A DNA stretch of 64,000 nucleotides. Source: an uncultured virus (IMG/VR IMGVR_UViG_3300034071_000245). Its lineage: Duplodnaviria; Heunggongvirae; Uroviricota; Caudoviricetes. Made by a program: the position numbers and the translations under genes. The notes under the pieces were generated by a model. It made no database searches. It was not told the DNA's origin and saw only the letters and a list, made by a program, of their open reading frames with translations. Each line of letters opens with the position of its first letter. Within the stretch, counting starts at the first letter, position 1. The stretch lies in IMG/VR virus record IMGVR_UViG_3300034071_000245, one strand, 5' to 3'. Shown here in pieces: positions 1 through 64,000 of this stretch.

Positions 1-1094
1 TCGTTATACTTCATGCCAGCAGAATATACAACCGCTGGTAAAAGCATAGGGCTGATTTCATTGTTTCTGTATTTAGCTACCTGACGATAAGGTATTTCAG
101 TAACATCGAATATGGAGAATGCTGAGTAATCTAGTCCCTGTCCCTCGGCAACATCAACGGTCAAAACATATGTGTGTTTAGGAATAGGTTCTTCGAATAC
201 TTCCATACATTCCATACGACGAATAGGCTCTTTCCAGTGCAACGATGCAAGTTTAGCACCATTGATAAGTGTGTTAGATGAACCTAAGAACTCACAACCA
301 AACTCTTGGTCGAACTGTCTTTGTGAGGTGTTTCGAATCGTTTCTTGCGCCCATGCTTCGTCTCTACCCGGCACCATGCTCCAGTGAATTTCAATAGGCA
401 TATATGTGCTAGTCTTTTCGACGGCTTTCGTCCACATCTTATAGAACAAGTTCATGCCGTTAGGTGTAGAGACGATAACGACCTTAGAAGTTTTACCAGA
501 TGAAATAGTAGGATATGTAGAATTAAAGAAGTCCTCAGCAATATTATTCGGTACGAACGCAAACTCGTCTAGAAAGATTAGGTTGAATGAGAAACCACGG
601 ACGGAACTACCTGAGGTAGAGTCGGCTAGAACTCTCGAACCGTTGGCGAGATAAATGGATCCTTTGTTCCACTCTTTGATGCCCTGTTTTAGAAACATTG
701 GCAAGTATTCGAAGGCTAGCTTAAGTTTGCCAAGTAGTTCTCTAGCAGTCGGTGCACGGTTAGCAAGAATAGCGACAACAAAGTTCTCGTTAAACAAGAC
801 TTGGTGAAGGATATACGCTACCGATGTAGTAGACTTACCGACCTGACGAGGTAGTTTACAGATAGAGAAACGATTGTCGTGGAATGTTTGCAGCATTCTT
901 TCCTGGAAGTCCCACATTTCGAATGGGATCAAACCACGGTCAACGTTAATGATCTTGATATACTTGCGAGCAAAATAAACAGGATCTTCGGCACACTTTA
1001 GATACTCATCTAGTTCTTTTTGAGTAAAAGAATGACGATACTGCTCATTAGGCAGATTGGGATTATTCTGGTAGCTGTAAGGTGTCCTTGCCAT
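1..1094 (-). CDS. gp17: Large terminase subunit (T4 gp17-like), runs off the left edge
   Basis: Manual translation MARTPYSYQNNPNLP...EYLKCAEDPVYF...WDFQ...KLPRQVGKST (Walker A); overlaps the end of gp16. Not in the ORF track. Confidence 0.95.
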   Translation of the reverse strand, partial: MARTPYSYQNNPNLPNEQYRHSFTQKELDEYLKCAEDPVYFARKYIKIINVDRGLIPFEMWDFQERMLQTFHDNRFSICKLPRQVGKSTTSVAYILHQVLFNENFVVAILANRAPTARELLGKLKLAFEYLPMFLKQGIKEWNKGSIYLANGSRVLADSTSGSSVRGFSFNLIFLDEFAFVPNNIAEDFFNSTYPTISSGKTSKVVIVSTPNGMNLFYKMWTKAVEKTSTYMPIEIHWSMVPGRDEAWAQETIRNTSQRQFDQEFGCEFLGSSNTLINGAKLASLHWKEPIRRMECMEVFEEPIPKHTYVLTVDVAEGQGLDYSAFSIFDVTEIPYRQVAKYRNNEISPMLLPAVVYSAGMKYN

Positions 1095-1530
1095 CTTGCT
1101 CTTTCTTGTTCTTTATGGCAGATAACAACTCTGCGGTAGAACCCACAAAAACTGCTTGTTCAACATTAATATGTCCCTCGGCGTTTTTCTTGCGAGGATC
1201 CGAATCAGGATCAGGTTCTTTAAGATCCCTTTTCATTTTCTGTAGATTATATAGGTCTTTAGATGTTTCACCGACCGTCTTGATTAGGTTGGCAACTACC
1301 TCAAAGCCTCTTGCTGATTCGTTTTGTCTAGCAATAGTAGAGATATCTTCAAGGGCATCGTTACCCTTTTCGATAAGATTACGGAGGGTATTTCTGACTA
1401 GTTTATAGTCTGCGTCTTGATCTTCTTCTGCTGGCAATTGTTCATATACAACAACTTCCTTGCTTGGCTCATTTTTTGTTTCTTCAACCTTATGCTCAAT
1501 ACCTAGTGCGTCAGATAAGTTCTTTGTCAT
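1063..1530 (-). CDS. gp16: Small terminase subunit
   Basis: DYKLVRNTLRNLIEKG...ARGFEVVANLIK...VFVGSTAELL motifs; directly upstream of gp17. Confidence 0.9.
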   Translation of the reverse strand: MTKNLSDALGIEHKVEETKNEPSKEVVVYEQLPAEEDQDADYKLVRNTLRNLIEKGNDALEDISTIARQNESARGFEVVANLIKTVGETSKDLYNLQKMKRDLKEPDPDSDPRKKNAEGHINVEQAVFVGSTAELLSAIKNKKEQDGKDTLQLPE

Positions 1531-1543
1531 GTCTCACTTCCAA

Positions 1544-2170
1544 TTATGTAACTAAGAATGTCATTCCATATGCATTTTCAGCATCGATAGTAAAGTAGTT
1601 CGATTTGCTAATTGTGGTATAGGTATTTTGTAGGTAACCAATTGTTGTGCTTCTAGTATCATTGTTAGAGCGAGCAAATGTAGCAGTTGTATTGGTAATA
1701 CCAATAACAGCATTTGCTACCGCACCGTCTTGATTGAACATAGCAACCCAAATCTGTCTAGACTTGACAGTTGTATTAGCTACCACACCAATTGAACTAT
1801 TAGCAACCCACTCGGTAACATTAGAGAATTGTTGATTAAAACCTCTCAATGCGACACAATTAATATTACCTCCACCAGATACAAAGACGGTTGAATTTGA
1901 CTCGTCAATGCCTCTTTTCTTATATGCAAGCAATCTACCAGAACCCGAACCATTAACGGCGGTTGTGGTATTAGAATATATTGTATTCCAATCTGCTGGC
2001 AATTCTGGAACTGTTAAGTTATCTGCTACAGCAAATACAACCAGTGTATCACCTGCATAACCGCTTGGATACTCAAAAGTTATATTCTCTACAACTCTTT
2101 CAGAAGTCATAGTTTGTCCAACAAATTTTGGGTTGTTACCTAGTCCAACTAATGTCTGTTGAATTGCCAT
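1544..2170 (-). CDS. Hypothetical virion or fibre-associated protein
   Basis: 208-aa ORF translationally coupled to the upstream fibre gene; N/T/V-rich. Confidence 0.5.
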   Translation of the reverse strand: MAIQQTLVGLGNNPKFVGQTMTSERVVENITFEYPSGYAGDTLVVFAVADNLTVPELPADWNTIYSNTTTAVNGSGSGRLLAYKKRGIDESNSTVFVSGGGNINCVALRGFNQQFSNVTEWVANSSIGVVANTTVKSRQIWVAMFNQDGAVANAVIGITNTTATFARSNNDTRSTTIGYLQNTYTTISKSNYFTIDAENAYGMTFLVT

Positions 2171-4473
2171 TATGACAAACCAGCTCCTGATACGGCAAAT
2201 GTATTAGCACGGACACAGATAAGAGTTGCGAGTCCATAATTGCTCAACAATCTATTTCCTGTATCGTTGGTACCGGATAGAAGTAGCGTAACATTGTTGT
2301 TCTGTGTAATCGTCAATGATGTTGCGGTATTGTTGAAGATGCTTACTGTCTGACCGGTGGCAAATACAGAGTTTACGATAAACACATTAGCACCGGGTGC
2401 ATCAACAGAAATCAACTTACCGGTATCAGCCAATGTTAGAATATATGATGCAGGCTGACTATTAACTGGCAAATCTCTTAGCGGACCGTTAACATCAGAT
2501 ACATAACCATTTACATATAGACTGCCTTCAAGACTTGCATTTGTATTAGGTAGAGAATTGTTTGCTGTATTAAATGCAGCAGTAATGGTAGTACCGAATG
2601 TGTTAACTGTTACCGCTGCGTAGTTAGCAATGTTGAATGATGTATTAGAAATGGTTGAAATTACATTCAACTGTCCATATGAAGCGATTGTAGTTGCGGC
2701 AACATTATATGCATACTCATATGTCGAGTTAGCAAAGTTAGATCCGTTATTAGCTAGAATGTATGCGGCATTGGCTCTATCGAATGCAGGACCAGGATAA
2801 CCGAACTCACTAGCAATTGTATTAGCACGGTTATATGCACTGTTAGCAACATCATAAGATGAGTTGGCATGAAGGAATGCAGCATTAGTATTAGCAATGA
2901 CACCATAAACAAGAGCATTACTTGTATTAGCTAGATCAAACACAACAGTTGTGGTGGCAGCCACATTGTATGAGAAGCTATTAACAGTGTTTGCAAATGT
3001 GAATGATGCAATAGCATTGACTAGAGCGGAATTTGCTGTATCATTTGCTAGGTTTGCTCTCTCAAATGCTCCGGTGAATGCAGCAAGGGCGATAGTATTG
3101 ACACTAAGTCCACCAAGGAAGTTATTAACATTGGTATTGGCAGCCTGAGCGATTGCTAGAGCGTTTGCTGTATTAGATGCTGTAACTGTAATAGTATTGC
3201 TAAATGAGTTGAGTGTATTACCGAACTCATATGCCAATAGAGAAACAGCACCACCGTCTAGGCTATAGACGAAAGAGTTTGCGGCAGTTGCAGCGATATA
3301 TGCGGCAGTTGCTAGATCAAATGTTTGATATCCGAATGTATTGACAGTATTAACTAGATTTGAAACGGCATTAACTCTTTCATCTACCAATGTAATTCTG
3401 TCATTACATGTATTGGCTTCATCAAATGCAGCAATAGCAATTGTTGGGAACTTATATTCTAGAGTGAATGATGAAAGACTATTTGCTAGATCATAAACGG
3501 TGTTTAGTGTAGCATAGACATTCTGAGAATAACCGTTTGAGGTATTAGCAACATTGAATAGCTGGTTGATTCTAAACTCTAGTCCATCGGAACGAGTATT
3601 AACAGTATTGGAAGCATTGAAAACAATAGCCACACTGTTAGCAACATCGGATACATATGTATTTACCGTATTTGCATAATCAAAGGCAGCATTTGTTCTG
3701 TCTGATACTTCGGCAACAGTAGCGGCTAAGCCTGCGCCAGATGTAAGCGAAAGATTGTTAGCAAATGCGAAAGCGGCTACAGCAACATTAGATGTGTCGT
3801 TAGCAAAAGCAAATGCAGCATTCGCCTGGTCATATACTGTATTGACTCTGGTATCCAGATCACCATTTGTAAGTGAATAAGCATATGCATTAACCGAATT
3901 GGCAAATGTATAAACATTAGCAACATCGGAATTTGTGGCCGATGTAATGGTGACAAGTGTATTGGCTAGATCATAAGCATATGATAGAGTGGTGCTAACA
4001 AGTCCTGTTTGTAATAGGGCACTGTTGGCAAAGTTATATGCTGTATTTGATTGATCATATGCAGCACTAAGTTTAGAGCCAAATGTATTAGCATAATCAA
4101 AAGATGCTTGTGATGTTGCATAAGCAAGGTTCGATTGATTGTAAGATACAGTAAAGTTGGCAGATAATGTCGATACAGTAGCATTAGATGAGTTGAGTGC
4201 GCCTTGAAGCGTAGTAATACTATCAAGTGCATTTCCGATAGAAATGAATGCTGTATTAGAAAGATCCGATAATGTATTAGCAGCCAGGGCAGTATTGTTT
4301 GCTAATCCATATACAGATGTTACAGTGTTTGAGGTATCGTTAGCAAAAGCAAATGCTGATATTACTGTATTTGATGAATCGTTTGCAAGTGCATATGAGC
4401 TATTAGCGGTTGTGTAAGCCGCATTAGCTGTATCATATGCTGAATTTGCTGTATCGAAAATTGGGTCTGCCAT
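2170..4473 (-). CDS. Ala/Asn-rich coiled-coil fibre protein
   Basis: Repeated A[FY]D.AN.A motifs; C-terminal SYILTLADTGKLI...VSGAGLS fibre-tip-like domain. Confidence 0.7.
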   Translation of the reverse strand: MADPIFDTANSAYDTANAAYTTANSSYALANDSSNTVISAFAFANDTSNTVTSVYGLANNTALAANTLSDLSNTAFISIGNALDSITTLQGALNSSNATVSTLSANFTVSYNQSNLAYATSQASFDYANTFGSKLSAAYDQSNTAYNFANSALLQTGLVSTTLSYAYDLANTLVTITSATNSDVANVYTFANSVNAYAYSLTNGDLDTRVNTVYDQANAAFAFANDTSNVAVAAFAFANNLSLTSGAGLAATVAEVSDRTNAAFDYANTVNTYVSDVANSVAIVFNASNTVNTRSDGLEFRINQLFNVANTSNGYSQNVYATLNTVYDLANSLSSFTLEYKFPTIAIAAFDEANTCNDRITLVDERVNAVSNLVNTVNTFGYQTFDLATAAYIAATAANSFVYSLDGGAVSLLAYEFGNTLNSFSNTITVTASNTANALAIAQAANTNVNNFLGGLSVNTIALAAFTGAFERANLANDTANSALVNAIASFTFANTVNSFSYNVAATTTVVFDLANTSNALVYGVIANTNAAFLHANSSYDVANSAYNRANTIASEFGYPGPAFDRANAAYILANNGSNFANSTYEYAYNVAATTIASYGQLNVISTISNTSFNIANYAAVTVNTFGTTITAAFNTANNSLPNTNASLEGSLYVNGYVSDVNGPLRDLPVNSQPASYILTLADTGKLISVDAPGANVFIVNSVFATGQTVSIFNNTATSLTITQNNNVTLLLSGTNDTGNRLLSNYGLATLICVRANTFAVSGAGLS

Positions 4474-4478
4474 TTAAA

Positions 4479-6059
4479 TTATCCTATCTTCTTCTTTAAT
4501 TCATCAATTTCAGCCATTAGTCCTTTGATTGCTTCTACTAACACAGGAACTATCTTTTCTTCTCTTACTGTCAAATATGGGTTTTCAGGATCATAGTTGA
4601 TGCCTTCTCTAGGAATCAATCTGTCACCATCCTTATTAGTATATTGTAGCATTTGAATTGCTGCTGCCTGTGGAAGAACCTCTTGAACTTCCTGTGCAAC
4701 CAAACCAACTTCGATGCCAGTATTAGTTTCATCCAAAAGTTTGTTGCCGATATCATTCCATTCATAACGATAACCATTTATACCATTAAGAATTGTGCGC
4801 CAATCAGTAATCTTAGTAAGGTTCTTCTTAAGTCTTCTATCCGACCAATAAGCAGTAATATTGCCGTTTGTGTAGAAGTTGCCAGCGCCTTCGAAAATAG
4901 CTCTAGTACCATTGTCTTGTGTGCCGAATCTAATCCACCACTGATTTGTAAAGCTTCCTGAAATCCAGGTTGCACCACCATTACTGAAATGGAATCTAAC
5001 GAAATTATCTGGATATGATCTAACCCACTGATCGTTGTTTAGCTCAAGGACATTCAATCTAGTTCCAGCAGATGGATCAACATAATAGTTGATGTTGTTT
5101 CTATCTCTAATAGAACTTACTTGAACTTCGTTTAGAATTGAAGTTCCCGCAGGATCGAGTAAGAAAGTCTGATTATCTTGATCAAGGAATCTTCTTCCAA
5201 CAATATCACCAAACGAACGAATATAATTAACATCAAGGTTAGCTAGTTTAGAATTGCCATTAGGATCAACTCGGTAATCTTGATTGTTTAGATCGATCAA
5301 GAGAGGAGCGTAAACGGCATTAGAGCAAGTCATATTAACAAAACTTGTTCTTTCGAATGCGGCATTTGCTTTAATGAATGCAGCGTTAGCATGTCTAAAG
5401 ACTGTTGAATTGGGTGGTAATGCTTGCAATGCTATCAATACATTGTTAGAATGTAGGAATGCGGCATTAGCATGTGTGCGAGCCGTGTTAGCGTTAATAT
5501 AACCAGCATTCGCATGGGTTCTTGCCGTATTGGCGTTTATGTATGCTGAGTTGGCATGATCCCTAGTAACATTTGCTCTTCCGAATGCATTGTTAGAATG
5601 TGAGAATGCCGCATTAGCATTGAAATACGCTGAGTTTGCATGACGGAATATAACAGTATTCGCTCTAGCAAAAAGATTGTTAGAGTGATTGAAAACGGTA
5701 TTAGCATTGAAATATGCAGCATTAGCATGACGCCAAACGGTGTTTGTTGTCGCAAAGGCATCGTTTGCCTTAAAGTATGCTAGATTGGCGGTGCGAAAAG
5801 CTAAAACAGTATTTTGTGATATTTGTGCGAAGCCACCGAATGTTAGATTTGCACGATCATATGCAGAGTTGGCGTGAGCCCATGCCAGATTAATTCTGTT
5901 GTTTGTGCTTCTACTAAATGAGTTAATTGTATTAACGGTATTAGTGCCGTTGGCAAACAATTCTTGAAAGTTGTCGTTTACTTTAATAAACGAATCTCTA
6001 AGTGTATCGCCTTTGCCGTCGTTAGCAACCGAACCTACATTTACTATTTGTCTGGTCAT
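4479..6059 (-). CDS. Tail fibre with C-terminal intramolecular chaperone (peptidase S74)
   Basis: N-terminal Q.VNVGSVANDGKGDTLRDSFIKVNDNFQEL attachment motif; HAN.A[YF] repeats; C-terminal WSDRRLKKN...GLVAQEVQEVLP...LVEAIK. Confidence 0.85.
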   Translation of the reverse strand: MTRQIVNVGSVANDGKGDTLRDSFIKVNDNFQELFANGTNTVNTINSFSRSTNNRINLAWAHANSAYDRANLTFGGFAQISQNTVLAFRTANLAYFKANDAFATTNTVWRHANAAYFNANTVFNHSNNLFARANTVIFRHANSAYFNANAAFSHSNNAFGRANVTRDHANSAYINANTARTHANAGYINANTARTHANAAFLHSNNVLIALQALPPNSTVFRHANAAFIKANAAFERTSFVNMTCSNAVYAPLLIDLNNQDYRVDPNGNSKLANLDVNYIRSFGDIVGRRFLDQDNQTFLLDPAGTSILNEVQVSSIRDRNNINYYVDPSAGTRLNVLELNNDQWVRSYPDNFVRFHFSNGGATWISGSFTNQWWIRFGTQDNGTRAIFEGAGNFYTNGNITAYWSDRRLKKNLTKITDWRTILNGINGYRYEWNDIGNKLLDETNTGIEVGLVAQEVQEVLPQAAAIQMLQYTNKDGDRLIPREGINYDPENPYLTVREEKIVPVLVEAIKGLMAEIDELKKKIG

Positions 6060-6087
6060 GTTCTCTTAATCCGAGGTTATTTAAGTA

Positions 6088-6095
6088 TATTTAGT
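6088..6095 (-). promoter_or_regulatory. T4-type late promoter (ACTAAATA)
   Basis: TATAAATA-like -10 box about 30 nt upstream of the fibre gene start. Confidence 0.55.
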
Positions 6096-7093
6096 TACCG
6101 TCTATACAAAGTTTCGCTATACCCATAATCGTCGCCGGGTTCAGAATTAATAGGATCGGGTGTATGTCTAATCATAAATGCATCTTCTACAGGTTGTTTC
6201 TGTGATATGATAGTGCATACCGCATTGGATTCGGTGGCATGAACTCTGTTGTTAGCGAAGAATCTTCCTTCTGTGACATTAACAACAAGGCTGTGTGCAT
6301 TAGCATTATATGATACCACTTTGCCGTATGCATTAGATGTTAGAGGATTATGTCCCTGATAGACCACATCACCTCTATTGAAGCTACCGTTTGCATTTGC
6401 AACATTCAATGTGGCAATATAGCCATTGTTTGTTATGATAGTGTTATCAGCAAACACTCTAGTATTAGCAGAAGTGATAATCTTGGGCGTTGTGATTGGG
6501 CCATAGAAATGCATCTTCATTGTGAAAGTGAGAGTCCAATATACATAACGAACTGAGTCAAAGTTGCCTTCGTATTGAATGTCGTTTGTTACTGAATTAA
6601 GAATTACAGGCACATCTTTTAGAAATCCTAGATCGGGAATCATGTTTGTTGTGACTGTGAAATCGGGATTGAAGAAAGGTAAAATCTGTTCTACAATATG
6701 TGTGCCATCATCAATGTTTCTTGCATAGATGTTCAAAGCGAATGTAATGTCATAAGGCACACCAACATACTGCGACTTAACAGATGATCCATTATTAGGT
6801 GCTACTGCCCTTAATGTAGAGTTTTGCTTGCGAGTAGGATCATATGAGATACCTGTAATCTCGAAACTCATTCTAGGAAGAATAGCTTGAAACTGTTTTA
6901 GTAGTGCTGGGTCGGACTCAATACGAGTGACCATCTTCTCTTTAGGAGCATAGATGATCGGGACCAAGAAACGCTGTGTCTCTTTGCCTGTCTGATTATT
7001 CGTTCTAACTACAGTAATGTCATCAAACAGTCTGCCAAATAGAATGACTGCTTTCTTAGTTAGTGAGTGATAAAACGGTGCATTACCTAGCAT
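6095..7093 (-). CDS. gp15: Tail sheath stabilizer / tail terminator
   Basis: FYH...FGRLFDDI...VPIIYAPKEK...LPRMSFEITGISYDPTRK...EQILPFFNP. Confidence 0.95.
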   Translation of the reverse strand: MLGNAPFYHSLTKKAVILFGRLFDDITVVRTNNQTGKETQRFLVPIIYAPKEKMVTRIESDPALLKQFQAILPRMSFEITGISYDPTRKQNSTLRAVAPNNGSSVKSQYVGVPYDITFALNIYARNIDDGTHIVEQILPFFNPDFTVTTNMIPDLGFLKDVPVILNSVTNDIQYEGNFDSVRYVYWTLTFTMKMHFYGPITTPKIITSANTRVFADNTIITNNGYIATLNVANANGSFNRGDVVYQGHNPLTSNAYGKVVSYNANAHSLVVNVTEGRFFANNRVHATESNAVCTIISQKQPVEDAFMIRHTPDPINSEPGDDYGYSETLYRR

Positions 7094-7986
7094 TACGGTG
7101 TTCCGAATGGATTGATTTCAGATAGATCAAGAATAAGTTCTGTTGACTTGCCGAAATCATCGTTGTTAAAGAAATCTTGCATTACGAAATCACCAGTTGC
7201 ATCTACACCGTTGGCGGTTGTAGAGAATATTGCCTGCGATGTATTACCATAAACATTAGCACTTGGGCTGAATGTGCCCATGATGTTGTGTAGAAGCATT
7301 GTTCCATTAGCTGCAAACCATTCAGAAACTTCGGCTGTAGCAGTAGCGTTTGCCCATGTTCCGTCTGGTGACTGATAAACAACCTCGTTATCACGGAATG
7401 ATCCTGAACCAGATGTGTTTAGAGTTAGTTTAATTGTGTAGCCGTTATCTTCTTCGACTTGATCAATCTCACCAATGCCAGTATCAAAATCTTCTTCACT
7501 ATAACGGAAGACTTCACAACGCATTTCAAAGACGAATGGATGACGATTGCCCAATGAATAGAACATAAGTTTCTTTTCAATGAACTTAATCTCAAACATA
7601 CGGTGTAATAGTGGTACCCAAACAAGATCGCCCTCTTGTGGGCGTTCTCTAAGTGCTGATGGAACTATACGAGCAAATGAACGGCGTGAGATAACAAAGT
7701 TAGATGTATCTCTAATCTCTAGACCAAACTTAGAGAAGAAATCATGATCACCTTCGTATCCTTCTGCATTGGCAATATATGCTTCAATGATGTAAGCATG
7801 TTTAAATTTGACCTTGGTAGTTTCACCAAAGATCATATCAACATTGTCTAGCGATTCTCTAGGAATGTAATAGCAATTATGTCCCATGATTTGAATAGAT
7901 TCAACGATAACATCCTCCATAAGAGAATGCTCGTTTCCCAATCTATTCTGTGAGGGAAAGTTATTGAAATAACCGTTTACTGCCAT
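7093..7986 (-). CDS. gp14: Neck protein
   Basis: ESIQIMG..CYYIPRE...FFSKFGLEIRD...RPQEGDLV...DLSEINPFG. Confidence 0.95.
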   Translation of the reverse strand: MAVNGYFNNFPSQNRLGNEHSLMEDVIVESIQIMGHNCYYIPRESLDNVDMIFGETTKVKFKHAYIIEAYIANAEGYEGDHDFFSKFGLEIRDTSNFVISRRSFARIVPSALRERPQEGDLVWVPLLHRMFEIKFIEKKLMFYSLGNRHPFVFEMRCEVFRYSEEDFDTGIGEIDQVEEDNGYTIKLTLNTSGSGSFRDNEVVYQSPDGTWANATATAEVSEWFAANGTMLLHNIMGTFSPSANVYGNTSQAIFSTTANGVDATGDFVMQDFFNNDDFGKSTELILDLSEINPFGTP

Positions 7987-7987
7987 T

Positions 7988-8737
7988 TTAACCTACCAAG
8001 AAGGCAGGAGGCTGCTCATAAGTCGAACGAATTTCTAGTTCGATCTTTTCAATTTCTGCCGTGGCTTCATTGAAGATATCGACACCACGCATCATTACAC
8101 CACCTGGCAACTGCATCTTGTCAAACTTGGACATATTCTGTCCCCATTGTTTCTTGACATACGCTGTGGCAAGTTTCTTGAGCATACGGTCGTTCCAAAC
8201 TCTAGTGTAAGTTGTTGGGTCTGTAATTACGATACCTTCAACGATGATATATTCACCGGGTTGAATGTCATTCTTCCAGTCCCAATCGATATAGAGTTTG
8301 TTAGTGATACGATTGAAACGAATAGGCTGCTGACCTGTGAAGATCATATTAAGTGTGGCAAGATGCTGCATTGTTAGAGCATAATTGACATATGATGTTG
8401 ATGAAAGGTCCCAGAGGTCGTTAAGACGCAACTGGTACCTTAAATCAAACATGTTCATGGCGAGGTAAGAACCACCAACAGGAAACACACGAATAGCACC
8501 AATCAAACCATCAGATACAGGAATGTATTGATTGTTTAGGTCTTGCTGTGTTATTTGATGCTTCACATACGATCTTTCAGTGCCATTGAAATGGAACTCA
8601 TTCCAGAACTCAAATGCCAACTCAATGGCATCTTCGACCTGAACATCATCAACATTAACCTGAATGACAGGATATCCTAACTGTCTTAGGCAAAAGTCTT
8701 TTAGTTCTTCTTTATTTGCTGGCTGATTGATCGACAT
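7988..8737 (-). CDS. gp13: Neck protein
   Basis: LKDFCLRQLGYPVIQVNVDDVQVED...KKQWGQNMSKF..MQLPGGV. Confidence 0.95.
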   Translation of the reverse strand: MSINQPANKEELKDFCLRQLGYPVIQVNVDDVQVEDAIELAFEFWNEFHFNGTERSYVKHQITQQDLNNQYIPVSDGLIGAIRVFPVGGSYLAMNMFDLRYQLRLNDLWDLSSTSYVNYALTMQHLATLNMIFTGQQPIRFNRITNKLYIDWDWKNDIQPGEYIIVEGIVITDPTTYTRVWNDRMLKKLATAYVKKQWGQNMSKFDKMQLPGGVMMRGVDIFNEATAEIEKIELEIRSTYEQPPAFLVG

Positions 8738-8755
8738 TTACCTCATCCGTGTCTT

Positions 8756-8935
8756 TTACTTATTAAGGACAGAACTCTCAGTGACATTCACATTTAGTTC
8801 CTGCACCTGTGAATCTGCTTGTTGACGAATAGCTAGAAATGTTTCCAATGTCTGTTCTAGGGGCATCTTAGATAGAGCCGTAAGAACATTGTTAATCATA
8901 GGAATTGTAAGTTCTAGTTTAATTGTCTTTTCCAT
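8756..8935 (-). CDS. Small hypothetical protein (59 aa), possible fibre assembly chaperone
   Basis: Manual ORF MEKTIKLELTIPMINNVLTALSKMP...; AGAGG RBS; fills the gap after the giant fibre gene. Confidence 0.65.
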   Translation of the reverse strand: MEKTIKLELTIPMINNVLTALSKMPLEQTLETFLAIRQQADSQVQELNVNVTESSVLNK

Positions 8936-8976
8936 AATATACCTCTTTAGTTAATGCCTGCTTGAAGCAGATGCAT

Positions 8977-11900
8977 TTATTTAACAGTATTTAGCATATC
9001 AACAATACGCTTTAGATTGTCTATCTCGGTTTGCTGCTCCTTGATTGCTTCGATCAATAGAGGAACAAGTTTTTCATATTTAACTGTTAGATAGTTTTTG
9101 CCTGTTCTAGAAATCTTATTACCATTTTCATCTGAGTCGCAATCAAAAGGTGCAATGTCAACAGCATCAGACATTACTTTTTCGACTTCCTGAGCCTTTA
9201 GTCCGTGTTCATGTTCTCTATATGGAGCAAAGCCTAAAGACTTACACTTTTCTACTCTCCAATCGAAAGTATAACCAGAAATGCGCTTGATCTTATCAAT
9301 AGCATTTGCGATAGGACTAAAGTTTTCTTTTAGTCTTTCGTCAGAAGCATAAGCGGTAATGTTTGCTCTACATGACAAATCGCCTGTTCTGGCGTTTAGC
9401 CACATAGCATTTTCCCATTGTGGAACAGTCTGACCAGAAACCGATGGACCAAAACCAATACCGAACCAAGAAGTAATCTTCAAGTTTGAAGTGGTAGAGG
9501 CGACACTATCACTAGTTGTACCAAAGATATAAGCACTTCCTTGTGCGCTGAAATTGACACCGGCTGTAGTAGAACCTGTAGTATTGCTTGAGTTTGGAAC
9601 TGTTACGCTACCTGTGAAGTTACCTGACCCAGAAACATCAAGTCTATGAGTTGCCCCAGGAAGTGTAGTGTCTGACTCACCATAACCTAGTCGAACGCTA
9701 TGAGCAACTGTCAACTTACCGTCGGTTGAAAGGGCCATAGCACCCTGAGCGGCTGTATGCGCAGCGTCGCCCCACCAAAATCCTCTAGTAGCAGAATCAT
9801 TCATTTGGAATGTCATAGCATATTCGTTTTCGATCGGTCCGAAAGTAAATCCATTGGTCATGCCAATCGTATAATTACTATCACTCCAAACTCTAATTTT
9901 ATCTCTACTGGTTGATGCTGGACCAGTAAGAACTGTATATGTTAGAGGTCCGCTGAAAGCTGTTGCTGATACTGTACCATTAAAGGTATGTGTGCCACCT
10001 GGTGCTCCTAGTGTTAATCTATAAGTATTAACACCATCAGACCAACCACCAATTCTGAATATGTTGTCTATATCAAGACCAAGGTTGATAGCGTAGGCAC
10101 CAGTTCTATGAAATGACATGACGGCGCTAACGAATTGTGTGCCTCTAACAGAAAATGAACCTGTATCATTAGAAACTGAGGTATTTGATGTATTGGCCGC
10201 CGCAGCATTGGTTCTTCCGGTAATCAATCCGGTCATTGTTCCGCCAGCTAATGGAAGAGCATCTGTAATACCATAACCAGATAATGTAGTTGGTTTGCCT
10301 GTAACACCTGACCAAGGAATGGTACAGTTTGTTAGTGTGCCAGATGATGGAGTACCAAGTGCAGGAGTTGTTAGTGTGGGGCTGGTTGATAAAACAACGC
10401 TACCTGATCCTGTGCTGGTTGTAGTACCCGTACCGCCGTTGGCAACAGCTAGAGTGCCAGAAACATGGGTCGTTAGACCAATCTTACCCCATGCAGGTGC
10501 TACGCCTACACCGCCTGAGATAAGAGCGTTACCTGTAGCAACATCGGCAAGTCTTGTCAATGCTGTAGTTGTTGAAGCATACAGAATATCACCAACGGCA
10601 TATGATGCGTTTCCTGTACCGCCATTAGCCGCAGCAAGCGTTCCCGTAACACCTGTAGTTAGTGGTAAACCGGTACAGTTTGTTAGTGTGCCAGATGCTG
10701 GTGTTCCGAGAGCAGCATTGGCAGTTAGAACTCGTTTCCAAGCACCGTAAGTTGATAGTGCTGATCCGCTACCTCTAATCCATAGATTATCGTTATCAGT
10801 GAAACCAAGTTGTCTTGTACCACCACCAGATGCGTCAGCGTATTGCTGGAATGTCATAACACCATGGTAGGTGCCGCCATCATTTAGACCGTCGGTGGTA
10901 TTTGTTTTAAAGTCAAATTGAACACGGGCCGCACCAAGGCTAGGTCCATCTACGGTGGCTCTTGTATCACGAGAAGTTATATAAAAGGCAGAGCCGGTAG
11001 TGTTCTGATTTAGAGTTGGAAAGGTACAGTTTGTTAAGTTTCCGCTTGATGGTGTTCCAAGTGCAGGAGTTGTTAGTGTGGGGCTGGTTGATAAAACAAC
11101 GCTACCTGATCCTGTGCTGGTTGTAGTACCTGTACCGCCGTTGGCAACAGCTAGAGTGCCAGAAATATGAGTTGTTAGACCAATCTTACCCCAAGCTGGA
11201 GCAACACCAACACCACCAGAGATAAGAGCGTTACCGGTAGCAACATCGGCAAGTCTCGACAATGCAGTAGTTGTTGAAGCAAAAAGAAGATCGCCAACGG
11301 CATATACTGTTTGACCGGTACCGCCATTAGCCGCAGCAAGCGTTCCCGTAACACCTGTAGTTAGTGGTAAACCGGTACAGTTTGTTAGTGTGCCAGAAGA
11401 TGGTGTGCCTAGAGCGCCACCATCTAGTAATACTCTACTCCATGCATTGCTACCCGAAGCATTGGTCGATCTATAATATAGACTATTTGAATAGAAGTCT
11501 GCCGCAAGTTGCATAGAATAATAATTTGAACCATTACTATGCGTTGAGGCAATCAAATGATACCAAGATGAAGTTGTTACTGGCCAACCGTTAGCTGTTG
11601 TGGCATATGATGTTTGCCAGAAACCAGAATTAATACGTGATGCAATACTTTGATTAGGAGCATCAGCACTTGACTGGGCGGCATTTAAAAATGTTGCAAA
11701 ACCTGTAGTATTCTGATTTAGAGTTGGGAAGGTACAGTTTGTTAGTGTGCCAGATGATGGTGTTCCAAGGGCACCACCATTGGTGACGAATGCACCAGCA
11801 GAACCAACGGCTGTTGCAAGTGCAGTAGCAACACCTGTGCCAAGACCAGAAACACCAGATGAAATCGGAATAGATGCTGTAACACCAGATGCCGAGGTAA

Positions 11901-14900
11901 TTCGACCATAAGCATCAACGGTGAATGATGGAATGGTTGCAGCGCCGCCATATGTGGTTGCTGTAACACCAGATGTGGCTAAATCTATGAATACTAATTC
12001 ATTGCTTGATGCATCAACTGTTGTATTAGCCCAAATTCTTGATGTGCTATTACTTGATACAGAAGCAACTTTGGTATTTGACCAAGCATTAGATGAAGCG
12101 CCTACTCCTGTGACACCAATTTCAGTCAATGACCAAGAAACATCGGCGCCACCGTTAAATGTCTTACCAGTTGAACCAATAGTTAGTGTTCTAGCTGTAG
12201 TTAGAGTTGCAGCAGAACCGGTGGTGCTTTGATTGAATGTTGGCCAAGTAAATGTTCCAGTTGAGAAGTTACCGCTTGCGGGTGTGCCGAGAGCACCGCC
12301 GTTTGTTACGAATGAACCCGCAGTTCCTACAGCAACAGCAAGAGCAGTTGCAACACCGGTACCTAGACCAGACACACCGGTAGAAATAGGAATAGATGCA
12401 GTAACATTAGAAGATGAAGTTATGCGACCATAAGCATCTACTGTATATGAAGGTATAGTTGCAACACCACCGTATGTGGTTGCTGTAACACCAGATGTTG
12501 CTAGATCAATAAACACCAATTCGTTGCTTGAGGCATCGGTAGTTGTATTGGCCCAAACTCTTGAAGTGCTGTTGCTTGAAACTACGGCAACTTTAGTATT
12601 AACATATGGATAAACTGTAGAAGCAAAGTTCTGAGAGTCGAGTGACTTACCAGCAATGACCGTAGATTCGACTGTATCAAATGCGGTAACAAGTGAAATC
12701 TGCCAATCTTCTCTCCATGCAGCCGCAGTTCCACCACTAAAACCTGCTTCGACTTCTGTAATGTAAACTTTTGGATAAGCCCAAGCTGTTGATGTCTCAC
12801 CAATCCAGATACAGTCCGACGTAGCGTCTTGTCCGAAACGAACATTTAGTTCTGGTCCTGACTGAGTTTCTTGTGTAACAAATGTATTATACCATCCACC
12901 AACAACACTATAGTTATAACCACCAAATTGTAATGTTGTTGATGTTCCTGTTACATAGTTGAAAATTTTTACAGTAACACGCAACATTGTGTTATTGTTA
13001 TTTGCAGCGACAGGCATTTTAATTTTAATAGCACCAGTAGCAGTCGCAGCGTTGTTCGAGAATGCACCACCGCCAGGGTTAGTTATTCTAACAGTACCAG
13101 CTACACCGTCATCATACACACCACGAGTAGTCGAAACATATCCAAGAACACCAATGTTACCTGCTAGAACGACATTATTGTTTGATAGTTTGGTATTTGA
13201 CCAAGCATTAGCAGATGCACCAACAGTAATGGTGTAGTTGTTGCCAGCAGCACCAACGGCTACTGTGTATGAATTTCCTGATGTTCCAACTGTATTGGAC
13301 CATGTATTGGATCTTGCTCCGATTGTATTTGCCCAAGCGTTGGCAGATGTTCCGACAGTATTCGACCAAGCATTAGCAGATGCACCAACGGATAATGTAT
13401 AGGAGTTGCCTGATGTACCAACTGAATTGGACCAAGCATTGGATGCCGCTCCAACTGATACTGTATAATTATTACCTGATGTACCAACTGTGTTTGCCCA
13501 TCCATTGGCACCGACAGCATTGTTCCGAATAGTTATGATAGCATTAGCACCACCAAGGATCAGGTTGCTTGTTCTGATATCAGAGTTCAGAACGGCATTG
13601 ACCATATTGTTTGCATACGGAACAATATCGTTTACTAATGATGGTTCTCCAGACAATCCACTGAATAGGAAATATTCTTTGGAAGCATGGTCTCTATACA
13701 ATCCAGTATGAACATTAGATGTTCCGTTGCTATAGTGTCCAACAAAACCAATATCAACAATATCAGAAATGTTATTTGTTGCTAGAAAAATTAGAGAATC
13801 TTCAACAGAAAGACTATCTGTTGTGATAGTTGTTGCATTACCAGATATTATTAGATTGCCTGTAACTTGTAAGTCACCGGTAATTGTGCCACCAGATTTC
13901 TTAAAGTAGGTTGAATCTGAATATATGTTTACTGAATTGGCCCAAGCATTGCTTGATGCACCAACAGTAATGGTGTAGTTGTTACCAGCAGTACCGACAG
14001 AAATGGTATAGTTATTACCTGAGGTGCCGACTGTATTAGCCCAAGTATTTGATCTTGCGCCAATTGTGTTGGCCCATGCATTTGCGGCTGCACCAACTGC
14101 TACTGTATATGAGTTACCGGCTGCACCAACTGCTACTGTATATGAGTTACCGGCTGTACCAACAGTATTTGACCAAGCGTTTGTTACTGCTCCTACGGAT
14201 ACAGTATAAGCATTACCGGCTGTACCAACTGCTACTGTATATGAGTTACCTGAGGTACCAACAATGTTAGCCCAAGCATTTGAACTTGCACTGATTGTAT
14301 TGGCCCAAGCATTAGCTGCCGCACCAGTTGCAATAGTATAGTTGTTGCCGGCTGCATTAACAGCAAGCATGTATGTATTACCTGACGAACCTACCGTATT
14401 AGCCCAAGCATTACTTGAAGCTCCGACTGCTACTGTATAAGCATTACCTGATGCATTAACGGCAAGCATATATGTATTACCGGATGAACCTACTGTTGTG
14501 GCGACTGATAATGCATAAGCATTTGCGGCTGCTCCAACTGCTACAGTGTATGAGTTACCTGAGGCTCCAACTGCTACTGTGTAAGCATTACCGGCTGCAC
14601 CAACTGCAACAGTATAAGCATTACCTGCGGCATTAACGGCAAGCATGTAAGTATTACCTGACGAACCTACTGTATTAGCCCAAGCATTTGAACTTGCACT
14701 GATTGTATTGGCCCATGCATTTGATGATGCACCAACGGCTGTTGAATAAGCATTACCGGCTGTACCAACTGCTACAGTATAAGCATTACCGGCTGATCCG
14801 ATTACAACTGAGTAAGCATTACCAGCAGCACCAACAGAAATGGTATAGTTATTACCGGCGGCCCCGACTGTATTAGCCCATGTGTTTCCTGCTGTTCCAA

Positions 14901-15813
14901 CTGCTACAGTATAAGAGTTACCTGATGATCCAACCGATGTAGCTGTTGATAAAGCATAAGCGTTACCGGCTTGTCCGACTTGTGTAGCTGTTGATAAAGC
15001 ATAAGCGTTACCGGCTTGTCCGACTTGTGTAGCTACTGATAATGCATAAGCATTGGCAGATGATCCAACTGTATTGGACCATGTATATGATCTTGCGCCG
15101 ATTGTGTTAGCCCAGTTATTACCTGCAACACCAACAGCAACAGTATATGCATTACCAGCAGCACCAACGGCATCGGTGTAATTATTACCTGCAACACCAA
15201 CAGCAATCGTATAGTTATTACCGGCTGCGGCAACTGTAATGACATAAGCATTAGCACCAGCACCCGTATCTGTAATTCTATTATTTGCTAATTCAAAAAG
15301 ATATCCGGAGTAAGCATTAGCGCCTATTCCTGTATCATACGCCAGAACATTTGCAGCATTCGCTTTATCGAATGCAGCATTGGCATTATCATAGGCGGCC
15401 GCCACATAGAGAACATCATTTGAAAGATTAGCACGATCAAATGCTGCTTGTGTTAAAGTAAGAGTGGTGTTAGTGCTATCAAATGCTGCCGAAGCAAGAT
15501 CAATAGCAGGTGTCAGATTTGCAGAGATTGTAATTGCATCTGTGAGTGCCGAACTAGTAATCTCAATATTCTGTCCTTGATTAAAGGTAAGAATATCATT
15601 TGGGATATCTGCAATTACCAGTGTGCCGGCTGCATTGATGGTTCCGAAGTTGAAACCACCTTCACCACCAGAGATAGACTGAATGTTGCCGTTAATGTCC
15701 TTATAGTAAATAAGACCATCGGCATAGTTAATAGCAATTTCACCATTAGCTAGATCAGCCGGTGAAGATCCTGGAATAGATGATTTCTTTAGAGCAATTA
15801 CTGTGTTGGTCAT
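8977..15813 (-). CDS. Giant modular tail fibre (2278 aa) with S74 chaperone
   Basis: N-terminal IALKKSS..G..P..LANGEIAINYADG; 11-aa repeats; duplicated modules; C-terminal ASDERLKEN...GLKAQEVEKV...YEKLVPLLIEAIKE. Confidence 0.88.
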   Translation of the reverse strand: MTNTVIALKKSSIPGSSPADLANGEIAINYADGLIYYKDINGNIQSISGGEGGFNFGTINAAGTLVIADIPNDILTFNQGQNIEITSSALTDAITISANLTPAIDLASAAFDSTNTTLTLTQAAFDRANLSNDVLYVAAAYDNANAAFDKANAANVLAYDTGIGANAYSGYLFELANNRITDTGAGANAYVITVAAAGNNYTIAVGVAGNNYTDAVGAAGNAYTVAVGVAGNNWANTIGARSYTWSNTVGSSANAYALSVATQVGQAGNAYALSTATQVGQAGNAYALSTATSVGSSGNSYTVAVGTAGNTWANTVGAAGNNYTISVGAAGNAYSVVIGSAGNAYTVAVGTAGNAYSTAVGASSNAWANTISASSNAWANTVGSSGNTYMLAVNAAGNAYTVAVGAAGNAYTVAVGASGNSYTVAVGAAANAYALSVATTVGSSGNTYMLAVNASGNAYTVAVGASSNAWANTVGSSGNTYMLAVNAAGNNYTIATGAAANAWANTISASSNAWANIVGTSGNSYTVAVGTAGNAYTVSVGAVTNAWSNTVGTAGNSYTVAVGAAGNSYTVAVGAAANAWANTIGARSNTWANTVGTSGNNYTISVGTAGNNYTITVGASSNAWANSVNIYSDSTYFKKSGGTITGDLQVTGNLIISGNATTITTDSLSVEDSLIFLATNNISDIVDIGFVGHYSNGTSNVHTGLYRDHASKEYFLFSGLSGEPSLVNDIVPYANNMVNAVLNSDIRTSNLILGGANAIITIRNNAVGANGWANTVGTSGNNYTVSVGAASNAWSNSVGTSGNSYTLSVGASANAWSNTVGTSANAWANTIGARSNTWSNTVGTSGNSYTVAVGAAGNNYTITVGASANAWSNTKLSNNNVVLAGNIGVLGYVSTTRGVYDDGVAGTVRITNPGGGAFSNNAATATGAIKIKMPVAANNNNTMLRVTVKIFNYVTGTSTTLQFGGYNYSVVGGWYNTFVTQETQSGPELNVRFGQDATSDCIWIGETSTAWAYPKVYITEVEAGFSGGTAAAWREDWQISLVTAFDTVESTVIAGKSLDSQNFASTVYPYVNTKVAVVSSNSTSRVWANTTTDASSNELVFIDLATSGVTATTYGGVATIPSYTVDAYGRITSSSNVTASIPISTGVSGLGTGVATALAVAVGTAGSFVTNGGALGTPASGNFSTGTFTWPTFNQSTTGSAATLTTARTLTIGSTGKTFNGGADVSWSLTEIGVTGVGASSNAWSNTKVASVSSNSTSRIWANTTVDASSNELVFIDLATSGVTATTYGGAATIPSFTVDAYGRITSASGVTASIPISSGVSGLGTGVATALATAVGSAGAFVTNGGALGTPSSGTLTNCTFPTLNQNTTGFATFLNAAQSSADAPNQSIASRINSGFWQTSYATTANGWPVTTSSWYHLIASTHSNGSNYYSMQLAADFYSNSLYYRSTNASGSNAWSRVLLDGGALGTPSSGTLTNCTGLPLTTGVTGTLAAANGGTGQTVYAVGDLLFASTTTALSRLADVATGNALISGGVGVAPAWGKIGLTTHISGTLAVANGGTGTTTSTGSGSVVLSTSPTLTTPALGTPSSGNLTNCTFPTLNQNTTGSAFYITSRDTRATVDGPSLGAARVQFDFKTNTTDGLNDGGTYHGVMTFQQYADASGGGTRQLGFTDNDNLWIRGSGSALSTYGAWKRVLTANAALGTPASGTLTNCTGLPLTTGVTGTLAAANGGTGNASYAVGDILYASTTTALTRLADVATGNALISGGVGVAPAWGKIGLTTHVSGTLAVANGGTGTTTSTGSGSVVLSTSPTLTTPALGTPSSGTLTNCTIPWSGVTGKPTTLSGYGITDALPLAGGTMTGLITGRTNAAAANTSNTSVSNDTGSFSVRGTQFVSAVMSFHRTGAYAINLGLDIDNIFRIGGWSDGVNTYRLTLGAPGGTHTFNGTVSATAFSGPLTYTVLTGPASTSRDKIRVWSDSNYTIGMTNGFTFGPIENEYAMTFQMNDSATRGFWWGDAAHTAAQGAMALSTDGKLTVAHSVRLGYGESDTTLPGATHRLDVSGSGNFTGSVTVPNSSNTTGSTTAGVNFSAQGSAYIFGTTSDSVASTTSNLKITSWFGIGFGPSVSGQTVPQWENAMWLNARTGDLSCRANITAYASDERLKENFSPIANAIDKIKRISGYTFDWRVEKCKSLGFAPYREHEHGLKAQEVEKVMSDAVDIAPFDCDSDENGNKISRTGKNYLTVKYEKLVPLLIEAIKEQQTEIDNLKRIVDMLNTVK
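10321..11412. repeat. Internal direct repeat of about 390 bp (copies at about 10321-10710 and 11023-11412)
   Basis: Near-identical run ccaagtgcaggagttgttagtgtggggctggttgataaaacaacgctacctgatcctgtgctggttgtagtacc in both copies, offset about 702 bp. Confidence 0.9.
13190..15250. repeat. Degenerate 33-bp (11-aa) tandem repeats, AYTVAVGAAGN / AWANTVGSSGN, interrupted by a non-repeat domain
   Basis: Visible in both DNA and protein. Confidence 0.9.
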
Positions 15814-16352
15814 TAAAAGTCGTCTGTCTTATCTTCCTGTTCCACAAAGGGCATTTCTATAATCTTTGTATTTATGTTCTTTTTAGACGGCTGTTTTTTG
15901 GGCTGAGGTGTTAACTTAATGAGTTGCTTATCTTTTGCTTGTAACTCATTCTTAACACTCGTTAGTTCATTGTTGGCTGTTTCTAGTTGTTGTTTCATAG
16001 ATTCTACTAGAGAATTGAGTCTATCAATATCTCTATTCTTATCAACAAACTGATTTCTTAGATCATTATATTGATTAGTCAAGGTGTCCATATGACTCAC
16101 CTTGTTTTTCATGGCATTGTATTCTTGTTCCCATTTTGTTGCATTTTCAGTTGCTTTTGAAAACTCTTGCTGATTTTTACTAGCATTTGTAAGTTCTTCT
16201 TTCAAAGTGGAAATGACCCCATCTTTTTCGGCGATGAGGTCACTAGCCAACTTTGCTTGCGTTTTCAACTGTAGAATAGTATTGATTTGATCATGTAATG
16301 TTGAAACTGTAATATCAACATAAGTATTCATAAACTTGTTAGCATCACTCAT
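15813..16352 (-). CDS. Coiled-coil hypothetical protein
   Basis: Heptad-rich helical 179-aa ORF in the fibre cluster. Confidence 0.6.
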   Translation of the reverse strand: MSDANKFMNTYVDITVSTLHDQINTILQLKTQAKLASDLIAEKDGVISTLKEELTNASKNQQEFSKATENATKWEQEYNAMKNKVSHMDTLTNQYNDLRNQFVDKNRDIDRLNSLVESMKQQLETANNELTSVKNELQAKDKQLIKLTPQPKKQPSKKNINTKIIEMPFVEQEDKTDDF

Positions 16353-16371
16353 AATAAAGTCTCCGTGTTAG

Positions 16372-17451
16372 TTAGAATGTTCCCCCATCTAGCATACCAA
16401 ACGCTGGAACACCAAATGCATCGGCCTGTAGAACTTGTCCTTCAGTACCGGCAGAAGTAACCTGTAGAGAACCTGCATTGTTTCCGAATAGGATACCATT
16501 AGTTGTAAATAGATTCTTTCCGGTACCACCGTATGGAACAGTGATTGTGTCTGCATTCCATGTACCAGAAGTTAGAGTACCAACACCGGTGATTCCTGAG
16601 TATGTTCCCGAAACTCTTGCAGATGCAATGATACCAGATACTAGATTTGCTGCATCAGAGAATGTCTGGAAGATTTTTGTGTTGACTGCATTGGTGTAAG
16701 CATTACCGGCTGTACCGACTGCTACAGTATAAGCATTACCAGCAGCACCAACGGCATCAGTGTAATTATTACCTGCAACACCAACGGCCTGTGCATAAGC
16801 ATTGGCACTGGCTGCTACGCTGTTAACAAATGTGTTAGAAGCAATTTGGTGATATGTCGAACCATCATTAGTGAATGTCCAAACTGTCTGAGACTCGTCC
16901 CAAAGAATTGCGACATCGTTCTGATTACCACGATTAACTTCCATACCAGCATTTTCAGATGGTGAAGCACCTGCTGGAAGATCGGCATTTAGAACGAAGA
17001 TGTTATCGCCAACATTCAATGTCTGAGTATTGGCATAAGTTGTAACACCTGAAATTGTTAGGTTACCAGAAACGACAACATCACCTGAAATGGTGCCGCC
17101 TGTCTTGGCATAGAATGTATCAGTTGCATATGTGTTAGCAGATGCACCAACAAATTCGGCGTAAGCATTACCTGAGGTACCAACTGTGTTAGCCCATGCA
17201 TTACCAGAGGCTGCAACTGTGCCTAGCCATGCATTGGCAGCACTAGCCACCGAGTTTGCATGTTCAAAGGCAGCTATTGTGTGGTTTACCCAATAGGTAC
17301 CACCGATTTCATTAACGCTTAGACCATTTGCTGTGCCGATAAAGAGTCTATCGGAAGCGTAGGAATACGCTAGTTCTGCGGCAGAGAGCGAACCACCTGG
17401 TGGGGTGGTCGTCCCTGTTGATCGTTTAATCTGAATTACTGTATTGCTCAT
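16372..17451 (-). CDS. Short tail fibre / fibre adaptor
   Basis: IQIKRS....P...L...ELAYS N-terminus; shares the 11-aa repeats and VGDNIFVLNAD...GMEVNRG module with the large fibres; ends DGGTF. Confidence 0.75.
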   Translation of the reverse strand: MSNTVIQIKRSTGTTTPPGGSLSAAELAYSYASDRLFIGTANGLSVNEIGGTYWVNHTIAAFEHANSVASAANAWLGTVAASGNAWANTVGTSGNAYAEFVGASANTYATDTFYAKTGGTISGDVVVSGNLTISGVTTYANTQTLNVGDNIFVLNADLPAGASPSENAGMEVNRGNQNDVAILWDESQTVWTFTNDGSTYHQIASNTFVNSVAASANAYAQAVGVAGNNYTDAVGAAGNAYTVAVGTAGNAYTNAVNTKIFQTFSDAANLVSGIIASARVSGTYSGITGVGTLTSGTWNADTITVPYGGTGKNLFTTNGILFGNNAGSLQVTSAGTEGQVLQADAFGVPAFGMLDGGTF

Positions 17452-17684
17452 TAGAAGGTTCCTCCGTTTACGATGGGCAATTCTCTAACTACAAATTTGT
17501 CACTCGCCTCATCATAAACAATAGTTTCGTTGTTATTCAAGCTGGTAGCATCAACATCATTCAATTGTCTCAAATTTTCTTTAAGGTTTTGTTTACCTGA
17601 CAATCCTACAGATTTAATATTTGACTGTTGCTGTATGTTGATAGAAATTCTATTCTTGGGTTGTGTTCTAACAATGATTGACAT
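17451..17684 (-). CDS. Small structural protein
   Basis: LRQLNDVD motif and NGGTF C-terminus resembling the neighbouring fibre. Confidence 0.6.
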   Translation of the reverse strand: MSIIVRTQPKNRISINIQQQSNIKSVGLSGKQNLKENLRQLNDVDATSLNNNETIVYDEASDKFVVRELPIVNGGTF

Positions 17685-17691
17685 TTTAGTC

Positions 17692-18036
17692 CTATCGAGT
17701 TATGCCATGTGTTACGAAAATCACACCCTCTATTAGTCTCGTTGTTTCGTTTTGCGCTCTAGGGTTAACAACTTTAACATCAAAGAAATAGTTACCGGGT
17801 CTTAGATTAGCGGTATTCGCTGCCGTCATTGACAGTGATAGTTCGCCATTTGATCCATCTAATACTGAGCAAGTTAGATTGGCAGAGGCGTTTACGGACA
17901 GTAAAGAGCGTCTTAACTGACTTGTTATAACATACCCAGAAGTGTTCTGTGGCATATTCGTATTGTCATCATTTAATTCAATTACTACATTGAAATCCGC
18001 ACCTCTGTCTATGTAAAGTTCTGCGTATTCTGCCAT
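17692..18036 (-). CDS. Fibre/baseplate attachment domain protein (BppU N-terminal-like)
   Basis: LYIDRGADF...GY...SQLRRS...LSMTAANTANL.PG.YFFDV...RLIEG...V..GITR pattern. Confidence 0.65.
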   Translation of the reverse strand: MAEYAELYIDRGADFNVVIELNDDNTNMPQNTSGYVITSQLRRSLLSVNASANLTCSVLDGSNGELSLSMTAANTANLRPGNYFFDVKVVNPRAQNETTRLIEGVIFVTHGITR

Positions 18037-18057
18037 TTACTTTCCTATTTATTCCTC

Positions 18058-21000
18058 TTATTTAGCTTTTAGCTCATCTAGCTCGGTCTTTAGTTCTTTG
18101 ATTGCTTCAATTAGAAGCGGAACAATACGATCATACTTGACTGCTTTGATTCCGTCTTCTCTAGTTGCAACAACTTCTGGAAGAACTGCTTCAATCTCTT
18201 GAGCGATAACACCAATATCATGCTTGCGAACAAAGTAATCATCTTCACCACCTTGGGCTTCAATGAAGGCGTCTGTCCAATCAAACTCAACACCATTGAT
18301 CTTTTCGATCTTGGCAAGAGCATTATCGATAGTCTTAACATTCTCCTTCAATGAAGCATCGGATGAATAGAATGCTGTAATATCGTTTGTTGCTCTAATC
18401 TGACCAGCAGTTCCAGAACCAGCGGTACCAACACCGATTGAGTTAAACTGTGAATTTTGAGTTGTGCTAGTAAATGTAACAGCCGATCCGTCAATACTAG
18501 TAATACCAGTTAGTGACTGTGCAGCCGAGGCTCTATTAAGAGCAATGGCGGTAGTACCAACATAAGTGGTTGCTCCTACAGCGGCAGCACCAATTTCGGC
18601 TAGTGACCATGAAACAGCAGCAGAACCATCCACGCTCTTTCCGGTTGAACCGATAGTGATTGTTCTGGCAGTTCCCCATGTAGCGGTAGTAATAGCAGCA
18701 GAACCGTTAAAGGCTGTACCGTTAATATTTCTTGCTGTTGTTAATGTAGCAGCCGATCCATCAATTGAAGTGATACCGGTTAGCGATTGTGCGGCTGATG
18801 CTCTATTGAGTGTGATGGCAGTAGTACCAACATAAGTAGTTGCTCCTACAGCGGCAGCACCAATTTCGGCCAATGACCAAGATACTGCGGCAGAACCATC
18901 AACAGACTTACCGGTCGATCCAATTGTAATGGTTCTTGCAGTACCCCATGTGGCAGTAGTAATTGCTGCCGATCCATTGAATGCAGTACCGTTAATGTTT
19001 CTAGCGGTTGTTAGTGTAGCGGCTGAACCATCAATAGATGTAATACCAGTTAGTGACTGCGCTGCCGATGCTCTATTTAATACTATTGAAGTAGTACCAA
19101 CATTGACAGTAGAATCGTTAGCGGCCACACCCATTTCGCTATGTGTCCAAGTATAGTTGCCTGAACCATCAACAGATTTTGCAGTATCGCCGAGGGTGAT
19201 TGTTCTAGAAGTACCCCAAGTGGTAGTGGTGATATTACCCGTACCATTGAACGCTGTACCATTGATGTTTCTAGCGGTTGTCAATGATGCAGCGGAACCA
19301 TCAATAGAGGTGATGCCGGTCAATGACTGTGCTGCGGATGCTCTATTAAGTGTAATAGCGGTAGTACCAACATAAGTGGTTGCACCAACGGCTGCTGCAC
19401 CAATTTCTGCTACTGTCCATGATACAGCGGCCGATCCATCGACAGACTTACCGGTCGATCCAATGGTGATTGTTCTAGCAGTACCCCATGTTGCGGTAGT
19501 AATAGCAGCAGTACCATCAAAATTAGTACCATTGATGGCTCTTGCTGTAGTTAGTTTAGCAGCCGAACCATCAATGGAGGTGATACCAGTTAGTGACTGC
19601 GCTGCTGAGGCTCTATTCAATACGATTGATGTAGTACCAACATTGACAGTGGCATCATTTGCAGCAACACCCATTTCAGATAGTGTCCAAGTATAGTTTC
19701 CTGAACCATTAACTGATTTGCCAGTATCACCAATTGTAATAGTTCTAGCAGTACCCCAATTGGCAGTGGTGATATCAGCAGAACCATTAAATGCAGTTCC
19801 GTTAATATTTCTTGCTGTTGTTAGTGTGCCTGCTGAACCAGTTGTGTTCTGATTTAGTGTCGGGAAGGTACAGTTTATTAATGTACCAGAAGATGGTGTG
19901 CCTAGCGCACCACCATTTGTAACAAACGCACCGGCTGAGCCAACTGCGGTAGCTAGTGCAGTAGCAACACCGGTACCAAGTCCAGATACACCGGTAGAGA
20001 TTGGAATAGATGCTGTAATATTAGATGCTGATGTAATTCTTCCATAAGCATCTACAGTGTATGATGGTATGGTTGAAGCTCCGCCGTATGTACCGGCAGC
20101 AACACCAGATGTTGCAAGATCAACGAATACAAGTTCATTACTTGAGGCATCAACAACATTATTGGCCCAAATTCTAGTAGTGTTATTGCTTGTAACAGCA
20201 GCAATCTTAGTATTGGCCCAGTTATTAGCAGCCGCAGCGACACCAATAACACCAATTTCAGATAGTGTCCAAGAAACATCGGCAGTGCCATTGAATGTCT
20301 TGCCAGTTGAACCAACAGTTAGGGTTCTGGCAGTTGTCAATGATCCAGCGGAACCAGTTGTGTTCTGGTTTAGAGTTGGGAAGGTACAGTTTCCTAGGTT
20401 ACCACTTGATGGTGTACCGAGAGCACCACCATTGGTGACGAATGCTCCGGCAGTACCTACAGAGGTAGCTAGTGCAGTTGATACACCAGTTCCTAGTCCA
20501 GATACACCAGATGAGATTGGAACAATCGATGTAACATTAGCTGATGATGTAATACGACCGTAAGCATCGACTGTAAATACTGGAGTAACAGTAGCACTAC
20601 CATATGTGGTTGCTGTAACACCTGACTGAGCAAGGTCAATGAATACAAGTTCATTGCTTGATGCATCGGTGGTATTGTTAGCCCAAATTCTTGAGGTGCT
20701 ATTACTTGTAACGGCACCAATCTTGGTATTAGCCCAGTTATTAGCACTGTTAGCCATTCTACCGGCTAGTGTATTGGCACTAACTGCGGTAAGCTGAATG
20801 CTTCCAGCGGCCCAAGCATTAGCACTCTCAACATGGGTATTGGTTGCAATACCATAGTTGCCTGTACCGTCATTAAGTGTCCATCTGTTTAAGGTTTCGT
20901 TCCATAGAACAGAGACAGCATTTGAAGTTAGACCACGATTAACTTCGATACCAGCATCTTCTGTAGGAATAACAGAACCGAACCAGTCAGCGTTTAGAAC

Positions 21001-23205
21001 AATGATATTATCGCCAACCATTAGTGTTTGTGTATTGGCGTATGTTGTCTGTCCAGCGATGACAAGGTTGCCAGTTACGGTAACATCGCCACTAATTGTA
21101 CCACCTGACTTGGTGTAGAAAGTTGCACCAGCATGTGAGTTAATAGAGTTAGCCCATGCATTTGATGATGCGCCAACTGATATTGCATATGCATTACCGG
21201 CTGCTCCAACTGCTACAGTGTATGAATTACCGGCTGCGTTAACAGCAAGCATATAACTATTACCAGATGATCCAACGGTGTTGGCCCAGGTATTTGATCT
21301 TGCTCCAATTGTATTAGCCCAGCCATTAGCGGCTGCAACCATAGATTCTGAAACTTGGTTCTGATTTAGAGTTAAGTTCTGAATCTGTGCGTAAATTGCT
21401 GAATTGACGGTGTTGGCCCAACCATTAGATGCTGCACCAATTGATACTGAGTAGTTATTACCGGCAGTGCCTACTGTATTAGCCCAGCTATTAGATGCTG
21501 CACCAACGGCTACTGTATAAGAATTACCAGCAGCACCAACGGCTACTGTATAAGCATTTCCTGCGGCTCCAACTGCTACAGTATAAGCATTACCTGATGC
21601 ATTAACGGCAAGCATATATGTATTGCCGGATGAACCGACTGACTGAGCATAAGCATTACCTGATGTACCTACAGTGTTGGCCCATGCATTTGATCTTGCA
21701 CCAATTGTGTTTGACCAAGCATTAGCAGATGATCCGACAGCAATAGCATAATTATTACCAGCTGTTCCTACAGCAATAGCATATGCATTAGCAGATGATC
21801 CTACTGCTACAGTATAAGCATTGCCGGCAGCGCCAACAGCTATAGAGTATGCATTAGCAGATGATCCTACTGCTACTGTATAAGCATTTCCAGCGGCTCC
21901 AACGGCTACTGCATAAGAATTTCCTGCGGTTCCAACTGCTACTGTATAAGCATTACCAGCGGCTCCAACGGCTACAGAGTATGCATTTCCTGATGAGCCT
22001 ACTGTATTAGACCAAGCGTTTCCTGATGCTCCGACTGCTACAGTGTAAGCATTACCTGATGTACCTACAGTATTAGCCCATGTATTGGATCTTGCACCAA
22101 TTGTGTTTGACCAAGCATTACCAGCAGCGCCAACAGCTACAGTATAATTGTTTCCAGCTACGCCAACTGCTACAGTATATGAGTTACCTGATGTTCCTAC
22201 TGTGTTTGACCATGCATTACTTGATGCACCAACTGTATTTGACCATGCATTAGCAGAAGCACCGACAGTGTTAGACCAAGCATTGCCAGCAGCGCCGACT
22301 GCTACCGTATAAGTATTACCAGCGACACCTACAGCGACAGTGTATGAGTTACCAGCAGCACCAACGGCTACTGTGTATGAATTTCCTGATGCTCCGACTG
22401 CTACAGTATAAGCATTACCTGATGTGCCTACTGTATTGGCCCAAGTATTTGATCTTGCGCCAATGGTATTGGCCCATGCATTTGCGGATGCGCCGACAGT
22501 GTTAGACCAAGCATTACCAGATGCTCCAACAAAATTAGTATAGACATTGCCTGCAACACCCACTGTATTAGACCAGGCATTGGCTGATGATCCAACAAAT
22601 ACTGTATAAGCATTTCCTGCAACACCTACTGTATTAGACCATGCATTACCAGCAGCACCAACGGCTACTGTGTATGAATTTCCTGAGCTACCGACTGTAT
22701 TAGCCCATGTGTTTGATCTTGCACCAATTGTATTGGCCCAAGCATTAGCAGATGCACCGACAGTATTCGACCATGCATTACCAGCAGCACCAACGGCTAC
22801 TGTATATGAATTTCCTGAGCTACCGACAGTATTTGACCAAGCGTTACCCGAATCGGCTACTCTATCGATATAAACATTGGCAGAAGAAGCTAGATTGTTT
22901 GCCCATGCATTGGCACTAATAGCAACGCTGTTTACCTTAATCATGGTAGCGTTTGCTAGAGTGAATGTATTACCTACGACACGAATACCAGCAACATTAG
23001 ATGATACTGTGTCGAGAACATTCTGAGAGGGGATAACATCAATGTAAATGATTTCGCCTACATTGATTGAGGCCGTGGTTCGAACAGATAAACTGTTAGA
23101 ACGAGTTTGGGCTGTATTACCACTGTATGCGTAAATAATCTGATTTGTTTTGATGCGCCATTGATCAAATGTGTCAGTGAACGCTACGTTTGGTAAGTTG
23201 GCCAT
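18058..23205 (-). CDS. Long tail fibre (1715 aa) with S74 chaperone
   Basis: TDTFDQWRIKTN N-terminus; 11-aa and 90-aa repeats; C-terminal SSDASLKEN...GVIAQEIEAVLPEVV...YDRIVPLLIEAIKE. Confidence 0.88.
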   Translation of the reverse strand: MANLPNVAFTDTFDQWRIKTNQIIYAYSGNTAQTRSNSLSVRTTASINVGEIIYIDVIPSQNVLDTVSSNVAGIRVVGNTFTLANATMIKVNSVAISANAWANNLASSANVYIDRVADSGNAWSNTVGSSGNSYTVAVGAAGNAWSNTVGASANAWANTIGARSNTWANTVGSSGNSYTVAVGAAGNAWSNTVGVAGNAYTVFVGSSANAWSNTVGVAGNVYTNFVGASGNAWSNTVGASANAWANTIGARSNTWANTVGTSGNAYTVAVGASGNSYTVAVGAAGNSYTVAVGVAGNTYTVAVGAAGNAWSNTVGASANAWSNTVGASSNAWSNTVGTSGNSYTVAVGVAGNNYTVAVGAAGNAWSNTIGARSNTWANTVGTSGNAYTVAVGASGNAWSNTVGSSGNAYSVAVGAAGNAYTVAVGTAGNSYAVAVGAAGNAYTVAVGSSANAYSIAVGAAGNAYTVAVGSSANAYAIAVGTAGNNYAIAVGSSANAWSNTIGARSNAWANTVGTSGNAYAQSVGSSGNTYMLAVNASGNAYTVAVGAAGNAYTVAVGAAGNSYTVAVGAASNSWANTVGTAGNNYSVSIGAASNGWANTVNSAIYAQIQNLTLNQNQVSESMVAAANGWANTIGARSNTWANTVGSSGNSYMLAVNAAGNSYTVAVGAAGNAYAISVGASSNAWANSINSHAGATFYTKSGGTISGDVTVTGNLVIAGQTTYANTQTLMVGDNIIVLNADWFGSVIPTEDAGIEVNRGLTSNAVSVLWNETLNRWTLNDGTGNYGIATNTHVESANAWAAGSIQLTAVSANTLAGRMANSANNWANTKIGAVTSNSTSRIWANNTTDASSNELVFIDLAQSGVTATTYGSATVTPVFTVDAYGRITSSANVTSIVPISSGVSGLGTGVSTALATSVGTAGAFVTNGGALGTPSSGNLGNCTFPTLNQNTTGSAGSLTTARTLTVGSTGKTFNGTADVSWTLSEIGVIGVAAAANNWANTKIAAVTSNNTTRIWANNVVDASSNELVFVDLATSGVAAGTYGGASTIPSYTVDAYGRITSASNITASIPISTGVSGLGTGVATALATAVGSAGAFVTNGGALGTPSSGTLINCTFPTLNQNTTGSAGTLTTARNINGTAFNGSADITTANWGTARTITIGDTGKSVNGSGNYTWTLSEMGVAANDATVNVGTTSIVLNRASAAQSLTGITSIDGSAAKLTTARAINGTNFDGTAAITTATWGTARTITIGSTGKSVDGSAAVSWTVAEIGAAAVGATTYVGTTAITLNRASAAQSLTGITSIDGSAASLTTARNINGTAFNGTGNITTTTWGTSRTITLGDTAKSVDGSGNYTWTHSEMGVAANDSTVNVGTTSIVLNRASAAQSLTGITSIDGSAATLTTARNINGTAFNGSAAITTATWGTARTITIGSTGKSVDGSAAVSWSLAEIGAAAVGATTYVGTTAITLNRASAAQSLTGITSIDGSAATLTTARNINGTAFNGSAAITTATWGTARTITIGSTGKSVDGSAAVSWSLAEIGAAAVGATTYVGTTAIALNRASAAQSLTGITSIDGSAVTFTSTTQNSQFNSIGVGTAGSGTAGQIRATNDITAFYSSDASLKENVKTIDNALAKIEKINGVEFDWTDAFIEAQGGEDDYFVRKHDIGVIAQEIEAVLPEVVATREDGIKAVKYDRIVPLLIEAIKELKTELDELKAK
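18480..19835. repeat. Five tandem copies of a 270-bp (90-aa) unit
   Basis: Equivalent positions at 18561, 18831, 19101, 19371, 19641; unit LTTARNINGTAFNG...WGTARTITIG...LNRASAAQSLTGITSIDG. Confidence 0.9.
21140..22860. repeat. Degenerate 33-bp (11-aa) tandem repeats
   Basis: NAYTVAVGAAG / NAWSNTVGASA / NTIGARSNTWA units. Confidence 0.9.
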
Positions 23206-23412
23206 TTACTTTACGAGTCCCTTTAGTAATTCTTTAATTTCGTTTATGTCTTCTTTTACCGTCTTCATATCTTGCTGTAAAGTATCTACAGCCATCATTC
23301 TTTGCTTGTTTCGCTTGTATGCATTTAAAGCATCGGTATCTCTATTTATAAGTATTCCTTCAGAGACTTTATAGAGACCCGGAACTTCTGTTTTCTGTTC
23401 TTTATTTGTCAT
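23206..23412 (-). CDS. Small conserved T4-like hypothetical protein
   Basis: GLYK...ILINRD...Y...coiled-coil C-terminus IKELLKGLV. Confidence 0.65.
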   Translation of the reverse strand: MTNKEQKTEVPGLYKVSEGILINRDTDALNAYKRNKQRMMAVDTLQQDMKTVKEDINEIKELLKGLVK

Positions 23413-24034
23413 TGTCTATGCACCCGTGAAATTCTGCAACTTTGCTAAGTAGCTTCGCCCATTCTTCATCAACACCTTCGATGTTGGTTATCTGGCTAGG
23501 TGGTATAGCATACTCACCGAGAGTGATATGATGGTCGGTAATTACTATGTCAACATCAAAACCTAGAATAGCAACTGCTCGTCTAGTAACAATGTTGTTA
23601 GAGTTGATCTTAATGTTACCTGATAAATCAGCATCGCCACAAACAATTGCTGAACCATATACTTGCGAATGGTTTCTCACCTTTGCATCTTCATAAACTT
23701 CGGCATCGCCGTAAATCATTGCATTGTTACAAACTACTGCATTTCCATATACTTTAGAGTTACCTGATACTCTTGCACTGTTTGTAATAGTGGCATCGCC
23801 ATATACTCTCGCCTTATCATATACTCTTGCATTACCGGAAACAACAGCATTTCCATACACTCTTGCATCTTCGCCAATGAAACAATCTTCATCAACTTTG
23901 GCAGTGTTAGCAACCCATCCTTTTCCTTTTGGGTGTCGATGGGCTGCTACTAATCCGTTGCCATCTTTGAAATCAAATAGTGTTTCATCAATATCAATTT
24001 CAATCACTTCAACTTCACTCATATTATTCTCCAA
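23402..24034 (-). CDS. Hexapeptide-repeat left-handed beta-helix protein
   Basis: ARVYGNAVVSGNARVYDKARVYGDA repeats. Confidence 0.8.
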   Translation of the reverse strand: MENNMSEVEVIEIDIDETLFDFKDGNGLVAAHRHPKGKGWVANTAKVDEDCFIGEDARVYGNAVVSGNARVYDKARVYGDATITNSARVSGNSKVYGNAVVCNNAMIYGDAEVYEDAKVRNHSQVYGSAIVCGDADLSGNIKINSNNIVTRRAVAILGFDVDIVITDHHITLGEYAIPPSQITNIEGVDEEWAKLLSKVAEFHGCIDNDK

Positions 24035-27000
24035 TTACATTTGCAATGCGATACATCTAATGTCGGCAACTCTTGGCACGATTGCTGTATCAGTTACGCC
24101 AGGATCTAGCAGTAGTCCAATCTTAATTGAGAACTGCTTGTAGCCTTCGAATATAGCACCAGTTGATGATGTATATGCGATTGCGCCGCCTGTGCCAGTC
24201 ATGTTTGCACCAGGAATCTTATACTGATATTCTTTCCAATCATTTCTGCTTGTTTCAGAAATTGTTGAGAAGTTAAATTCGCCAGTAAGTTTTTCTAGTT
24301 CAATCCAAGGTCTATCTTCAAATGAAGTAGAATCTTCACGATGCTTGAACTTTACCCATACCTTAATATCAGTTCCTCTTGGACGAAATGCTGAGAGATA
24401 AATTCTCAAATCTTCTGCGTCTTGATCATCAGCTAGTGTTACGGTTTTTGAAATATACTTATTGAGCATATTTCCGCCGTCAGGACTTGTCTCATTTGTA
24501 TAGTCACTACTAATGATATTATCAGTTGCGACAGCATTTGTTCCGTCGATGTTGATAATGGGCGAAATAACATTTGATGTGGTTGTCATAGAAATATGAA
24601 CATTCATTGATCTATTGACACCACGAAGTCTTTCATTTGAAATAGAAAGAACTGTTCTTTCGTTCAAATAGTTAAGCTGCTCACCAGGTGTCATTGCCTT
24701 TGTGTTTCTTGTAAAATCAGACTTTGATGTTGATTCAATCTGATAAGAAACAGATGTTCCATTAAACTTGATAACATCTGGGTCATAAGTTGCAGTAGAA
24801 TAGTCAAAGTTGAGCAATTCATTGATAGTAGCATAGAATGTGGAATCACTAATGCTTCTAATTACCTGACCGACAACAAAGCCACCAGATGCACTTGAGA
24901 ACTCTGCAATTGTTCCGGATTCACCTGGTAGAGTGTAAACGCTAGTTAGTGTACCGAAGGCAACCTGAATGTTCTCTAGAACTCTAGTGAACTTAGCAGT
25001 ATTGGCTGAATTGAATACATTAACTGTTCCAGTTGAGAAGTTGGTGAAGCCAGTTAGTGTAACAACTTTTCCGCTAACAGATGCAACAGTACCTTGTGCA
25101 ACAACGGTTGCACCGGACAACTTCTTAATGATATCGCCAGGAACAATGTTAGTTGTGCTATCTAGAACCAATCTATCAGGAATATGGAACATATCACCAA
25201 GAGCCGGTGTAAATTCTTTACTCATCGAAACAAGTCTAAGCTTATCAATTGGCTTGTTACCTAGTGTTGCGGTACCAAGTGAGTTTCTAACGAACTCCGC
25301 TCGTCTTAATCTAATGGTCATATCAACATCAGGTTCCATATCCCAGTTCATATTATTGTTTGTTGTGTAATATGTTCCTGTGTATGGACGGCTTGTTCTT
25401 CTAGCACCTGTATTAACATCAACCTCGCCTAGTTTGGCTGTCCAGATATAAGTATCTGGATCGGCTGCGTCAGAGTGAACAACGAATGCATATTGTGTAT
25501 CATTGAACAAGAAAAGAGGATGATTAAAAGTTATTGTCAAGCCATTATCGATTCCGTTTGTAGAAATCGGGATCTCAATATTTTCAAAATGCTTTTCTGA
25601 ACCAGGTACCTGATTTCTTGTAATGCCGCCGCCAGAGTCAATTTCTCTAACTTCAAACCAAATACCTCTTGAGGTTGAAGTTGACTTTCTTCCCACGAAG
25701 ATAGTTGCGCTTGTTAAGAACATACCTTCTTCGTTGTTTGGTGTTTTTGCCAAGAATGAATAGGCAGAGCAAGAGCCCATGAAAAGCCACCATGGGAATG
25801 GAGGAGGTGGTGGTGGATCTCTTGGAACTGTTTCGGAATCAAATGTTCTTCTCTGTTCATCGACAGGCTTGGTTACATTTTGAACTGTTGGAATCTTAAT
25901 AACAGTTCTTTGTTTAATCATCTTTTGTCCAGCAGCCGTAAATGTTGCTGATGCGCCAGTAGTAATAGACTCTGATGGATCATCTAGACTTACGCCTGAT
26001 TCAGAAATAATAACACGGCTATCACCGATAATCATCTTTCTTTCACCAGTTCTAAACTGTCCCTGCTGTATTCTATAAGAGAAAAAGCACTTTCCATCTA
26101 GTCCAACAAAAATAGGTGTTCCTTCTGCCGGAAGATTACCTAAAGCAGCAGGAAGACTTGCTGTTACGAGGTTGTCAGTAATGTTAATGGATGAAATGAA
26201 TACACCGTTAGCATCAACTGCCTGACTTAGTGCCTCACCTGGATTAACAGGACCTGATGAACCAAATCTATATGTGGTCAATGCTGTATTATACTGTGAG
26301 GCTGTTAGTGGGCGACAAGTATTAGATACAGGAATGTTATCAAAGTAAACCCAAATTCTTGCATTTGGTTTTAGATTTGATGCTTCACAGTAAATGACCT
26401 GAGGTCTGATATAAGGAACGATTTCAACGTCACGAACAGTAGCGTTCTGGACAATGAAAGAAGTCTGGTTGTTTCTTCCGTATTCGGTTCCTGTTCTATT
26501 CCAATCAATGTCAATAGCAATATTAACAGATGAATTTGTGTTATACTGATCAGCAGTTCTTCTAGCTGTAGAGTAGTCGGTGCCTTGATAGACAATACCA
26601 CCACCAGCAGGGTTACGAACGGTATAAGTTCTGTTAGTTACATACCAATCATTCCATGTCGTGGAAATCTTAGTGTAAGTACCACCGAGATTTTGCTGTG
26701 TAACAAACTCTGGAGTTGTTAGAACTTCGTCGGCTAGGAATGTTGTATCGGTCCAGATATCTCTATCGGGAGTTAGTTTCAACTGTCCCAAGAATAGATA
26801 TGAGGCTCTTTCGAGATTTCTTTCAGATGTTGCGACATTCTGATTTAAAAATTGCATTTCAGAGTAGTTTAGAATAACCATTCTATCTCTAGCAACAACG
26901 CCCGATGATCTAATCAAATCGAACATGAATGATTCTGAGGTATAGATTGGTCTATAGCTCTGTTCAACTGGATCTAGACACCACTGGCTTGATTTACCGT

Positions 27001-30000
27001 TGATGCTAAGTGTATCGTCTTTGAGTGAGTCAACAAAGATACCGTTTTTAAATCTATCAAGTCCGGCTTCGTCACGGACTGTTACGGTCGTTGCTGCCTT
27101 TTCAAGAGCATTCAATGTGGTGTAATATTCTAGATTCTCAATTCTATCTTGAAGAATACCAATATCACGCATCGTAAATCTATTGATCGCAGATGCCTTG
27201 GAGGCACATGATAAGTCTGATCTGCCCAGTCTATTACCGTAAGCTGGTGATAGTGATGGATAAGGAGGAATCTTCAATACAGATAGAGTCAACTTATCTG
27301 GATCAAACTTTGGTGTAATTGGTGTTAGTGATGGAACACCACCAACAACTGATAGTGATCCAGTCTTGTCTAGTGTAACAAGATCGATACGACCAAGATA
27401 GTTCTGAACATCAAATGTCAGAGGGTTCGATGGCATAGGAATCTTGATGCCCTGACTGACAAACTTAAATGTTGCCCAAGCAGCCTTAGGATATGTTGAT
27501 ATATATGCAATACCTGGATTTTCTGTTGCTGCTGATGGTAGAACCGCCGCAGTAGCAATGTTATTCTTGACAGGTCTAAAGTCTAGAACATTTCTTAGAT
27601 CAATCAACTTACCGGTTGCAGTTCTGTATCTTGGAACATTCTCAGTTCTAATATTTGTCTCTGCATTGAATAGAGCATCATTGTCCTGAATAGGATAAGA
27701 ATCGACAGAGAAGTAACCGCCAGTACCGGTAGCGGTATGATCAAAGTAATCCAACTCAATAAGAAGTCTATCGGTTGCTTCCATAGCTGATCTTGGTCTA
27801 ATATAACCGTGATCATACATGTTATCTGTCTGTCCATTGTTGAAAATGAACGAAGATGTGACATCTGTTCCGCCAGTATTAGATGTTGGGTAAGAACCTG
27901 AGCCTTTTCTGATAGATTTAATTCTATAGATATCACTGAAACCTAGATTGATAGGACCAGTTAGATTAGGTAGAGTTGATGCATTGATCTTAACATATCT
28001 ATTGGTTCTAAGAACCTTTGACATTTCACGAGCGGTAACTCTTGCTACTGGGAATGTAACAGCAGCGGCTACAGTTGATGAGAATGTTTCTTTAAGATCG
28101 ATTGTCAATGATGATGGAGTTGTGGTAACTGATCTAACAGTGCCAGTATTAGCACCCTTAGTTGTTAGATCGATGATATCACCAACTAGATAAACCTTGG
28201 TTACTGTATTGCCTGCTAGTGCAGGAATACCTGGGCTGACGATCAAATCTCTGTTATTTGCAGATGCAGTTGTAACAGTATAAGTCAAACTGTTGCCAGA
28301 GAATCTAACCTTGTCACCAACATTCAATGTTAGGAAGTTTGTGCTTAGATCACCAAGAAGTCTGGTTGCACCCACAGTTCCGGTTACAGTTCCTGGAAGG
28401 CTGAGGTTTGTATTGGCTTTCAATACGAGTTTGATTTCTCTCTTATCAGCACTTGCAAGAGTTGTCGTACCATAAGGTAGAGTTTCAATACCTGATGGTA
28501 TAGTAATTGACAGTAGACCAGTTGTATCAATAGCAACAGTGTTATCGATACCCTCAGTCTTTAAGAATGAGAATGATGTTGCAGATGTAGTTGGATCATC
28601 CTTATCTCTAACGCTCTTGGTTGATAGTGAACCAGTATCGTAAAGAAGATATGAATCCTGTGCTTGTAGAACAAATGAACTGCCTACAATGTCTGCCTTA
28701 GCGCCAGTGGCAGGCATATAGAACGATTGAACATTACCTGGACCATAACCAGAAACATATTGCACATCTGTTAGATAAAGATTATACTGAGCATCGTAGC
28801 CCTCTCTGCCATCAACATATTCTAGTGATAGAACTTTAGCATAACCAACTAGAGTTCCGGCAGCGGCACTAGTTGCTAATTTCTTATCAGTGATTGAGTT
28901 CTGTGCGGTATCATAAAGGTAAATAACAGCACCCTTGTTCTGCTCCCACATACCGATAACTTCATTAACCACAACATATGAACCCATGGTTGTGGTAATG
29001 ATATGAGTATCGCTGGCTACATCAAGACCTTTTCTTGTTACAAGTTCCTGTGTAGTTTCATAATTGATTTCATAACCTTTGACATATGCAGTACCGGCTG
29101 ATACAGAAACGGCTAGAAGCTGGTTATTACCGTTATCGTAACGACCGAAATTACTGCCTGTATTGTCATGCTCTCTAATCTGAACGGCCATACCACCTAC
29201 AAGATAGTTGCCCGATTCATCAAAGGTTCTCTTTGCCATTTCATCGGCAATAATATTGTATTCTGGTCTATCGTTTCTTTCCGTTACGATACCATTTTCA
29301 ATTCTAACAAGAGAAATAAAGTCCTGCTGATCAATCTGATCTGTTAGATTATATGTGTATAGAGTTGGTGAGATAGAAAATCTATCAGCACCAGGTGCGG
29401 CATAGTTTGATGATTCAAGAGCAGGATCGAGTAGTGAAGTATCTTCCTCAGAACTTACAATCTCCTCTGATAGAAGCATACCTACAATCTTTGATGGGTT
29501 TCTATTGTATCTTTCAATAATGATAGACTGCTTTGGAAACTTGATGAAATGGTTCTTAGCGAATATAACACCTTCTTCAATCTGAAATCTTGAACCGAAG
29601 CCAGTTGGACTAGAAGCAAGAGCAACGGCAGTTCCTACACTTGAATTAAGAACTTCGTTTGGCTGAAATACTTTAAGTGCTGAGTTGGTTGATGCTCTAG
29701 TGTAACGAACATAAAGAGTCTTGGTGTTAGTTGATGTTTGAACACCATCTAGAACATCAATAACAATTGCCTGAATACCAGTTGTGGCACCAGTTAGAAC
29801 AACATTCTTAAAGTTATTGACATTTACTGTATTGTTTAGAGTATTAAGGTCTTTGATCTTAACATAATCGACAGCCGAACCACCAGATGCGAAGCCTTCA
29901 CTTGTCTGAACTGAGAACCCACCAGGAAGAACAATAGAACCCTCACGGAACATGTGACGACCGAACCGAGTAACCTGTTCTTGAAGGATAGTCTGTAGCT

Positions 30001-30130
30001 GTGTTAGCTCACGAGCCTGGACGGCATAACCAGGCTTGAATAGAATGCGATAAAAATCTTTATTGAAATCATAATCATCATAGTAAGGACTTACATTGAA
30101 GTTAGTTGTCAATACAGTATTGGCTGCCAT
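24035..30130 (-). CDS. VrlC-like (DUF4815) large structural protein
   Basis: NVSPYYDDYD...YRILFKPGYAVQARELTQLQTILQ; APGADR; DRFKNGIFVD; ends PRVADIRCIAL. Confidence 0.88.
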   Translation of the reverse strand: MAANTVLTTNFNVSPYYDDYDFNKDFYRILFKPGYAVQARELTQLQTILQEQVTRFGRHMFREGSIVLPGGFSVQTSEGFASGGSAVDYVKIKDLNTLNNTVNVNNFKNVVLTGATTGIQAIVIDVLDGVQTSTNTKTLYVRYTRASTNSALKVFQPNEVLNSSVGTAVALASSPTGFGSRFQIEEGVIFAKNHFIKFPKQSIIIERYNRNPSKIVGMLLSEEIVSSEEDTSLLDPALESSNYAAPGADRFSISPTLYTYNLTDQIDQQDFISLVRIENGIVTERNDRPEYNIIADEMAKRTFDESGNYLVGGMAVQIREHDNTGSNFGRYDNGNNQLLAVSVSAGTAYVKGYEINYETTQELVTRKGLDVASDTHIITTTMGSYVVVNEVIGMWEQNKGAVIYLYDTAQNSITDKKLATSAAAGTLVGYAKVLSLEYVDGREGYDAQYNLYLTDVQYVSGYGPGNVQSFYMPATGAKADIVGSSFVLQAQDSYLLYDTGSLSTKSVRDKDDPTTSATSFSFLKTEGIDNTVAIDTTGLLSITIPSGIETLPYGTTTLASADKREIKLVLKANTNLSLPGTVTGTVGATRLLGDLSTNFLTLNVGDKVRFSGNSLTYTVTTASANNRDLIVSPGIPALAGNTVTKVYLVGDIIDLTTKGANTGTVRSVTTTPSSLTIDLKETFSSTVAAAVTFPVARVTAREMSKVLRTNRYVKINASTLPNLTGPINLGFSDIYRIKSIRKGSGSYPTSNTGGTDVTSSFIFNNGQTDNMYDHGYIRPRSAMEATDRLLIELDYFDHTATGTGGYFSVDSYPIQDNDALFNAETNIRTENVPRYRTATGKLIDLRNVLDFRPVKNNIATAAVLPSAATENPGIAYISTYPKAAWATFKFVSQGIKIPMPSNPLTFDVQNYLGRIDLVTLDKTGSLSVVGGVPSLTPITPKFDPDKLTLSVLKIPPYPSLSPAYGNRLGRSDLSCASKASAINRFTMRDIGILQDRIENLEYYTTLNALEKAATTVTVRDEAGLDRFKNGIFVDSLKDDTLSINGKSSQWCLDPVEQSYRPIYTSESFMFDLIRSSGVVARDRMVILNYSEMQFLNQNVATSERNLERASYLFLGQLKLTPDRDIWTDTTFLADEVLTTPEFVTQQNLGGTYTKISTTWNDWYVTNRTYTVRNPAGGGIVYQGTDYSTARRTADQYNTNSSVNIAIDIDWNRTGTEYGRNNQTSFIVQNATVRDVEIVPYIRPQVIYCEASNLKPNARIWVYFDNIPVSNTCRPLTASQYNTALTTYRFGSSGPVNPGEALSQAVDANGVFISSINITDNLVTASLPAALGNLPAEGTPIFVGLDGKCFFSYRIQQGQFRTGERKMIIGDSRVIISESGVSLDDPSESITTGASATFTAAGQKMIKQRTVIKIPTVQNVTKPVDEQRRTFDSETVPRDPPPPPPFPWWLFMGSCSAYSFLAKTPNNEEGMFLTSATIFVGRKSTSTSRGIWFEVREIDSGGGITRNQVPGSEKHFENIEIPISTNGIDNGLTITFNHPLFLFNDTQYAFVVHSDAADPDTYIWTAKLGEVDVNTGARRTSRPYTGTYYTTNNNMNWDMEPDVDMTIRLRRAEFVRNSLGTATLGNKPIDKLRLVSMSKEFTPALGDMFHIPDRLVLDSTTNIVPGDIIKKLSGATVVAQGTVASVSGKVVTLTGFTNFSTGTVNVFNSANTAKFTRVLENIQVAFGTLTSVYTLPGESGTIAEFSSASGGFVVGQVIRSISDSTFYATINELLNFDYSTATYDPDVIKFNGTSVSYQIESTSKSDFTRNTKAMTPGEQLNYLNERTVLSISNERLRGVNRSMNVHISMTTTSNVISPIINIDGTNAVATDNIISSDYTNETSPDGGNMLNKYISKTVTLADDQDAEDLRIYLSAFRPRGTDIKVWVKFKHREDSTSFEDRPWIELEKLTGEFNFSTISETSRNDWKEYQYKIPGANMTGTGGAIAYTSSTGAIFEGYKQFSIKIGLLLDPGVTDTAIVPRVADIRCIALQM

Positions 30131-30145
30131 TTTGTTCTTTTCCTT

Positions 30146-31468
30146 TTAGAAACTTAATACGATCTTGAAGTTCTCGGTCTGGTTCGGATCTCGTTGAACT
30201 GGTTCTATATTATCTATGTATAATAGTTTACCTGAATTGGTTTCCAGTTCAGGCTGTTGTGTTACGGTGATTAGCTGACGAACAGCGGCTGATGAATAGC
30301 CTATCAATCTATCGTTTGTAGGTAGACCTTCAATACCGTATAGTCTAAGAGTATTAAAGCCATCCCAATCTGATACGATACCTCTGAATGATGAGGCTGT
30401 GAAAGACAACCCCTGATAGACAAACTCGTCCTTTTCATAGTTTACAGAAACACCAGAAACAGAAACGGTTGTTACTTGTGAGAATGTAGTATTCGTAAAC
30501 GGAGTAGTTGATAGTCTTTTTGTTGGATCGGCAATAATAGCAACTTGTCTAAAGTCGTTAGCAACTGTTAGCTTGTTATTTTCAGATGCAGCGAGTTTAA
30601 CAGAAATGATAAGATAAGAACCGCCTAGTTCTGTTACTGGGTCTGATCCGTGTCCACCTGGTGGAGGAATAACTGCTCTAGCAAATGCGCCCTGACCACC
30701 GCCGCCACTGATTACTACGCTTGCTCTGCTGTATCCGTATCCAGGATCATCGATAACGATTTCTGAAATATTATTAGCAGTTGTATTTCTAACAGCAAAA
30801 GCATTAGCATTGAAGCCGTCACCAATAATACGAACATTGATATTAGATGAGGTATAATTAGCACCTCGGGTAACAACTCTAATGTTACTAATAGTTCCTT
30901 CGATGGTATTAGTCTGCACTGACCACTGTGTAGAGCCGTCGGCAATTGTTAGAGTCTTAACTGGAATAAAGTTTGCGGTAGTGAACTGTGTCTGTTCTTC
31001 TGCACTAATAGAATACATATACTTCCAAACATACTTGTCGGAAGTAGTGAATGGTAGAGAAGTAGGAGTGCCAGCAGGCTTTACGGTAGAAATACCACCA
31101 TAGTTGTTAGACAAACATTTATAGACATGAAAATCGTCTGTCACAACATAGAATTTATTGTTAGCGGCAGTTAGAGCCGATGAATCCCAAAAGTCTTCAT
31201 ACTGATTCCAGATTTCATTTGGAGTCCAGTTATATCTAGGAATACAATGTCTGATATCATTACCAGTGACTTTCTTACCACCAAGCATGTTCTTATAGAT
31301 ATCAACAATACTTGAAACGGAAGTGGTTGGAACAGGTGGATTAGTATCAGATGGCCATGGAGATGTTTTGCCAATTGTCATGTATAAATTGGTAACATTC
31401 TGAGCCACAGATGTTTTGAACATCTTGGCATTATGAATTTCAAGGTCTTTTGAATGTGAAGATGGCAT
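30146..31468 (-). CDS. gp8: Baseplate wedge subunit
   Basis: IPRYNW...FYVVTDDFHVYKCLSNN...DKYVWKYMY...GHGSDPVTELG...NDFRQV...SGKLLYIDN. Confidence 0.92.
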   Translation of the reverse strand: MPSSHSKDLEIHNAKMFKTSVAQNVTNLYMTIGKTSPWPSDTNPPVPTTSVSSIVDIYKNMLGGKKVTGNDIRHCIPRYNWTPNEIWNQYEDFWDSSALTAANNKFYVVTDDFHVYKCLSNNYGGISTVKPAGTPTSLPFTTSDKYVWKYMYSISAEEQTQFTTANFIPVKTLTIADGSTQWSVQTNTIEGTISNIRVVTRGANYTSSNINVRIIGDGFNANAFAVRNTTANNISEIVIDDPGYGYSRASVVISGGGGQGAFARAVIPPPGGHGSDPVTELGGSYLIISVKLAASENNKLTVANDFRQVAIIADPTKRLSTTPFTNTTFSQVTTVSVSGVSVNYEKDEFVYQGLSFTASSFRGIVSDWDGFNTLRLYGIEGLPTNDRLIGYSSAAVRQLITVTQQPELETNSGKLLYIDNIEPVQRDPNQTENFKIVLSF

Positions 31469-31495
31469 TACTATTCTCTTATTAATTTAATTGTA

Positions 31496-31747
31496 TTATT
31501 TAGCATCATTTGTCGGAGGGTCCCATTCCTCATCTTTTACTATCTCTAGCATTTCTTCATGAGTATAAGGACCATCGGTATTCTTTAGTTTAGATACGAA
31601 GTCTGGTTGATCGCCAATCCATTTGATAAATGTCTTTTTGAGGTCTTTAGTGTATCTTAGATGTTCAACAGATGTTTCCAGAATTTGCTCGAAATCAACT
31701 TTCTTTAATTCTGAAACAGGTAGTATCAGATAGTTTCTATCTTCCAT
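31496..31747 (-). CDS. Conserved phage hypothetical protein
   Basis: VDFEQILETS...TFIKW...P.F......GPYTHEEML.I....EW. Confidence 0.65.
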   Translation of the reverse strand: MEDRNYLILPVSELKKVDFEQILETSVEHLRYTKDLKKTFIKWIGDQPDFVSKLKNTDGPYTHEEMLEIVKDEEWDPPTNDAK

Positions 31748-34695
31748 TATACACCAAATCTTTCTCTATCAGTATTGAAGTTTCGTTTAACTTCGGCTGC
31801 CGATAGCACACGGTTATAAACTCTCATGATTGAAATTCTACCGATTAGATAGCTCCAACGATAAATGTCGTTATATGCACCAGATGCACCGACAGATACA
31901 CCACTATTATTTGTAGCAATAGTTCCTGCCAGTGCTGACGAAGCAACTAGAGTATTATTGACATATAGTCTTTGTGCGCCTGAGGTATATGTTAGCGCAA
32001 TGTGTGTCCATCTATTGCTTCTAATATAGTCTTCTGCATTAAAGCCTGGACGAACAGCCGCATAGCCAGGAGGTGGCACTCTAGTTGCTGTTAGTGAGGC
32101 CGCCTGTTGCCATACACCATTAATCTTAGCATTGAATACTAGATCACCCAATAGATTAAATTCTAGTGAGTATTGACTTCCGTTGGCACCCTTCTGGAAA
32201 ATTACAGCATTCTGGAATGTAGAAGGAACATTGATCCAAGTTTCTAGTGTCAAATTCTGTAGATCAAGAGTTGTGCTATTTGGGAATCTAATAACATCAT
32301 TTAAGCCGTCAAAGCGAATAAGACCATTAGTTACAGAAACACCATTGAGCATTTCACCTTCATAACTTGTATTAATGAGGTTAGCAATTCTACCTGCTGT
32401 AGTTGTTCCAGTATTAGCAGCCGACATATGGAATATTAGACCAGTCTTTACTAGGTCTGGGTAATGGCTGCTACTGAATACTTGTGCGCCGTTTATATTT
32501 GTTGCTTCAATATCTTCCTTTTCATACTGACCAAACATCTTCATGCCGGCAGGATGTGTTAGCGACTTAAGTGTGTTTCTATACTTTGATAGAGGCTTGT
32601 CAGTTCTAACGACATAAGAGAAGTTCTGATAATAATCTCTATTCTGTAGGTAATTCTGGGCGCTGATAAAGCCATCGTCATTAATATAACGACCTGGGTA
32701 TGAATAGATACCTGTAACAACCGAAGTATTAACGACAGCGACATTACCTGTATGACCTGTTGTTAGGTCAAGAATAGGTGGAACAGTGTAACCAGTTCCT
32801 GGGTTAACAATAGTAAATCTTCTGATGATACCAATATCTTCTGTTGTGAATGTAAATGAACCACCACGGCCCAGTGTGGTCATTGGCTGAACATTAGCGC
32901 CGGTTCCTGTTGCTGACTTAATTACACAATAAGGCATCATTGTATAATCGTATCCCTCACCACCAATATAGTGACCAGAAATTTGAACCCATGCAACATT
33001 CATAATAGCGCCAGCAGCATTGACTACGCTTACTCTGGCAGCCGCACCTGATCCGAAACTATTTGCTTCGTTTCTATTGTGGAACTCGATAACATCATTG
33101 ACCTGATAATTTAGACCAGGATTGAGTATCTTTAGTTTGCCGATGATGCCCATTTCTTGGACGATTGTATTTGCTTGAATGGTAAATGTAGGTGTACCGA
33201 AATAACTCTCACCAGGTTCGACAACGAAACAAAATTTAGCTGCACCGGTATTTGAATATGACCAGTAACCAACGGCATCTGCAATAACAGTTTCGCCTAC
33301 TGTAGAAGCACCATCAACAGTCAAACCACCGTTAGCGACCTCTGTAGCAAAGCCATACATGTCGCATCTAACATTAGCAACATCTGAAATTCTAGTGTTA
33401 CAAATATTATATTGATTGGGATGATAAATGTTTTCCCAAACGCTTTCTACTTCACCTAGAGCACCGATACCACCACCGCCAGATACAGTAATAAAATCGC
33501 CTCCTCTAGCTTCTGGACCGTCTTCTATACGACCACGATAGCCTGCACCACCATTATCTGGCAATGAACCTTCAATAAAGATTCTTTCAATACCACCGGC
33601 AGATACTCTTGAAATTCTTACTAGACCGCCAGTACCAGAACCATTTACTGGAATAATTGGAACAGTAGTACCTTCAACATAACCAGTACCACCATTAACA
33701 ATATCAATATCGACAATCTGACCGCCGAAGATACGAGCAGTAGCATATTTTACTTGTCCGTCTTCTTCGAATAGTGCATAGATTGATTCGTCAGATAGAA
33801 ATGGCTTATTAGAGTTTGAAATTCTTAGTTCGGTAACAAGTGTATTGTTATCATAGAATACATTAACTGCCTCGACTAGTGCAGTTGCTTTAGAAGTCAA
33901 GCCTTTAACTTCTTTATTCTGAAAATATGAATAGACCATAGAGTTGGCAACATTGTTAATAGCGCCGTTCTGGACTCTTAATGCTCTTTCAACATACCAC
34001 TTACCGTCTGACGCTCTAAGAACATCTTGCTTAGGATAATAAACCTCGGCAGTTGTATTATATAAGGCTCTCATCAAGAAACGAATAGACTTTTCCGAGC
34101 CTCTTGATCTATAGAAATCCTTGGCGTGTTTCAGCACAAGGTTCTTATCAGCCAACATATTCTTGGGAAGTAGCTTGATATAATTGTTATAGAGTGTTTG
34201 AAGGATCTGATCATTATCACGAGCGTTATCGACATCCATATAACGACCGAAATTCTTCATAATGTTTGTTAGATCGGCACCGGGTGCATTAGCAACAGTT
34301 TTGTAAACGAAAAATCTTTCACCAACCAAACGCACTGGGTAACTATTACCTGTGATATTGAAGGTGTTGCTGCCTGGTACGACATTAGCTGCATAAGCAC
34401 CAACATCTGTATTGGCTATTCTAATCTTGGTACCGTTAGCGATAGCAACATTTGATCTACCAACAGGAAGACTTACAACCACAGTGTTCGTATAATCTAC
34501 GCCATATGGTGTTGTCGCACCAATTACGGTACTGATTGTCAGATTAGAAGTGACTGGCTTGATATAACTTGGAGTTTCTAGAAATCTATAATAGCTTCTA
34601 ACAAACTCCAAGAAGATTTCGTGTTCTTCTCTGACGAACCCCGGAACCTGTTGATCAATTAATACTGATGTTCTGTTATTTGAAATAAATGGCAT
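31747..34695 (-). CDS. gp7: Baseplate wedge initiator (gp7-like) with C-terminal LamG/ConA-like domain
   Basis: QVPGFVREEH..F.EF...YY; KDFYRSRGSEKS; YYQNFSYVV...HPAGMK.FG; C-terminal WTHIALTY...LYVNN...MRVYNRVLSAAEV. Confidence 0.85.
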   Translation of the reverse strand: MPFISNNRTSVLIDQQVPGFVREEHEIFLEFVRSYYRFLETPSYIKPVTSNLTISTVIGATTPYGVDYTNTVVVSLPVGRSNVAIANGTKIRIANTDVGAYAANVVPGSNTFNITGNSYPVRLVGERFFVYKTVANAPGADLTNIMKNFGRYMDVDNARDNDQILQTLYNNYIKLLPKNMLADKNLVLKHAKDFYRSRGSEKSIRFLMRALYNTTAEVYYPKQDVLRASDGKWYVERALRVQNGAINNVANSMVYSYFQNKEVKGLTSKATALVEAVNVFYDNNTLVTELRISNSNKPFLSDESIYALFEEDGQVKYATARIFGGQIVDIDIVNGGTGYVEGTTVPIIPVNGSGTGGLVRISRVSAGGIERIFIEGSLPDNGGAGYRGRIEDGPEARGGDFITVSGGGGIGALGEVESVWENIYHPNQYNICNTRISDVANVRCDMYGFATEVANGGLTVDGASTVGETVIADAVGYWSYSNTGAAKFCFVVEPGESYFGTPTFTIQANTIVQEMGIIGKLKILNPGLNYQVNDVIEFHNRNEANSFGSGAAARVSVVNAAGAIMNVAWVQISGHYIGGEGYDYTMMPYCVIKSATGTGANVQPMTTLGRGGSFTFTTEDIGIIRRFTIVNPGTGYTVPPILDLTTGHTGNVAVVNTSVVTGIYSYPGRYINDDGFISAQNYLQNRDYYQNFSYVVRTDKPLSKYRNTLKSLTHPAGMKMFGQYEKEDIEATNINGAQVFSSSHYPDLVKTGLIFHMSAANTGTTTAGRIANLINTSYEGEMLNGVSVTNGLIRFDGLNDVIRFPNSTTLDLQNLTLETWINVPSTFQNAVIFQKGANGSQYSLEFNLLGDLVFNAKINGVWQQAASLTATRVPPPGYAAVRPGFNAEDYIRSNRWTHIALTYTSGAQRLYVNNTLVASSALAGTIATNNSGVSVGASGAYNDIYRWSYLIGRISIMRVYNRVLSAAEVKRNFNTDRERFGV

Positions 34696-36776
34696 TATGT
34701 CTCTGCAATAACGTCGAATTGAATACTCTGTGGATTATCCACATCGATAGCTAGGATTCTATTTCTAGATGGCTTGATAATTTCCTGTGCAGGTACCGCA
34801 CTGAAAGATACAACATCTGTATCATAGAATGAATTGTTGGCAACATCTACTGGTCTAATATAATTTAGCACAACCTGGCCACGGTCATAATAGATCGTTC
34901 CTGCGTTGTTATCTACAATTACCTGATCACCAGTTGATGTGGTGTAATATGTGCGAACTGTTCCTAGATTAGTCTCTAGAACTGGAACTGCCGCAGCACC
35001 TTCACCAAGACCTGTAATCTGCACCTGCGCTCTAGTATAGTTGCGACCCTTGTTGGTTACATTGATCTTGATAACCTTTTCATCTACCACAACAGCGGTA
35101 GCAGTAGCACCAACACCGTCACCGGTGATTGTGACTTTAGGAAGTTCTGTATAGCCGTCACCACCATTAATCATAGTGACAGAATTGATACCAGAGTTAG
35201 CACCTGGATCTTCTTCAAAATAAACATTTCTCTGATTTAGAGCGGTATCGATTACTTTGATCCATGGATATGAATTGAAACGATTGTATGCATCGCTTTT
35301 CATTAGAGGCATGTTATAGTTGATGATGTATCTTCTCAACTCATCAACGATCATATCAACTCTTTTCTGGACATAAACATCGATATCTGAACCTGTAATG
35401 GCAGGATCTGATCCTTCAATATACTGCTGCAACTTAGACTTACGGAAAGTTGACTTAAAGGTATTCAACTCATCGTTATTATACTTAAGAATAGCAGCCC
35501 TTACGATTTCTCTAATCTCATTAGCTGTTTTTGATGTTCTGTTAGGATCGTATGTTACTCTACCAGTCAATACAACGAATACATAATCTGGATCGACAAT
35601 CTCTGGTGTAACAGTGACAACATTCTTATTTCTAACATAGTCACGCTTGATTATTTCTTTGTCCTGATCAGATAGCTTGTAATAGCCTTTGGTCTTAAAT
35701 GACATAAAGACTTTGCCATATTGAATAGGAACATTATCTTCACCGCCCCAAACAGAAACGGCGTCGATATTTGGATAATTCTTAACAAGAGTTGATTCAT
35801 AATCGGTTGTTGTAACAGCACGATTTTGTGCAGTATAGAAATTAGGCGCACGAATACGAATTGTTTCGATATCTTCCTTATCCACCGCACCTCTTGATGC
35901 CTGTCTAGTGGTAACTCTAACATCTTCACGATAATAACCACCAACTGGCTGAACGAACTTAAAGCCACCGATATTATTAGCGGCTGCTCCTGTTGTATCG
36001 AGATAGGTGATTTGAACAATGTTGCCGTTCTTAGGCTTATAACCTAGAACACCATCGCCAAAGTAAACAGTCCAATTAAGATTTTCGTTTTCTTCTACGA
36101 AATATACGAATGAGTCTGGTGATAGTTCTGTCAAGTCATTTGCTAGTGAATATTCTTCACTGTATGAATTACTTGATGACTCGAATACTAGAACAGTAAG
36201 GGTTGATGTATCGACATTAGCAGAAGGCAATTCAAATCTTCTGTATGGATTAGATGCATCTACCTTAAACTGCTGAGTAATTGCCTCGCCTTGCTTAATA
36301 ACGACATTAGAAAAGGTGAATGCGGAGGCAAACTTTGAAACAGTATTTGAGTTAACTGTTACGAAAGGATAATTAATACCATTAACATCTGTGCCTAGAA
36401 GTCTAGTATATTTCTCTAGTGTGATTGTAGGAATAGTTGTTATTTCATTTCTGGTTGGCTTAACATAAACATCGATAACTGCCTGTGAACCACGAGCGGA
36501 AGCAGGCACATATCCAATAGCCTTAGAATGTGATAGAATGTTCTGACGGATCTGTGCAGTATCTAGAAAAGACTCATTGGCAAGCATGTTCATATAGAAA
36601 GCATTGTAATAAGTGTTATAGGCAAGCATGTCTAATAGAACAGCAAGACCAGAACCTTCGAAGTCATAATCTTGAAAGGTATCTTGTGAACGAAGATATT
36701 CCTTAAGATTCTCTCTAATCGATGTAAAGTCTAATTCTGTGACTCTTAGTGCTGCGTTTGAATTTGCGGATGCCAT
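34695..36776 (-). CDS. gp6: Baseplate wedge subunit
   Basis: ELDF..I..NLK.YL..Q..F.DYDFEGSGL.VLLD.LAYNTYYNA; QNRAVTTTDY; WGGEDN. Confidence 0.95.
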   Translation of the reverse strand: MASANSNAALRVTELDFTSIRENLKEYLRSQDTFQDYDFEGSGLAVLLDMLAYNTYYNAFYMNMLANESFLDTAQIRQNILSHSKAIGYVPASARGSQAVIDVYVKPTRNEITTIPTITLEKYTRLLGTDVNGINYPFVTVNSNTVSKFASAFTFSNVVIKQGEAITQQFKVDASNPYRRFELPSANVDTSTLTVLVFESSSNSYSEEYSLANDLTELSPDSFVYFVEENENLNWTVYFGDGVLGYKPKNGNIVQITYLDTTGAAANNIGGFKFVQPVGGYYREDVRVTTRQASRGAVDKEDIETIRIRAPNFYTAQNRAVTTTDYESTLVKNYPNIDAVSVWGGEDNVPIQYGKVFMSFKTKGYYKLSDQDKEIIKRDYVRNKNVVTVTPEIVDPDYVFVVLTGRVTYDPNRTSKTANEIREIVRAAILKYNNDELNTFKSTFRKSKLQQYIEGSDPAITGSDIDVYVQKRVDMIVDELRRYIINYNMPLMKSDAYNRFNSYPWIKVIDTALNQRNVYFEEDPGANSGINSVTMINGGDGYTELPKVTITGDGVGATATAVVVDEKVIKINVTNKGRNYTRAQVQITGLGEGAAAVPVLETNLGTVRTYYTTSTGDQVIVDNNAGTIYYDRGQVVLNYIRPVDVANNSFYDTDVVSFSAVPAQEIIKPSRNRILAIDVDNPQSIQFDVIAET

Positions 36777-36781
36777 AGCTA

Positions 36782-37195
36782 TTATCTAATCCTTTCTAGG
36801 AATACCGTCGTGACAACTGGCTCATTTCTATTTAGAATAACAAATTCAATGGTTATATCAAAACCATTTCTGTCTATATCTTCGCTGGCTCTAATATCTT
36901 GAACCTCAATTCTAGGCTCAAATTCATTTAATACACGGCGTATTTCATCTTGAAGGACGAGTAGAGTTGTCGGTGTGAAGTTCTCAAATAGCAATGCTCT
37001 GATATTGGAACCAATACCAGATTTAAAAGGTCTCTCATAGTAGTTAGTGAATACTAGATTGCGAACTGATCTAATAACAGCATCCCTACCGTGTTTAAGA
37101 ATAAGCTGATTCGTCTTTGGATGTTTCATGAAATCCAAATCTATATCGCAATAGTCTGGTACTCTTGAAATATACGGTACGCTTTGATCTGCCAT
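36782..37195 (-). CDS. gp25: Baseplate wedge subunit
   Basis: SVRNLVFTNYYERPF...GSNIRALLFE...FEPRI. Confidence 0.95.
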   Translation of the reverse strand: MADQSVPYISRVPDYCDIDLDFMKHPKTNQLILKHGRDAVIRSVRNLVFTNYYERPFKSGIGSNIRALLFENFTPTTLLVLQDEIRRVLNEFEPRIEVQDIRASEDIDRNGFDITIEFVILNRNEPVVTTVFLERIR

Positions 37196-37218
37196 TTATA
37201 GAACCCTATTTGTTATAT

Positions 37219-38283
37219 TTAGGCTAGTTTACTGAGCCATTCTTCCGAAGATGCTTCTGCAATTGGTTGATTTGCCATACCAGAATTAATAGAAGGAAGA
37301 CCAGCAGCAGAAATCATTTCAGCAAAATTAAAGTCTAGTTGCGTTGCTTGTCCGCCTGCAAGATTAACTGTGCCACCATCAACATGTGTCGTTGTATCAC
37401 CTTTAACATGAACTGTGGTACCAGAAACATGTGTAGTGGCGCCTTCAAGCGCAGCAGATGATCCACCTTTGAATTTAGCGGTATTCTGTGCTTCTACCTT
37501 AACATTTTCTTGGGCTTCTGTTTGAATATCCTTATCTGCTTGCGTATGAAGACTGCCGCCAGAAGCGACAAGAGAAACTTTTTGTTCGCCATCGGTTACC
37601 TTCATGTCTAGTTTGCCGTCTTTATTCTCGATATGTGTAGCGCCTTTGTTATTATAGACTGTCAATTGACCGTCTTCGCCAGGCATGTGAAGATTAGTGC
37701 CACCTCCACCACCAACATGAACTTGGTCACCATGAGAAATAAACGATGCTGCGCCTTTAGCAACATGAGCAATAGCACCATGTGCCATCATACCAGAAGA
37801 ACCTTCTAGTTTCTTTGTTTCATTCTTGGCTTGTGTATCGATATTACCACGAACCATTCTGTTTAGGTTCTTGGCTGTGAAATTATAATCACCCATGACA
37901 GTTAGATTATAATTCTTGTGACAGGTAACATTGTAGTCACCAAATACTCTAAGCGATGCATCACCTTTCACGGTAATATCTTGTGCGCCCGATACTGTAA
38001 TACGATCTTCACCAAAGATAACTTCATACTTACCATTGTGTGTAGTGAAATGCACAGAACCATCTGGCCGCATTTGAATAGCAGAACCAGAACGATGCTG
38101 AATAGTTACCGACTCATGATCTTTAGAGTCGTCCATGATGATATTATGTCCTGAGCGAGACTTGTAAGACCAATAATTAGGATATTTACCAGCGCCTTCT
38201 TCTTCACGGACATCTTTAGGCACTTTATATTTCTTGGGCGTAGTCTTGCGCTCTGAGTTAGGATTAAACTTTTTTGTTGCCAT
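37219..38283 (-). CDS. Baseplate central spike, gp5 C-terminal (beta-helix) part
   Basis: YPNY....SRSGH.I.MDDS...E.VTIQHRSGS..QM.PDG, followed by V.GD/G.YN beta-helix repeats. Confidence 0.75.
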   Translation of the reverse strand: MATKKFNPNSERKTTPKKYKVPKDVREEEGAGKYPNYWSYKSRSGHNIIMDDSKDHESVTIQHRSGSAIQMRPDGSVHFTTHNGKYEVIFGEDRITVSGAQDITVKGDASLRVFGDYNVTCHKNYNLTVMGDYNFTAKNLNRMVRGNIDTQAKNETKKLEGSSGMMAHGAIAHVAKGAASFISHGDQVHVGGGGGTNLHMPGEDGQLTVYNNKGATHIENKDGKLDMKVTDGEQKVSLVASGGSLHTQADKDIQTEAQENVKVEAQNTAKFKGGSSAALEGATTHVSGTTVHVKGDTTTHVDGGTVNLAGGQATQLDFNFAEMISAAGLPSINSGMANQPIAEASSEEWLSKLA

Positions 38284-39704
38284 TACATCATGCCCTTGAA
38301 TAGTGATGGATCAAGTGGGTTACCACCGTTAATAGTCTTCTTAACAATCTCAAATAGTTTATTCGAGTCTTGGTCGGTGTTTAGTTTCTCGTGCATATCT
38401 TTGGCGTTTTGTTCGCCTTGTGGAGCTAGACGCTTCATCATTTCCATAATCTGTCCTGATGACTGACCGAACATATTGCCAGAACCACCGCCACCTCCTC
38501 CAGAACCACTACCAGAACCACCATATGGCATAGAACCGATACCCGGACTGGTATTATTACTTGTGATTGTATTGGCAAATGTATTAATGTTATTCAGAGT
38601 GTTTGCATCATATAGAATAGAAATCTCGCCTTCGAAATCAATTACCTGTTTCGCTGCGCCCCAGGCAGTATCAATGGCTATTTCATAGTTTCTAAGATTT
38701 TCTCTACCAAATAGAGTAGTATCATACTGCAAACGGTTTAGCGTTGTCATCATGTCATCTAATGTCTCACACTGTAGCAATAGACTTTCTGCCTGTTGTA
38801 AGTATGTGTTTGGATCGACTACTTTATTGACAAAGTATGCAGAACCACTATCACCAATATCATAGCCCTGACATAGAATACTAAGATTTTGTAGAGCAGC
38901 GGCTAGTTCTGGTCTATTCTGTCTTTCATATTGCTGTGTGATATATTCAATTCTATTATTGCCAGTATTAGTTGCTGGTGGAACATTACCGTAACCACCA
39001 CCGCCTTGTCCTGAACCACCACGATTACCCATGAGACCTTGAAACATCTGACTCATTGACATGACTTGGCCCATTAGACCTTGCAGCATATCAGTTGTCA
39101 TCATGCTATCGTTTGTCTGTTTAGCAGTAGGTACGCTACTAATCTCTGGCAATTTAAATCCAGCCATATCAAACAAAGCACCGTGAATAGGCAGTCCTTC
39201 TAATAGTTCAAAGCGGTGTTCTTCGTTCTTTTCTTTAATCTCTCTGATCTTTGTTCCGTCTTCTGCCTGTCCTTCTTTGACTTCTGGTGGAACTTTGATG
39301 CCCAACTTTCTTTGTTTCAGTTTACCAAATGTAGAGTTTTGGCCCATAAGACTGCCACCACCAGAACCAGTAGAAGGATTCTGTAGAGCATTAAGCTGCC
39401 CTAATACGATACCAGAAGCCGCACCTTGTGTCTTTAATACGAGAACAGGTGTGCCAGGGTCCATAACACCAGGAAACGATTGTTGTCCGAACTGTGTAGG
39501 TGTCATGCTTAGTGGTGAGAAGTTTAGATGACCTAAATCAACCTGACCACTGTGATCCATAGGCGAATATAGTTTAGATGTGCATGATTGATCTGTAGGA
39601 AAATCACCATCTTCGGTGCCTTTCTTTTCAGGATCACCACCCGAACCAACTACACATACTTGAAATTGTCCTAGAGGACCAGGAAAATTATTTGGATCAG
39701 CCAT
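38283..39704 (-). CDS. Probable gp5 N-terminal (OB-fold-like) hub protein; start revised to MADPNN
   Basis: PG...PGT.VLV......GIVLGQL resembles the gp5/VgrG OB fold; lies between the gp27-like gene and the spike; TAATG overlap at 39704. Confidence 0.5.
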   Translation of the reverse strand: MADPNNFPGPLGQFQVCVVGSGGDPEKKGTEDGDFPTDQSCTSKLYSPMDHSGQVDLGHLNFSPLSMTPTQFGQQSFPGVMDPGTPVLVLKTQGAASGIVLGQLNALQNPSTGSGGGSLMGQNSTFGKLKQRKLGIKVPPEVKEGQAEDGTKIREIKEKNEEHRFELLEGLPIHGALFDMAGFKLPEISSVPTAKQTNDSMMTTDMLQGLMGQVMSMSQMFQGLMGNRGGSGQGGGGYGNVPPATNTGNNRIEYITQQYERQNRPELAAALQNLSILCQGYDIGDSGSAYFVNKVVDPNTYLQQAESLLLQCETLDDMMTTLNRLQYDTTLFGRENLRNYEIAIDTAWGAAKQVIDFEGEISILYDANTLNNINTFANTITSNNTSPGIGSMPYGGSGSGSGGGGGGSGNMFGQSSGQIMEMMKRLAPQGEQNAKDMHEKLNTDQDSNKLFEIVKKTINGGNPLDPSLFKGMM

Positions 39705-40966
39705 TAATTCATTACCCCTTGCAATACATCTTTTGATACACAATCCATAGTGGTTGTTGAATAACCACCGAGTTGAACCTTATGCATTAATTCTGTGACT
39801 AGATACTGACCTGAGCCATATACTAGACCACCATCTTGCTTGTTCTCCCATTTAAGTTCGATCACTTGACCGACATGCATGTATGGGTTCCATGCTGTGA
39901 CCATTCTTAGAGCCACTTTGTCTCTATCTAGTAGAGCCATTCTTGCTTGACGCTTCAATAGATATCTCTCAACATCTGTTTCGCATCCATAATCTTGGTG
40001 TGAATTGCCTTTATTGGTCCATGATTGTTTCATATTGCCGCCCTCGAAGCAGCCATTTAGACCACCAGCAATACCTTGAACAGCACCGCCTCCACCTTGA
40101 CCAAGAAAATTCATACCCATATTAACTAGATTGAGAAATGTTCCTGTATTGATATTCTGACCAGACTTATTAACACCATTCAATAGATCAGTGAGATAAT
40201 CAAAGTCACAAGGAAAGGTAATCATAATAGGATATGGATTAGCAGGTGTGGTTGACGATGTTGAATCGGTTTCACCACCCTCAGAATAATAATAGGTCAT
40301 CGATGAACCTTGATTGATTAGTTCTTTGAGTGATTTAAAGTTATGCTTGGTCTGACCGCCGTTTTCATATGTCATAAAGTGAACGAACGATGGATCATCA
40401 CCGTCTAATGCCATATTTGCTTGCTGTGCAATGACACGGAATGGATGAATATTTTCTGCAATATAATCTCTCTGCGGCTCACACTGGCTAATTTCTCTAG
40501 AGCCTTGGTGTTTAACGCAATCGAGAGCCGCATTGACAATCTCATTAGGAGTTACACATTTCCATGACTTACTCATCAGATGTTTTGCGTCTTCTAGCAA
40601 TGATTCGTCACAGGCATGAATAGTAAATTCTTCGACGGCAGAAGGACTCTGGCTAATCAAACGACGATTATCTAGGCGATATACGGTATTATTAACCGTC
40701 ATATTCAATCCAGATGCACCAAAAGATTGTGTCAATGAACTAGACAAGGTAAGATTTAATTTCTCACCCTTCATGGTGTCTAGACTTTGCACAGGTGTAT
40801 AGAGATATCGGTTGAATGTTATGGCAGTTTGCACACTAGGATTTAAAATACTCTCGCCCAGAATGACTTCCTTTACAGTGGTGTCATCCATCTTGAAAGA
40901 GCCAATACTACCTTTTATCGATACACGAAACTGATCTTTGTATTGCGAATTTTTTGAAAATGCCAT
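39704..40966 (-). CDS. Baseplate hub protein (gp27-like)
   Basis: ESILNP; FMTYE...HNFKSLKEL; VGQVIEL...SGQYLVTELMH; located between gp53 and gp5. Confidence 0.7.
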   Translation of the reverse strand: MAFSKNSQYKDQFRVSIKGSIGSFKMDDTTVKEVILGESILNPSVQTAITFNRYLYTPVQSLDTMKGEKLNLTLSSSLTQSFGASGLNMTVNNTVYRLDNRRLISQSPSAVEEFTIHACDESLLEDAKHLMSKSWKCVTPNEIVNAALDCVKHQGSREISQCEPQRDYIAENIHPFRVIAQQANMALDGDDPSFVHFMTYENGGQTKHNFKSLKELINQGSSMTYYYSEGGETDSTSSTTPANPYPIMITFPCDFDYLTDLLNGVNKSGQNINTGTFLNLVNMGMNFLGQGGGGAVQGIAGGLNGCFEGGNMKQSWTNKGNSHQDYGCETDVERYLLKRQARMALLDRDKVALRMVTAWNPYMHVGQVIELKWENKQDGGLVYGSGQYLVTELMHKVQLGGYSTTTMDCVSKDVLQGVMN

Positions 40967-41805
40967 TAGATTAGCCTTCTAACAAAATCTTCCTTGTGAC
41001 CAGTTAGAGTATTAAACTCCAACATGATCTGAGAATAATACATAGGCTTAATAATTTTGATTTGCTTTTTCTTATCGTTCAATTCGTTTTCATAGTCATA
41101 GTTGGTGATAACATCGGCACGAGTATCAATAACAATAGTATCACCGTCAATGACCTCATACTCTCTAACGCCAGTAACCGATAGACCACCTTCTGTTCTT
41201 ACGGAATCACGGTCGGCTGTAAACTTTCTACTAATAGTATCAATGCGAGTAAGAGTGGTATCATCGGTCAGACTTGTTAGGTCTTGATCTGGTCCGTCTG
41301 GATAAGGAACTAGTGCCTGATCCCAGACATAATAATCAAATGGCTTACCAGCAGGATAATCTGTAAAGCGACGAGGTGAAATGATATATCTCGATTCAGT
41401 AACAGTATCCCATGTTAGATTATGTCTAGTGACAACCTTTTCGACATGATGGACAGTCTGAACGGCTGCTTGGGAAGATCCATACTTGGCTTCAATATAT
41501 GAATTGAATGCAGTATAGCCTAGAGGCCAATCGAATTGTGGATCGAAAATCTGATTGGTATATAATATGATCCAACCAGCCCCAGTATCACCATAGACCT
41601 TCTCCGCTATAATCTCTGGTGTTTCATTATCTTCAACAGTGTAAGTATAATATGTAGATAGGTTATTGATAACCTTCTTAAGAATGCCTATACGAAAGAA
41701 AATGTTGGTTACATTCTCAGTCTGTTCATATATTCTGTTCTTATTGATATCATACTTAATCGTAGGAAATACATCAAAGAACTTTGATTGTCTATTAGAT
41801 GCCAT
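40966..41805 (-). CDS. gp53: Baseplate wedge subunit
   Basis: FF..FP.I.YD...TNIF.R...ETPEIIAEKVYGD...WIIL..N...DP.FDWP...YE.ELND.K..IKI. Confidence 0.9.
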   Translation of the reverse strand: MASNRQSKFFDVFPTIKYDINKNRIYEQTENVTNIFFRIGILKKVINNLSTYYTYTVEDNETPEIIAEKVYGDTGAGWIILYTNQIFDPQFDWPLGYTAFNSYIEAKYGSSQAAVQTVHHVEKVVTRHNLTWDTVTESRYIISPRRFTDYPAGKPFDYYVWDQALVPYPDGPDQDLTSLTDDTTLTRIDTISRKFTADRDSVRTEGGLSVTGVREYEVIDGDTIVIDTRADVITNYDYENELNDKKKQIKIIKPMYYSQIMLEFNTLTGHKEDFVRRLI

Positions 41806-41810
41806 TTAGA

Positions 41811-42323
41811 TTACCTTTTAAATACCCAATCTTCTACTGGTAGCTGTATTGCTTTTTCGTATTCATAAGAATATATTTCAACAAATCTCGACTTACAATG
41901 ACTAAACATATACCTATGAATACAAGGTTTAGATAACGACTCAATACCATATGTTGATTGCAGCAAATCATAATTAATAACAAATCTGGTCGACTCATCA
42001 TAACGATCATTATTTCTAAATCTAGACAAACTGGCTAGCAATGCAGTTCTCTCACCGACACTAAGATAATGTAGATTCAATCCTATGAAGCCGTTAGGAA
42101 CCATCTTAAATGGTATGCACATAGGAAACTTATCATACTTGGGCAGATATGCTTTGCCCTTAGGATCATACTTAAAGAAATACATACGACCTATAATCGT
42201 GGAACTTCTGCTGCGTTCATCAGATGTGATTAGATTTCTTCTGGCAACATAAGGTTGTGCGCTTAGTGCCTTTTCTTCTAACCAATCAGATAGTTCGTCC
42301 GATGTATATTGTTTTGTTGCCAT
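41811..42323 (-). CDS. gp2: DNA end protector protein
   Basis: GRMYFFKYDPK.K..LP.YD.FP......GFIGLNLHYL. Confidence 0.9.
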   Translation of the reverse strand: MATKQYTSDELSDWLEEKALSAQPYVARRNLITSDERSRSSTIIGRMYFFKYDPKGKAYLPKYDKFPMCIPFKMVPNGFIGLNLHYLSVGERTALLASLSRFRNNDRYDESTRFVINYDLLQSTYGIESLSKPCIHRYMFSHCKSRFVEIYSYEYEKAIQLPVEDWVFKR

Positions 42324-42337
42324 AAAGGTTATTTATC

Positions 42338-42787
42338 TTACTTTTTGCCAAACAGTTCCGTTTCTGTTATAATCTGAAATTCCCAACCTTTAAACTCACA
42401 ATACTCTCTAGCCGCTTTCCACTTGGCTTGATTAACGCCATAGGTCATAACCTCAGAGATAAATCTTTTAGTGCGTCTCTTAGGCACCTTAGGCTCTAAT
42501 GTTTGTGCCTTGGGTTTAACCTCTAATAGCATAGTCTTTATCGATCCATCAGGCAACATAGCTTCCACATAGAAATCGACAAAGTATCTGTGTAGTCTAC
42601 CGTCAACTGGTGATCTATATGGTATTACTATTTCTTCCGAAGACCATGCTACGATACTAGAGTTCTCATCTAGATTTTTCATTACTTGCTTCTCCCAACC
42701 AGAACGATATACGATATTGGTTGGGTCACCTCTATACTTTTTGGGAAACATTGGTTTGAAGAAGCCTTGTTTGTATTCTCTTGCCAT
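42338..42787 (-). CDS. gp4: Head completion nuclease
   Basis: KYRGDPTNIVYRSGWE...WSSEE..IPY.SPVD...HRYFVDF...EVKP...NQAKW.AA. Confidence 0.95.
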   Translation of the reverse strand: MAREYKQGFFKPMFPKKYRGDPTNIVYRSGWEKQVMKNLDENSSIVAWSSEEIVIPYRSPVDGRLHRYFVDFYVEAMLPDGSIKTMLLEVKPKAQTLEPKVPKRRTKRFISEVMTYGVNQAKWKAAREYCEFKGWEFQIITETELFGKK

Positions 42788-42798
42788 CTATATACCTC

Positions 42799-42806
42799 AC
42801 TAAATA
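42799..42806 (+). promoter_or_regulatory. T4-type late promoter (ACTAAATA) for the plus-strand baseplate cassette
   Basis: Box followed by AGGAG RBS and ATG at 42833. Confidence 0.65.
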
Positions 42807-42832
42807 ATATGTAGTTTACTAGGAGACAATAA

Positions 42833-43549
42833 ATGGCCATATATGAGTTTCCGTCACATCTTTATGATGATAGAAACGGGCATTACATGCGTATTACTGC
42901 TACGCCTGGCGCTATATCAGGATCAACATTTAATCCGGCGCAAGCTGATACATTTGTATTGCCTATGCCTATGGGAAAAGATAGTTACTCATATAAGCAG
43001 AGACATACTTATGGCGATGTTAAGTTGTCACGAGTTGCACTAGGTATGATGGGTATGAGCGGCTATGCAGACGCTATTGAAACAACCGCATCATTGCTAG
43101 GCGCACCTCTAAACCCTGCAATTGAAGTTATTTACGAAAGCACAAACCTCAGAGAGTTCACATTCGCTTTTCTATTTGCACCAGAAACAGAACAAGAATC
43201 AATTGCAGTAGAAAATATCTGTAGAAGAATGAGATTCCATGCTGCACCTGAAATTCTAGGTGGCGGTACTACTGGTGCTAGACAGGGTTGGTTCGCTGCA
43301 TCACCATCAAAATTTAAAATTGACTATAATGTATTGGTCAATGGTAGATGGGAAAGAAATGATACATCTGGCACACCCAAACTACCAAAGATATACGAAG
43401 GTTACATTGATGCTATTGGTGTCAACTATGCTCCCGCTGAAGGACTGTATAGCACATTCTCGAACGGTTACCCCGTTGCAGTAGAAATGGCTATCAGTTT
43501 CAAAGAAACAAGAATTATCGACAAGAGAATGATCAACGATGGCTATTAA
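42833..43549 (+). CDS. gp48: Baseplate tail-tube cap
   Basis: NPAIEVIY....LREFTF.F.FAP..EQES..V..I...F; VNYAP; G.PV..EM.ISFKE. Confidence 0.8.
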   Translation: MAIYEFPSHLYDDRNGHYMRITATPGAISGSTFNPAQADTFVLPMPMGKDSYSYKQRHTYGDVKLSRVALGMMGMSGYADAIETTASLLGAPLNPAIEVIYESTNLREFTFAFLFAPETEQESIAVENICRRMRFHAAPEILGGGTTGARQGWFAASPSKFKIDYNVLVNGRWERNDTSGTPKLPKIYEGYIDAIGVNYAPAEGLYSTFSNGYPVAVEMAISFKETRIIDKRMINDGY

Positions 43550-44204
43550 TTTTCCCAATAAACCTACCAGACTAGGACTAGATTACTTCCAGTCTTCATT
43601 GAATGATATGGGTGGTATTTCAAAACTCGCTCGCTTTGCGGTTCAGATTAAGCCTATCGGGTCAAACAGATTGACTAGTCGTCCGTATTATAGCCAGTTA
43701 AACAATCTTCTCTATGCATGTTACGCCACAGAATTTCCTGGCAGAGGCTTTGATCTATTATCAACCAGATATTACGGTGCACCTCAGACATTTCCTATCA
43801 ACTCTAAGTATGGCACAGCGGCATTCTCTTTTATCTGCCGCAACAACAGCCTAGAAAGACAGGTGTTTGACGATTGGCAGAGTATCATCAATCCAACGAC
43901 GACCTTTAATTTTGAGTATCCTAATAGCTATTACAGTGATATTGTCATGTATCATTATTCAGAAATTGGCGAACCTAATAGACCACAAAATTCATCTGAA
44001 TTACAATTGAACTATGCATGGACACTCAGAAAAGCCTGGCCGTCTCTTGTAAAGCCTCAGCCAGTGACATGGATGGATACCGACTTTCTATTCTTAGAAG
44101 TAGAGTTCACATATCGTTATTGGGATTACGGTGATGTTGCAGCAATCACAGGTGAATATGCCGGAGAGACAAACGCACCAGAACCTAGACCACCGAATGT
44201 TTAA
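43539..44204 (+). CDS. Tail-tube initiator (gp54/gp19-like)
   Basis: GG.....RF.V.I; C...EFPGR; FDDWQ..I; L.KAWP..V......W......L.VEFTYRYW. Confidence 0.75.
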   Translation: MAINFPNKPTRLGLDYFQSSLNDMGGISKLARFAVQIKPIGSNRLTSRPYYSQLNNLLYACYATEFPGRGFDLLSTRYYGAPQTFPINSKYGTAAFSFICRNNSLERQVFDDWQSIINPTTTFNFEYPNSYYSDIVMYHYSEIGEPNRPQNSSELQLNYAWTLRKAWPSLVKPQPVTWMDTDFLFLEVEFTYRYWDYGDVAAITGEYAGETNAPEPRPPNV

Positions 44205-44220
44205 TTAATGGAGATTTATT

Positions 44221-44943
44221 ATGGAGTTACCTAAGATTGATTTGCCAACATATGATGTGAAAATACCATCAACTGGTAAAGAGATTAAAGTCAGGCCATT
44301 CACTGTAAAAGAAGAAAAGCTTTTGCTGATGGCTGTAGAGTCAAAGAACCCAAACGAGATTATTCAAACAGTCAAACAGATTATCAATAACTGTATCGTG
44401 TCTGGCAAGTTTGATGTTAACAAAGCACCTTTCTATGATGTAGACTTTTTGTTTATCTATCTTAGAGCAAAGTCTATGGGTGATAGCGTAGATATCAATC
44501 TGACATGTAAGAATGTGGTTGATGGTGTTGAATGTGGGAATGTGTTTCCTGCAAAACTCAACATTGCCAATGCTGTTATAGAGAAGGATGATAGTATCAG
44601 TAATAAGATAGAACTGACAAATACTACCGGTGTTAAGATGACCTATCCAACATACGATGTTATGAAAAGAATGGAATCTAATAACTCGGTAGATGTTAAG
44701 TCAAGCATCATCGCCGCTAGTATCGAAAGCATATACGATGAAAAGGGTGTGTATAAGTCTTCCGATTACAAGTTCGAACAGCTAAAAGAATTTGTTGAAG
44801 GACTAACAGAAGAAAAGTTTAGAGTCTTGGAAAAGTATGTTGATAACTTTCCATCGTTTGCTGTAGAACTTAAAGAGAAATGCACCAAATGTGGCTTTGA
44901 GCATAATGTGAGGTACAAAGACTTCTATGATTTTTTTTTCTAA
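44221..44943 (+). CDS. gp26: Baseplate hub subunit
   Basis: LPKIDLPTY...IPSTGK.IK.RPFTVKEEKLLL; LRAKSMG; C.KCG; DFF end. Confidence 0.92.
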   Translation: MELPKIDLPTYDVKIPSTGKEIKVRPFTVKEEKLLLMAVESKNPNEIIQTVKQIINNCIVSGKFDVNKAPFYDVDFLFIYLRAKSMGDSVDINLTCKNVVDGVECGNVFPAKLNIANAVIEKDDSISNKIELTNTTGVKMTYPTYDVMKRMESNNSVDVKSSIIAASIESIYDEKGVYKSSDYKFEQLKEFVEGLTEEKFRVLEKYVDNFPSFAVELKEKCTKCGFEHNVRYKDFYDFFF

Positions 44944-44945
44944 TT

Positions 44946-45185
44946 ATGGGGCAAGACAGTCTTTCTACTTTGTTTAGAACCAACTTTGCTCTAATGCAGC
45001 ATCATAAGTGGGGATTGAATGAAATAGAAAGTATGATGCCATGGGAAAGATATGTTTATATCGATCTATTGGAACAGCACATTAAAGAAGAAGACGCCAA
45101 ACAAAGAGATTATGAAGCACAGGCGAGAACAAATCAGAATGTCAGCAGGGTCAATATGCAACCTGCAAAGAACAGGGTAAGGTAA
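44946..45185 (+). CDS. gp51: Baseplate hub assembly catalyst
   Basis: NFALMQHHKW.L.EIE.MMPWER.VY..LL. Confidence 0.9.
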   Translation: MGQDSLSTLFRTNFALMQHHKWGLNEIESMMPWERYVYIDLLEQHIKEEDAKQRDYEAQARTNQNVSRVNMQPAKNRVR

Positions 45186-45188
45186 TAA

Positions 45189-47762
45189 ATGCTTAAGTCA
45201 CAATCAATATCTTTTCAGTTGTTTAAGATATTGCCTATTCAGAAAAGAATGGATCTTGCTCAAAGTCCTGATGCAGGTGCAAGCCTTCTATCTGCATTGA
45301 CTCCTACTCAATTTGCCGAGTTGTTCCCAAAGTATTATCAGAGAGCATTGCCTGATGTTGAAGGCTTTCAGTTAGCCGTAACAAAAAGAACTAGAGAGCA
45401 ACAGCAAAAGGCCGACGGACAGTTACAAGAAAGATTGGCTAGCCTAGAATCAACCAACTCTGAATTAAGACAGGGTATGGAAAAGCTAGGTGTAGCTAGA
45501 GCAAAAGAATTACCTAAGCTATCACCAGAGCAAGAGGCGGCATATAATACAATTAGAACGGCTGATGTTCCTGTTAATTCCGAACAGGGTAAAATGTTTG
45601 CCTCTTTAGATAACGAAAAACTTGCCTCCGTGGGTATTACAAAGACCAAAAATGAAAAGGGTGAAGAGGTATTACATTATACTGCTCCCGTCTCTACAAG
45701 AGAAGAGGCTGTTAGCAGACTGCAAACATCTGGCGGATCAGGTGCATCTATCGGCGAGCGCCTGGCGTTTTATAGACAATATGCTGCATCAAAAGGTGTT
45801 GATCCTGACCTAGTAACGGGTATCGTTATGAGAGAAGGTGGTGGCACCAAGAATAGAATGCAAAGATGGGCAAACGATGATCCATCGAAGTCTGGTAAGC
45901 CCGGTACTGCATATGGCGATTTCCAATTAAATGTTGGTACAACTGTTCACAGAATGGGAAATGATTTTCTCAAAAAAGGTATTCCAATGGATTCTGCACA
46001 TTGGAAAGAACAAGGTATGTTCGCTATCGATCAGATTAAGAATGGTCGTGTTCATGAGTGGATGTCTGTTAAAGACAACGGCGGCATTGAGAGAATTTCT
46101 CAGATAGGTTCCAATGAATGGAGAACCCACGCTTCTTCTGCTACACCTACAAAACCCGAAGGACCAAACGGACAATATTCTGACAAGCAGATTGCAGAAA
46201 TGATATCACAACTCAATCAAGAAAAAGATGCAGCACGCCGTCAGCAACTTGCCAATGTTCTACAGGGTCAAGGTGTTCAAGTTCCTCCAGGAGCTACATC
46301 ATCTGGTGCTGCCCGTGTTCCTGGTAGCGTCATCGGCGGGTTCTATGGCGAATCTCAACAATGTGTGGCACTATCTAAGCACTTTGCGCCACAAGTAGGT
46401 CCTGCCTCTAGCTGGAAAATCAATTACGATTCTTCTGGCTCAGGTATCAAGCCTGGTTCTGTCATTGCTACTACATCATATAACGATGGCTCTGGTGGTA
46501 AGATGGCTAGAACAATGCCTGATCATCGCAGCCACTATCATACAGGTATTGCTCTATCTGCACCAGATGCTCAAGGCAATGTTCTTATTCTAGATCAGTC
46601 TGCCGGTCGTGCCGCACAGATTCATAAGGTAAACATTCACAACTATAATGGTGAGAAGTGGGGACTTGTGCCTGGTGGACAGCCAACACCACGCTCAATG
46701 CAAGCCGTTCATATGGCTATGGGCAGTGCCAATGATATCGAGAAGACAGCTATTAGCGATTCACTAGCTGGCAAAGCACCTACAGCACAATCAACCGCAC
46801 CTGTTCAAGAGGTGAAGCAGGTAACAGAGGCAACTAATACTGTTCCTAAAACTACTGAGAAGCAAGACCCTACTCCTGTATCTAATGCACCTGCGGCTGA
46901 TGCAAAACAGCAAGCACAGGAAGCAAACAAGACTGCCGTTGTTGAGAAGACAGAACAGGCTCAGCCTGCCACACAAGATACAGCAAAGACGGCCGAAGTT
47001 GCTAAGCCTGCTGAAAAAGGTCCTAGTTCATACATGCTCAATAGAAATGAATTGATTTCTGCTATTAGAAACACCGATGAATTTAAGAACACTTTTGGAT
47101 CTTCACTTGCTACAGATAGCATGATCTATGAAGGCTTCTTTAATGATGCCCGCACTCAAAAGATTATGAAAGACACTGGATCAACATATGATGCTGCATC
47201 AGGCACAGTGAAGATTGGTGATTATAAGAAGCTACAGGAAGCCATGCCTGATATGAATGTCAGTAAGTTCCTCAAGCCACTTAAGGGTGCTGCTAGAGGT
47301 GGTAACTTTAATGTTCCTGATGGTGGTCTAACCGCTTATCGTGCTATGGAAGGTAAAGACAATACTCTAGTTGTCGATAAGAATCAAAAGCCACTATTCA
47401 CTATGAATGATAAGGAAGCTGCATCTTTTGATCCTTCACAGAATAAAGTGAAGATTGATCCTAGCTTGAAAGCAAAAGGTGATATGAGAGGACAACAGCC
47501 TTCTCAAACGACTGGTGATAATTCAGAAGTCATGAATAGCATCAACTCACTTAGAAATGATATGATGGCGAGACTTAACAGCACTCCAGCGCCTACACCA
47601 ATGCAGATTAGACCTGGTATGTCGGACACAGGCAACATGATTAATAACTTGCATGATATGACTAGAACGCCATATCTGAACCCTGCATTTGAAAGAGCGG
47701 TCAGAACTGCAAATGATGGGCAGCCTTCAAATCACTTTAATTTCGGTAACAAAAACGGATAA
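45189..47762 (+). CDS. Hub / tape-measure-like protein with putative lysozyme-like and Cys-His amidase domains
   Basis: Position after gp51; GVDPDLVTGIVMREGG...AYGDFQL (SLT-like); QCVAL...W...PGSVIAT...HTGI...LDQ (Tae/BPSL0067-like). Confidence 0.6.
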   Translation: MLKSQSISFQLFKILPIQKRMDLAQSPDAGASLLSALTPTQFAELFPKYYQRALPDVEGFQLAVTKRTREQQQKADGQLQERLASLESTNSELRQGMEKLGVARAKELPKLSPEQEAAYNTIRTADVPVNSEQGKMFASLDNEKLASVGITKTKNEKGEEVLHYTAPVSTREEAVSRLQTSGGSGASIGERLAFYRQYAASKGVDPDLVTGIVMREGGGTKNRMQRWANDDPSKSGKPGTAYGDFQLNVGTTVHRMGNDFLKKGIPMDSAHWKEQGMFAIDQIKNGRVHEWMSVKDNGGIERISQIGSNEWRTHASSATPTKPEGPNGQYSDKQIAEMISQLNQEKDAARRQQLANVLQGQGVQVPPGATSSGAARVPGSVIGGFYGESQQCVALSKHFAPQVGPASSWKINYDSSGSGIKPGSVIATTSYNDGSGGKMARTMPDHRSHYHTGIALSAPDAQGNVLILDQSAGRAAQIHKVNIHNYNGEKWGLVPGGQPTPRSMQAVHMAMGSANDIEKTAISDSLAGKAPTAQSTAPVQEVKQVTEATNTVPKTTEKQDPTPVSNAPAADAKQQAQEANKTAVVEKTEQAQPATQDTAKTAEVAKPAEKGPSSYMLNRNELISAIRNTDEFKNTFGSSLATDSMIYEGFFNDARTQKIMKDTGSTYDAASGTVKIGDYKKLQEAMPDMNVSKFLKPLKGAARGGNFNVPDGGLTAYRAMEGKDNTLVVDKNQKPLFTMNDKEAASFDPSQNKVKIDPSLKAKGDMRGQQPSQTTGDNSEVMNSINSLRNDMMARLNSTPAPTPMQIRPGMSDTGNMINNLHDMTRTPYLNPAFERAVRTANDGQPSNHFNFGNKNG

Positions 47763-47786
47763 AAAAGGGGAGCATTTCTGCTCCCC
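47761..47786. terminator. Rho-independent terminator between convergent units (U-tract on the minus strand)
   Basis: GGGGAGCA-tttc-TGCTCCCC preceded by A6. Confidence 0.85.
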
Positions 47787-47793
47787 TGTATTA

Positions 47794-48744
47794 TCAGTCA
47801 TCTACTAGATCACGGAACATCTTGAGGTCTTCATCTTCGTCCTCATCCGCAACTGGCGCAGGAGCCTTCTTGGCAACAGGCTTAGACTCGGTAAATGGAG
47901 TTTCTTCCACTTCCTCTTCAAAAGTATCTGCTACCTTACGACGAGCAACAGGGGCCTCACTAACACCACAAACATCATCCAGCTTACGCTTTAGTTCCTC
48001 GTAAGTCTTGAAATGCTTGCGATCAACAATCTCCTTCAACGATGGCTCTGACTTCCAGATGTTCTCTAGCTCGGAGTCATCATCAGATAGAGGAGCAGGT
48101 GCTAGGAATACAGACTCATCATAGTTGGGGAAGCTAACATTGCGTCCACCAATATTGACATTCTGACGAGTCATCTTCAACTTGAAGTTAGCGCCATTCC
48201 AAAGATCAAATGGATTGACCTTCTGTTCGGACTCAAGATCAGGATTCATCATCTTAGTGATCTTATCAAAGATTTTCTTACCAAACTTGAAATAGAAAAT
48301 CTTACCTTCTGCACCCTTGTTCTGTGGGTCATTGATAACCTGAATGACAGAAACATAATGCAGACGGCGCTTCTGATCACGAGCCTGCTTACGCTCTGGT
48401 GCATTCTCATCCTGTGTTGAGTTCCAGAGTTTTGAGTTATACTCAGAAACAGGATCCTTCTCATCAAAGGTCGTTAGTGACTTCTCAATATACCACTTAC
48501 CGGTAGCCTTGTTCTGAAAGCCGTGATCCCAGTAACGAACCCAGGGAAGAGCATCGTCACCATCGACGGCAGGACCGGGAAGGAAACGAATAACAGCAAG
48601 TGCATTGCCTGACTTGTCTGGAGTTGGCTTCCAATAAAGATCGGTTGTGTCGTCTTTTTCGTATGTGGGGTTATTGAGCTTGTCCACTTCCTTGAGGAGA
48701 TTGTCGAAGGACTTGGACTGTTTCTTGAGGTTTGCAAAATTCAT
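47794..48744 (-). CDS. gp32: Single-stranded DNA-binding protein
   Basis: WKP..DKSGN..AVIRFLP; HGFQ...GKWYIE.SLTT; FGKKIFDKI; NPFDLWNGANFKLK; NYD.S.F; acidic tail. Confidence 0.97.
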   Translation of the reverse strand: MNFANLKKQSKSFDNLLKEVDKLNNPTYEKDDTTDLYWKPTPDKSGNALAVIRFLPGPAVDGDDALPWVRYWDHGFQNKATGKWYIEKSLTTFDEKDPVSEYNSKLWNSTQDENAPERKQARDQKRRLHYVSVIQVINDPQNKGAEGKIFYFKFGKKIFDKITKMMNPDLESEQKVNPFDLWNGANFKLKMTRQNVNIGGRNVSFPNYDESVFLAPAPLSDDDSELENIWKSEPSLKEIVDRKHFKTYEELKRKLDDVCGVSEAPVARRKVADTFEEEVEETPFTESKPVAKKAPAPVADEDEDEDLKMFRDLVDD

Positions 48745-48807
48745 TGTATGTTCCTTGTATTAGCGTTGTATAGTTTCTTATCCACATTATCATCATATAA
48801 GAAGTGT

Positions 48808-48848
48808 ATTGTAACAGAACAATCTCGTCCTGTCAAGTGGTATTTAGT
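48808..48848 (-). promoter_or_regulatory. Sigma70-type promoter (TTGACA-17-TACAAT) plus upstream late box ACTAAATA for gp32
   Basis: -35 at 48831-48836, -10 at 48808-48813, late box at 48841-48848. Confidence 0.75.
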
Positions 48849-49159
48849 CACCACTCCATGCGAGGATCATTTAGATCCTCCCATTCCCATTTGCCGATAG
48901 AGTCTCGGTTTGTCTGCTCAACTGCGGAGCATTCAAAGCGAATCTCTTGCCATGTCTTATCTCCCCATACACGGCGAGGATTACCACACCAAATACATCC
49001 AGATACACCACAATCCATTGCATCCATCTTATGAAAGCGATGTGGCTGAATAGTATCTCCATACTTATTGAACCAGTATGATGACTTTTTCACCTTGACT
49101 TGTCTATCGATGTGTCGCTTCTTTTGTTGAAATCTTTTCTGTCTCTTTTCTTTACTCAT
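48848..49159 (-). CDS. Basic hypothetical protein with C-x4-C-x2-C-GNPRR motif
   Basis: ORF track; coupled to neighbours. Confidence 0.65.
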   Translation of the reverse strand: MSKEKRQKRFQQKKRHIDRQVKVKKSSYWFNKYGDTIQPHRFHKMDAMDCGVSGCIWCGNPRRVWGDKTWQEIRFECSAVEQTNRDSIGKWEWEDLNDPRMEW

Positions 49160-49337
49160 TCAGGATAATCTCCAAGAAGTATTCTGTTTCTTCGTTTGGC
49201 AGATAACTTAGACCATTCTCCCTTTCATATATTTCAATCTGTGAAACTCTCACACCGTCATACTTATAGAAGACTTCGTATTGTCCATCGACCCAAGCTT
49301 TTAGGATATCAGATGCGTTTCCCTCTAGTGTTTTCAT
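49152..49337 (-). CDS. Hypothetical protein
   Basis: ORF track; overlaps gp59 end and downstream gene start. Confidence 0.55.
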   Translation of the reverse strand: MKTLEGNASDILKAWVDGQYEVFYKYDGVRVSQIEIYERENGLSYLPNEETEYFLEIILNE

Positions 49338-49926
49338 CGACCTTCTCCTTCAGTATGTGTTTGAATTTCTCCTTATCATACTTTAGAAATGGTCTATACT
49401 TTTTCACCTTGAGTGAAACCTTAGGCCAAATCACATCATTGTCATAGTATTTATCAAACTTATCAGCATATCCTGTGAAGTCATTTAGAATTGTCATCGT
49501 CTCAATTGAGATTGACTTGCGTAGAAATAGAATCACAATATCTGGATATCTATCATTACTCACATTGAAGGACACTCTCGGATCATCTTCTTTGAAGACC
49601 TTTTGTATGTCATCGGCAAAGAGATAAGACAAACTCTGTCTCCGTCTTGTATAGGCAGTATGAACATCATTTGCTTCTTCGCTTGCAAACTCTAATATGT
49701 AATGCTTGTCATCTAGAAGATTGGCAACATAGTGATCACGCAATTCTTCTGCATTGTATTCTTTGGCTAGTTTCTCATAGAACCATTTGTCATTTCGTTT
49801 TAGATATGACTCCTTGTTTGCACGGAGTTTACCGTTCATTTGAAAGAAGTCATACTTTTGACTGGTGAAATGAGTCCTAAGTGCCAAGAATAGCAAATAG
49901 GACCCATAGCCTGTGAAATGTTTCAT
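49309..49926 (-). CDS. gp59: Helicase loader
   Basis: Y.LFLALRTHF...KYDFF..NGK......Y.KRND..F.EKL; ISIET..IL; KKY.PFL; near gp32 and gp33. Confidence 0.9.
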   Translation of the reverse strand: MKHFTGYGSYLLFLALRTHFTSQKYDFFQMNGKLRANKESYLKRNDKWFYEKLAKEYNAEELRDHYVANLLDDKHYILEFASEEANDVHTAYTRRRQSLSYLFADDIQKVFKEDDPRVSFNVSNDRYPDIVILFLRKSISIETMTILNDFTGYADKFDKYYDNDVIWPKVSLKVKKYRPFLKYDKEKFKHILKEKVDENTRGKRI

Positions 49927-50759
49927 CGAGTCTGTAGGTAAGGATCAATGTTCATTACTTCATCAACGGTCTGTGCTACGAAACCTTGGGACTGCTGCTG
50001 CATTGGAGGAAGACCATATGAGTCTAACATCTTGGCTGCCATTTCTTCTTTTATCTTATTATAAGAATCCTTGATCATATCAGATGTGAGACCTCTTAGA
50101 TTTGAATACGGCTCATTAGGTGTTTCTAACACCCAACCTTCATTGAGGAACTTGTTCTTACGGTATATCTGATTTGGGTGTTCAAGTTGTTTATGGTTCC
50201 ACTTGAGGACCTTATTCTTGATACAGTCAAAGGTCTCACGGTTGATATAGAGTTTATCCTCTAGAGGATCATATGACACCTTGCAATGCTTATAATCAAA
50301 GTGTGCTAGTAGTTCCTCACGAGTCTGATACTTGGTGAGAATATACTGTGCCTGCGTTCTATGATTATTGATCACATCAACAATGTTTGTATTGTGCATA
50401 TAAGACATCATTTCGGAACGTGACCATTCCGTGTCTGCAAAAGGAACATCATCAAAGATTGAATTGATAGGTGTGATAGGATTGTAGGCGGCCGCCATTG
50501 CCTTTTTCGCCGCTTCTTCTCTTTCACTCTGCTTCTTGAAACCTTCTGTCAGGTGGTTATAAACACCAACATCATTATTCAATACAAAGATATCAATGTC
50601 CTTGAACTTAATATTCTTTAGGACATTTGTAAAGAATCCACCAGCAATCACAACATTATTGCCATACAGACCCGATAAGAGATTTCGTGTTTTGATTAGA
50701 GATTTGATTGCTCTTTTGGATTCTTCAATATCATACTTTTCATTATCACTAAACATCAT
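49923..50759 (-). CDS. Pol-beta superfamily nucleotidyltransferase (CCA/polyA-polymerase-head-like)
   Basis: VVIAGG...KDIDIF catalytic motif; FDYKHC downstream. Confidence 0.65.
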   Translation of the reverse strand: MMFSDNEKYDIEESKRAIKSLIKTRNLLSGLYGNNVVIAGGFFTNVLKNIKFKDIDIFVLNNDVGVYNHLTEGFKKQSEREEAAKKAMAAAYNPITPINSIFDDVPFADTEWSRSEMMSYMHNTNIVDVINNHRTQAQYILTKYQTREELLAHFDYKHCKVSYDPLEDKLYINRETFDCIKNKVLKWNHKQLEHPNQIYRKNKFLNEGWVLETPNEPYSNLRGLTSDMIKDSYNKIKEEMAAKMLDSYGLPPMQQQSQGFVAQTVDEVMNIDPYLQTR

Positions 50760-50768
50760 GTCACCATA

Positions 50769-50993
50769 TTAAAGAGGGAGTTGGGAGGTATCCGATTTCT
50801 TGAGGAAGTGTAGATTTTCGGCTTCTAGTTTGATTTTGGATTTAAGAACACCAGAGACTAACTTAGCGGCTACTTCTACCTCAAAACCGTTTTCGTCGCA
50901 ATACATACAGATTGCATCGATATAAGGTATGTCTTTCATATAGACCATTTCTTCAATGGCCATAGAAAAGCGATTGATATCTTCGGCGTTCAT
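50769..50993 (-). CDS. gp33: Late transcription coactivator; start revised to MNAED
   Basis: FS..IE..V......YIDAI..YC.E...EVE..AKL.S..LK.KI..EA..L.FLK. Confidence 0.9.
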   Translation of the reverse strand: MNAEDINRFSMAIEEMVYMKDIPYIDAICMYCDENGFEVEVAAKLVSGVLKSKIKLEAENLHFLKKSDTSQLPL

Positions 50994-51184
50994 ACAAACA
51001 TACCAAAGATGCCAGAGAGAAGGGAGATTGTGATAGCAGAGGCGATAGTGATTTCGATTACTCCTGTTGCCCAATAACCAAGAATAGAACCTAGAAACAA
51101 ACCAGCGAAGGCACAGATATAGACATTGGTGCTTAGAGCAAAGTTAAACTCACGCATACCAGTGTATTTGTCTTTCTCACTCAT
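50990..51184 (-). CDS. Small two-TM membrane protein
   Basis: Two hydrophobic segments; AAGGA RBS. Confidence 0.6.
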   Translation of the reverse strand: MSEKDKYTGMREFNFALSTNVYICAFAGLFLGSILGYWATGVIEITIASAITISLLSGIFGMFV

Positions 51185-51199
51185 AATATAATCCTTTCA

Positions 51200-51355
51200 T
51201 GAAAGCGGGCCCGTTCTGTTTCGAGGTGGAGCCCATACCCAAAGGATTACGCTGCTAGAGCGAAAGCCTCATATGCATTGTTGTCGTTTGCATTTACGAT
51301 TTGCTTTCGATCTCCTTACGACCTTACTGAATCCTGTCGAACCTGAATCCGGCCC
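51200..51355 (-). ncRNA. ssrA: tmRNA coding piece (permuted two-piece ssrA); tag ANDNNAYEAFALAA* at 51291-51247
   Basis: Starts GGGCCGGATTCAGGTTCGACAGG (tRNA-like 5' arm); resume context GTAAAT-GCA AAC GAC AAC; tag ends ALAA-TAA; 3' ACCTCGAAACAGAAC resembles the alphaproteobacterial motif. 3' boundary approximate. Confidence 0.92.
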
Positions 51356-51356
51356 A

Positions 51357-51791
51357 TCATAAAGAAACATGAGGATTGGTTTTCTTCATTACAGATTTCA
51401 ATCTGCCTCTCCACCATCCTACAGGATGTTCATTCAAAGAAAACTGACCTTCAGCGTAGCCATCATTGAACCAATATCTTTGAGTTCTAATCTTACGACC
51501 ATCAGTTCCCGTAGGATACTTTCTCTCTTTCTTTGAATGGTTTGCCCATCTAAGAGTGTTCGTAAGTTCTGCTCCTTTTTTGGCGCCTTCATTGATTGCG
51601 ATAAAAGAACATTCATCGGAAGTTAGTAATCCCAACAAACCTTTCCAAGCAATCAAATCTTGCCAGTGTCCATGTTCCTCATATAGTTTCTTATGCGCTT
51701 CGGCATGTTCCTCTATAGTGAGTTCAACGATATTTTCTGGTTCATCATTCCCACCCATATGTTTAGGAATGATATGGTGCTTATGTTTCAT
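51357..51791 (-). CDS. HNH homing endonuclease (Mob-like) inside the tmRNA intervening segment
   Basis: HKHHIIPKHMGG.D...N.VELT.EEH.EAH..L motif; C-terminal W.NDG..E......P.GW.RGR putative DNA-binding motif. Confidence 0.88.
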   Translation of the reverse strand: MKHKHHIIPKHMGGNDEPENIVELTIEEHAEAHKKLYEEHGHWQDLIAWKGLLGLLTSDECSFIAINEGAKKGAELTNTLRWANHSKKERKYPTGTDGRKIRTQRYWFNDGYAEGQFSLNEHPVGWWRGRLKSVMKKTNPHVSL

Positions 51792-51801
51792 AATAATCTC
51801 C

Positions 51802-51829
51802 TGTCGATATTACTATTTATAAATCGACA
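51802..51829 (-). promoter_or_regulatory. Late promoter TATAAATA (51814-51821) in the loop of a hairpin abutting the HNH RBS
   Basis: Minus strand TGTCGAT-ttataaatagtaat-ATCGACA-GGAG-attatt-ATG. Confidence 0.75.
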
Positions 51830-51847
51830 AGTTTTCACATTTCCTTA

Positions 51848-51915
51848 TGGTGGACCGGGTGGGAACTGCCCCCACGTCCAAGAAGCCTATATTCCGTCTC
51901 TCAACGATCTAAGCA
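51848..51915 (-). ncRNA. ssrA: tmRNA acceptor piece (T-arm, acceptor 3' strand and encoded CCA)
   Basis: GACGTGGGGGCAGTTCCCACCCGGTCCACCA; CCGGTCC pairs with GGGCCGG at 51355 giving G3:U70; discriminator A; non-canonical GGCAGTT T-loop. 5' boundary approximate. Confidence 0.9.
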
Positions 51916-51918
51916 TAT

Positions 51919-51949
51919 TATTTATAACATACGGTGAGTTTTTTGTCAA
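51919..51949 (-). promoter_or_regulatory. Composite promoter for tmRNA: TTGACA-17-(TGn)TATAAA overlapping late box TATAAATA
   Basis: -35 at 51944-51949; -10 / late box at 51919-51926. Confidence 0.8.
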
Positions 51950-51951
51950 GA

Positions 51952-52266
51952 CTAAAGTGGTGCAAAAGTTTTATTATGTCCGTCTATTGATAGAGTTATG
52001 GAACGGACATAGCCACACTCTTTGGTTCCAGGAATGGAGAACTCACCGCTACCATGCCTGTGAAATGAAGGAGCATTACACTCACCACCATTAATACTAG
52101 CCAACGAAACATCAATCACCTTCTTCGCTTTACAGTGGATGATATGACTATCACTAACTTTCTTTTCACATGAAACATCTTCTGACGCCAATGCTGGTGT
52201 GTTACTCAGTATCAAGAGTATTTTCAAAATCCTCAATGAGAGGGACCGGGGGTTCTTTAGTTGCAT
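51952..52266 (-). CDS. Putative exported Cys-containing protein (true start likely downstream)
   Basis: Signal-like ILLILSNTPALA then four Cys. Confidence 0.5.
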   Translation of the reverse strand: MQLKNPRSLSLRILKILLILSNTPALASEDVSCEKKVSDSHIIHCKAKKVIDVSLASINGGECNAPSFHRHGSGEFSIPGTKECGYVRSITLSIDGHNKTFAPL

Positions 52267-52376
52267 GGCTTACTAGTCGTGTCCCGTATAATGCACTCAC
52301 CGACGGTCGCCACCAGACAACCAGACAAGCCCAAACTAAGAAACACCAATGCGATTGCTAGATATACTTTCTTCAT
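52257..52376 (-). CDS. Small lipoprotein (39 aa)
   Basis: Manual ORF MKKVYLAIALVFLSLGLSG-CLVATVGECIIRDTTSKPCN; lipobox LSGC; GGAGG RBS; ATGA overlap. Confidence 0.7.
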   Translation of the reverse strand: MKKVYLAIALVFLSLGLSGCLVATVGECIIRDTTSKPCN

Positions 52377-52576
52377 TTGAATACCTCCCAAAACTGGTTC
52401 ATTGCCTTTTCGTAACCGGCAATCATTTCTTTTGCTTCTTTTAATGTATCACACATCTTCAATAGTTTGACACCTTGCGGATCATTTTCCATATACGCAA
52501 ATTGACCTGTATATGTCATTGCACAGACCACCTTACGATCATCGGAATGAAAAACTGTATCGCTCAACCGTTTCAT
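52373..52576 (-). CDS. Hypothetical protein
   Basis: ORF track; ATGA coupling on both sides. Confidence 0.6.
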   Translation of the reverse strand: MKRLSDTVFHSDDRKVVCAMTYTGQFAYMENDPQGVKLLKMCDTLKEAKEMIAGYEKAMNQFWEVFK

Positions 52577-52701
52577 TTATACACCCTTTCTACATGTCCA
52601 CATCGTTTACATCGTTTCCAATGATCTATAGGATTGCTCTTAAGAAAAGGTTCAACCCTATAATAGTTATGACCAAAGATTTTGCAAAACCATTTTATCA
52701 T
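52573..52701 (-). CDS. Small zinc-binding protein (DUF1660-like, 42 aa)
   Basis: Manual ORF MIKWFCKIFGHNY...RCKRCGHVE. Confidence 0.65.
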   Translation of the reverse strand: MIKWFCKIFGHNYYRVEPFLKSNPIDHWKRCKRCGHVERVYK

Positions 52702-52840
52702 TCAAATCTTTCTTTGCTTCTTTTGTTCGCTCCTTATCTCTAAGGTCTCGAACGACACAACATTTACATGATAAGAGTTTATACTTTTTGCCTTTGAGGT
52801 TAGTCTGACCCGCTACGTTTCCAATATGCAAAGATTTCAT
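52667..52840 (-). CDS. Small basic hypothetical protein (57 aa)
   Basis: Manual ORF MKSLHIGNVAGQTNLKGKKYKLLSCKCC...; ATGA overlap with the exonuclease. Confidence 0.55.
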   Translation of the reverse strand: MKSLHIGNVAGQTNLKGKKYKLLSCKCCVVRDLRDKERTKEAKKDLNDKMVLQNLWS

Positions 52841-53514
52841 ATTGCAGTTTCCTCTCTAAACTGTTTCACCTTTCGTGCTAACTCTGGAATATAATCCCTG
52901 CGATTGCGCACGAACACTTGAGGTGATTCGTGATCGACGGAGATTAATACCACAATTTGCTTGCACTGGATGCCTGTCATTTCTTCATACATCAAAGAGT
53001 AACAGGTACATTGTTCAAAGTAGTTTAGAATCCATTCTTCCTTCTTAGGCTTTAAAGATGTTTTAAAGTCAATAATAGAAGGGACGCCATCAAACTCGGC
53101 AATACAATCCACCTGACCAGCAAGACCAAGAATTTCACTATAAAGCATAGTTTCCAAGTAATGGACATTATCAATCCTGTCAATAGTAGGTCTGATATCC
53201 AGAAATGCATGTTGCATGTCTGGCATTACATCTTCTTCGGTGAGAAACCCTTTCTCGTTAGATATATAAGATTCCATAAGAGAATGGAATTTTGTACCTC
53301 GGCGGCTTGCTCGTGCCGAGATTTTGTTCGCTTCTTCTTCGCCGACTTTCTTTCTCCACTTTTGGATCGAGTCACCTTTGAAATGAGATAGAAAAGTAGT
53401 AACCGACGGGAGTTTAACACCATTTGGCGAGACATAATATCGTTTTCCATTATATTCTTCTCTTTTCAGATTCACTAACACTGGGTCATTGTTTATATGT
53501 GTAAATGTTTTCAA
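52837..53514 (-). CDS. PD-(D/E)XK exonuclease (Cas4/RecB-like, T4-like phage type)
   Basis: R.Y.SP.G..LPSVTT; RGT.FH...E; AGQVDCIAEFDG..SIIDFKTS; YF.Q...Y. Confidence 0.9.
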   Translation of the reverse strand: MKTFTHINNDPVLVNLKREEYNGKRYYVSPNGVKLPSVTTFLSHFKGDSIQKWRKKVGEEEANKISARASRRGTKFHSLMESYISNEKGFLTEEDVMPDMQHAFLDIRPTIDRIDNVHYLETMLYSEILGLAGQVDCIAEFDGVPSIIDFKTSLKPKKEEWILNYFEQCTCYSLMYEEMTGIQCKQIVVLISVDHESPQVFVRNRRDYIPELARKVKQFREETAI

Positions 53515-53774
53515 CAGCCTACATCTTGATCTTCTTCATGGTGCTTGGCCCAATTGCCAAAAAATCCACTTGCATATCTAAAGTCACCCGCACGTGCCTT
53601 CTTTAGATATTCATCTACAGAAAGAGCGACATATGATCTATCTGAGTTTGACACGACTTTCTTTGTCGTAGTGCGAAAGACATGACCAAGGTAATCAAGA
53701 GATTGTTCCTTGGTCAGATTTGATTTATTTAGTTCGGCGATTAGAAGATTGATGTTATTTTCCACAGTGTTCAT
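53511..53774 (-). CDS. Hypothetical protein
   Basis: ORF track; GAGG RBS. Confidence 0.6.
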   Translation of the reverse strand: MNTVENNINLLIAELNKSNLTKEQSLDYLGHVFRTTTKKVVSNSDRSYVALSVDEYLKKARAGDFRYASGFFGNWAKHHEEDQDVGC

Positions 53775-53866
53775 AACAATACCTCACATCATTTGGTGGT
53801 GAATTTCGGCCTATTAGCGGATGGTTTCCTTGGATTAAATTCCGTTTGGAATGGAGCATCTTTTAC

Positions 53867-53895
53867 ATTATATGCGGTTTTACCAACATTGTCAA
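53867..53895 (-). promoter_or_regulatory. Consensus sigma70 promoter TTGACA-17-TATAAT
   Basis: Exact consensus hexamers with a 17-nt spacer. Confidence 0.85.
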
Positions 53896-53899
53896 CCTT

Positions 53900-54472
53900 T
53901 TAACTTATTGTTTGATAAGCACCGGAGAGATCAAAATGACTTGTGTTTGATGTCGCTCCAACTGGTGTGGTATTTTTCCAGGCCAAATCTGTGGTACTAC
54001 CTGAATAGTAGAGTTTCATAACTGTGTTGCTTGTGTCTATATCAGTGATACCAGCAATATGATATTTGGCATCACCATTTGCTTGATGTAATGTACCGGC
54101 TCTAACCGTTATTGTTGCGACAGAAGGCGCTGGCAAAACAATCTGATACTGCCCACCAACATTGAAAGATGCGGCATTACAATTAGCAAAATCTACATTA
54201 ATTCTAAAGTGTGTAATAAGACCTTGCTTTACATAAGACCCTGTAGTAACTACACCAGGAACGTTGGCACCATTTGCTGTAAATTGAGGATCAAAAGTTT
54301 GATTGATAGAAAGTATACTAAAAGGAATACCACCAGGAGTCTCTCCATCCGAAAGTCGGAGAGGTGTCTGACCATCTGTATCATAGAATATTTCACCGGG
54401 TCTTCCGATGTATTCGGTGGCCTGGGTTCCGCCCATATGGGCAGCGAACATTTTGAAGGTAACATTTGACAT
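53900..54472 (-). CDS. Late-expressed fibre/decoration-like protein (Mtd/hyaluronidase N-terminal-like motif)
   Basis: G..GEIFYDTD....LRLSDG.TPGG; TATAAATA at 54501-54508 and AGGAG RBS upstream. Confidence 0.6.
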   Translation of the reverse strand: MSNVTFKMFAAHMGGTQATEYIGRPGEIFYDTDGQTPLRLSDGETPGGIPFSILSINQTFDPQFTANGANVPGVVTTGSYVKQGLITHFRINVDFANCNAASFNVGGQYQIVLPAPSVATITVRAGTLHQANGDAKYHIAGITDIDTSNTVMKLYYSGSTTDLAWKNTTPVGATSNTSHFDLSGAYQTIS

Positions 54473-54522
54473 TGTAGAAACTCCTGGTGTAATTTACTTC
54501 TATTTATATAACATGTAAACTA

Positions 54523-55239
54523 TCATAGTCCCATTTCAGTTTTTTGAATGATATATTCTTTAACTGTACCAGAACGAACAATGTCTTCAATACCAAATTC
54601 GATATGGTCGAATGATGACATACGGCGAGTTATTGCCATCAGTTCTCTAATACCAGTCTTGTCATGTGGTTTGTGTAGATCACTCTGACGGTAATCACCA
54701 CAAAAGACGATACGAGAGTTGGTACCTATACGGGTCATAACAGTATCGATTTCTTGGAAGTTCATGTTGTTACATTCGTCAACGATGATAATGGAATCAT
54801 TGAAGGTCGTACCACGGAGGAACGATGTAGTGGTGAACTCGACCATTCTTTTCATCTTTAGTATCTTCCAACCATCACCACGACCAAATAGATCGTCACA
54901 AATTTCCTGATAGGGTTGTTCGTAAACTTCCGCTTTCTGTTTTTCCGAACCGGGCAAGAAGCCCATGTCTCTTGATGGAACTACCGAACGGATGATAACG
55001 ACCCTCTTATATGTCTCCTCGATTAGCACCTCCCTTAGTGCAAGATATGATGATAGAAAAGTTTTACCGGTGCCGGCATAACCATGTAGCATGAGATTTG
55101 AACCGGCTTCGTAGGCGTCCCATACTCTCTGTTGATTGACAGTGAGTGGCTTAATGTGACGAAGTTCGAAGTGGTTTCTCTCAGCCTGATTTTGAGGCTG
55201 ATGCTGTTGTTGGTTATTTCTTTTCGACTTTCTTGACAT
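54523..55239 (-). CDS. phoH: PhoH-family ATPase; start revised to MSRKSK
   Basis: KPLT.NQ; GYAGTGKTFL; RS.V..R.MGFLPG; FLRG.TF..S.IIVDE.NN; TRIG..SR..FCGD..QSDL; DIVRSG. Confidence 0.95.
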   Translation of the reverse strand: MSRKSKRNNQQQHQPQNQAERNHFELRHIKPLTVNQQRVWDAYEAGSNLMLHGYAGTGKTFLSSYLALREVLIEETYKRVVIIRSVVPSRDMGFLPGSEKQKAEVYEQPYQEICDDLFGRGDGWKILKMKRMVEFTTTSFLRGTTFNDSIIIVDECNNMNFQEIDTVMTRIGTNSRIVFCGDYRQSDLHKPHDKTGIRELMAITRRMSSFDHIEFGIEDIVRSGTVKEYIIQKTEMGL

Positions 55240-55277
55240 ATATTTTACCTTATTGTTATCGTTATTCACATCTCCAT

Positions 55278-55317
55278 AAACAAAAGAGGTCGATGCCTTT
55301 TTACGGGCACGACCTCT
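55278..55317 (-). terminator. Terminator-like hairpin upstream of phoH
   Basis: AGAGGTCG-TGCC-cgtaaaaa-GGCA-t-CGACCTCT followed by TTTGTTT. Confidence 0.6.
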
Positions 55318-55348
55318 AAACTTTTTACTGTGATGTTCTGTTGTCAGG

Positions 55349-55612
55349 TTAAATCTCCTTGGGAATGTCCCAACGCTTGCTTGCAACGGCAGATGCCTCT
55401 GGCACAGCGGACTTGATTCGACCGAGAACATACTTTTGAAAATCTGCTGGCGGCTTTGTGATACCGACATTCACCGGATCAACCATTGTAAAGTTGCGTA
55501 GCACTTGACGAAGTTGGGGATTATTCTTTTCAAACTCATCACGCTCGGCAATGGTCATTGTGTTGGTGAACTCCTCACCAGTCTCTTTATTTTCCCATGT
55601 GTAATTAGGCAT
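55349..55612 (-). CDS. FmdB-like small protein lacking Cys, paralog 1
   Basis: MPNYTWENKETGEEF...MTIAERDEF.K.NP. Confidence 0.7.
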   Translation of the reverse strand: MPNYTWENKETGEEFTNTMTIAERDEFEKNNPQLRQVLRNFTMVDPVNVGITKPPADFQKYVLGRIKSAVPEASAVASKRWDIPKEI

Positions 55613-55805
55613 CAACATTGTCCTTTGGATCATAAAATTTATTGTTGTTTATTCCACCGTTCATGTTAGCACCGAGAAACATAGGTGCTGATAACAGTTT
55701 TTCTAGTTCAGGATGGTTTGTTAGAAACTCATCCAGTTCGGAGACAGACATGAAAACATCAAATGTCTCCCCGGTTTGCTTATCACGAAACGAATAAGTT
55801 GGCAT
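55605..55805 (-). CDS. FmdB-like small protein lacking Cys, paralog 2
   Basis: MPTYSFRDKQTGETF...MSVSELDEFL..HP. Confidence 0.7.
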   Translation of the reverse strand: MPTYSFRDKQTGETFDVFMSVSELDEFLTNHPELEKLLSAPMFLGANMNGGINNNKFYDPKDNVDA

Positions 55806-55807
55806 TG

Positions 55808-56353
55808 TTACTCCATAATCCAGTCTGGTGCGGTAGCTGGCGCTTTCCATGAATGAAGGTGTGCCTTGCCTACCTTGTAGTAGTTGCGATAGTTCACAAC
55901 TGCGTCTTCCGATATGATGTATTTAGCATCCATGGCACTTGGAGGTTGTGTCTTATAGCCAACAGGAATGTTATTTGGCAGAGCAGCGAGGATGCCTTTA
56001 AGACCGCTTTCTTCGATCTTATGTACCTTGCCATAACGGCGAGTGTATTCACGACAATGCTCATCTAGATAACACCACAGCCAGTTGTAGTTGTTATTGG
56101 ACTCACGAGCCCAAACGGCCGACGGGTGATTGATATGCGTGGCAGAATACAAAGAAGTCTCACGACTATCAGATAAACGCCATCTTTTGACACTCCGACC
56201 GGTCTTCGTTTTGTCGGTATATTGAACGCCGTCAATAACACGGTGAGCAGTAGAAAGCAACTGTGCAGCCTCAAGAATCATCTTGACGACATGACGATCA
56301 ACAGCCCACTGGGCGCACATTTTAGGATCAGAGTGAATATAAAAGATATTCAT
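55808..56353 (-). CDS. Pyrimidine-dimer DNA glycosylase / endonuclease V family protein
   Basis: MNIFY...DP..CA....DRHVVKMILE.AQLLSTAH; TH.NHPS.VW.R; EYT.RYGK.H; YR.YY. Confidence 0.8.
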   Translation of the reverse strand: MNIFYIHSDPKMCAQWAVDRHVVKMILEAAQLLSTAHRVIDGVQYTDKTKTGRSVKRWRLSDSRETSLYSATHINHPSAVWARESNNNYNWLWCYLDEHCREYTRRYGKVHKIEESGLKGILAALPNNIPVGYKTQPPSAMDAKYIISEDAVVNYRNYYKVGKAHLHSWKAPATAPDWIME

Positions 56354-56568
56354 CTTACGATACATCCTTTTAGGTCGGAGAGTAAACCATTTAGAACAGC
56401 CCGTGTAAAGGCATCTTCGTTACCATTTAAAAGATTGTGAAGGTTCATGGCATAATAGGCTGCATTATCACCACGAATGAACACGCCGGGCCAGTCATCA
56501 CCAATCTGGGTCGGACCGGTCTCTACTCGTTTGTCAAGTTCAACATCAATTTTACGAATCTCAGGCAT
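56350..56568 (-). CDS. Hypothetical protein
   Basis: RVETG..Q.GDDWPGVFIRGDNA..Y motif; coupled ORF. Confidence 0.65.
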   Translation of the reverse strand: MPEIRKIDVELDKRVETGPTQIGDDWPGVFIRGDNAAYYAMNLHNLLNGNEDAFTRAVLNGLLSDLKGCIVR

Positions 56569-56953
56569 AACGATCCTTTAGAAAGTTTTCCATGTAGTGA
56601 CGGATATTTGCCGCACCGATAGGATTGGCACTGTGAACATTATACGAGAAGCCATCTAGGTTGTCAACATTCTCCATGATCCAATCGCACAGCCACTTGG
56701 CGAAGTCATACCCGGTAAACTCACGAGGCGCACCAGTGCGAGGTGCACCGTCCATATACTCGTCCATAGGACCGTATGCAGACTCCAGATTGTAATGAAC
56801 ATCTGCAAGGTCATGATCGAACGATACATGATACGGAAGACCATAGTTCTTCACATACCAAACAGCATCATGATAGTTCCGTGCCAGGCGCCAATCTGAA
56901 TCAAGATCAGGCAGATTGCGCAGGTCATCCAGATAGAGTTTATACATCATCAT
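56561..56953 (-). CDS. Cyclic-phosphate-processing receiver (cREC) domain protein
   Basis: LYLDD.R; SFDHDL; TGYDFAKWL; VHSANP.GA.NI. Confidence 0.8.
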   Translation of the reverse strand: MMMYKLYLDDLRNLPDLDSDWRLARNYHDAVWYVKNYGLPYHVSFDHDLADVHYNLESAYGPMDEYMDGAPRTGAPREFTGYDFAKWLCDWIMENVDNLDGFSYNVHSANPIGAANIRHYMENFLKDRYA

Positions 56954-57098
56954 AAAACATATCCCAGTAACCTTGATCCCAATAATTGGCGAGAGCGAGA
57001 CTTACACCATCGTATGGATTATCCACTAGATTGATGCCATCTTCAAAATAAGCCTCACAACCTTCATTGTAGGCAATTTGTTTTAGTTCGTCGGTCAT
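56940..57098 (-). CDS. Rmf/CrpP-like small protein (52 aa)
   Basis: Manual ORF MTDELKQIAYNEGCEAYFEDGINLVDNPYDGVSLALANYWDQGYWDMFYDDV; AY.EG..A...G...NPY...W..GY pattern; ATGA overlap with the ligase. Confidence 0.55.
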   Translation of the reverse strand: MTDELKQIAYNEGCEAYFEDGINLVDNPYDGVSLALANYWDQGYWDMFYDDV

Positions 57099-58213
57099 AG
57101 GTCTCTCTTACCTTTCCAGAAAGCAACGACAACGGGGAAGCGGAGTTTGCCGTCTTCCGTTTTGTTCTGATACCGTACCGTTACGCTTGTATAACCATAA
57201 TCATTATACAATAGGTCTTTAAGGAAGTCAAACTTCCCACGCACTCCTGCAAACTGTGTGGTTCCGTCTTTCAAACGGATTTCAATCCGCTTGACAGCAC
57301 CTGCCCAATTGCCTTTACCTTCTTCCATAGAAACGATTTCAAATTCATCGTCCTCAAATTCCTTATGCTTGATAAGGTTCTTTGAACGCTTACCTTCATA
57401 AAGAGAGTCAGGAACACGAAGCATTTGACCTTCATATCCTTCTTCAAGGTTCCAAGAAAGATTTTCCATAATTTGTTCTTCGCTTTCTGCAATTGTAGAT
57501 TCTACAAAACGGATACATGGAGAAGGATGATCTTCCAACAAAACAGCACCTAAAAATTCTTTACGGTTCATAAAAGTCCAATTGCGATCATAATCAATCA
57601 TATCATAAACATGATATTGGATCGTCTTTCTGGACTCTTCCAGATCATCAACAGTCGGTTTAGTCTTACGAGCAAGAGAAATAATCTTCTCAAAGTCGTT
57701 TTTTAGTTCATGATTATACAGTTCTCCATCAAGAACAATTTCGGGATATTCCCGAAAGAACGGTTCGAGTGCTTCATGAATATGAGGCGCAGAAAGAATA
57801 GGCTTGCCGTTGCGTGACTGCATACCGTCTTTTGATACGAGACAACGAACACCATCAAGTTTCGGCTGCGAGTAATAAGGGAACTTGTTATGCTTTGCAG
57901 GGTTATATTTGTCGGCAAGCATACACTCAACGAACTTGGCACCATTCTTAGCCCAAGTGGTAGTCTGATGATACTTGCCTTGATATTCTTTCTTTGTGAT
58001 TTCAGAAAGCACTTCTAACTCAACCTGTTCTTTCACAGTGGTTGCGTTAGCACGACCGACATTCTTGGCCTCTGGATACTTCCACCCAGAAACTACAATC
58101 TTGCCATCTTTGATGCCGGAATGAGTGCGATACTTTGTATCGTCATACTCCATCCACCACACACGGGTGTTACCTTTAGAGTCAATCTTGTAAAGTTTCT
58201 GGGTGGCTTTCAT
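57095..58213 (-). CDS. ATP-dependent DNA ligase
   Basis: QPKLDGVRC (KxDG); LDGELY; YHVYD; GYEGQMLR; RS.NL.K.K; LRFP. Confidence 0.95.
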   Translation of the reverse strand: MKATQKLYKIDSKGNTRVWWMEYDDTKYRTHSGIKDGKIVVSGWKYPEAKNVGRANATTVKEQVELEVLSEITKKEYQGKYHQTTTWAKNGAKFVECMLADKYNPAKHNKFPYYSQPKLDGVRCLVSKDGMQSRNGKPILSAPHIHEALEPFFREYPEIVLDGELYNHELKNDFEKIISLARKTKPTVDDLEESRKTIQYHVYDMIDYDRNWTFMNRKEFLGAVLLEDHPSPCIRFVESTIAESEEQIMENLSWNLEEGYEGQMLRVPDSLYEGKRSKNLIKHKEFEDDEFEIVSMEEGKGNWAGAVKRIEIRLKDGTTQFAGVRGKFDFLKDLLYNDYGYTSVTVRYQNKTEDGKLRFPVVVAFWKGKRDL

Positions 58214-58222
58214 ATTATCCTC

Positions 58223-59050
58223 TTATGGTTTCAGGACACTACGCATAAAGTCGAGACCTTTCATTTCAAGGCTCGTATCTTTTAGTTCGTGGCCGCCGTC
58301 GAATGTATAGAACTTGTGATATACACCGAGTTGATTCAACTTTGTTGCCACCATAACAGACTGTGCATAAGGCACAATATCATCTTTTGTTCCGTGTATG
58401 ATACAAGTTGGAGGGAACAAAGCGGTGACTGCATAGATGGGCGAAGCAGATTGATACAGTCCGGGGTTTTGCTCATATGTTGTATTGTTGAACAGCGGCA
58501 AAACACCAATAAGGTCTTTCATCTTTGCTCCGCCAAGGTCGCAAGGGCCGAAAACATCAAGAATGCAACTTGCACTAGGGCTAAAATTAGAATGTAAATG
58601 ACTCCTATCGCCGGGGATAGTATTAGGATTAGCACCAACCATAAGCGCCAAATGACCACCGGCAGAATCACCTCCAACTCCAATGCGATTAGGATCGATA
58701 CGAAAGTTGACAGCATTGGATCTTACCCATCTAATGGCATTTTGAACATCTTGAAACTGGGCTGGCCATTGCGTTGTCTTGTCCTCATATGTGGCAAGAC
58801 GGTAGTTTATTGCAATGACATGAAAACCGGCCAGAGCATAGCGTCTAGCACGGCCCTCGTATGCGGATTTATCACCAGCAGACCAACCACCACCGTGGAT
58901 AAACACAACCACAGGACGAACCCCTCGATTAAGGAGATAGAGGTCAGCGGTCTCCGATTTCGACACACCATATGGGATATCCTTATAAACTGTCCAGTTG
59001 GGTTTGATGATGTTAGAGAAGTATGGAAGAATGTAGTTAAGTGGGTTCAT
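58223..59050 (-). CDS. Alpha/beta hydrolase (HSL-family esterase/lipase)
   Basis: HGGGW oxyanion motif; NYRLA; GDSAGGHL; HGTKDDIVP; GGH. Confidence 0.92.
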   Translation of the reverse strand: MNPLNYILPYFSNIIKPNWTVYKDIPYGVSKSETADLYLLNRGVRPVVVFIHGGGWSAGDKSAYEGRARRYALAGFHVIAINYRLATYEDKTTQWPAQFQDVQNAIRWVRSNAVNFRIDPNRIGVGGDSAGGHLALMVGANPNTIPGDRSHLHSNFSPSASCILDVFGPCDLGGAKMKDLIGVLPLFNNTTYEQNPGLYQSASPIYAVTALFPPTCIIHGTKDDIVPYAQSVMVATKLNQLGVYHKFYTFDGGHELKDTSLEMKGLDFMRSVLKP

Positions 59051-59072
59051 GATTGACTCCTTTCAATCTTAT

Positions 59073-59444
59073 CTAGCAATCCTCCGATAAGATTTCACGG
59101 CCAACATCAGGACCCCAATTTACTTCCTTGCTTACCTGATCTTCCCGATGTTTAACACTATCGAAGATAAAACGCAACTTGTTTTCTGTTGGCCAGAAAC
59201 TTAGATAAGCGTTTTCACGATCAAATAGTTCCAGATATTCTTTCTCCGTGATAACACGATGGGAAAAGATATCTTCCGCAATATGATTCTGTGATACTTC
59301 TTCTAGTTTGTCTTGATAAGTTCCGGCTGTAATAGCGTCGGTCACATCATCAAGAGCATAATCATTTGGCTCACTATCAGGTAGTCGCACAACATATGTG
59401 TGGCGGAATGTGGAAACAGTTTCGACTAGGACAAGTTTGGACAT
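59073..59444 (-). CDS. Hypothetical protein
   Basis: ORF track; C-terminal EVNWGPDVGREI. Confidence 0.65.
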   Translation of the reverse strand: MSKLVLVETVSTFRHTYVVRLPDSEPNDYALDDVTDAITAGTYQDKLEEVSQNHIAEDIFSHRVITEKEYLELFDRENAYLSFWPTENKLRFIFDSVKHREDQVSKEVNWGPDVGREILSEDC

Positions 59445-59448
59445 TATA

Positions 59449-59655
59449 TCAACTCCGTTCGATTAAGTCAAGTAGATTAGTTAGGAAACGTTCCTCTTGA
59501 CTACACTGACCGACAATACCTTCCCACACAGGATCAATCTTTGCAGTCTGGGCAAAATCATGTTTGATACGCCGCAGATCGGCTAGTCTATTATAAATCT
59601 TTTCTTTGATTTCGATTAGTGCCACATCGGCGCTTTTAGTTAGAAACTCTGTCAT
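59449..59655 (-). CDS. Hypothetical protein
   Basis: ORF track; coupled. Confidence 0.6.
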   Translation of the reverse strand: MTEFLTKSADVALIEIKEKIYNRLADLRRIKHDFAQTAKIDPVWEGIVGQCSQEERFLTNLLDLIERS

Positions 59656-60068
59656 TCTACCACCTCTAGTTTATCTTTATTTACTTTCAATGTCACTTTC
59701 TTAGCAGCATTGATATCACCACTCAATTTCGTATAGTCACGACCACCATCAATAGCAACTGGGCCGCACTCCCGATAATCGTGACGATAACGAGAATAAT
59801 ATACATCATCACCAATCTGAATGCCCTCGAAAGGTTCAGTGGCAGAGATACCATTGGTGATCATAAACTGTTCACCATTATTATACAAGGCAAAGTAGTT
59901 TGAACCCTGCGGGTGTGCTTCTTCTGTATAAAAGATAGCAGCAGGAAAGTTGGCCCAGCCATGCTTGCCTTTGATACAAGACTCCATAACGAATGTAGCC
60001 TTATACATATTCTCAACCTTAGCAATGCCATCAGGCTTTAGAAAGGTGCATTCATTATGGATTTTCAT
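59652..60068 (-). CDS. Conserved phage hypothetical protein
   Basis: YSRYRHDYREC..VAIDGGRDY motif. Confidence 0.7.
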   Translation of the reverse strand: MKIHNECTFLKPDGIAKVENMYKATFVMESCIKGKHGWANFPAAIFYTEEAHPQGSNYFALYNNGEQFMITNGISATEPFEGIQIGDDVYYSRYRHDYRECGPVAIDGGRDYTKLSGDINAAKKVTLKVNKDKLEVVE

Positions 60069-60277
60069 TACTCACCTTTCAGGTTCAGATCGACATTGTT
60101 ATTGCGGAAGTTATCAGTCATAACATTATATTTGAAACAAGCCTGACTTTTCATGTCACCACTATTCACACAATCCATTTTCAACTGAAAATCATACCAA
60201 GCGCCAAATATAATGCAGCCGAACATGACCGCAAAAAGAAGGCAGAGGAAGGCGAAGAACCAATCAAAGTGACGCAT
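60068..60277 (-). CDS. Small membrane protein
   Basis: Single TM segment then C..C. Confidence 0.6.
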   Translation of the reverse strand: MRHFDWFFAFLCLLFAVMFGCIIFGAWYDFQLKMDCVNSGDMKSQACFKYNVMTDNFRNNNVDLNLKGE

Positions 60278-60623
60278 TTTTAACTCCGTCTATATGAGAA
60301 CAGTGATTGCGATATTTGTATGCCGTGCAGGTGCATGAATAACGATTCAGCGGACCCGCAGTTACGACATATTTGCTATCCACGATTTTAACATTATCAC
60401 TAACATTTGACCTGTCGACCCATGCTTGGATAATGTTTCGCTTATCAAGTATGCGGACCGGTGCATCCATATCTCCAGTTGTTAGAAAGAACTCATTCTC
60501 GGATAGCCATGATTGACGAGGCACTACCCAGCCCATATATACTACTTCTTTGGGGTAACGGTAAGTTGCTATGTGTGGATAGTCACACATAGCACTTCGA
60601 TATTTTAATTTTAGATACGCCAT
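60264..60623 (-). CDS. SWIM zinc-finger protein
   Basis: YSCTC.AY.YR..CSHI. Confidence 0.75.
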   Translation of the reverse strand: MAYLKLKYRSAMCDYPHIATYRYPKEVVYMGWVVPRQSWLSENEFFLTTGDMDAPVRILDKRNIIQAWVDRSNVSDNVKIVDSKYVVTAGPLNRYSCTCTAYKYRNHCSHIDGVKNASL

Positions 60624-60637
60624 ATGGCACTCCGAAA

Positions 60638-61225
60638 TTAAATGCCAAGAGCCTTGAGGTCAAGGCCTTCAATCGAGTCCCAATCACGATCAATGTTGAA
60701 CGAAGTGCCAACTTCACCGCTAGTGCCGAAAGTCTCGGTCACATCGTCAAATTCACGGACATTCTTGGGCTTGAACTTAGCACCGACTGCCTTGAGCTTT
60801 GCAAGGTTAGCTGCCTTGATATCAGCAACGGACTTTTTAGCAGCGACCTTCTTAGGAGCAGCCGCAGCAGCCTTCTTAGCAGCAAATTCCTTGCTGGTCT
60901 TTGCGACAATCGTAGAAAGCTTAACAGTCTTTTGCTTGGGAGCCTTAGCAGCCTTCGGAGCAGCAGCCTTACGGGCAGCGCCGTGGACAGTGTTACGAAT
61001 AGCCTCAGCGTTAGAGGGTTCAGCGATTAGCGTATAAGACGCAACCTGGCGACCGTCTTTTTGCTTAGTGATGGTAAAGCCAAGCTTGCCGAGGTACCAG
61101 ACATGCTTAGACGCATAATCGCCATCGCCGACATGAGCATTAATCTCGGCCGGGGTAACGGGAACATTCATCTTGATAACCTGAAGGACCTTGACAACAG
61201 TAGGAGAGATAGTCAGATTTGCCAT
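60638..61225 (-). CDS. Putative DNA-binding protein: winged-helix-like N-terminus, Ala/Lys-rich H1-like linker, acidic tail
   Basis: KAAAPKAAKAPK...AAKKAAAAAPKKVAAKK; own early promoter. Confidence 0.6.
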   Translation of the reverse strand: MANLTISPTVVKVLQVIKMNVPVTPAEINAHVGDGDYASKHVWYLGKLGFTITKQKDGRQVASYTLIAEPSNAEAIRNTVHGAARKAAAPKAAKAPKQKTVKLSTIVAKTSKEFAAKKAAAAAPKKVAAKKSVADIKAANLAKLKAVGAKFKPKNVREFDDVTETFGTSGEVGTSFNIDRDWDSIEGLDLKALGI

Positions 61226-61257
61226 AGTTAAGACCTCGCTTTTTTGATTTATGCTCT

Positions 61258-61324
61258 ATTATAGGACAGTTTGGGACCCCTTGCAAGGGAAAAATGCCCG
61301 AAAAAGTGCGACATGATGACGCAC
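61258..61324 (-). promoter_or_regulatory. Early promoter TTGCAA-17-TATAAT with upstream palindrome GTGCGTCA-N3-TGTCGCAC
   Basis: -10 at 61258-63, -35 at 61281-86, palindrome at 61306-61324. Confidence 0.7.
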
Positions 61325-61331
61325 CCCTAGT

Positions 61332-61553
61332 CTATCGATTAGGTAGACTATTCAAGGCTTGGACTGGGCCATACCGGTCGTCCATGTCATAATACAGGGA
61401 ATCGATAATCCCCCCGACCATGTCACGGTCGACCTTGAGAGCGGACCGGGCGTTTACATACTCGACCACATCGCCGAGATAATAAGCGCCAGCTTCAATA
61501 GCATCGCCCACGAGTTCCACGATTTCGGTATAAGCATCAGACATGCGAGACAT
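61332..61553 (-). CDS. Hypothetical early protein
   Basis: GGAGGA RBS. Confidence 0.65.
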   Translation of the reverse strand: MSRMSDAYTEIVELVGDAIEAGAYYLGDVVEYVNARSALKVDRDMVGGIIDSLYYDMDDRYGPVQALNSLPNR

Positions 61554-61569
61554 ATTATTCCTCCTTCAA

Positions 61570-61779
61570 TCAGCAATCGGGGTCAAAATCATGCCACTCC
61601 TGCATTTCATCAGGCTGGCCATCATAATCATCTTCCCCGTCCTCGTCAGACAGATTGACGTCATAAAACTCTTCCACATCGGACTCGCTCATCCAGCAGA
61701 GCAATTCACGGATAAGAGTATCACGATCCAGCATACCTTCATCGACCATTTCGATGATCTTATTCGTATAAGAGCGCAT
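61570..61779 (-). CDS. Acidic hypothetical early protein
   Basis: Ends DGQPDEMQEWHDFDPDC; GGAG RBS. Confidence 0.65.
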   Translation of the reverse strand: MRSYTNKIIEMVDEGMLDRDTLIRELLCWMSESDVEEFYDVNLSDEDGEDDYDGQPDEMQEWHDFDPDC

Positions 61780-61903
61780 TATATTATTCTCCCAAACTTA
61801 GATATGATCATAGTCACGATAAGAGCGGCGAACAAAAAGGCGACCGTAGCCCATTCAGGAAAGAATGCATAAGCTGGCCAGCCTTTGGGGATTACGATTG
61901 TCA

Positions 61904-62137
61904 TTAGGCGTTCCAACCCATCCAGTCTTCAATCTGATTCTGTGACACTTCAACAGCCACAGCACCATCAAGCCACTTGTTGATATGCTTTGAGGTAGTG
62001 CGAGAGAATTTAGTGGAGGTGCGATAAAACTTGCCTTTGACATAAGCAGCAACAGGCGTCTTATATGAAACGAGAAAGGCATTCTCGCCATGACGGATTT
62101 CAATCTGATTTGAACCGATAGAAGCAGCACGAAGCAT
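61904..62137 (-). CDS. Conserved phage hypothetical early protein
   Basis: LVSY.TPVAA...FSRTTSKHINKW motif; AAGGA RBS. Confidence 0.7.
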   Translation of the reverse strand: MLRAASIGSNQIEIRHGENAFLVSYKTPVAAYVKGKFYRTSTKFSRTTSKHINKWLDGAVAVEVSQNQIEDWMGWNA

Positions 62138-62165
62138 TTAATTTCCTTTCCTCATTGTTGAACAT

Positions 62166-62233
62166 ATCATAGGACATATTCCGTCAAGAGTCAATAGGAA
62201 AACGACTAAAAGAGGTGTGACAGATTGTCGCAC
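62166..62233 (-). promoter_or_regulatory. Early promoter TTGACT-17-TATGAT with upstream palindrome GTGCGACA-N3-TGTCACAC
   Basis: -10 at 62166-71, -35 at 62189-94, palindrome at 62215-62233. Confidence 0.7.
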
Positions 62234-62382
62234 CCCTTATGGCCACGCTTACGGTCGTATTTGACCTTGGACTTGACTATTCGTTGCCTGAATTGCCCAT
62301 TTTTGAGCGCAAAAGCCACGGGGTTGGCAGCACCGGTGGTGCGTTTGCCCCGCTGGCTCGTGGTACCCCCGCTTTTTGACAT
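62206..62382 (-). CDS. ArfA-like alternative ribosome rescue factor candidate (58 aa)
   Basis: Manual ORF MSKSGGTTSQRGKRTTGAANPVAFALKNGQFRQRIVKSKVKYDRKRGHKGCDNLSHLF; GAGGAG RBS 7 nt upstream; N....L....FRQR..K.K..Y.RK..H as in ArfA. Confidence 0.6.
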   Translation of the reverse strand: MSKSGGTTSQRGKRTTGAANPVAFALKNGQFRQRIVKSKVKYDRKRGHKGCDNLSHLF

Positions 62383-62471
62383 ATCGACGCTCCTCGGTCG
62401 TTGGTATGGCCCAGTCCAAGATCGACTTAAGCTGGGCCATATTCTATATGGTTAAGTTCAAGGTGAAGGGA

Positions 62472-63695
62472 TTAACCCTTCACATTTAGCACCTGACGGA
62501 GACGATGCACGATTTCCACAAGGTCATCCTGTGCAGCCATGACCGCACCAATGTCCTTGTAGGCAGCCGGTGACTCGTCAATTACATCAGCGTCCTTACG
62601 GCATTCGATACCCTCGGTCGCCTTGATATGATCATCCAGCGTGATTGCCTTACGAGCCGCATTGCGGGACATACGACGACCAGCACCATGAGAACACGAA
62701 CAAAACGAATCCTGGTTACCAAGACCACGGACAATGAACGAACCCGTACCCATCGAACCCGGGATAATACCCAGATCGTCCTTACGGGCACGAACCGCAC
62801 CCTTACGGGTCACCCACACATTCTTGCCAAAGTGGTTCTCCTTAGCAATATAGTTGTGGTGACAGTTCACAGCCTTTTCATCAGAAACAACGAAAGCCGG
62901 TAAACGCTCACGAAGAACCTTTAGCACGGCATCCATCATTAACTGACGGTTAAGAGCAGCAAACTCCTGTGCCCAAGATACAGCCTCTACATAATCATCG
63001 AACAGTTCCGTATGTTCTACAAGATAGGACAAGTCCTGATCCGGTAGATACGGCAGGATATGATAGCGTTCCATTTCACGCTTTGCAGCATCAATGAAAT
63101 ACTGACCAATCTTGTTACCTACACCACGGGACCCGGAGTGCAGCATTACCCACACATAGTCATCCTCATCAAGACACAGTTCGATAAAGTGGTTGCCCGT
63201 TCCCAGGGTACCCAGGAACTCAACATCCTTATGGGACTTGATCTTCGGGTGCTTCTCAACGATCTTCGCATAGCGATCCGCCAGAATGTTCCATGCACCA
63301 GCAACATTCAGCGGCATATCAAGCCAGGTACCACGATCATTCTTACCACCGTTGTCGGTACGACCATGCGGAACCACGGACTCGATATGAGAACGCAGCG
63401 AGTGAAGGTTGTCCGGTAGATCGTTCGCCGTCAATGACAGACGAACAGCCATCATACCACAACCGATATCAACACCAACAGCAGCCGGCACAACTGCACC
63501 AACCGTCGGAATAACCGACCCAACCGTTGCACCCTTGCCAAGATGGACGTCCGGCATAACAGCAACATGGCCCGCAATAAACGGGAGTGACGCAATGTTA
63601 TCTAACTGGGTACGAGCATCAGCCTCGACCTCAACACCCTCGCACCACATCTTTAAACGCCCACCACGAGCGCCATCCACATACTGATATGCCAT
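62472..63695 (-). CDS. rtcB: RNA 2',3'-cyclic phosphate ligase RtcB
   Basis: MPDVHLGKG.TVG; GVDIGCG; GTLGTGNHFIE; HSGSRG; HHNY; RKGA; PGSMG; SHGAGR; DESP.AYK. Confidence 0.97.
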   Translation of the reverse strand: MAYQYVDGARGGRLKMWCEGVEVEADARTQLDNIASLPFIAGHVAVMPDVHLGKGATVGSVIPTVGAVVPAAVGVDIGCGMMAVRLSLTANDLPDNLHSLRSHIESVVPHGRTDNGGKNDRGTWLDMPLNVAGAWNILADRYAKIVEKHPKIKSHKDVEFLGTLGTGNHFIELCLDEDDYVWVMLHSGSRGVGNKIGQYFIDAAKREMERYHILPYLPDQDLSYLVEHTELFDDYVEAVSWAQEFAALNRQLMMDAVLKVLRERLPAFVVSDEKAVNCHHNYIAKENHFGKNVWVTRKGAVRARKDDLGIIPGSMGTGSFIVRGLGNQDSFCSCSHGAGRRMSRNAARKAITLDDHIKATEGIECRKDADVIDESPAAYKDIGAVMAAQDDLVEIVHRLRQVLNVKG

Positions 63696-63710
63696 TTAAT
63701 TTCTCCTTGT

Positions 63711-63893
63711 TTATTCTATAACTTCAACTCTATCTTCTGCCTGCATATACCAATCAGGTGCAGTATCGCTAACATTCTGTTCGTTTACAAACTTAATACG
63801 AGATTTTGCTTCTTCATAAGTATTGTATTCTTCGGTCCAATACTCTTGTCCCCAACCACGTTCCGACTCTAAAAGAAAGATACGATATCTCAT
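63711..63893 (-). CDS. Hypothetical protein; start revised to MRYRIF
   Basis: ESERGWGQ...PDWY motif; GGAGG RBS. Confidence 0.65.
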   Translation of the reverse strand: MRYRIFLLESERGWGQEYWTEEYNTYEEAKSRIKFVNEQNVSDTAPDWYMQAEDRVEVIE

Positions 63894-64000
63894 TACCGAA
63901 CCTCCACACAATTGCCACTATAACCAGACTTAAGAAGGTAGTAATTTATATAGCGTTTAACAGCTACTCTGGAAATGCCTCGAAAGACAATATCCTTATT

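Follow-up and report, generated by a model that had tools for sequence, protein, structure and literature searches.

A putative homing endonuclease gene in the spacer of a two-piece tmRNA, among separately distributed RNA-repair and ribosome-rescue genes of an uncultured phage

Seven genes for RNA repair and ribosome rescue (a nucleotidyltransferase, tmRNA, PhoH, a cREC domain protein, an Rmf-like ORF, an ArfA-like ORF, and RtcB) were annotated in the window, the 64,000-nucleotide stretch of uncultured virus DNA analysed here. Do they form a coordinated countermeasure to host RNase-based abortive defences, as the initial annotation proposed, or are they separate genes that happen to lie in one region? 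The genes, and a further gene found inside the tmRNA, are listed in Table 1.

Table 1. Features of the analysed region of the window
Feature	Coordinates	Strand	Basis and remarks
Nucleotidyltransferase, CCA-enzyme-like head, nearest family Gad2 (PF26128)	49923..50759	-	phrog_1614, E 5e-9
tmRNA coding piece	51204..51355	-	Rfam, sequence; 5′ acceptor strand with G3.U70
tmRNA intervening segment, 492 nt	51356..51847	-	Ends pair: 13-bp closing stem extending the acceptor stem
HNH endonuclease gene, 144 aa	51357..51791	-	HNH motif intact; phrog_655, PDB HNH, dN<<dS
HNH leader hairpin	51798..51831	-	Fold; RBS (51802-51798) partly in 3′ arm
tmRNA acceptor piece	51848..51910	-	Rfam RF04321/RF01849, fold; T-arm, 3′ acceptor-stem strand, CCA encoded in the gene, last position 51848; provisional 5′ boundary at 51910
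Predicted tmRNA promoter	51919..51949	-	Sequence, motif scan; function inferred
PhoH	54523..55236	-	PF02562; likely start 55236, ORF scan extends to 55470
cREC domain protein, accessory	56561..56953	-	PF20274, 72 bits
RMF-family-like ORF, 52 aa, strongly acidic	56940..57098	-	Pfam below cut-off
ArfA-like ORF, 58 aa, basic, between ArfA and DUF7230	62206..62382	-	Transitive family link
RtcB RNA ligase	62472..63695	-	PF01139 full length, 426 bits, above cut-off

RtcB, PhoH, and the cREC domain protein were all recovered at or above curated cut-offs, and RtcB contains its catalytic motifs. The predicted nucleotidyltransferase protein has a CCA-adding-enzyme fold (Foldseek E 1.4e-5, TM 0.39) and its PDB fold matches are CCA-adding enzymes. 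Its nearest Atlas clusters were nevertheless those of Gad2/PF26128 (features, 0.97; model TM, 0.80); the local Pfam scan of the protein gave no Gad2 match, and it comprises 278 aa as against 400 aa in Gad2. According to the available portion of 10.1101/2023.05.01.538930, Gad2 is an anti-Gabija nucleotidyltransferase; the defence that it inhibits, Gabija, cuts DNA.

The Rmf-like ORF scored 16.9 bits for PF04957, below the cut-off of 27.9 bits, and gave no RMF match in the PDB; a family link is suggested by its relatives, 11 of 15 members matching RMF (PF04957) at E<=0.1 (best E, 9.5e-8). The window protein contains 1 Lys/Arg against 12 Asp/Glu (pI 4.05), and a pI of about 4 was found in all 15 members. 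RMF has a basic rRNA-binding surface, which a family of such acidic composition lacks. For the ArfA-like ORF, no ArfA match was obtained in Pfam, NCBIfam, PDB, or genome searches, and the annotated name holds only transitively: the profile of its family matches a relative (L377) at E 4e-5, and this relative is a bona fide ArfA (PF03889, 35.5 bits against a cut-off of 25.5 bits). In an alignment by eye with ArfA (PF03889) and DUF7230 (PF23876), the short, basic window ORF keeps the F-R-Q-R stretch, which in ArfA recruits RF2 (available part of PMC8012679); it differs from ArfA by the lack of the GKGS stretch and by Phe at the position equivalent to Ala18.

Co-occurrence was then scored in nine near-complete phage genomes, a small sample. 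PhoH was present in 9, tmRNA in 8, the ArfA-like gene in 7, the nucleotidyltransferase in 4, RtcB and the RMF-like gene in 2 each, cREC in 1, and SmpB in none. This patchy presence, from 1 to 9 of the 9 genomes, is the pattern of independently distributed genes at the genomic level. The absence of smpB noted for the window was borne out in all 24 records searched, including one of 100% completeness whose genes at this locus are identical to those of the window, and no Rnl/Pnk, RlaP, or Pth was found among the ORFs scanned in 47794-63911. As had been pointed out, the seven genes are not contiguous; about 25 other ORFs are interspersed with them, and several sigma70-like promoter matches (scored without a shuffle control) split the region.

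A coordinated countermeasure to RNase-based defences is unlikely on these data. In its favour, the RtcB, cREC, PhoH, and tmRNA calls are sound, the 2 of 9 genomes that carry RtcB are also the 2 that carry the RMF-like gene, the latter gene is found at 6 of 8 non-identical RtcB-bearing loci, RtcB adjoins the ArfA-like slot in the 4 RtcB records, one relative encodes a bona fide ArfA, and such roles have been proposed for phage genes (PMC7824862, available portion). Against these stand the variable gene presence, the occurrence of cREC at only 2 of the 8 RtcB loci and of cREC together with the RMF-like gene at 2 of 39 loci, the Gad2-like nucleotidyltransferase, the acidic RMF-like protein, and the dividing promoter matches. 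The component genes of the proposed system are mostly real, whereas their linkage and co-inheritance did not hold among the nine genomes: in this T4-like phage they are core and accessory genes, each with a distribution of its own, and each could help translation. Phage RtcB, cREC, PhoH, and CCA-type nucleotidyltransferases were previously described in a translation-supporting role, and the inventories of phage RNA-repair and ribosome-rescue genes in the accessible part of PMC7824862 show the same accessory genes in varying combinations, as in the window, where they form no operon; PhoH and tmRNA are given as standard genes of aquatic T4-like phages in the available text of PMC9004378. The toolkit claim adds little to published inventories, save for evidence linking DUF7230-like phage peptides to ArfA.

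The tmRNA had been correctly detected (51204-51953, minus strand; RF04321, 62.5 bits against a gathering score of 47; RF01849, 51.4 bits; both above curated cut-offs), but its permuted layout and the HNH gene in its intervening segment had been missed. Both pieces are intact, with a 7-bp acceptor stem and, in the coding piece, an open tag frame ending in Ala-Ala (51291-51247, ANDNNAYEAFALAA). The predicted promoter, conserved among relatives, consists of a sigma70-type -35 element at 51949-51944, a 17-bp spacer, and a -10 element that overlaps the T4 late promoter consensus TATAAATA (51926-51919). ARAGORN called no tmRNA in the window or in carrier loci L122-L133, L135, and L137, and the tmRNAs of carriers L131-L133 and L135 were missed at the Rfam gathering score; such misses of two-piece tmRNA probably lead to an undercount of tmRNA genes in phages.

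The HNH ORF and its leader occupy the entire intervening segment. The ORF matched the phrog_655 homing endonuclease (E 7e-13), a PDB HNH domain (E 1.6e-5), and, below cut-off, Pfam HNH (E 0.003); its predicted model gave no Foldseek match at E<=0.001, with HNH nucleases among the top rows. The stop codon lies 1 nt ahead of the coding piece, and the last codons of the gene form the 3′ strand of the spacer closing stem. Pairing of spacer ends with their own partners gave -11.1 kcal/mol as against -3.5 kcal/mol with mismatched alleles, though the own-partner closing stem was the strict optimum for no more than 11 of 19 alleles. The leader hairpin folds at -11.9 kcal/mol (z -3.75), as compared with -0.7 for the late-length transcript, and its loop contains the late-promoter motif TATAAATA at 51821-51814. 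A late-promoter-like motif in a leader hairpin was found in 16 of the 19 in-spacer HNH alleles, the 3 other carriers being without the hairpin; the strict HNH motif was likewise present in 16 of 19, the window included. With dN of 0.22-0.24 and dS of 1.7-1.8 between the window gene and its two nearest alleles, the in-spacer HNH genes are, judged from codon comparison, under purifying selection.

Two other arrangements were rejected. A group I intron around the ORF was discarded, as no intron family appeared in the Rfam scan and the ORF and leader fill the spacer. A non-stop switch was discarded as a general mechanism, since the HNH gene stops 1 nt before the coding piece in 9 of 19 alleles and 4-12 nt before it in 3 of 19; in the 7 alleles whose frame extends 13-40 nt into the coding piece, the transcript would be a non-stop message after processing.

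Searches for relatives of the HNH protein gave 127 distinct sequences at 160 loci. Nineteen distinct complete proteins and 1 truncated protein lie in a tmRNA spacer, and 21 further relatives directly adjoin a two-piece tmRNA. Spacer length ranges from 419 to 642 nt where the HNH gene is present and from 11 to 410 nt (median 79, n=111) in empty alleles, and some other spacers contain unrelated short ORFs. Filled and empty alleles both occur at one conserved spacer site; over 144 columns, the window tmRNA shares 99% identity with an empty allele (L057), and most close relatives of the window are without the spacer HNH gene. Carrier alleles are scattered over the tmRNA tree, with 14 changes of carrier state (gains and losses pooled), at least 5 of them forced by well-supported branches; they are also partly clustered, only 2 of 500 shuffles being as low. 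The HNH tree, built by a quick method on 80 columns with L152 and L292 left out as too short, may be compatible with one origin of the in-spacer genes. Among cultured phages, N-terminal matches were found only in 11 cyanophage records; the 6 relatives on bacterial chromosomes (GTDB genomes) included none called as in-spacer. The best matches of the window gp32 (about 51%) were to cyanophages and marine viruses.

Is the spacer, then, a mere tolerant landing site, where a common phage HNH nuclease that cuts elsewhere arrived by chance? Such an origin would agree with the 76 of 127 relatives located at sites without a nearby tmRNA, with the unrelated ORFs of other spacers, and with the free-standing T4 endonucleases, whose cleavage sites can be hundreds or thousands of bases away from the endonuclease gene (PMC2988022, available portion). 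It is held to be unlikely, as about 40 of the 127 relatives are found within a tmRNA or immediately next to one and group together on the HNH tree, and sequence change is concentrated in the tRNA-like halves that flank the insert. The clearest example is a carrier type (L125/L227) in which identity to the window falls to 60% and 32% in the two tRNA-like halves, as against 88% for the remainder of the coding piece; this looks like a swapped tRNA-like domain resembling a co-conversion tract, the one clear mosaic case.

The acceptor stem itself was compared between filled and empty alleles. Of the empty allele types, the 11 nearest to the window include 10 with GGGGGCG/CGCCTCC, and the window has GGGCCGG/CCGGTCC, a compensated change relative to those 10 types that points to a target site for the HNH protein. 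The common stem occurred in 54 of 111 empty alleles as against 2 of 18 carriers, a contrast on which Fisher values overstate significance because the empty-allele set was biased (chosen by tag pattern and by PhoH) and the alleles are related. The change is not exclusive to carriers, since one empty allele type (L057/L256/L259) shares the window stem.

A domesticated nuclease, co-expressed with the tmRNA, mostly vertically inherited, and attacking host or competitor DNA for the phage (for example host ssrA or a co-infecting phage), was also considered. The strong purifying selection, the absence of decayed HNH relics from the 36 empty spacers of >=100 nt, the frequency of the target-like stem sequence among two-piece tmRNAs, and the partial clustering on trees would all suit it. 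It is nonetheless judged quite improbable: the gene is absent from most close relatives, distinct subtypes (window, L125, and L295) occupy the same site within one phage group, the control hairpin is like that of known selfish endonucleases, and marker exclusion is itself a product of homing.

The preferred reading, considered probable on sequence grounds, is that alongside the separately distributed toolkit genes the spacer HNH gene encodes a free-standing homing endonuclease with predicted activity. In early transcripts the HNH RBS would be kept in the hairpin, and the late promoter in the loop would free it. Within the spacer the gene would be harmless, since this segment is predicted to be excised, without ligation, by the enzymes with which the host processes its tRNAs. 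In a mixed infection, the protein would attack an empty tmRNA allele, nicking or cutting it in or close to the acceptor-stem sequence that adjoins the spacer, and repair would copy the HNH gene plus the tRNA-like half on either side of it; with both halves copied, the new allele would have a self-consistent acceptor stem and resist re-cutting.

Bacterial 23S rRNA intervening sequences likewise carry an ORF in a stem-closed segment that is excised without ligation, by RNase III; their ORF is not HNH, whereas the window spacer is predicted to be cut by tRNA processing and its ORF is HNH. With the free-standing T4 endonucleases mobE and segB, as presented in the available part of PMC2988022, the window shares an intron-less endonuclease gene with an N-terminal HNH and a variable C-terminal region, and with these and I-TevI also a late promoter in a leader hairpin, placed so that late transcripts escape the RBS-sequestering structure; segB, in addition, lies among tRNA genes. 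The window HNH gene differs from those free-standing genes in residing within one RNA gene, between the acceptor-stem strands, in a segment predicted to be processed. The two-piece tmRNA of phage Melnitz shares the permuted order, G3.U70, a tag ending in ALAA, and a position upstream of a late-transcription coactivator gene (gp33); the window spacer is distinguished by its 492 nt and its protein gene, the available text of PMC9004378 mentioning no spacer endonuclease. A homing endonuclease inside a tmRNA gene is also seen where a group I intron bearing a LAGLIDADG gene interrupts the T-loop (PMC11915505, available portion), but there the introns are self-splicing and the tmRNA is one-piece; for permuted tmRNA spacers, the same portion notes a tRNA or a repeat, not an endonuclease. 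No published description of an HNH gene inside a two-piece tmRNA spacer was found in the literature searched.

We lean, somewhat cautiously, towards a third lifestyle, next to those in introns and inteins, for a homing endonuclease housed in an essential gene: a phage HNH family that attacks two-piece tmRNA genes in their tRNA-like domain, hides in the spacer discarded by host tRNA processing, encodes a strand of the processing stem in its last codons, and is immune through the acceptor-stem strands that it carries along. The reading yields a short target prediction. On this view, a permuted RNA gene would offer a selfish nuclease, in its spacer, a neutral site that is already at hand and calls for neither ribozyme nor protein splicing, and, if the reading is true, homing would drive turnover of tmRNA acceptor stems, by compensated changes, throughout the aquatic T4-like phages.

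The tmRNA called in the initial annotation was found in permuted two-piece form, matching an alphaproteobacterial model (Rfam scan), and its spacer was found to hold an overlooked HNH gene that stops 1 nt ahead of the coding piece. The whole precursor folded with a z of -4.1 against 20 shuffles, with the T-arm, acceptor stem and closing stem recovered; in this predicted fold the spacer is closed by 13 pairs, the 3' strand of which consists of the final HNH codons. In the hairpin predicted for the HNH leader (-11.9 kcal/mol, z -3.75), the late-promoter-like motif TATAAATA lies at the loop and the RBS partly in an arm; a transcript beginning downstream of the motif had a fold energy of just -0.7. 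The window's minus strand has four copies of the motif, two of them at the tmRNA/HNH locus. The predicted hairpin is like the late-promoter/RBS hairpin control known from I-TevI, segB and mobE (PMC2988022, in the passages available).

Coordinates of the features (window positions unless a locus is named)
Feature	Position	Strand	Details
tmRNA acceptor piece	CCA end at 51848	minus	sequence, Rfam
tmRNA spacer			492 nt; 56-nt leader and 144-aa HNH gene
tmRNA coding piece	from 51355		tag ANDNNAYEAFALAA
Tail-fibre-like genes	8977-30130		2278, 1715 and 2031 aa
phrog_385 genes	55349-55850		two, tandem
Esterase	58223-59050		alpha/beta-hydrolase
Phosso tmRNA	L121:5509-5918		PV764938.1
ArfA	L377:1498-1644		G007, 173-kb phage

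HNH relatives were kept from viral (80 of 189) and metagenome (80 of 492) sources, giving 127 distinct proteins, which by scripted placement lay in a tmRNA spacer (16), divergently adjacent to a tmRNA (15), just upstream (6), further off (10), without a tmRNA (76) or with only the acceptor piece recognised (4); by eye, three of these last four were in a spacer and one was truncated. Complete in-spacer alleles number 19, the window's included, and Rfam matches independently span the HNH gene in eight loci (L124-L130, L137). Complete calls across the whole set of loci gave 130 unique two-piece tmRNAs, 19 of them carriers (HNH gene in the spacer; L294, with the protein of L135, is counted and L288 left out) and 111 empty. 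Spacers measured 419-642 nt in carriers and 11-410 nt (median 79) in empty alleles, and G3.U70 was present in all 130, G3 being demanded by the filter. Among the 19 carrier leaders, 12 had the late-promoter-like motif, four had CTAAATA and three were too short for a hairpin. A carrier's own spacer ends paired at -11.1 versus -3.5 (sd 2.5) for mismatched ends, and were strictly best in 11/19. Every HNH pair of at least 62% identity had dN well under dS. On a quick tree the in-spacer domains were clustered (6 changes versus 18.8 shuffled) and adjoined the divergently adjacent group, and a single origin is possible.

The 15 proteins of this sister group (L136, L139-L142, L146, L148, L167, L293 and L299 among them) lie outside a two-piece tmRNA, in head-to-head orientation to it and at a distance of about 95 bases. 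Close relatives (L208, L209, L221, L222, L270) have related HNH domains elsewhere in the region, just before phoH or between the RtcB and ArfA-like genes. Sinorhizobium phage Phosso has an unannotated two-piece tmRNA, with neither an HNH gene nor a long ORF in its 410-nt spacer; this cultured phage is suited to testing long-spacer processing. Several 'empty' spacers of 108-242 nt (L008, L019, L088, L102, L220) have an apparent RBS and a short non-HNH ORF; cargo of other kinds may thus be carried in the spacer.

The carrier state requires 14 changes on the tmRNA tree, at least five of them forced, with gains and losses indistinguishable, and the same site is empty in most close relatives. In the empty allele L057 the mature pieces are 99% identical to the window. 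In the carrier L125/L227 both outer flanks match the window, and the tRNA-like halves are 60% and 32% identical to it, with a different tmRNA type (L098) as best match, against 88% for the rest of the coding piece; we read this mosaic as a putative co-conversion tract. One common acceptor stem, GGGGGCG/CGCCTCC, was found in 10 of the 11 closest empty allele types, from which the window stem GGGCCGG/CCGGTCC departs at pairs 4 and 6, where both strands are swapped in a compensated way. The common stem occurs in 54/111 empty and 2/18 carrier alleles, in samples that are biased and related. We infer that a candidate HNH target includes one strand of this stem and that L057-type alleles would be resistant.

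The window comes from a 74,497-base record of a T4-like phage, in which baseplate and tail genes are followed by gp32, gp59, gp33, exonuclease, PhoH and DNA ligase; proteins of G001, a 174-kb record rated 100% complete, are 100% identical throughout the region. Two of the three very long tail-fibre-like genes appear to have repeated segments in common. The small phrog_385 genes (zinc-ribbon-like, annotated transcriptional regulator) lie directly upstream of phoH, and their copy number there differs between relatives. Among 80 PhoH loci examined (of 87 found), only same-phage records have the esterase, which is therefore probably a recent gain.

The initial annotation had speculatively joined the tmRNA with a nucleotidyltransferase, PhoH, cREC, RMF-like, ArfA-like and RtcB genes in a coordinated rescue and RNA-repair system against host RNase-based defences. 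Phage inventories of such genes (PMC7824862) and aquatic myophages with two-piece tmRNA and phoH (PMC9004378) are already published, according to the portions of these papers available. Co-occurrence was sampled in 24 records, nine at least 90% complete (one the same phage, six chosen via PhoH). In these nine, PhoH was present in 9, tmRNA in 8, the ArfA-like gene in 7 (one at E 0.009), the nucleotidyltransferase in 4, RtcB in 2, RMF-like in 2, cREC in 1 and SmpB, also searched, in 0, a range from one to nine among the seven genes that argues against a coordinated system. In the 80 PhoH loci, RtcB occurred in eight non-identical loci, with RMF-like in 6/8 and cREC in 2/8; the RtcB/RMF-like overlap, in small numbers, is the sole hint of linkage. 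The 39 loci covering ligase to denV held cREC only (9), RMF-like only (16), both (2) or neither (12), and the nucleotidyltransferase was found in 17/28 loci covering gp33-gp59. We consider it improbable that the seven genes act as one toolkit; by their distribution they are a mixture of near-core and accessory genes within a variable region.

The identities of RtcB, PhoH and cREC were upheld above Pfam cut-offs, and RtcB retains its catalytic motifs. The RMF-like family matches Pfam RMF in 11/15 members, but the window ORF is strongly acidic, whereas RMF is basic and binds rRNA, and is a hibernation factor, not a rescue factor. For the ArfA-like ORF no direct ArfA match was obtained in Pfam, NCBIfam, PDB or a genome search; an 11-sequence profile of its family matched at E 4e-5 an ORF in L377 that is above the Pfam ArfA cut-off and matches PDB ArfA, and also reached L376, which passes DUF7230. 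Aligned by eye with ArfA, the window ORF retains the F-R-Q-R stretch and lacks GKGS and an Ala18 equivalent, so that 'ArfA-related' seems a fair label and 'ArfA' goes beyond the evidence. The bona fide ArfA of L377, in a genome that also has a two-piece tmRNA, bridges ArfA and DUF7230-like phage peptides; annotated ArfA genes are already present in phages. In fold, the nucleotidyltransferase resembles CCA-adding enzymes, but the Atlas clusters closest to it are those of Gad2, a Gabija blocker that is itself predicted to be a nucleotidyltransferase (10.1101/2023.05.01.538930, in the part available), and RNA repair is therefore one option only.

No report of an endonuclease in a two-piece tmRNA spacer was found in the literature searched, subscription papers not being covered. 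The available part of PMC11915505 places endonuclease genes solely in T-loop group I introns, and tRNA or repeats in spacers, unlike the spacer-borne gene of the window. The HNH-in-spacer arrangement is real and, judged from sequence, appears to be a new form of free-standing homing endonuclease, with predicted endonuclease activity. RNase P takes part in cutting permuted tmRNA precursors. These precursors are cut into two base-paired pieces by tRNA-processing enzymes (PMC11915505, same part). The proposed mechanism starts from what was directly observed, namely the nesting of HNH, intact tmRNA pieces, filled and empty alleles, selection and one mosaic. The HNH protein would be expressed late and would cleave empty tmRNA alleles, and homing would transfer its gene together with both acceptor-stem strands. 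Because these strands flank the spacer in the permuted gene, a copy that takes in both flanks would bring a matched stem with it, which would confer immunity and leave the tmRNA unharmed.

What the first reader, a model, noticed from the sequence alone, without database searches (positions are those of the whole stretch)
51200..51949. Phage two-piece (permuted) tmRNA with an HNH homing endonuclease gene filling its intervening segment
Seen, minus-strand order: promoter, acceptor piece ending CCGGTCC-A-CCA (51848), 492-nt spacer, then coding piece starting GGGCCGG (51355) with tag ANDNNAYEAFALAA*. The two ends form a 7-bp acceptor stem with the AlaRS G3:U70 determinant. The spacer holds a 144-aa HNH ORF whose TGA is separated from the mature 5' G by a single nucleotide. 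Established: alphaproteobacterial ssrA is permuted, and its usually short intervening segment is removed by RNase P plus 3' trimming. Inference: the endonuclease occupies a segment discarded by tRNA-type processing, so it is phenotypically silent like an intron but needs no splicing. I do not know of this arrangement being described.
Basis: partly seen in the sequence, partly recalled or inferred. Interest (0 to 1): 0.95.

Follow-up and report, generated by a model that had tools for sequence, protein, structure and literature searches.

The report
Homing endonuclease nested inside phage two-piece tmRNA
A lake-water T4-like phage carries a split (two-piece) tmRNA gene whose discarded spacer holds a mobile HNH nuclease gene, and related nucleases sit in or beside tmRNA genes of many other phages, which looks like a previously undescribed hiding place for selfish DNA.

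Summary
Rfam finds a permuted tmRNA on the minus strand (tmRNA_permuted 62.5 bits, cut-off 47; alpha_tmRNA 51.4, cut-off 50). The match spans an unaligned insert that is the 144-aa HNH ORF. No intron model matches.

The case is not isolated. Five further distinct HNH/tmRNA lineages from viral contigs carry a homologous HNH gene in the same place. In all six it lies in the loop of an 8-13 bp closing stem formed by the two ends of the intervening segment.

tmRNA genes lie within 1.5 kb of 25 of 78 loci encoding HNH relatives. Alleles without the HNH have spacers of 70-126 nt and near-identical tmRNA sequence. They occur in the same lake samples as the HNH allele.

Four of the six lineages have a hairpin that covers the ribosome-binding site and carries TATAAATA in its loop. 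This is the known T4 control device for homing endonuclease genes.

ARAGORN misses all six HNH-bearing genes.

RNA processing and nuclease activity are untested. I rate it a new variant of a known kind.

The parts
51919..51949 (-). Promoter-like region of the tmRNA gene: TTGACA (51949-51944), 17-nt spacer, TATAAATA (51926-51919). The second element serves as a sigma-70 -10 (TATAAA) and matches the T4 late-promoter consensus.
   Evidence: Read. TATAAATA located. Both elements are kept in L016, L038 and others although the spacer differs. Not listed by the consensus scanner. Function is inferred.
51848..51912 (-). Acceptor piece of the two-piece tmRNA. It contains the T-arm (51875-51859), the acceptor 3' strand CCGGTCC (51858-51852), the discriminator A (51851) and CCA (51850-51848). 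The 5' end is approximate.
   Evidence: Rfam alignment and fold. The T-arm 22-mer is identical in 30 viral contigs.
51356..51847 (-). Intervening segment (492 nt), presumed to be discarded during maturation.
   Evidence: Lies between the two Rfam-aligned halves. HNH-less relatives have 70-126 nt here.
51835..51847 (-). 5' strand of the closing stem (UAAGGAAAUGUGA). It holds an SD-like AAGGA and a start-stop mini-frame, ATG 51840-51838 then TGA 51837-51835.
   Evidence: 13 pairs with 51372-51360, probabilities 0.89-1.0. A stem of 8-13 bp is present in all 18 distinct alleles parsed, with different sequences.
51800..51831 (-). Hairpin in front of the HNH gene. TATAAATA (51821-51814) lies in its loop. 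Its 3' arm pairs the first AGG of the Shine-Dalgarno AGGAG (51802-51798).
   Evidence: Folds. The same design, with unrelated stems, occurs in L044, L048 and L050 and in L072 and L090. T4 precedent read in passages of PMC2988022.
51357..51791 (-). HNH endonuclease gene, 144 aa, ATG 51791, TGA 51359-51357. Its last four sense codons form the 3' strand of the closing stem (51372-51360, with one further base from the codon before).
   Evidence: ORF. PHROG 655 'homing endonuclease' E 7.2e-13. Pfam HNH 18 bits, below the 21.4 cut-off. 580 homologs, most of the listed ones 133-160 aa. Invariant N20, H29, H33. AlphaFold pLDDT 89.8. Single copy in the genome.
51356..51359 (-). Leader TGAT just before the mature 5' G. 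The endonuclease uses its TGA as stop codon.
   Evidence: Eighteen distinct alleles were parsed. Twelve end the intervening segment in a 4-nt TGAT trailer, four in TTGAT, one in GTTGAT and one in GATGAT.
51204..51355 (-). Coding piece of the tmRNA. It contains the acceptor 5' strand GGGCCGG (51355-51349) and the tag frame 51291-51250 (ANDNNAYEAFALAA) with stop 51249-51247. The 3' end is approximate.
   Evidence: Rfam alignments. Between 97 and 100% identical to the HNH-less alleles L016, L005 and L009. ARAGORN reads the same tag in L016 and L005.
50769..51074 (-). Downstream neighbour: gp33-like late-transcription coactivator. The true start is probably an internal ATG.
   Evidence: PHROG 254, E 5.9e-19. 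The same tmRNA-then-coactivator order is reported for phage Melnitz (PMC9004378, passages).

Best explanation
This is a working-looking permuted (alpha-type, two-piece) tmRNA gene of a T4-like freshwater phage. Its intervening segment has been colonised by a mobile HNH homing endonuclease gene.

The two ends of the intervening segment pair into a closing stem. This stem stacks under the 7-bp acceptor stem, and the endonuclease gene occupies only its loop. The tRNA-like domain can therefore still fold. RNase P cutting before G51355, plus 3' trimming back to CCA at 51848, would release the two tmRNA pieces and discard the passenger without any splicing.

Translation of the endonuclease is probably blocked on the early precursor by a hairpin that pairs part of the ribosome-binding site. 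It is probably allowed on late transcripts that start from the TATAAATA in the hairpin loop, as described for T4 I-TevI and segB.

The endonuclease family targets tmRNA genes. Homing carries both halves of the tRNA-like domain along with it, because in a permuted gene they flank the insertion.

Shown: the anatomy, its recurrence, presence/absence polymorphism, covariation and mosaicism. Inferred: RNA processing, timing of expression, nuclease activity and target.
For: 1. tmRNA identity. Rfam scores are above the cut-offs. The tag ends in ALAA. G3:U70 and ACCA are present.

2. Acceptor stem covariation across lineages. The pairs are CCGGTCC/GGGCCGG, CGCCTCC/GGGGGCG, CACCTCC/GGGGGTG, CCGGTAC/GTGCCGG, CTGCTCC/GGGGCAG and CAGCTTC/GGGGCTG.

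3. No decay after insertion. The window's tmRNA segments are 97-100% identical to those of HNH-less alleles. All five other HNH-bearing genes keep tags ending in LAA.

4. Recurrence. The HNH lies inside the intervening segment in 11 further loci. These represent 5 more distinct lineages, at 45-61% protein identity.

5. The closing stem is present in 18 of 18 distinct alleles, with or without the HNH. In the window it is predicted with probability 0.89-1.0.

6. Association with tmRNA genes. 25 of 78 HNH-relative loci have a permuted tmRNA within 1.5 kb. On the quick tree, placement is clustered more tightly than in any of 200 shuffles.

7. Polymorphism. 26 of 30 contigs sharing the T-arm have ORF-free spacers. 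In one lake run, contigs diverge from the window exactly at 51846/51847 into the spacers of the L005 and L011 types. Contigs in three runs bridge the HNH junctions with no differences.

8. Mosaicism. Against L038, the flanks and the mRNA-like domain are 83-100% identical, but the tRNA-like halves next to the HNH are only 69-74% identical. The window, L009, L016 and L005 show all four combinations of two variant blocks.

9. A hairpin with TATAAATA in its loop and part of the SD in its arm occurs in 4 of 6 lineages, built from unrelated stem sequences. T4 precedent: PMC2988022, passages.

10. No intron model matches.
Against: - There are no RNA data. The only RNA run with any match holds short, diverged pieces. 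The mature ends, two-piece processing and timing of expression are therefore unshown.
- Nuclease activity and target site are unknown. Pfam HNH is below its cut-off. Foldseek matches only the 35-40-residue core, with non-significant E-values.
- The nearest HNH-less allele (L016) is not a clean empty site. Its spacer interior is unrelated, and only TAAG and TTATGAT are shared at the borders.
- TATAAATA is not enriched in this genome (12 found against 10.6 expected) or in the window (4 against 4.4). Use of the late promoter rests on conservation in the hairpin loops alone.
- Two lineages (L038, L043) lack the hairpin.
- The L044-L046 and L048 tmRNA matches are below Rfam's cut-off (42.7 and 46 bits). 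For these I relied on my own parsing.
- The tree is the quick version. The careful search did not finish.
Confidence: 0.78

Rival explanations
1. The HNH gene is no longer selfish. It has been kept because it helps the phage, for example by cutting the tmRNA genes of competing phages or of the host. Its position in the spacer would then reflect co-regulation with the tmRNA rather than homing.
For: The family stays next to tmRNA genes in three different placements and over deep divergence (45-61% identity). Catalytic residues are invariant in 65 sequences. The allele is found in lake runs dated 2016 to 2024.
Against: Most related alleles lack the gene (26 of 30; 0 of 48 in an unselected sample). 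This is the patchy pattern of a selfish element. Marker exclusion by a homing endonuclease gives the same picture, so the two readings overlap.
Confidence: 0.12
2. The insertion has killed the tmRNA gene. The two halves are relics and only the HNH gene is active.
For: The Rfam score drops from about 95 bits in HNH-less alleles to 62.5 and 51.4. ARAGORN fails. No RNA evidence exists.
Against: The score loss comes from the insert, not from mismatches. The tmRNA segments are 97-100% identical to those of HNH-less alleles. Acceptor stems keep pairing through compensatory changes, and tags stay open and end in LAA, in all six HNH-bearing lineages. The closing stem is kept.
Confidence: 0.06
3. The spacer is a self-splicing intron, or another ribozyme, that carries the HNH gene.
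For: tmRNA genes are known to host group I introns with homing endonuclease genes in the T-loop (PMC11915505, passages). The HNH motif resembles that of group II intron maturases (E 2.4e-05).
Against: No intron family matches 51100-52050 at E<=10. The ORF and its leader fill almost the whole spacer. The permuted gene order needs no ligation. HNH-less alleles have the same boundaries with short hairpins.
Confidence: 0.02

Closest known systems
Phage T4 segB, a free-standing GIY-YIG homing endonuclease gene between tRNA-Arg and tRNA-Ile (PMC2988022, passages)
   Same: An endonuclease gene in a phage lies in a spacer that tRNA-type processing removes. It targets the RNA-gene region and is preceded by a hairpin with a late promoter that controls translation.
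   Different: segB lies between separate genes and belongs to another nuclease family. Here the gene lies inside one RNA gene, between two halves that must pair with each other, nested in the loop of a conserved stem.
Group I introns with LAGLIDADG endonuclease genes in the T-loop of tmRNA genes (PMC11915505, passages)
   Same: A homing endonuclease gene interrupts a tmRNA gene within the tRNA-like domain and is removed at the RNA level.
   Different: Those need a ribozyme and exon ligation. Here no intron model matches, and removal would use the cell's RNase P and 3' trimming.
Two-piece tmRNA of marine T4-like phages: Melnitz, pelagimyophages (PMC9004378, passages)
   Same: Permuted, alpha-type tmRNA gene just upstream of the gp33-like coactivator in a T4-like aquatic phage.
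   Different: That paper's text mentions no ORF in the intervening segment. The words HNH, homing and intervening have 0 occurrences. It used ARAGORN, which misses the HNH-bearing form. The window gave no glutamine riboswitch match.
Permuted tmRNA genes with other cargo in the intervening sequence: a tRNA-Ala gene, a repetitive element (PMC11915505, passages)
   Same: Shows that the intervening sequence tolerates large passengers.
   Different: No protein-coding or mobile endonuclease cargo is reported there.
Aeromonas phage Aeh1 mobE, which splits nrdA into two genes (reference title seen; Aeh1 mobE mentioned)
   Same: An HNH endonuclease gene sits between two halves of a gene whose products reassemble.
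   Different: In that case the endonuclease created the split, and reassembly is between proteins. Here the gene was already permuted, and reassembly is by RNA pairing.

Membership tests
Permuted (two-piece) tmRNA | Covariance-model score at or above the curated cut-off | tested here: met
   RF04321 62.5 against 47; RF01849 51.4 against 50.
Permuted (two-piece) tmRNA | Gene order of acceptor piece then coding piece, with a 7-bp acceptor stem, G3:U70, discriminator A and encoded CCA | tested here: met
   Sequence read. Fold probabilities 0.98-1.0. Compensatory variants in relatives.
Permuted (two-piece) tmRNA | Tag reading frame with an alanine resume codon, ending in a hydrophobic ALAA-type tail and a stop | tested here: met
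   ANDNNAYEAFALAA* at 51291-51247. ARAGORN reads the same tag in the HNH-less alleles.
Permuted (two-piece) tmRNA | Precursor cut into two mature RNAs; alanylation and SmpB-dependent tagging | not testable with these tools
   No RNA run holds the locus. The phage encodes no SmpB, so host SmpB would be needed.
HNH homing endonuclease | HNH (beta-beta-alpha-metal) catalytic motif | tested here: met
   PHROG 655, E 7.2e-13. N20, H29 and H33 invariant, H5 and H6 nearly so, in 65 sequences. PDB profile match to a maturase HNH, E 2.4e-05. The core superposes on pyocin and Cas8-HNH nucleases at 0.9-2.6 A over 35-40 columns. Pfam HNH is below its cut-off, 18 against 21.4.
HNH homing endonuclease | Presence/absence polymorphism at one site among close alleles | tested here: met
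   2 of 30 T-arm-sharing contigs have the gene and 26 have ORF-free spacers. Both forms occur in one sample.
HNH homing endonuclease | Site-specific cleavage of the gene-less allele and preferential inheritance | not testable with these tools
   The only indirect signs are the mosaic tRNA-like domain and the four-combination pattern.
Group I or group II intron | Match to an intron covariance model | tested here: not met
   No intron family at E<=10 in 51100-52050.
T4-type translational control of endonuclease genes (RBS hairpin with internal late promoter) | Hairpin that pairs the Shine-Dalgarno sequence, with TATAAATA inside it | tested here: met
   Present in the window, L044, L048 and L050 and in L072 and L090. 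In the window only the first three of the five AGGAG bases are paired.
T4-type translational control of endonuclease genes (RBS hairpin with internal late promoter) | The phage uses TATAAATA late promoters | tested here: inconclusive
   A gp33-like coactivator is present. The motif is not enriched: 12 against 10.6 in the genome and 4 against 4.4 in the window. I did not look for gp55.

The most novel reading that the evidence does not exclude
The passenger is policed by its own host gene.

In two lineages (L048, L050) the HNH frame runs past the RNase P site and stops 27 or 15 nt inside the mature tmRNA. In the other four, the stop codon is followed by a single base. RNase P processing would therefore leave the endonuclease message with no stop codon, or with a stop codon at its very 3' end. 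Such a message is the natural substrate of tmRNA.

Any endonuclease made from a processed precursor would then be tagged and degraded by the tmRNA in which it is nested. Only late, unprocessed transcripts would yield stable enzyme.

Together with co-conversion of both acceptor strands, this would make the permuted tmRNA gene a self-contained mobile module with built-in dosage control.
Probability: 0.15. Interest if true: 0.85.

Novelty: new variant of a known kind. Interest (0 to 1): 0.78.

Why it matters
- It adds a third way for a homing endonuclease gene to live harmlessly inside an essential-type gene, beside self-splicing introns and inteins. The element uses a segment that the cell's own tRNA-processing enzymes already throw away.
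- In a permuted RNA gene the two strands of the acceptor stem flank the insertion. Homing would therefore move a matched pair together. This would explain the cassette-like exchange of the tRNA-like domain seen between related phages.
- There is a practical blind spot. ARAGORN, the usual tmRNA finder, missed all six HNH-bearing genes. Surveys of phage tmRNA therefore undercount them.
- The system offers a small natural test bed for how RNase P handles a 500-nt structured spacer, and for links between trans-translation and selfish DNA.

Tried and rejected
- ARAGORN on the window found nothing.
- RNA evidence. One RNA run (marine metatranscriptome, X21) held 5% of the sampled words. When laid, it gave only short pieces with 1-10 differences each, probably from relatives. 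It says nothing about expression or RNA ends.
- Depth figures from contigs were not used to estimate allele frequency.
- GenBank phage collection. blastn found 8 records and tblastn 11 (all Synechococcus phages). None covered 80% of the query. The S-SKS1 homolog has no tmRNA within 2.5 kb.
- Cellular genomes. 14 loci, none full length. 0 of 14 have a tmRNA nearby, and the 8 weakest are group II intron maturases.
- Foldseek against the PDB gave no match at E<=0.001.
- Genome-wide enrichment of TATAAATA was not found.
- The careful tree search did not finish, so the quick tree is reported.
- Earlier scan notes: none exist for this genome.
My script parsed 48 as permuted and left 32 unparsed, so the rate of 0 of 48 is rough.
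- I did not delete the spacer in silico. Natural HNH-less alleles served as that control.

Full report
**What is there**

The window is the minus strand of a 174.5-kb virus record rated complete. It is T4-like:
- gp32 at 47794-48744;
- a PhoH-like gene at 54523-55470;
- a gp33-like late coactivator at 50769-51074.

On the minus strand, Rfam finds a permuted tmRNA. tmRNA_permuted scores 62.5 bits (cut-off 47) over 51909-51247. alpha_tmRNA scores 51.4 bits (cut-off 50) over 51953-51204. Both span a long unaligned insert.

Reading the sequence confirms every coordinate of the finding:
- CCA ends at 51848.
- The intervening segment is 492 nt, 51847-51356.
- The mature 5' end reads GGGCCGG from 51355.
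- The tag is ANDNNAYEAFALAA.
- A 144-aa ORF occupies 51791-51357. Its TGA is one base away from the 5' G.

ARAGORN reports nothing. No intron family matches the region at E<=10.

**The tmRNA looks intact**

A scan of viral contigs with the 22-base T-arm found 30 loci. They break down as follows:
- Two are identical to the window.
- 26 have intervening segments of 70-126 nt without an ORF.
- One is cut by a contig end.
- One has a different acceptor end that my script did not parse.

The HNH-less alleles score 76.8-110.1 bits in Rfam across the 11 scanned (L016, the nearest, 95). For the two tested (L016, L005), ARAGORN calls a permuted tmRNA with the same tag. The window's lower score is therefore the cost of the insert.

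Outside the insert, the window is 97-100% identical to these alleles in both tRNA-like halves and in the mRNA-like domain.

The acceptor stem covaries: CCGGTCC pairs with GGGCCGG, and CGCCTCC pairs with GGGGGCG. An outer helix also shows an A-U to G-C exchange between allele types.

An unconstrained fold of the 709-nt putative precursor forms the acceptor stem across the insert (probabilities 0.98-1.0) and the T-arm.

The phage has no SmpB gene.

**The intervening segment is a hairpin with a variable loop**

In all 18 distinct alleles that I could parse, the first and last bases of the segment pair into a stem of 8-13 bp. A 4-6-nt trailer ending in GAT follows, just before the mature G. The interior is unrelated between alleles.

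In the window the stem has 13 pairs (51847-51835 with 51372-51360, probabilities 0.89-1.0). Its 3' strand encodes the last four sense codons of the ORF. The ORF's stop is the TGA of the conserved TGAT leader, which HNH-less alleles also have.

The endonuclease gene therefore fills the loop and leaves the stem intact. This is comparable to the way such genes sit in peripheral loops of group I introns (comparison from general knowledge).

**The protein**

- PHROG 655 'homing endonuclease' matches residues 2-50, E 7.2e-13.
- Pfam HNH is below its cut-off, 18 against 21.4 bits.
- 580 homologs were found; most of the 120 listed are 133-160 aa, and many align over the full length.
- In an alignment of 65 sequences, N20, H29 and H33 are invariant, and H5 and H6 nearly so.
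- The AlphaFold model is confident, pLDDT 89.8.
- Foldseek matches only the 35-40-residue nuclease core of pyocins and Cas8-HNH, at non-significant E-values.
- A PDB profile search hits the HNH domain of a group II intron maturase, E 2.4e-05.
- The genome has a single copy.

**The arrangement recurs**

I fetched 80 viral loci encoding relatives of the protein. Two are the window's own type. I scanned the other 78 with Rfam. A tmRNA lay within 1.5 kb in 12 of 20, 12 of 20, 1 of 20 and 0 of 18, giving 25 of 78.

In 11 of these loci the gene lies inside the intervening segment:
- L038-L042;
- L043;
- L044-L046;
- L048;
- L050.

These are five distinct proteins, 45-61% identical to the window's. 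For L044-L046 and L048 the Rfam scores are below the cut-off (42.7 and 46 bits). For those I rely on my own parsing of the T-arm, acceptor stem and tag.

All six lineages keep a pairing acceptor stem with G3:U70. The variants include CACCTCC/GGGGGTG, CCGGTAC/GTGCCGG, CTGCTCC/GGGGCAG and CAGCTTC/GGGGCTG. All keep tags ending in LAA.

In four lineages the ORF ends ...TTATGA-T-G. In L048 and L050 it reads through the mature 5' end and stops 27 and 15 nt inside the tmRNA.

In the other 14 associated loci the gene lies beside the tmRNA gene:
- upstream on the same strand (L047, L072, L090, L110);
- divergent from its promoter (L049, L052-L055, L059, L061);
- about 850 nt away (L062, L064, L070).

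On a quick tree the window groups with L038, L043 and L044 (support 97). L048 and L050 group with L072 (support 92). The divergent placements form another clade (support 98). Placement labels are clustered more tightly than in any of 200 shuffles. The careful search did not finish.

An unselected sample of tmRNA-type T-arm sites gave 48 permuted genes with segments of 4-223 nt and no HNH inside. The state is therefore rare. In one genome for each of about 185,000 prokaryote species, I found no full-length relative and no tmRNA association.

**Signs of mobility**

Alleles with and without the gene share near-identical tmRNA sequence.

In one lake run, contigs leave the window's sequence exactly at 51846/51847 and continue into the spacers of the L005 and L011 types. 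In three runs, contigs cross both junctions of the HNH gene without a difference.

Against L038 the sequence is mosaic:
- the upstream flank is 83% identical;
- the start of the acceptor piece is 97% identical;
- the mRNA-like domain is 95% identical;
- the two tRNA-like halves next to the gene are only 69% and 74% identical.

The window, L009, L016 and L005 show all four combinations of the outer-helix variant and the acceptor-stem variant. This requires recombination.

I read these patterns as co-conversion around a homing site. That is an inference. The nearest HNH-less allele is not a clean empty site, and neither the cut site nor the activity is known.

**Likely control of expression**

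Just before the ORF, 51831-51800 folds into a hairpin. Its loop holds TATAAATA (51821-51814). Its 3' arm pairs the first three bases of the AGGAG at 51802-51798.

L044, L048 and L050 have the same design built from unrelated stem sequences, as do L072 and L090.

A review of T4 mobile elements describes this device for I-TevI, I-TevII, I-TevIII, segB and Aeh1 mobE. Early transcripts hide the ribosome-binding site. Late transcripts start inside the hairpin and are translated (PMC2988022, passages).

There are caveats. TATAAATA is not enriched in this genome or in the window. L038 and L043 lack the hairpin. In those two the ORF starts 10-11 nt after CCA, and in L038 the SD-like AAGGA lies in the closing stem.

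**Comparison with what is known**

- Two-piece tmRNA genes in aquatic T4-like phages, upstream of the coactivator gene, are published (PMC9004378, passages).
- The 2025 tmRNA database paper reports endonuclease genes only inside group I introns of tmRNA. For intervening sequences of permuted genes it reports a tRNA-Ala gene and a repetitive element (PMC11915505, passages).
- T4 segB, between two tRNA genes, is the nearest functional precedent.
- Six full-text searches found no report of an endonuclease gene in a tmRNA intervening segment. Subscription journals are largely outside that library.

**Verdict**

It is a new variant of known kinds: a free-standing homing endonuclease and a permuted tmRNA. 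It is strengthened by recurrence in six lineages and by a family-wide tie to tmRNA genes. Processing, activity and target remain to be shown.

Noticed in passing
L090:1300-2340: Upstream of this HNH gene lies a promoter followed by a truncated acceptor piece that breaks off in the T-loop (GGACGGGGGTTCGATTC...). Downstream lies a complete, different permuted tmRNA whose TTGAC-17-TATAAT promoter is embedded in the 3' coding end of the HNH gene. It looks like a replacement event and hints at a break near the T-arm.
   Followed up: partly
L010, intervening segment (98 nt): The spacer of this HNH-less allele holds two T-arm-like hairpins (GGTGGTTCGATTCCACC and GAGGTTCGATTCCTC). This suggests tRNA-derived cargo.
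   Followed up: no
window 51835-51847 (-): The first bases of the spacer read TAAGGAAATGTGA: an SD-like AAGGA, then ATG directly followed by TGA. In L038 the same TAAGGAAA leads straight into the HNH start codon. The window's start-stop may therefore be a relic of that arrangement.
   Followed up: partly
window 51203-51296: The 3' part of the coding piece is 83% identical over about 91-94 nt to an unannotated stretch of Sinorhizobium phage Phosso, a 469-kb genome. That phage may carry a related alpha-type tmRNA.
   Followed up: no
window, whole: No glutamine riboswitch or other regulatory RNA reached Rfam's cut-off in the window. This differs from the tmRNA of phage Melnitz described in PMC9004378.
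   Followed up: no
window 54501-54508 (-): One of only four TATAAATA sites in the window lies 29 nt upstream of the start of a 190-aa ORF (54472-53900). It is a candidate late promoter.
   Followed up: no
window 50990-51184 (-) and 51952-52266 (-): The ORFs flanking the tmRNA gene (64 aa, hydrophobic; 104 aa) match no Pfam or PHROG family. The upstream flank is shared with L038 (83%) but not with L016.
   Followed up: no
L049, L052, L054, L055, L059, L061: In the divergent placement, a hairpin precedes the HNH start. Its loop contains TTGTCAAG, which on the other strand reads CTTGACAA, apparently the -35 element of the tmRNA promoter. The two genes would then share one control region.
   Followed up: partly

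Follow-up and report, generated by a model that had tools for sequence, protein, structure and literature searches.

The locus described here raises the question of whether a phage gene of 58 codons, lying behind an RNA ligase gene, encodes a ribosome-rescue factor of the ArfA family and, if so, how such a factor would be controlled. The window analysed comprises 64,000 nucleotides (64 kb) and is contained in the source genome, a single contig of 174,499 bp (174.5 kb). A first-pass annotation had read the gene as ArfA-like, with a hairpin over its 3' end through which expression might be wired to tmRNA. The reading favoured here, at a probability of roughly 0.5, is that the gene encodes a constitutive, shortened ArfA homologue, which would be translated from an ordinary stop-containing message and would rescue ribosomes without tmRNA control.

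The ORF (62206..62382, minus strand) runs from an ATG at 62382 to a TAG ending at 62206 and encodes a basic protein of 58 aa, a short ArfA relative at the edge of DUF7230. A Shine-Dalgarno sequence, GAGGAG, is placed 7 nt before the ATG (62390..62395, minus strand), and the earlier description of a basic ORF with a strong ribosome-binding site was confirmed. The gene is real, conserved and under purifying selection. Over the 26-codon core, pS was 0.53 and 0.47 and pN 0.03 and 0.03 relative to related loci L006 and L007, respectively, and pS exceeded pN in all comparisons with relatives (9/9). The conserved core spans residues 20-45. It is kept throughout the close relatives (n = 11, including the protein itself), and their N-termini are variable; the last 9 residues come from reading on into a promoter palindrome. 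An AlphaFold2 model (pTM 0.29, weak) contained a single short helix at residues 21-28, at the place matching ArfA helix 15-24. A predicted complex with E. coli RF2 scored 0.01, which is uninformative either way.

The upstream neighbour is a 407-aa RtcB RNA ligase (62472..63695, minus strand; PF01139, E 2e-127). The gap from the rtcB stop to the 58-codon gene is 89 nt, so the gene does lie directly downstream of RtcB as annotated. No promoter was called between the two genes by the promoter scan, and they are therefore probably co-transcribed. Among RNA data, the one run mapped here covered nothing beyond pieces of rtcB. Two hairpins, both without a U-run, were predicted in this interval: one of 8 bp whose loop contains the rtcB stop codon (62463..62483, minus strand; z −2.8) and an intergenic one before the ribosome-binding site (62405..62441, minus strand; −25.5 kcal/mol, z −5.0). 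The latter was absent from the upstream DNA of L006, L007 and L050. Its 3' arm is also one arm of a perfect 18-nt inverted repeat (window positions 61358-61375 and 62403-62420, arms 1027 nt apart), a possible long-range alternative pairing or inversion boundary.

Loci containing family members were collected (134 in total, 93 distinct). The 92 with enough DNA comprised the E. coli arfA control, 22 loci with the palindrome (the palindrome clade) and 69 others. The rtcB gene was found within the fetched flank, mostly 1.5 kb, in 9 of the 22 palindrome-clade loci and in 0 of the others. A conserved partnership with rtcB beyond the sub-clade was rejected: of the 93 distinct loci, most of which offered 1.5 kb or less of upstream DNA, 9 contained rtcB. 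The two genes are paired only within a sub-clade, in a variable region, and as evidence for a common role against RNA damage, with which it is compatible, the pairing is weak.

Twenty-five tRNAs were counted in the genome. No tmRNA was found by ARAGORN, and Rfam returned only a match below cut-off inside tRNA-Trp. The adjoining rtcB, the tRNA complement and the lack of a tmRNA call are consistent with a rescue function. The genome was assigned as T4-like because of PHROG matches to a major head protein, late sigma factor, clamp, clamp loader and DNA polymerase, in a scan that took in 125 of approximately 177 ORFs of at least 90 aa and passed over the bulk of the structural block. Phages of Pelagibacter, Methylophilales, Stenotrophomonas and Synechococcus have capsid proteins with 62-65% identity to the one encoded here.

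Searched alone, the 58-aa protein matched no Pfam family and no PDB chain, was unmatched by the PF03889 (ArfA) and PF23876 (DUF7230) models when these were searched against its own genome, and scored 4.8 bits against an HMM built from ArfA. Two PHROGs of unknown function, phrog_2701 and phrog_20887, were matched (E 1e-4 and 5e-4). A representative-sequence search gave nine matches, from which three long proteins were discarded; P0012 (repetitive) and P0015 and P0017 (by length only) were rejected as spurious relatives. Hypothetical-protein clusters were found in the ESM Atlas at 0.92, two of them carrying DUF7230 on 10-12% of members, which was taken as a lead only. A 12-sequence profile was then matched by 206 of 2129 candidates at E ≤ 0.01. 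Among the matches listed, PF23876 was present on 40 of 120 relatives and PF03889 on none of those. A second profile was built from 72 members, hand-picked to cut redundancy, none of which was an ArfA. At E ≤ 0.1, 37 of the 72 were matched by PF23876 and 7 by PF03889, the latter weakly (best E 1.2e-4); no relevant NCBIfam family was found among the 72.

By profile search, the protein is placed at the edge of DUF7230, below the model cut-off. It has its core in common with DUF7230 (PF23876), phrog_2701 and phrog_20887, and differs in belonging to a divergent sub-clade that falls below the PF23876 model, in its longer N-terminus and in its palindrome-derived tail. Judged by its sequences, DUF7230 is a mostly phage-borne family in which neither the GKG loop of ArfA nor its small residue 18 is present. 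Many members are only 35-45 aa long and end right behind YxRK. The family was found in Acinetobacter, Agrobacterium, Rhizobium, Roseobacter and Pelagibacter phages, with some copies unannotated. Unannotated ArfA-like ORFs were also seen in the GenBank records of phages Atu_ph07 (L012:2519-2674), Cr30 (L215), CRP-212 (L216), pf16 (L218) and RsoM2USA (L220).

In cells PF23876 is rare: within one phylum it was detected in 3 of 401 genomes sampled; the figure for PF03889 was 31 of 301. A chromosomal clade in Thiobacillaceae/Hydrogenophilales (L135-L166, for example L155:3001-3174) keeps the N-terminal core and has an acidic C-terminus in place of the YxRK tail. In L155 the family member follows a gene that, judged by a motif, resembles ispD. 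PF03889 was not found in any of the five genomes tested from the same scan (5/5). One member from an Endozoicomonas MAG (L160:3001-3168) has a 10-bp hairpin directly behind YDRRK and ahead of the stop.

Relationship to ArfA was assessed by alignment and by profile comparison. The core quoted in the first-pass annotation is correct and aligns in register with E. coli ArfA (MG1655), with three residues (GKG) missing, and the KGKGS motif is lacking as that annotation had noted. In this register N20 corresponds to N14, F31 to F25, R32/Q33/R34 to R26/Q27/R28 and Y42 to Y39. When the 72-sequence profile was searched against the PDB, 13 matches were obtained at E ≤ 10, of which the top six were ArfA (best match E. 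coli ArfA, E 0.0036), ranking above every other basic protein; BrfA was absent from the 13. Comparison of 120 family cores with 30 bacterial ArfA sequences by hhalign gave a probability of 91.8% and a score of 30.2 over 31 columns. Control scores were 8.4 ± 2.0 for 100 column shuffles (maximum 15.5) and 7.4 for the reversed alignment. Homology to ArfA, for which the earlier work had proposed a profile check, is supported for the family, through the 72-member profile and hhalign, though the protein alone matched neither PF03889 nor the PDB. Short basic sequences can yield modest profile scores.

Six phage proteins (from Cr30, CRP-212, RXM, RsoM2USA and XM05, and gp30 of HTVC027P) combine the family N-terminal pattern with a KGKGS-type loop, and that of J2-1 has an ArfA N-terminus without GKG. 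Because ArfA heads the PDB matches, hhalign exceeds its controls and these intermediates exist, common descent of the family and ArfA is likely.

The protein resembles ArfA (E. coli YhdL, PF03889; PDB 5U4I, 5MDV, 5H5U and 5MGP) in size and charge, and aligns with it in register at N14, helix 15-24, F25, the R26-Q27-R28 strand, Y39-x-R-K and the following His. It differs in lacking the GKG of the KGKGSY loop, in having F at position 18 with the invariant Ala of the family one residue earlier, in its unrelated N-terminus, in lacking a long arfA-type stem and in falling below the Pfam cut-off. The KG[KR]GS[YF] loop was present in 30 of 30 bacterial ArfA sequences; none of the 76 family members contained GKGS or GRGS. 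At position 18 every one of the 30 bacterial sequences has A or S and the 58-aa protein has F; within the family, K is found there in 51 of 76 and A in 5 of 76. The invariant Ala lies one residue before the A18 position (72/72); Ala at position 17 (76/76) was built into the search pattern and was not counted as evidence. This residue could take the place of A18 through a one-residue register shift. F25 and residues 27-30 of ArfA bind RF2, and its basic tail residues contact the mRNA channel redundantly (PMC8012679). The corresponding, predicted RF2-contacting segment is kept as F31-R-Q-R-I-V and is among the best-kept parts of the protein. The tail, Y-D-R-K-R-G-H-K, is basic and keeps the His; the KH motif is inexact, and is itself present in only 15 of 30 bacterial ArfA sequences. 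BrfA of Bacillus subtilis is also small and basic and is itself RF2-dependent (PMC8012679). Its terminator-before-stop layout (PMC8012679) is what the earlier annotation had proposed for this gene, and is not conserved in the gene's family.

The hairpin at the 3' end was examined as an RNA and as a DNA element. At the DNA level it is a 19-bp palindrome (62215..62233) in a PeSL-like promoter cassette, with an extended RNA stem at 62210-62238. The arms (62238-62226 and 62222-62210) enclose a 3-nt loop, with a stability of −18.8 kcal/mol (z −4.7 on 46 nt and −1.7 on 71 nt). A 13-bp hairpin had been described; the 13 positions do form a paired region at the gene end, but with one C-A mismatch and one G-U pair. 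The TAG lies at the hairpin base as described, starting 1 nt past the 13-mer. The copy of the palindrome reported at 61306 was also found (two matches in the window, against a chance mean of 0.23), and the caveat that the palindrome occurs elsewhere was well placed, since the 174.5-kb genome contains six copies at one mismatch or fewer and these are promoter-linked.

Each of the six genome copies (6/6) is directly upstream of a sigma-70 promoter. At the gene studied here, a sigma-70-type promoter for the next gene (TTGACT-17-TATGAT; 62166..62194, minus strand), absent from the first-pass annotation, is placed 21 bp past the palindrome core. Behind it lies a 77-aa ORF with no assigned function (61904..62137, minus strand; phrog_5643, E 2e-20). 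The second cassette in the window (61258..61324, minus strand), identified by promoter scan and palindrome search, consists of a palindrome at 61306-61324 and a promoter, TTGCAA-17-TATAAT, at 61286-61258; the ORF upstream of it stops 11 nt ahead of the palindrome. The six promoters with palindromes (G000:C1:23444, 24168, 26867, 27776, 141231 and 155225) have gaps to the −35 box of 10, 0, 21, 20, 10 and 21 bp, respectively. Across the genome and related loci, a sigma-70 promoter was found behind 41 of 51 distinct palindrome copies, versus 9.6% of 3000 random sites. The gap from palindrome to −35 box was 21 bp in 28 copies, 20 in 2, 10 in 5, 31 in 2, 0 in 1 and other in 3. As the spacings step by approximately one helical turn, they suggest a protein bound to the palindrome DNA. 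The six promoters are a possible sign that the host is a proteobacterium and that early genes are under regulator control.

SpdR is a homologue of RegA/PrrA. The SpdR box of Caulobacter crescentus is CTGCGAC-N5-GTCGCAG (PMC4830024), and its 12-base core is common to the palindrome. The core TGCGAC-N5-GTCGCA has three exact copies in the genome and six at one mismatch or fewer, the copy at 62215..62233 having one mismatch. The outer bases of the palindrome are G..C, not C..G. The palindrome is probably a binding site, as predicted from these letters, for a host regulator of the RegA/SpdR type. PeSL elements are stem-loops upstream of early promoters in T4-like phages and are proposed terminators (PMC4122927). 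PeSL cassettes likewise place a repeated stem-loop just before a sigma-70 promoter, in variable regions with swapped small ORFs (PMC4122927), and some palindrome copies, fitting this layout, may terminate transcription. The palindrome differs from PeSL in that the arm sequence itself is kept, with helical-turn spacing, which points to a protein-binding DNA site, and in that many copies have no U-run. At least five T within 8 nt were found behind 15 of 41 copies, and the copy at 62215..62233 was not called by the terminator scan. Literature searches with the palindrome letters and for cyanophage promoter motifs returned nothing relevant. Between the palindrome and the −35 box (L016-L043) there is another recurrent short motif, of the TGTTTACA/TGTTGACA type, which several relatives also carry inside the ArfA-like gene.

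Stop positions relative to hairpins were compared across the loci. A strong in-gene hairpin was defined as a stem of −15 kcal/mol or stronger with its loop before or at the stop. Such a hairpin was found in 27 of 30 bacterial arfA genes and in half of the palindrome clade (11/22), against 2 of the 69 remaining members, and a family-wide in-gene hairpin, suggested by Morttis and Atu_ph07, was rejected on the last count. Within the palindrome clade the stop floats: in 7 of the 22 loci it comes ahead of the palindrome, and in the other 15 it lies inside or after it, in three reading frames, with at least three separate gene-palindrome junctions. Between L050 and L007, a 23-nt deletion between two ATAAGG repeats removes the stop, which accounts for the last nine residues of the 58-aa protein. 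In this genome the tail behind the G-C-rich stem is TTTTAGTC. Intrinsic termination releases the transcript 7-8 nt after the stem; with such a tail, termination would probably leave the TAG in the transcript, and the earlier caveat to this effect was correct. The hairpin belongs to the promoter of the next gene, so ArfA-type control by a stop-less message is unlikely for this gene in this genome.

The favoured course of events can be set out as follows. The ORF would have gained its overlap with the palindrome when a short deletion took out an earlier stop, and the palindrome in its last codons would act as the upstream element of the PeSL-like promoter cassette of the next gene. The gene would be expressed, probably early and along with rtcB, from a stop-containing message. 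On ribosomes stalled on broken mRNA, the basic tail (Y42-R44-K45 onward) would occupy the vacant mRNA channel, and host RF2, recruited by the F31-R-Q-R-I-V strand, would release the peptide. Ribosomes would thus remain available when phage mRNA or tRNA is cleaved, with tmRNA control absent.

Other accounts of the protein were weighed against this one. Having the same origin as ArfA, the peptide might have changed its job: it would plug the mRNA channel or decoding centre without activating RF2, and would compete with host tmRNA-SmpB or ArfA, shield phage proteins from tagging, or park ribosomes. Retention of the basic tail and F-R-x-R strand together with loss of the GKG loop and of the small residue 18 that RF2 activation requires favours this account, and ArfA A18T, an inactivating change in E. 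coli ArfA, binds and recruits RF2 without activating it (PMC8012679). It is countered by the conservation of the RF2-contacting segment, by intermediates with K at position 18 that keep the full KGKGS loop, and by the invariant Ala, which could fill the A18 place; a changed job is considered rather unlikely. Alternatively, the likeness to ArfA may be convergent or no longer functional, the product being a small basic nucleic-acid-binding peptide with a job off the ribosome. The failure of the protein alone to match anything in Pfam, the PDB or PF03889 would then be expected, the hhalign alignment spans 31 columns only, and DUF7230 includes divergent low-scoring forms (L211) besides the Thiobacillaceae clade without the YxRK tail. 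Such an origin would have to accommodate the ranking of ArfA ahead of all other basic PDB proteins, the failure of shuffled and reversed controls and the chain of intermediates, and is judged quite improbable.

The proposal that the gene is wired to tmRNA would make the protein a back-up factor: its message would be rendered stop-less by a PeSL-type stem or a roadblock, and the protein destroyed until trans-translation is overloaded. The gene does extend into the palindrome, or past it, in 15 of 22 loci and in all three frames. At copies without an ArfA-like gene upstream, the preceding ORF enters the palindrome in 2 of 29 rows, each of them a weak match; once seven weak genome matches and one row beside the 58-codon gene are set aside, the count is 0 of 21. 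The palindrome-copy loci are related and these rows are not independent. This difference can be explained by a dispensable C-terminus, and neutral drift explains the run-in of the ArfA-like gene only partly. The stop lies beyond a U-run in L006 and L008, and unrelated in-gene hairpins occur in Morttis, Atu_ph07 (where the hairpin is strong), L160 and RXM. Stems of the PeSL type are proposed terminators, and proteins bound to DNA can make nascent mRNA a substrate of trans-translation, the predicted tagging site being approximately 8 codons upstream (PMC13584721). Tagging at that distance would fall near Y42 and cut the basic tail; E. coli ArfA shortened to 40 residues is inactive (PMC8012679), and a roadblock would fit destruction better than back-up use. 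Termination behind TTTTAGTC would keep the TAG, no terminator was called, the stop is ahead of the palindrome in 7 of 22 loci, and the read-through loci L022, L024, L025 and L027 have no U-run. Of the Acinetobacter-phage members, three have the stop ahead of a true terminator, four have it within the U-tract and one has it beyond the terminator; two lack a terminator. The 13-bp stem is also far shorter than most arfA stems, and strong in-gene hairpins are scarce outside the clade (2/69) and common in bacterial arfA (27/30). The tmRNA wiring is thus unsupported in this genome, and a gated back-up is very doubtful. Still less probable, and best called a long shot, is a version in which repeated gene-palindrome fusion was selected, with stem termination or a RegA/SpdR-type roadblock yielding a stop-less message and a GKG-less rescue factor gated by host tmRNA and by redox or growth state, one DNA element serving as operator and off-switch.

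Phage proteins annotated as ArfA are already in print. HTVC027P gp30 carries this annotation and is highly expressed early and late (PMC12753301), and g10 of vB_CbaS-RXM is annotated likewise (PMC8953757); in the accounts consulted, the ArfA role of both is an annotation (PMC12753301, PMC8953757). ArfA annotations are also present in the GenBank records of J2-1 and Bambus. Both gp30 and g10 are short phage-encoded ArfA-like peptides with the N-terminal pattern common to DUF7230 members, and they keep the KG[KR]GS loop that the 58-aa protein lacks. The short GKG-less form appears to be a new variant with a putative function. In the literature searched, which took in few subscription journals, no phage ArfA was found to have been tested experimentally, and no publication dealt with DUF7230; PMC11633108 and PMC5359404 served as background only.

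The locus of the 58-codon gene adds little beyond the family, as ArfA labels are known and the nonstop wiring is unsupported. If the short GKG-less form works as a constitutive rescue factor, DUF7230 would be a large phage-borne branch of ribosome-rescue factors, with members in Acinetobacter, Agrobacterium and Caulobacter phages that can be cultured. This would show which parts of ArfA are dispensable and would suggest that lytic phages carry their own rescue route against RNA-cutting defences, beside RtcB and tRNAs. If the protein instead binds without activating RF2, it would be a new kind of trans-translation antagonist.

Two further products were noted near palindrome copies. Behind the second palindrome promoter of the window, a 195-aa protein (60638-61225, minus strand) contains Ala/Lys/Pro-rich histone-like repeats; it had no Pfam match and is conserved in relatives. 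A 256-aa ORF (L208:14432-15199, plus strand), which ends before the copy at G000:141231 and had no PHROG match, has a C-terminus that we take to resemble particulate methane/ammonia monooxygenase subunit C, a likeness that, if right, bears on the host.
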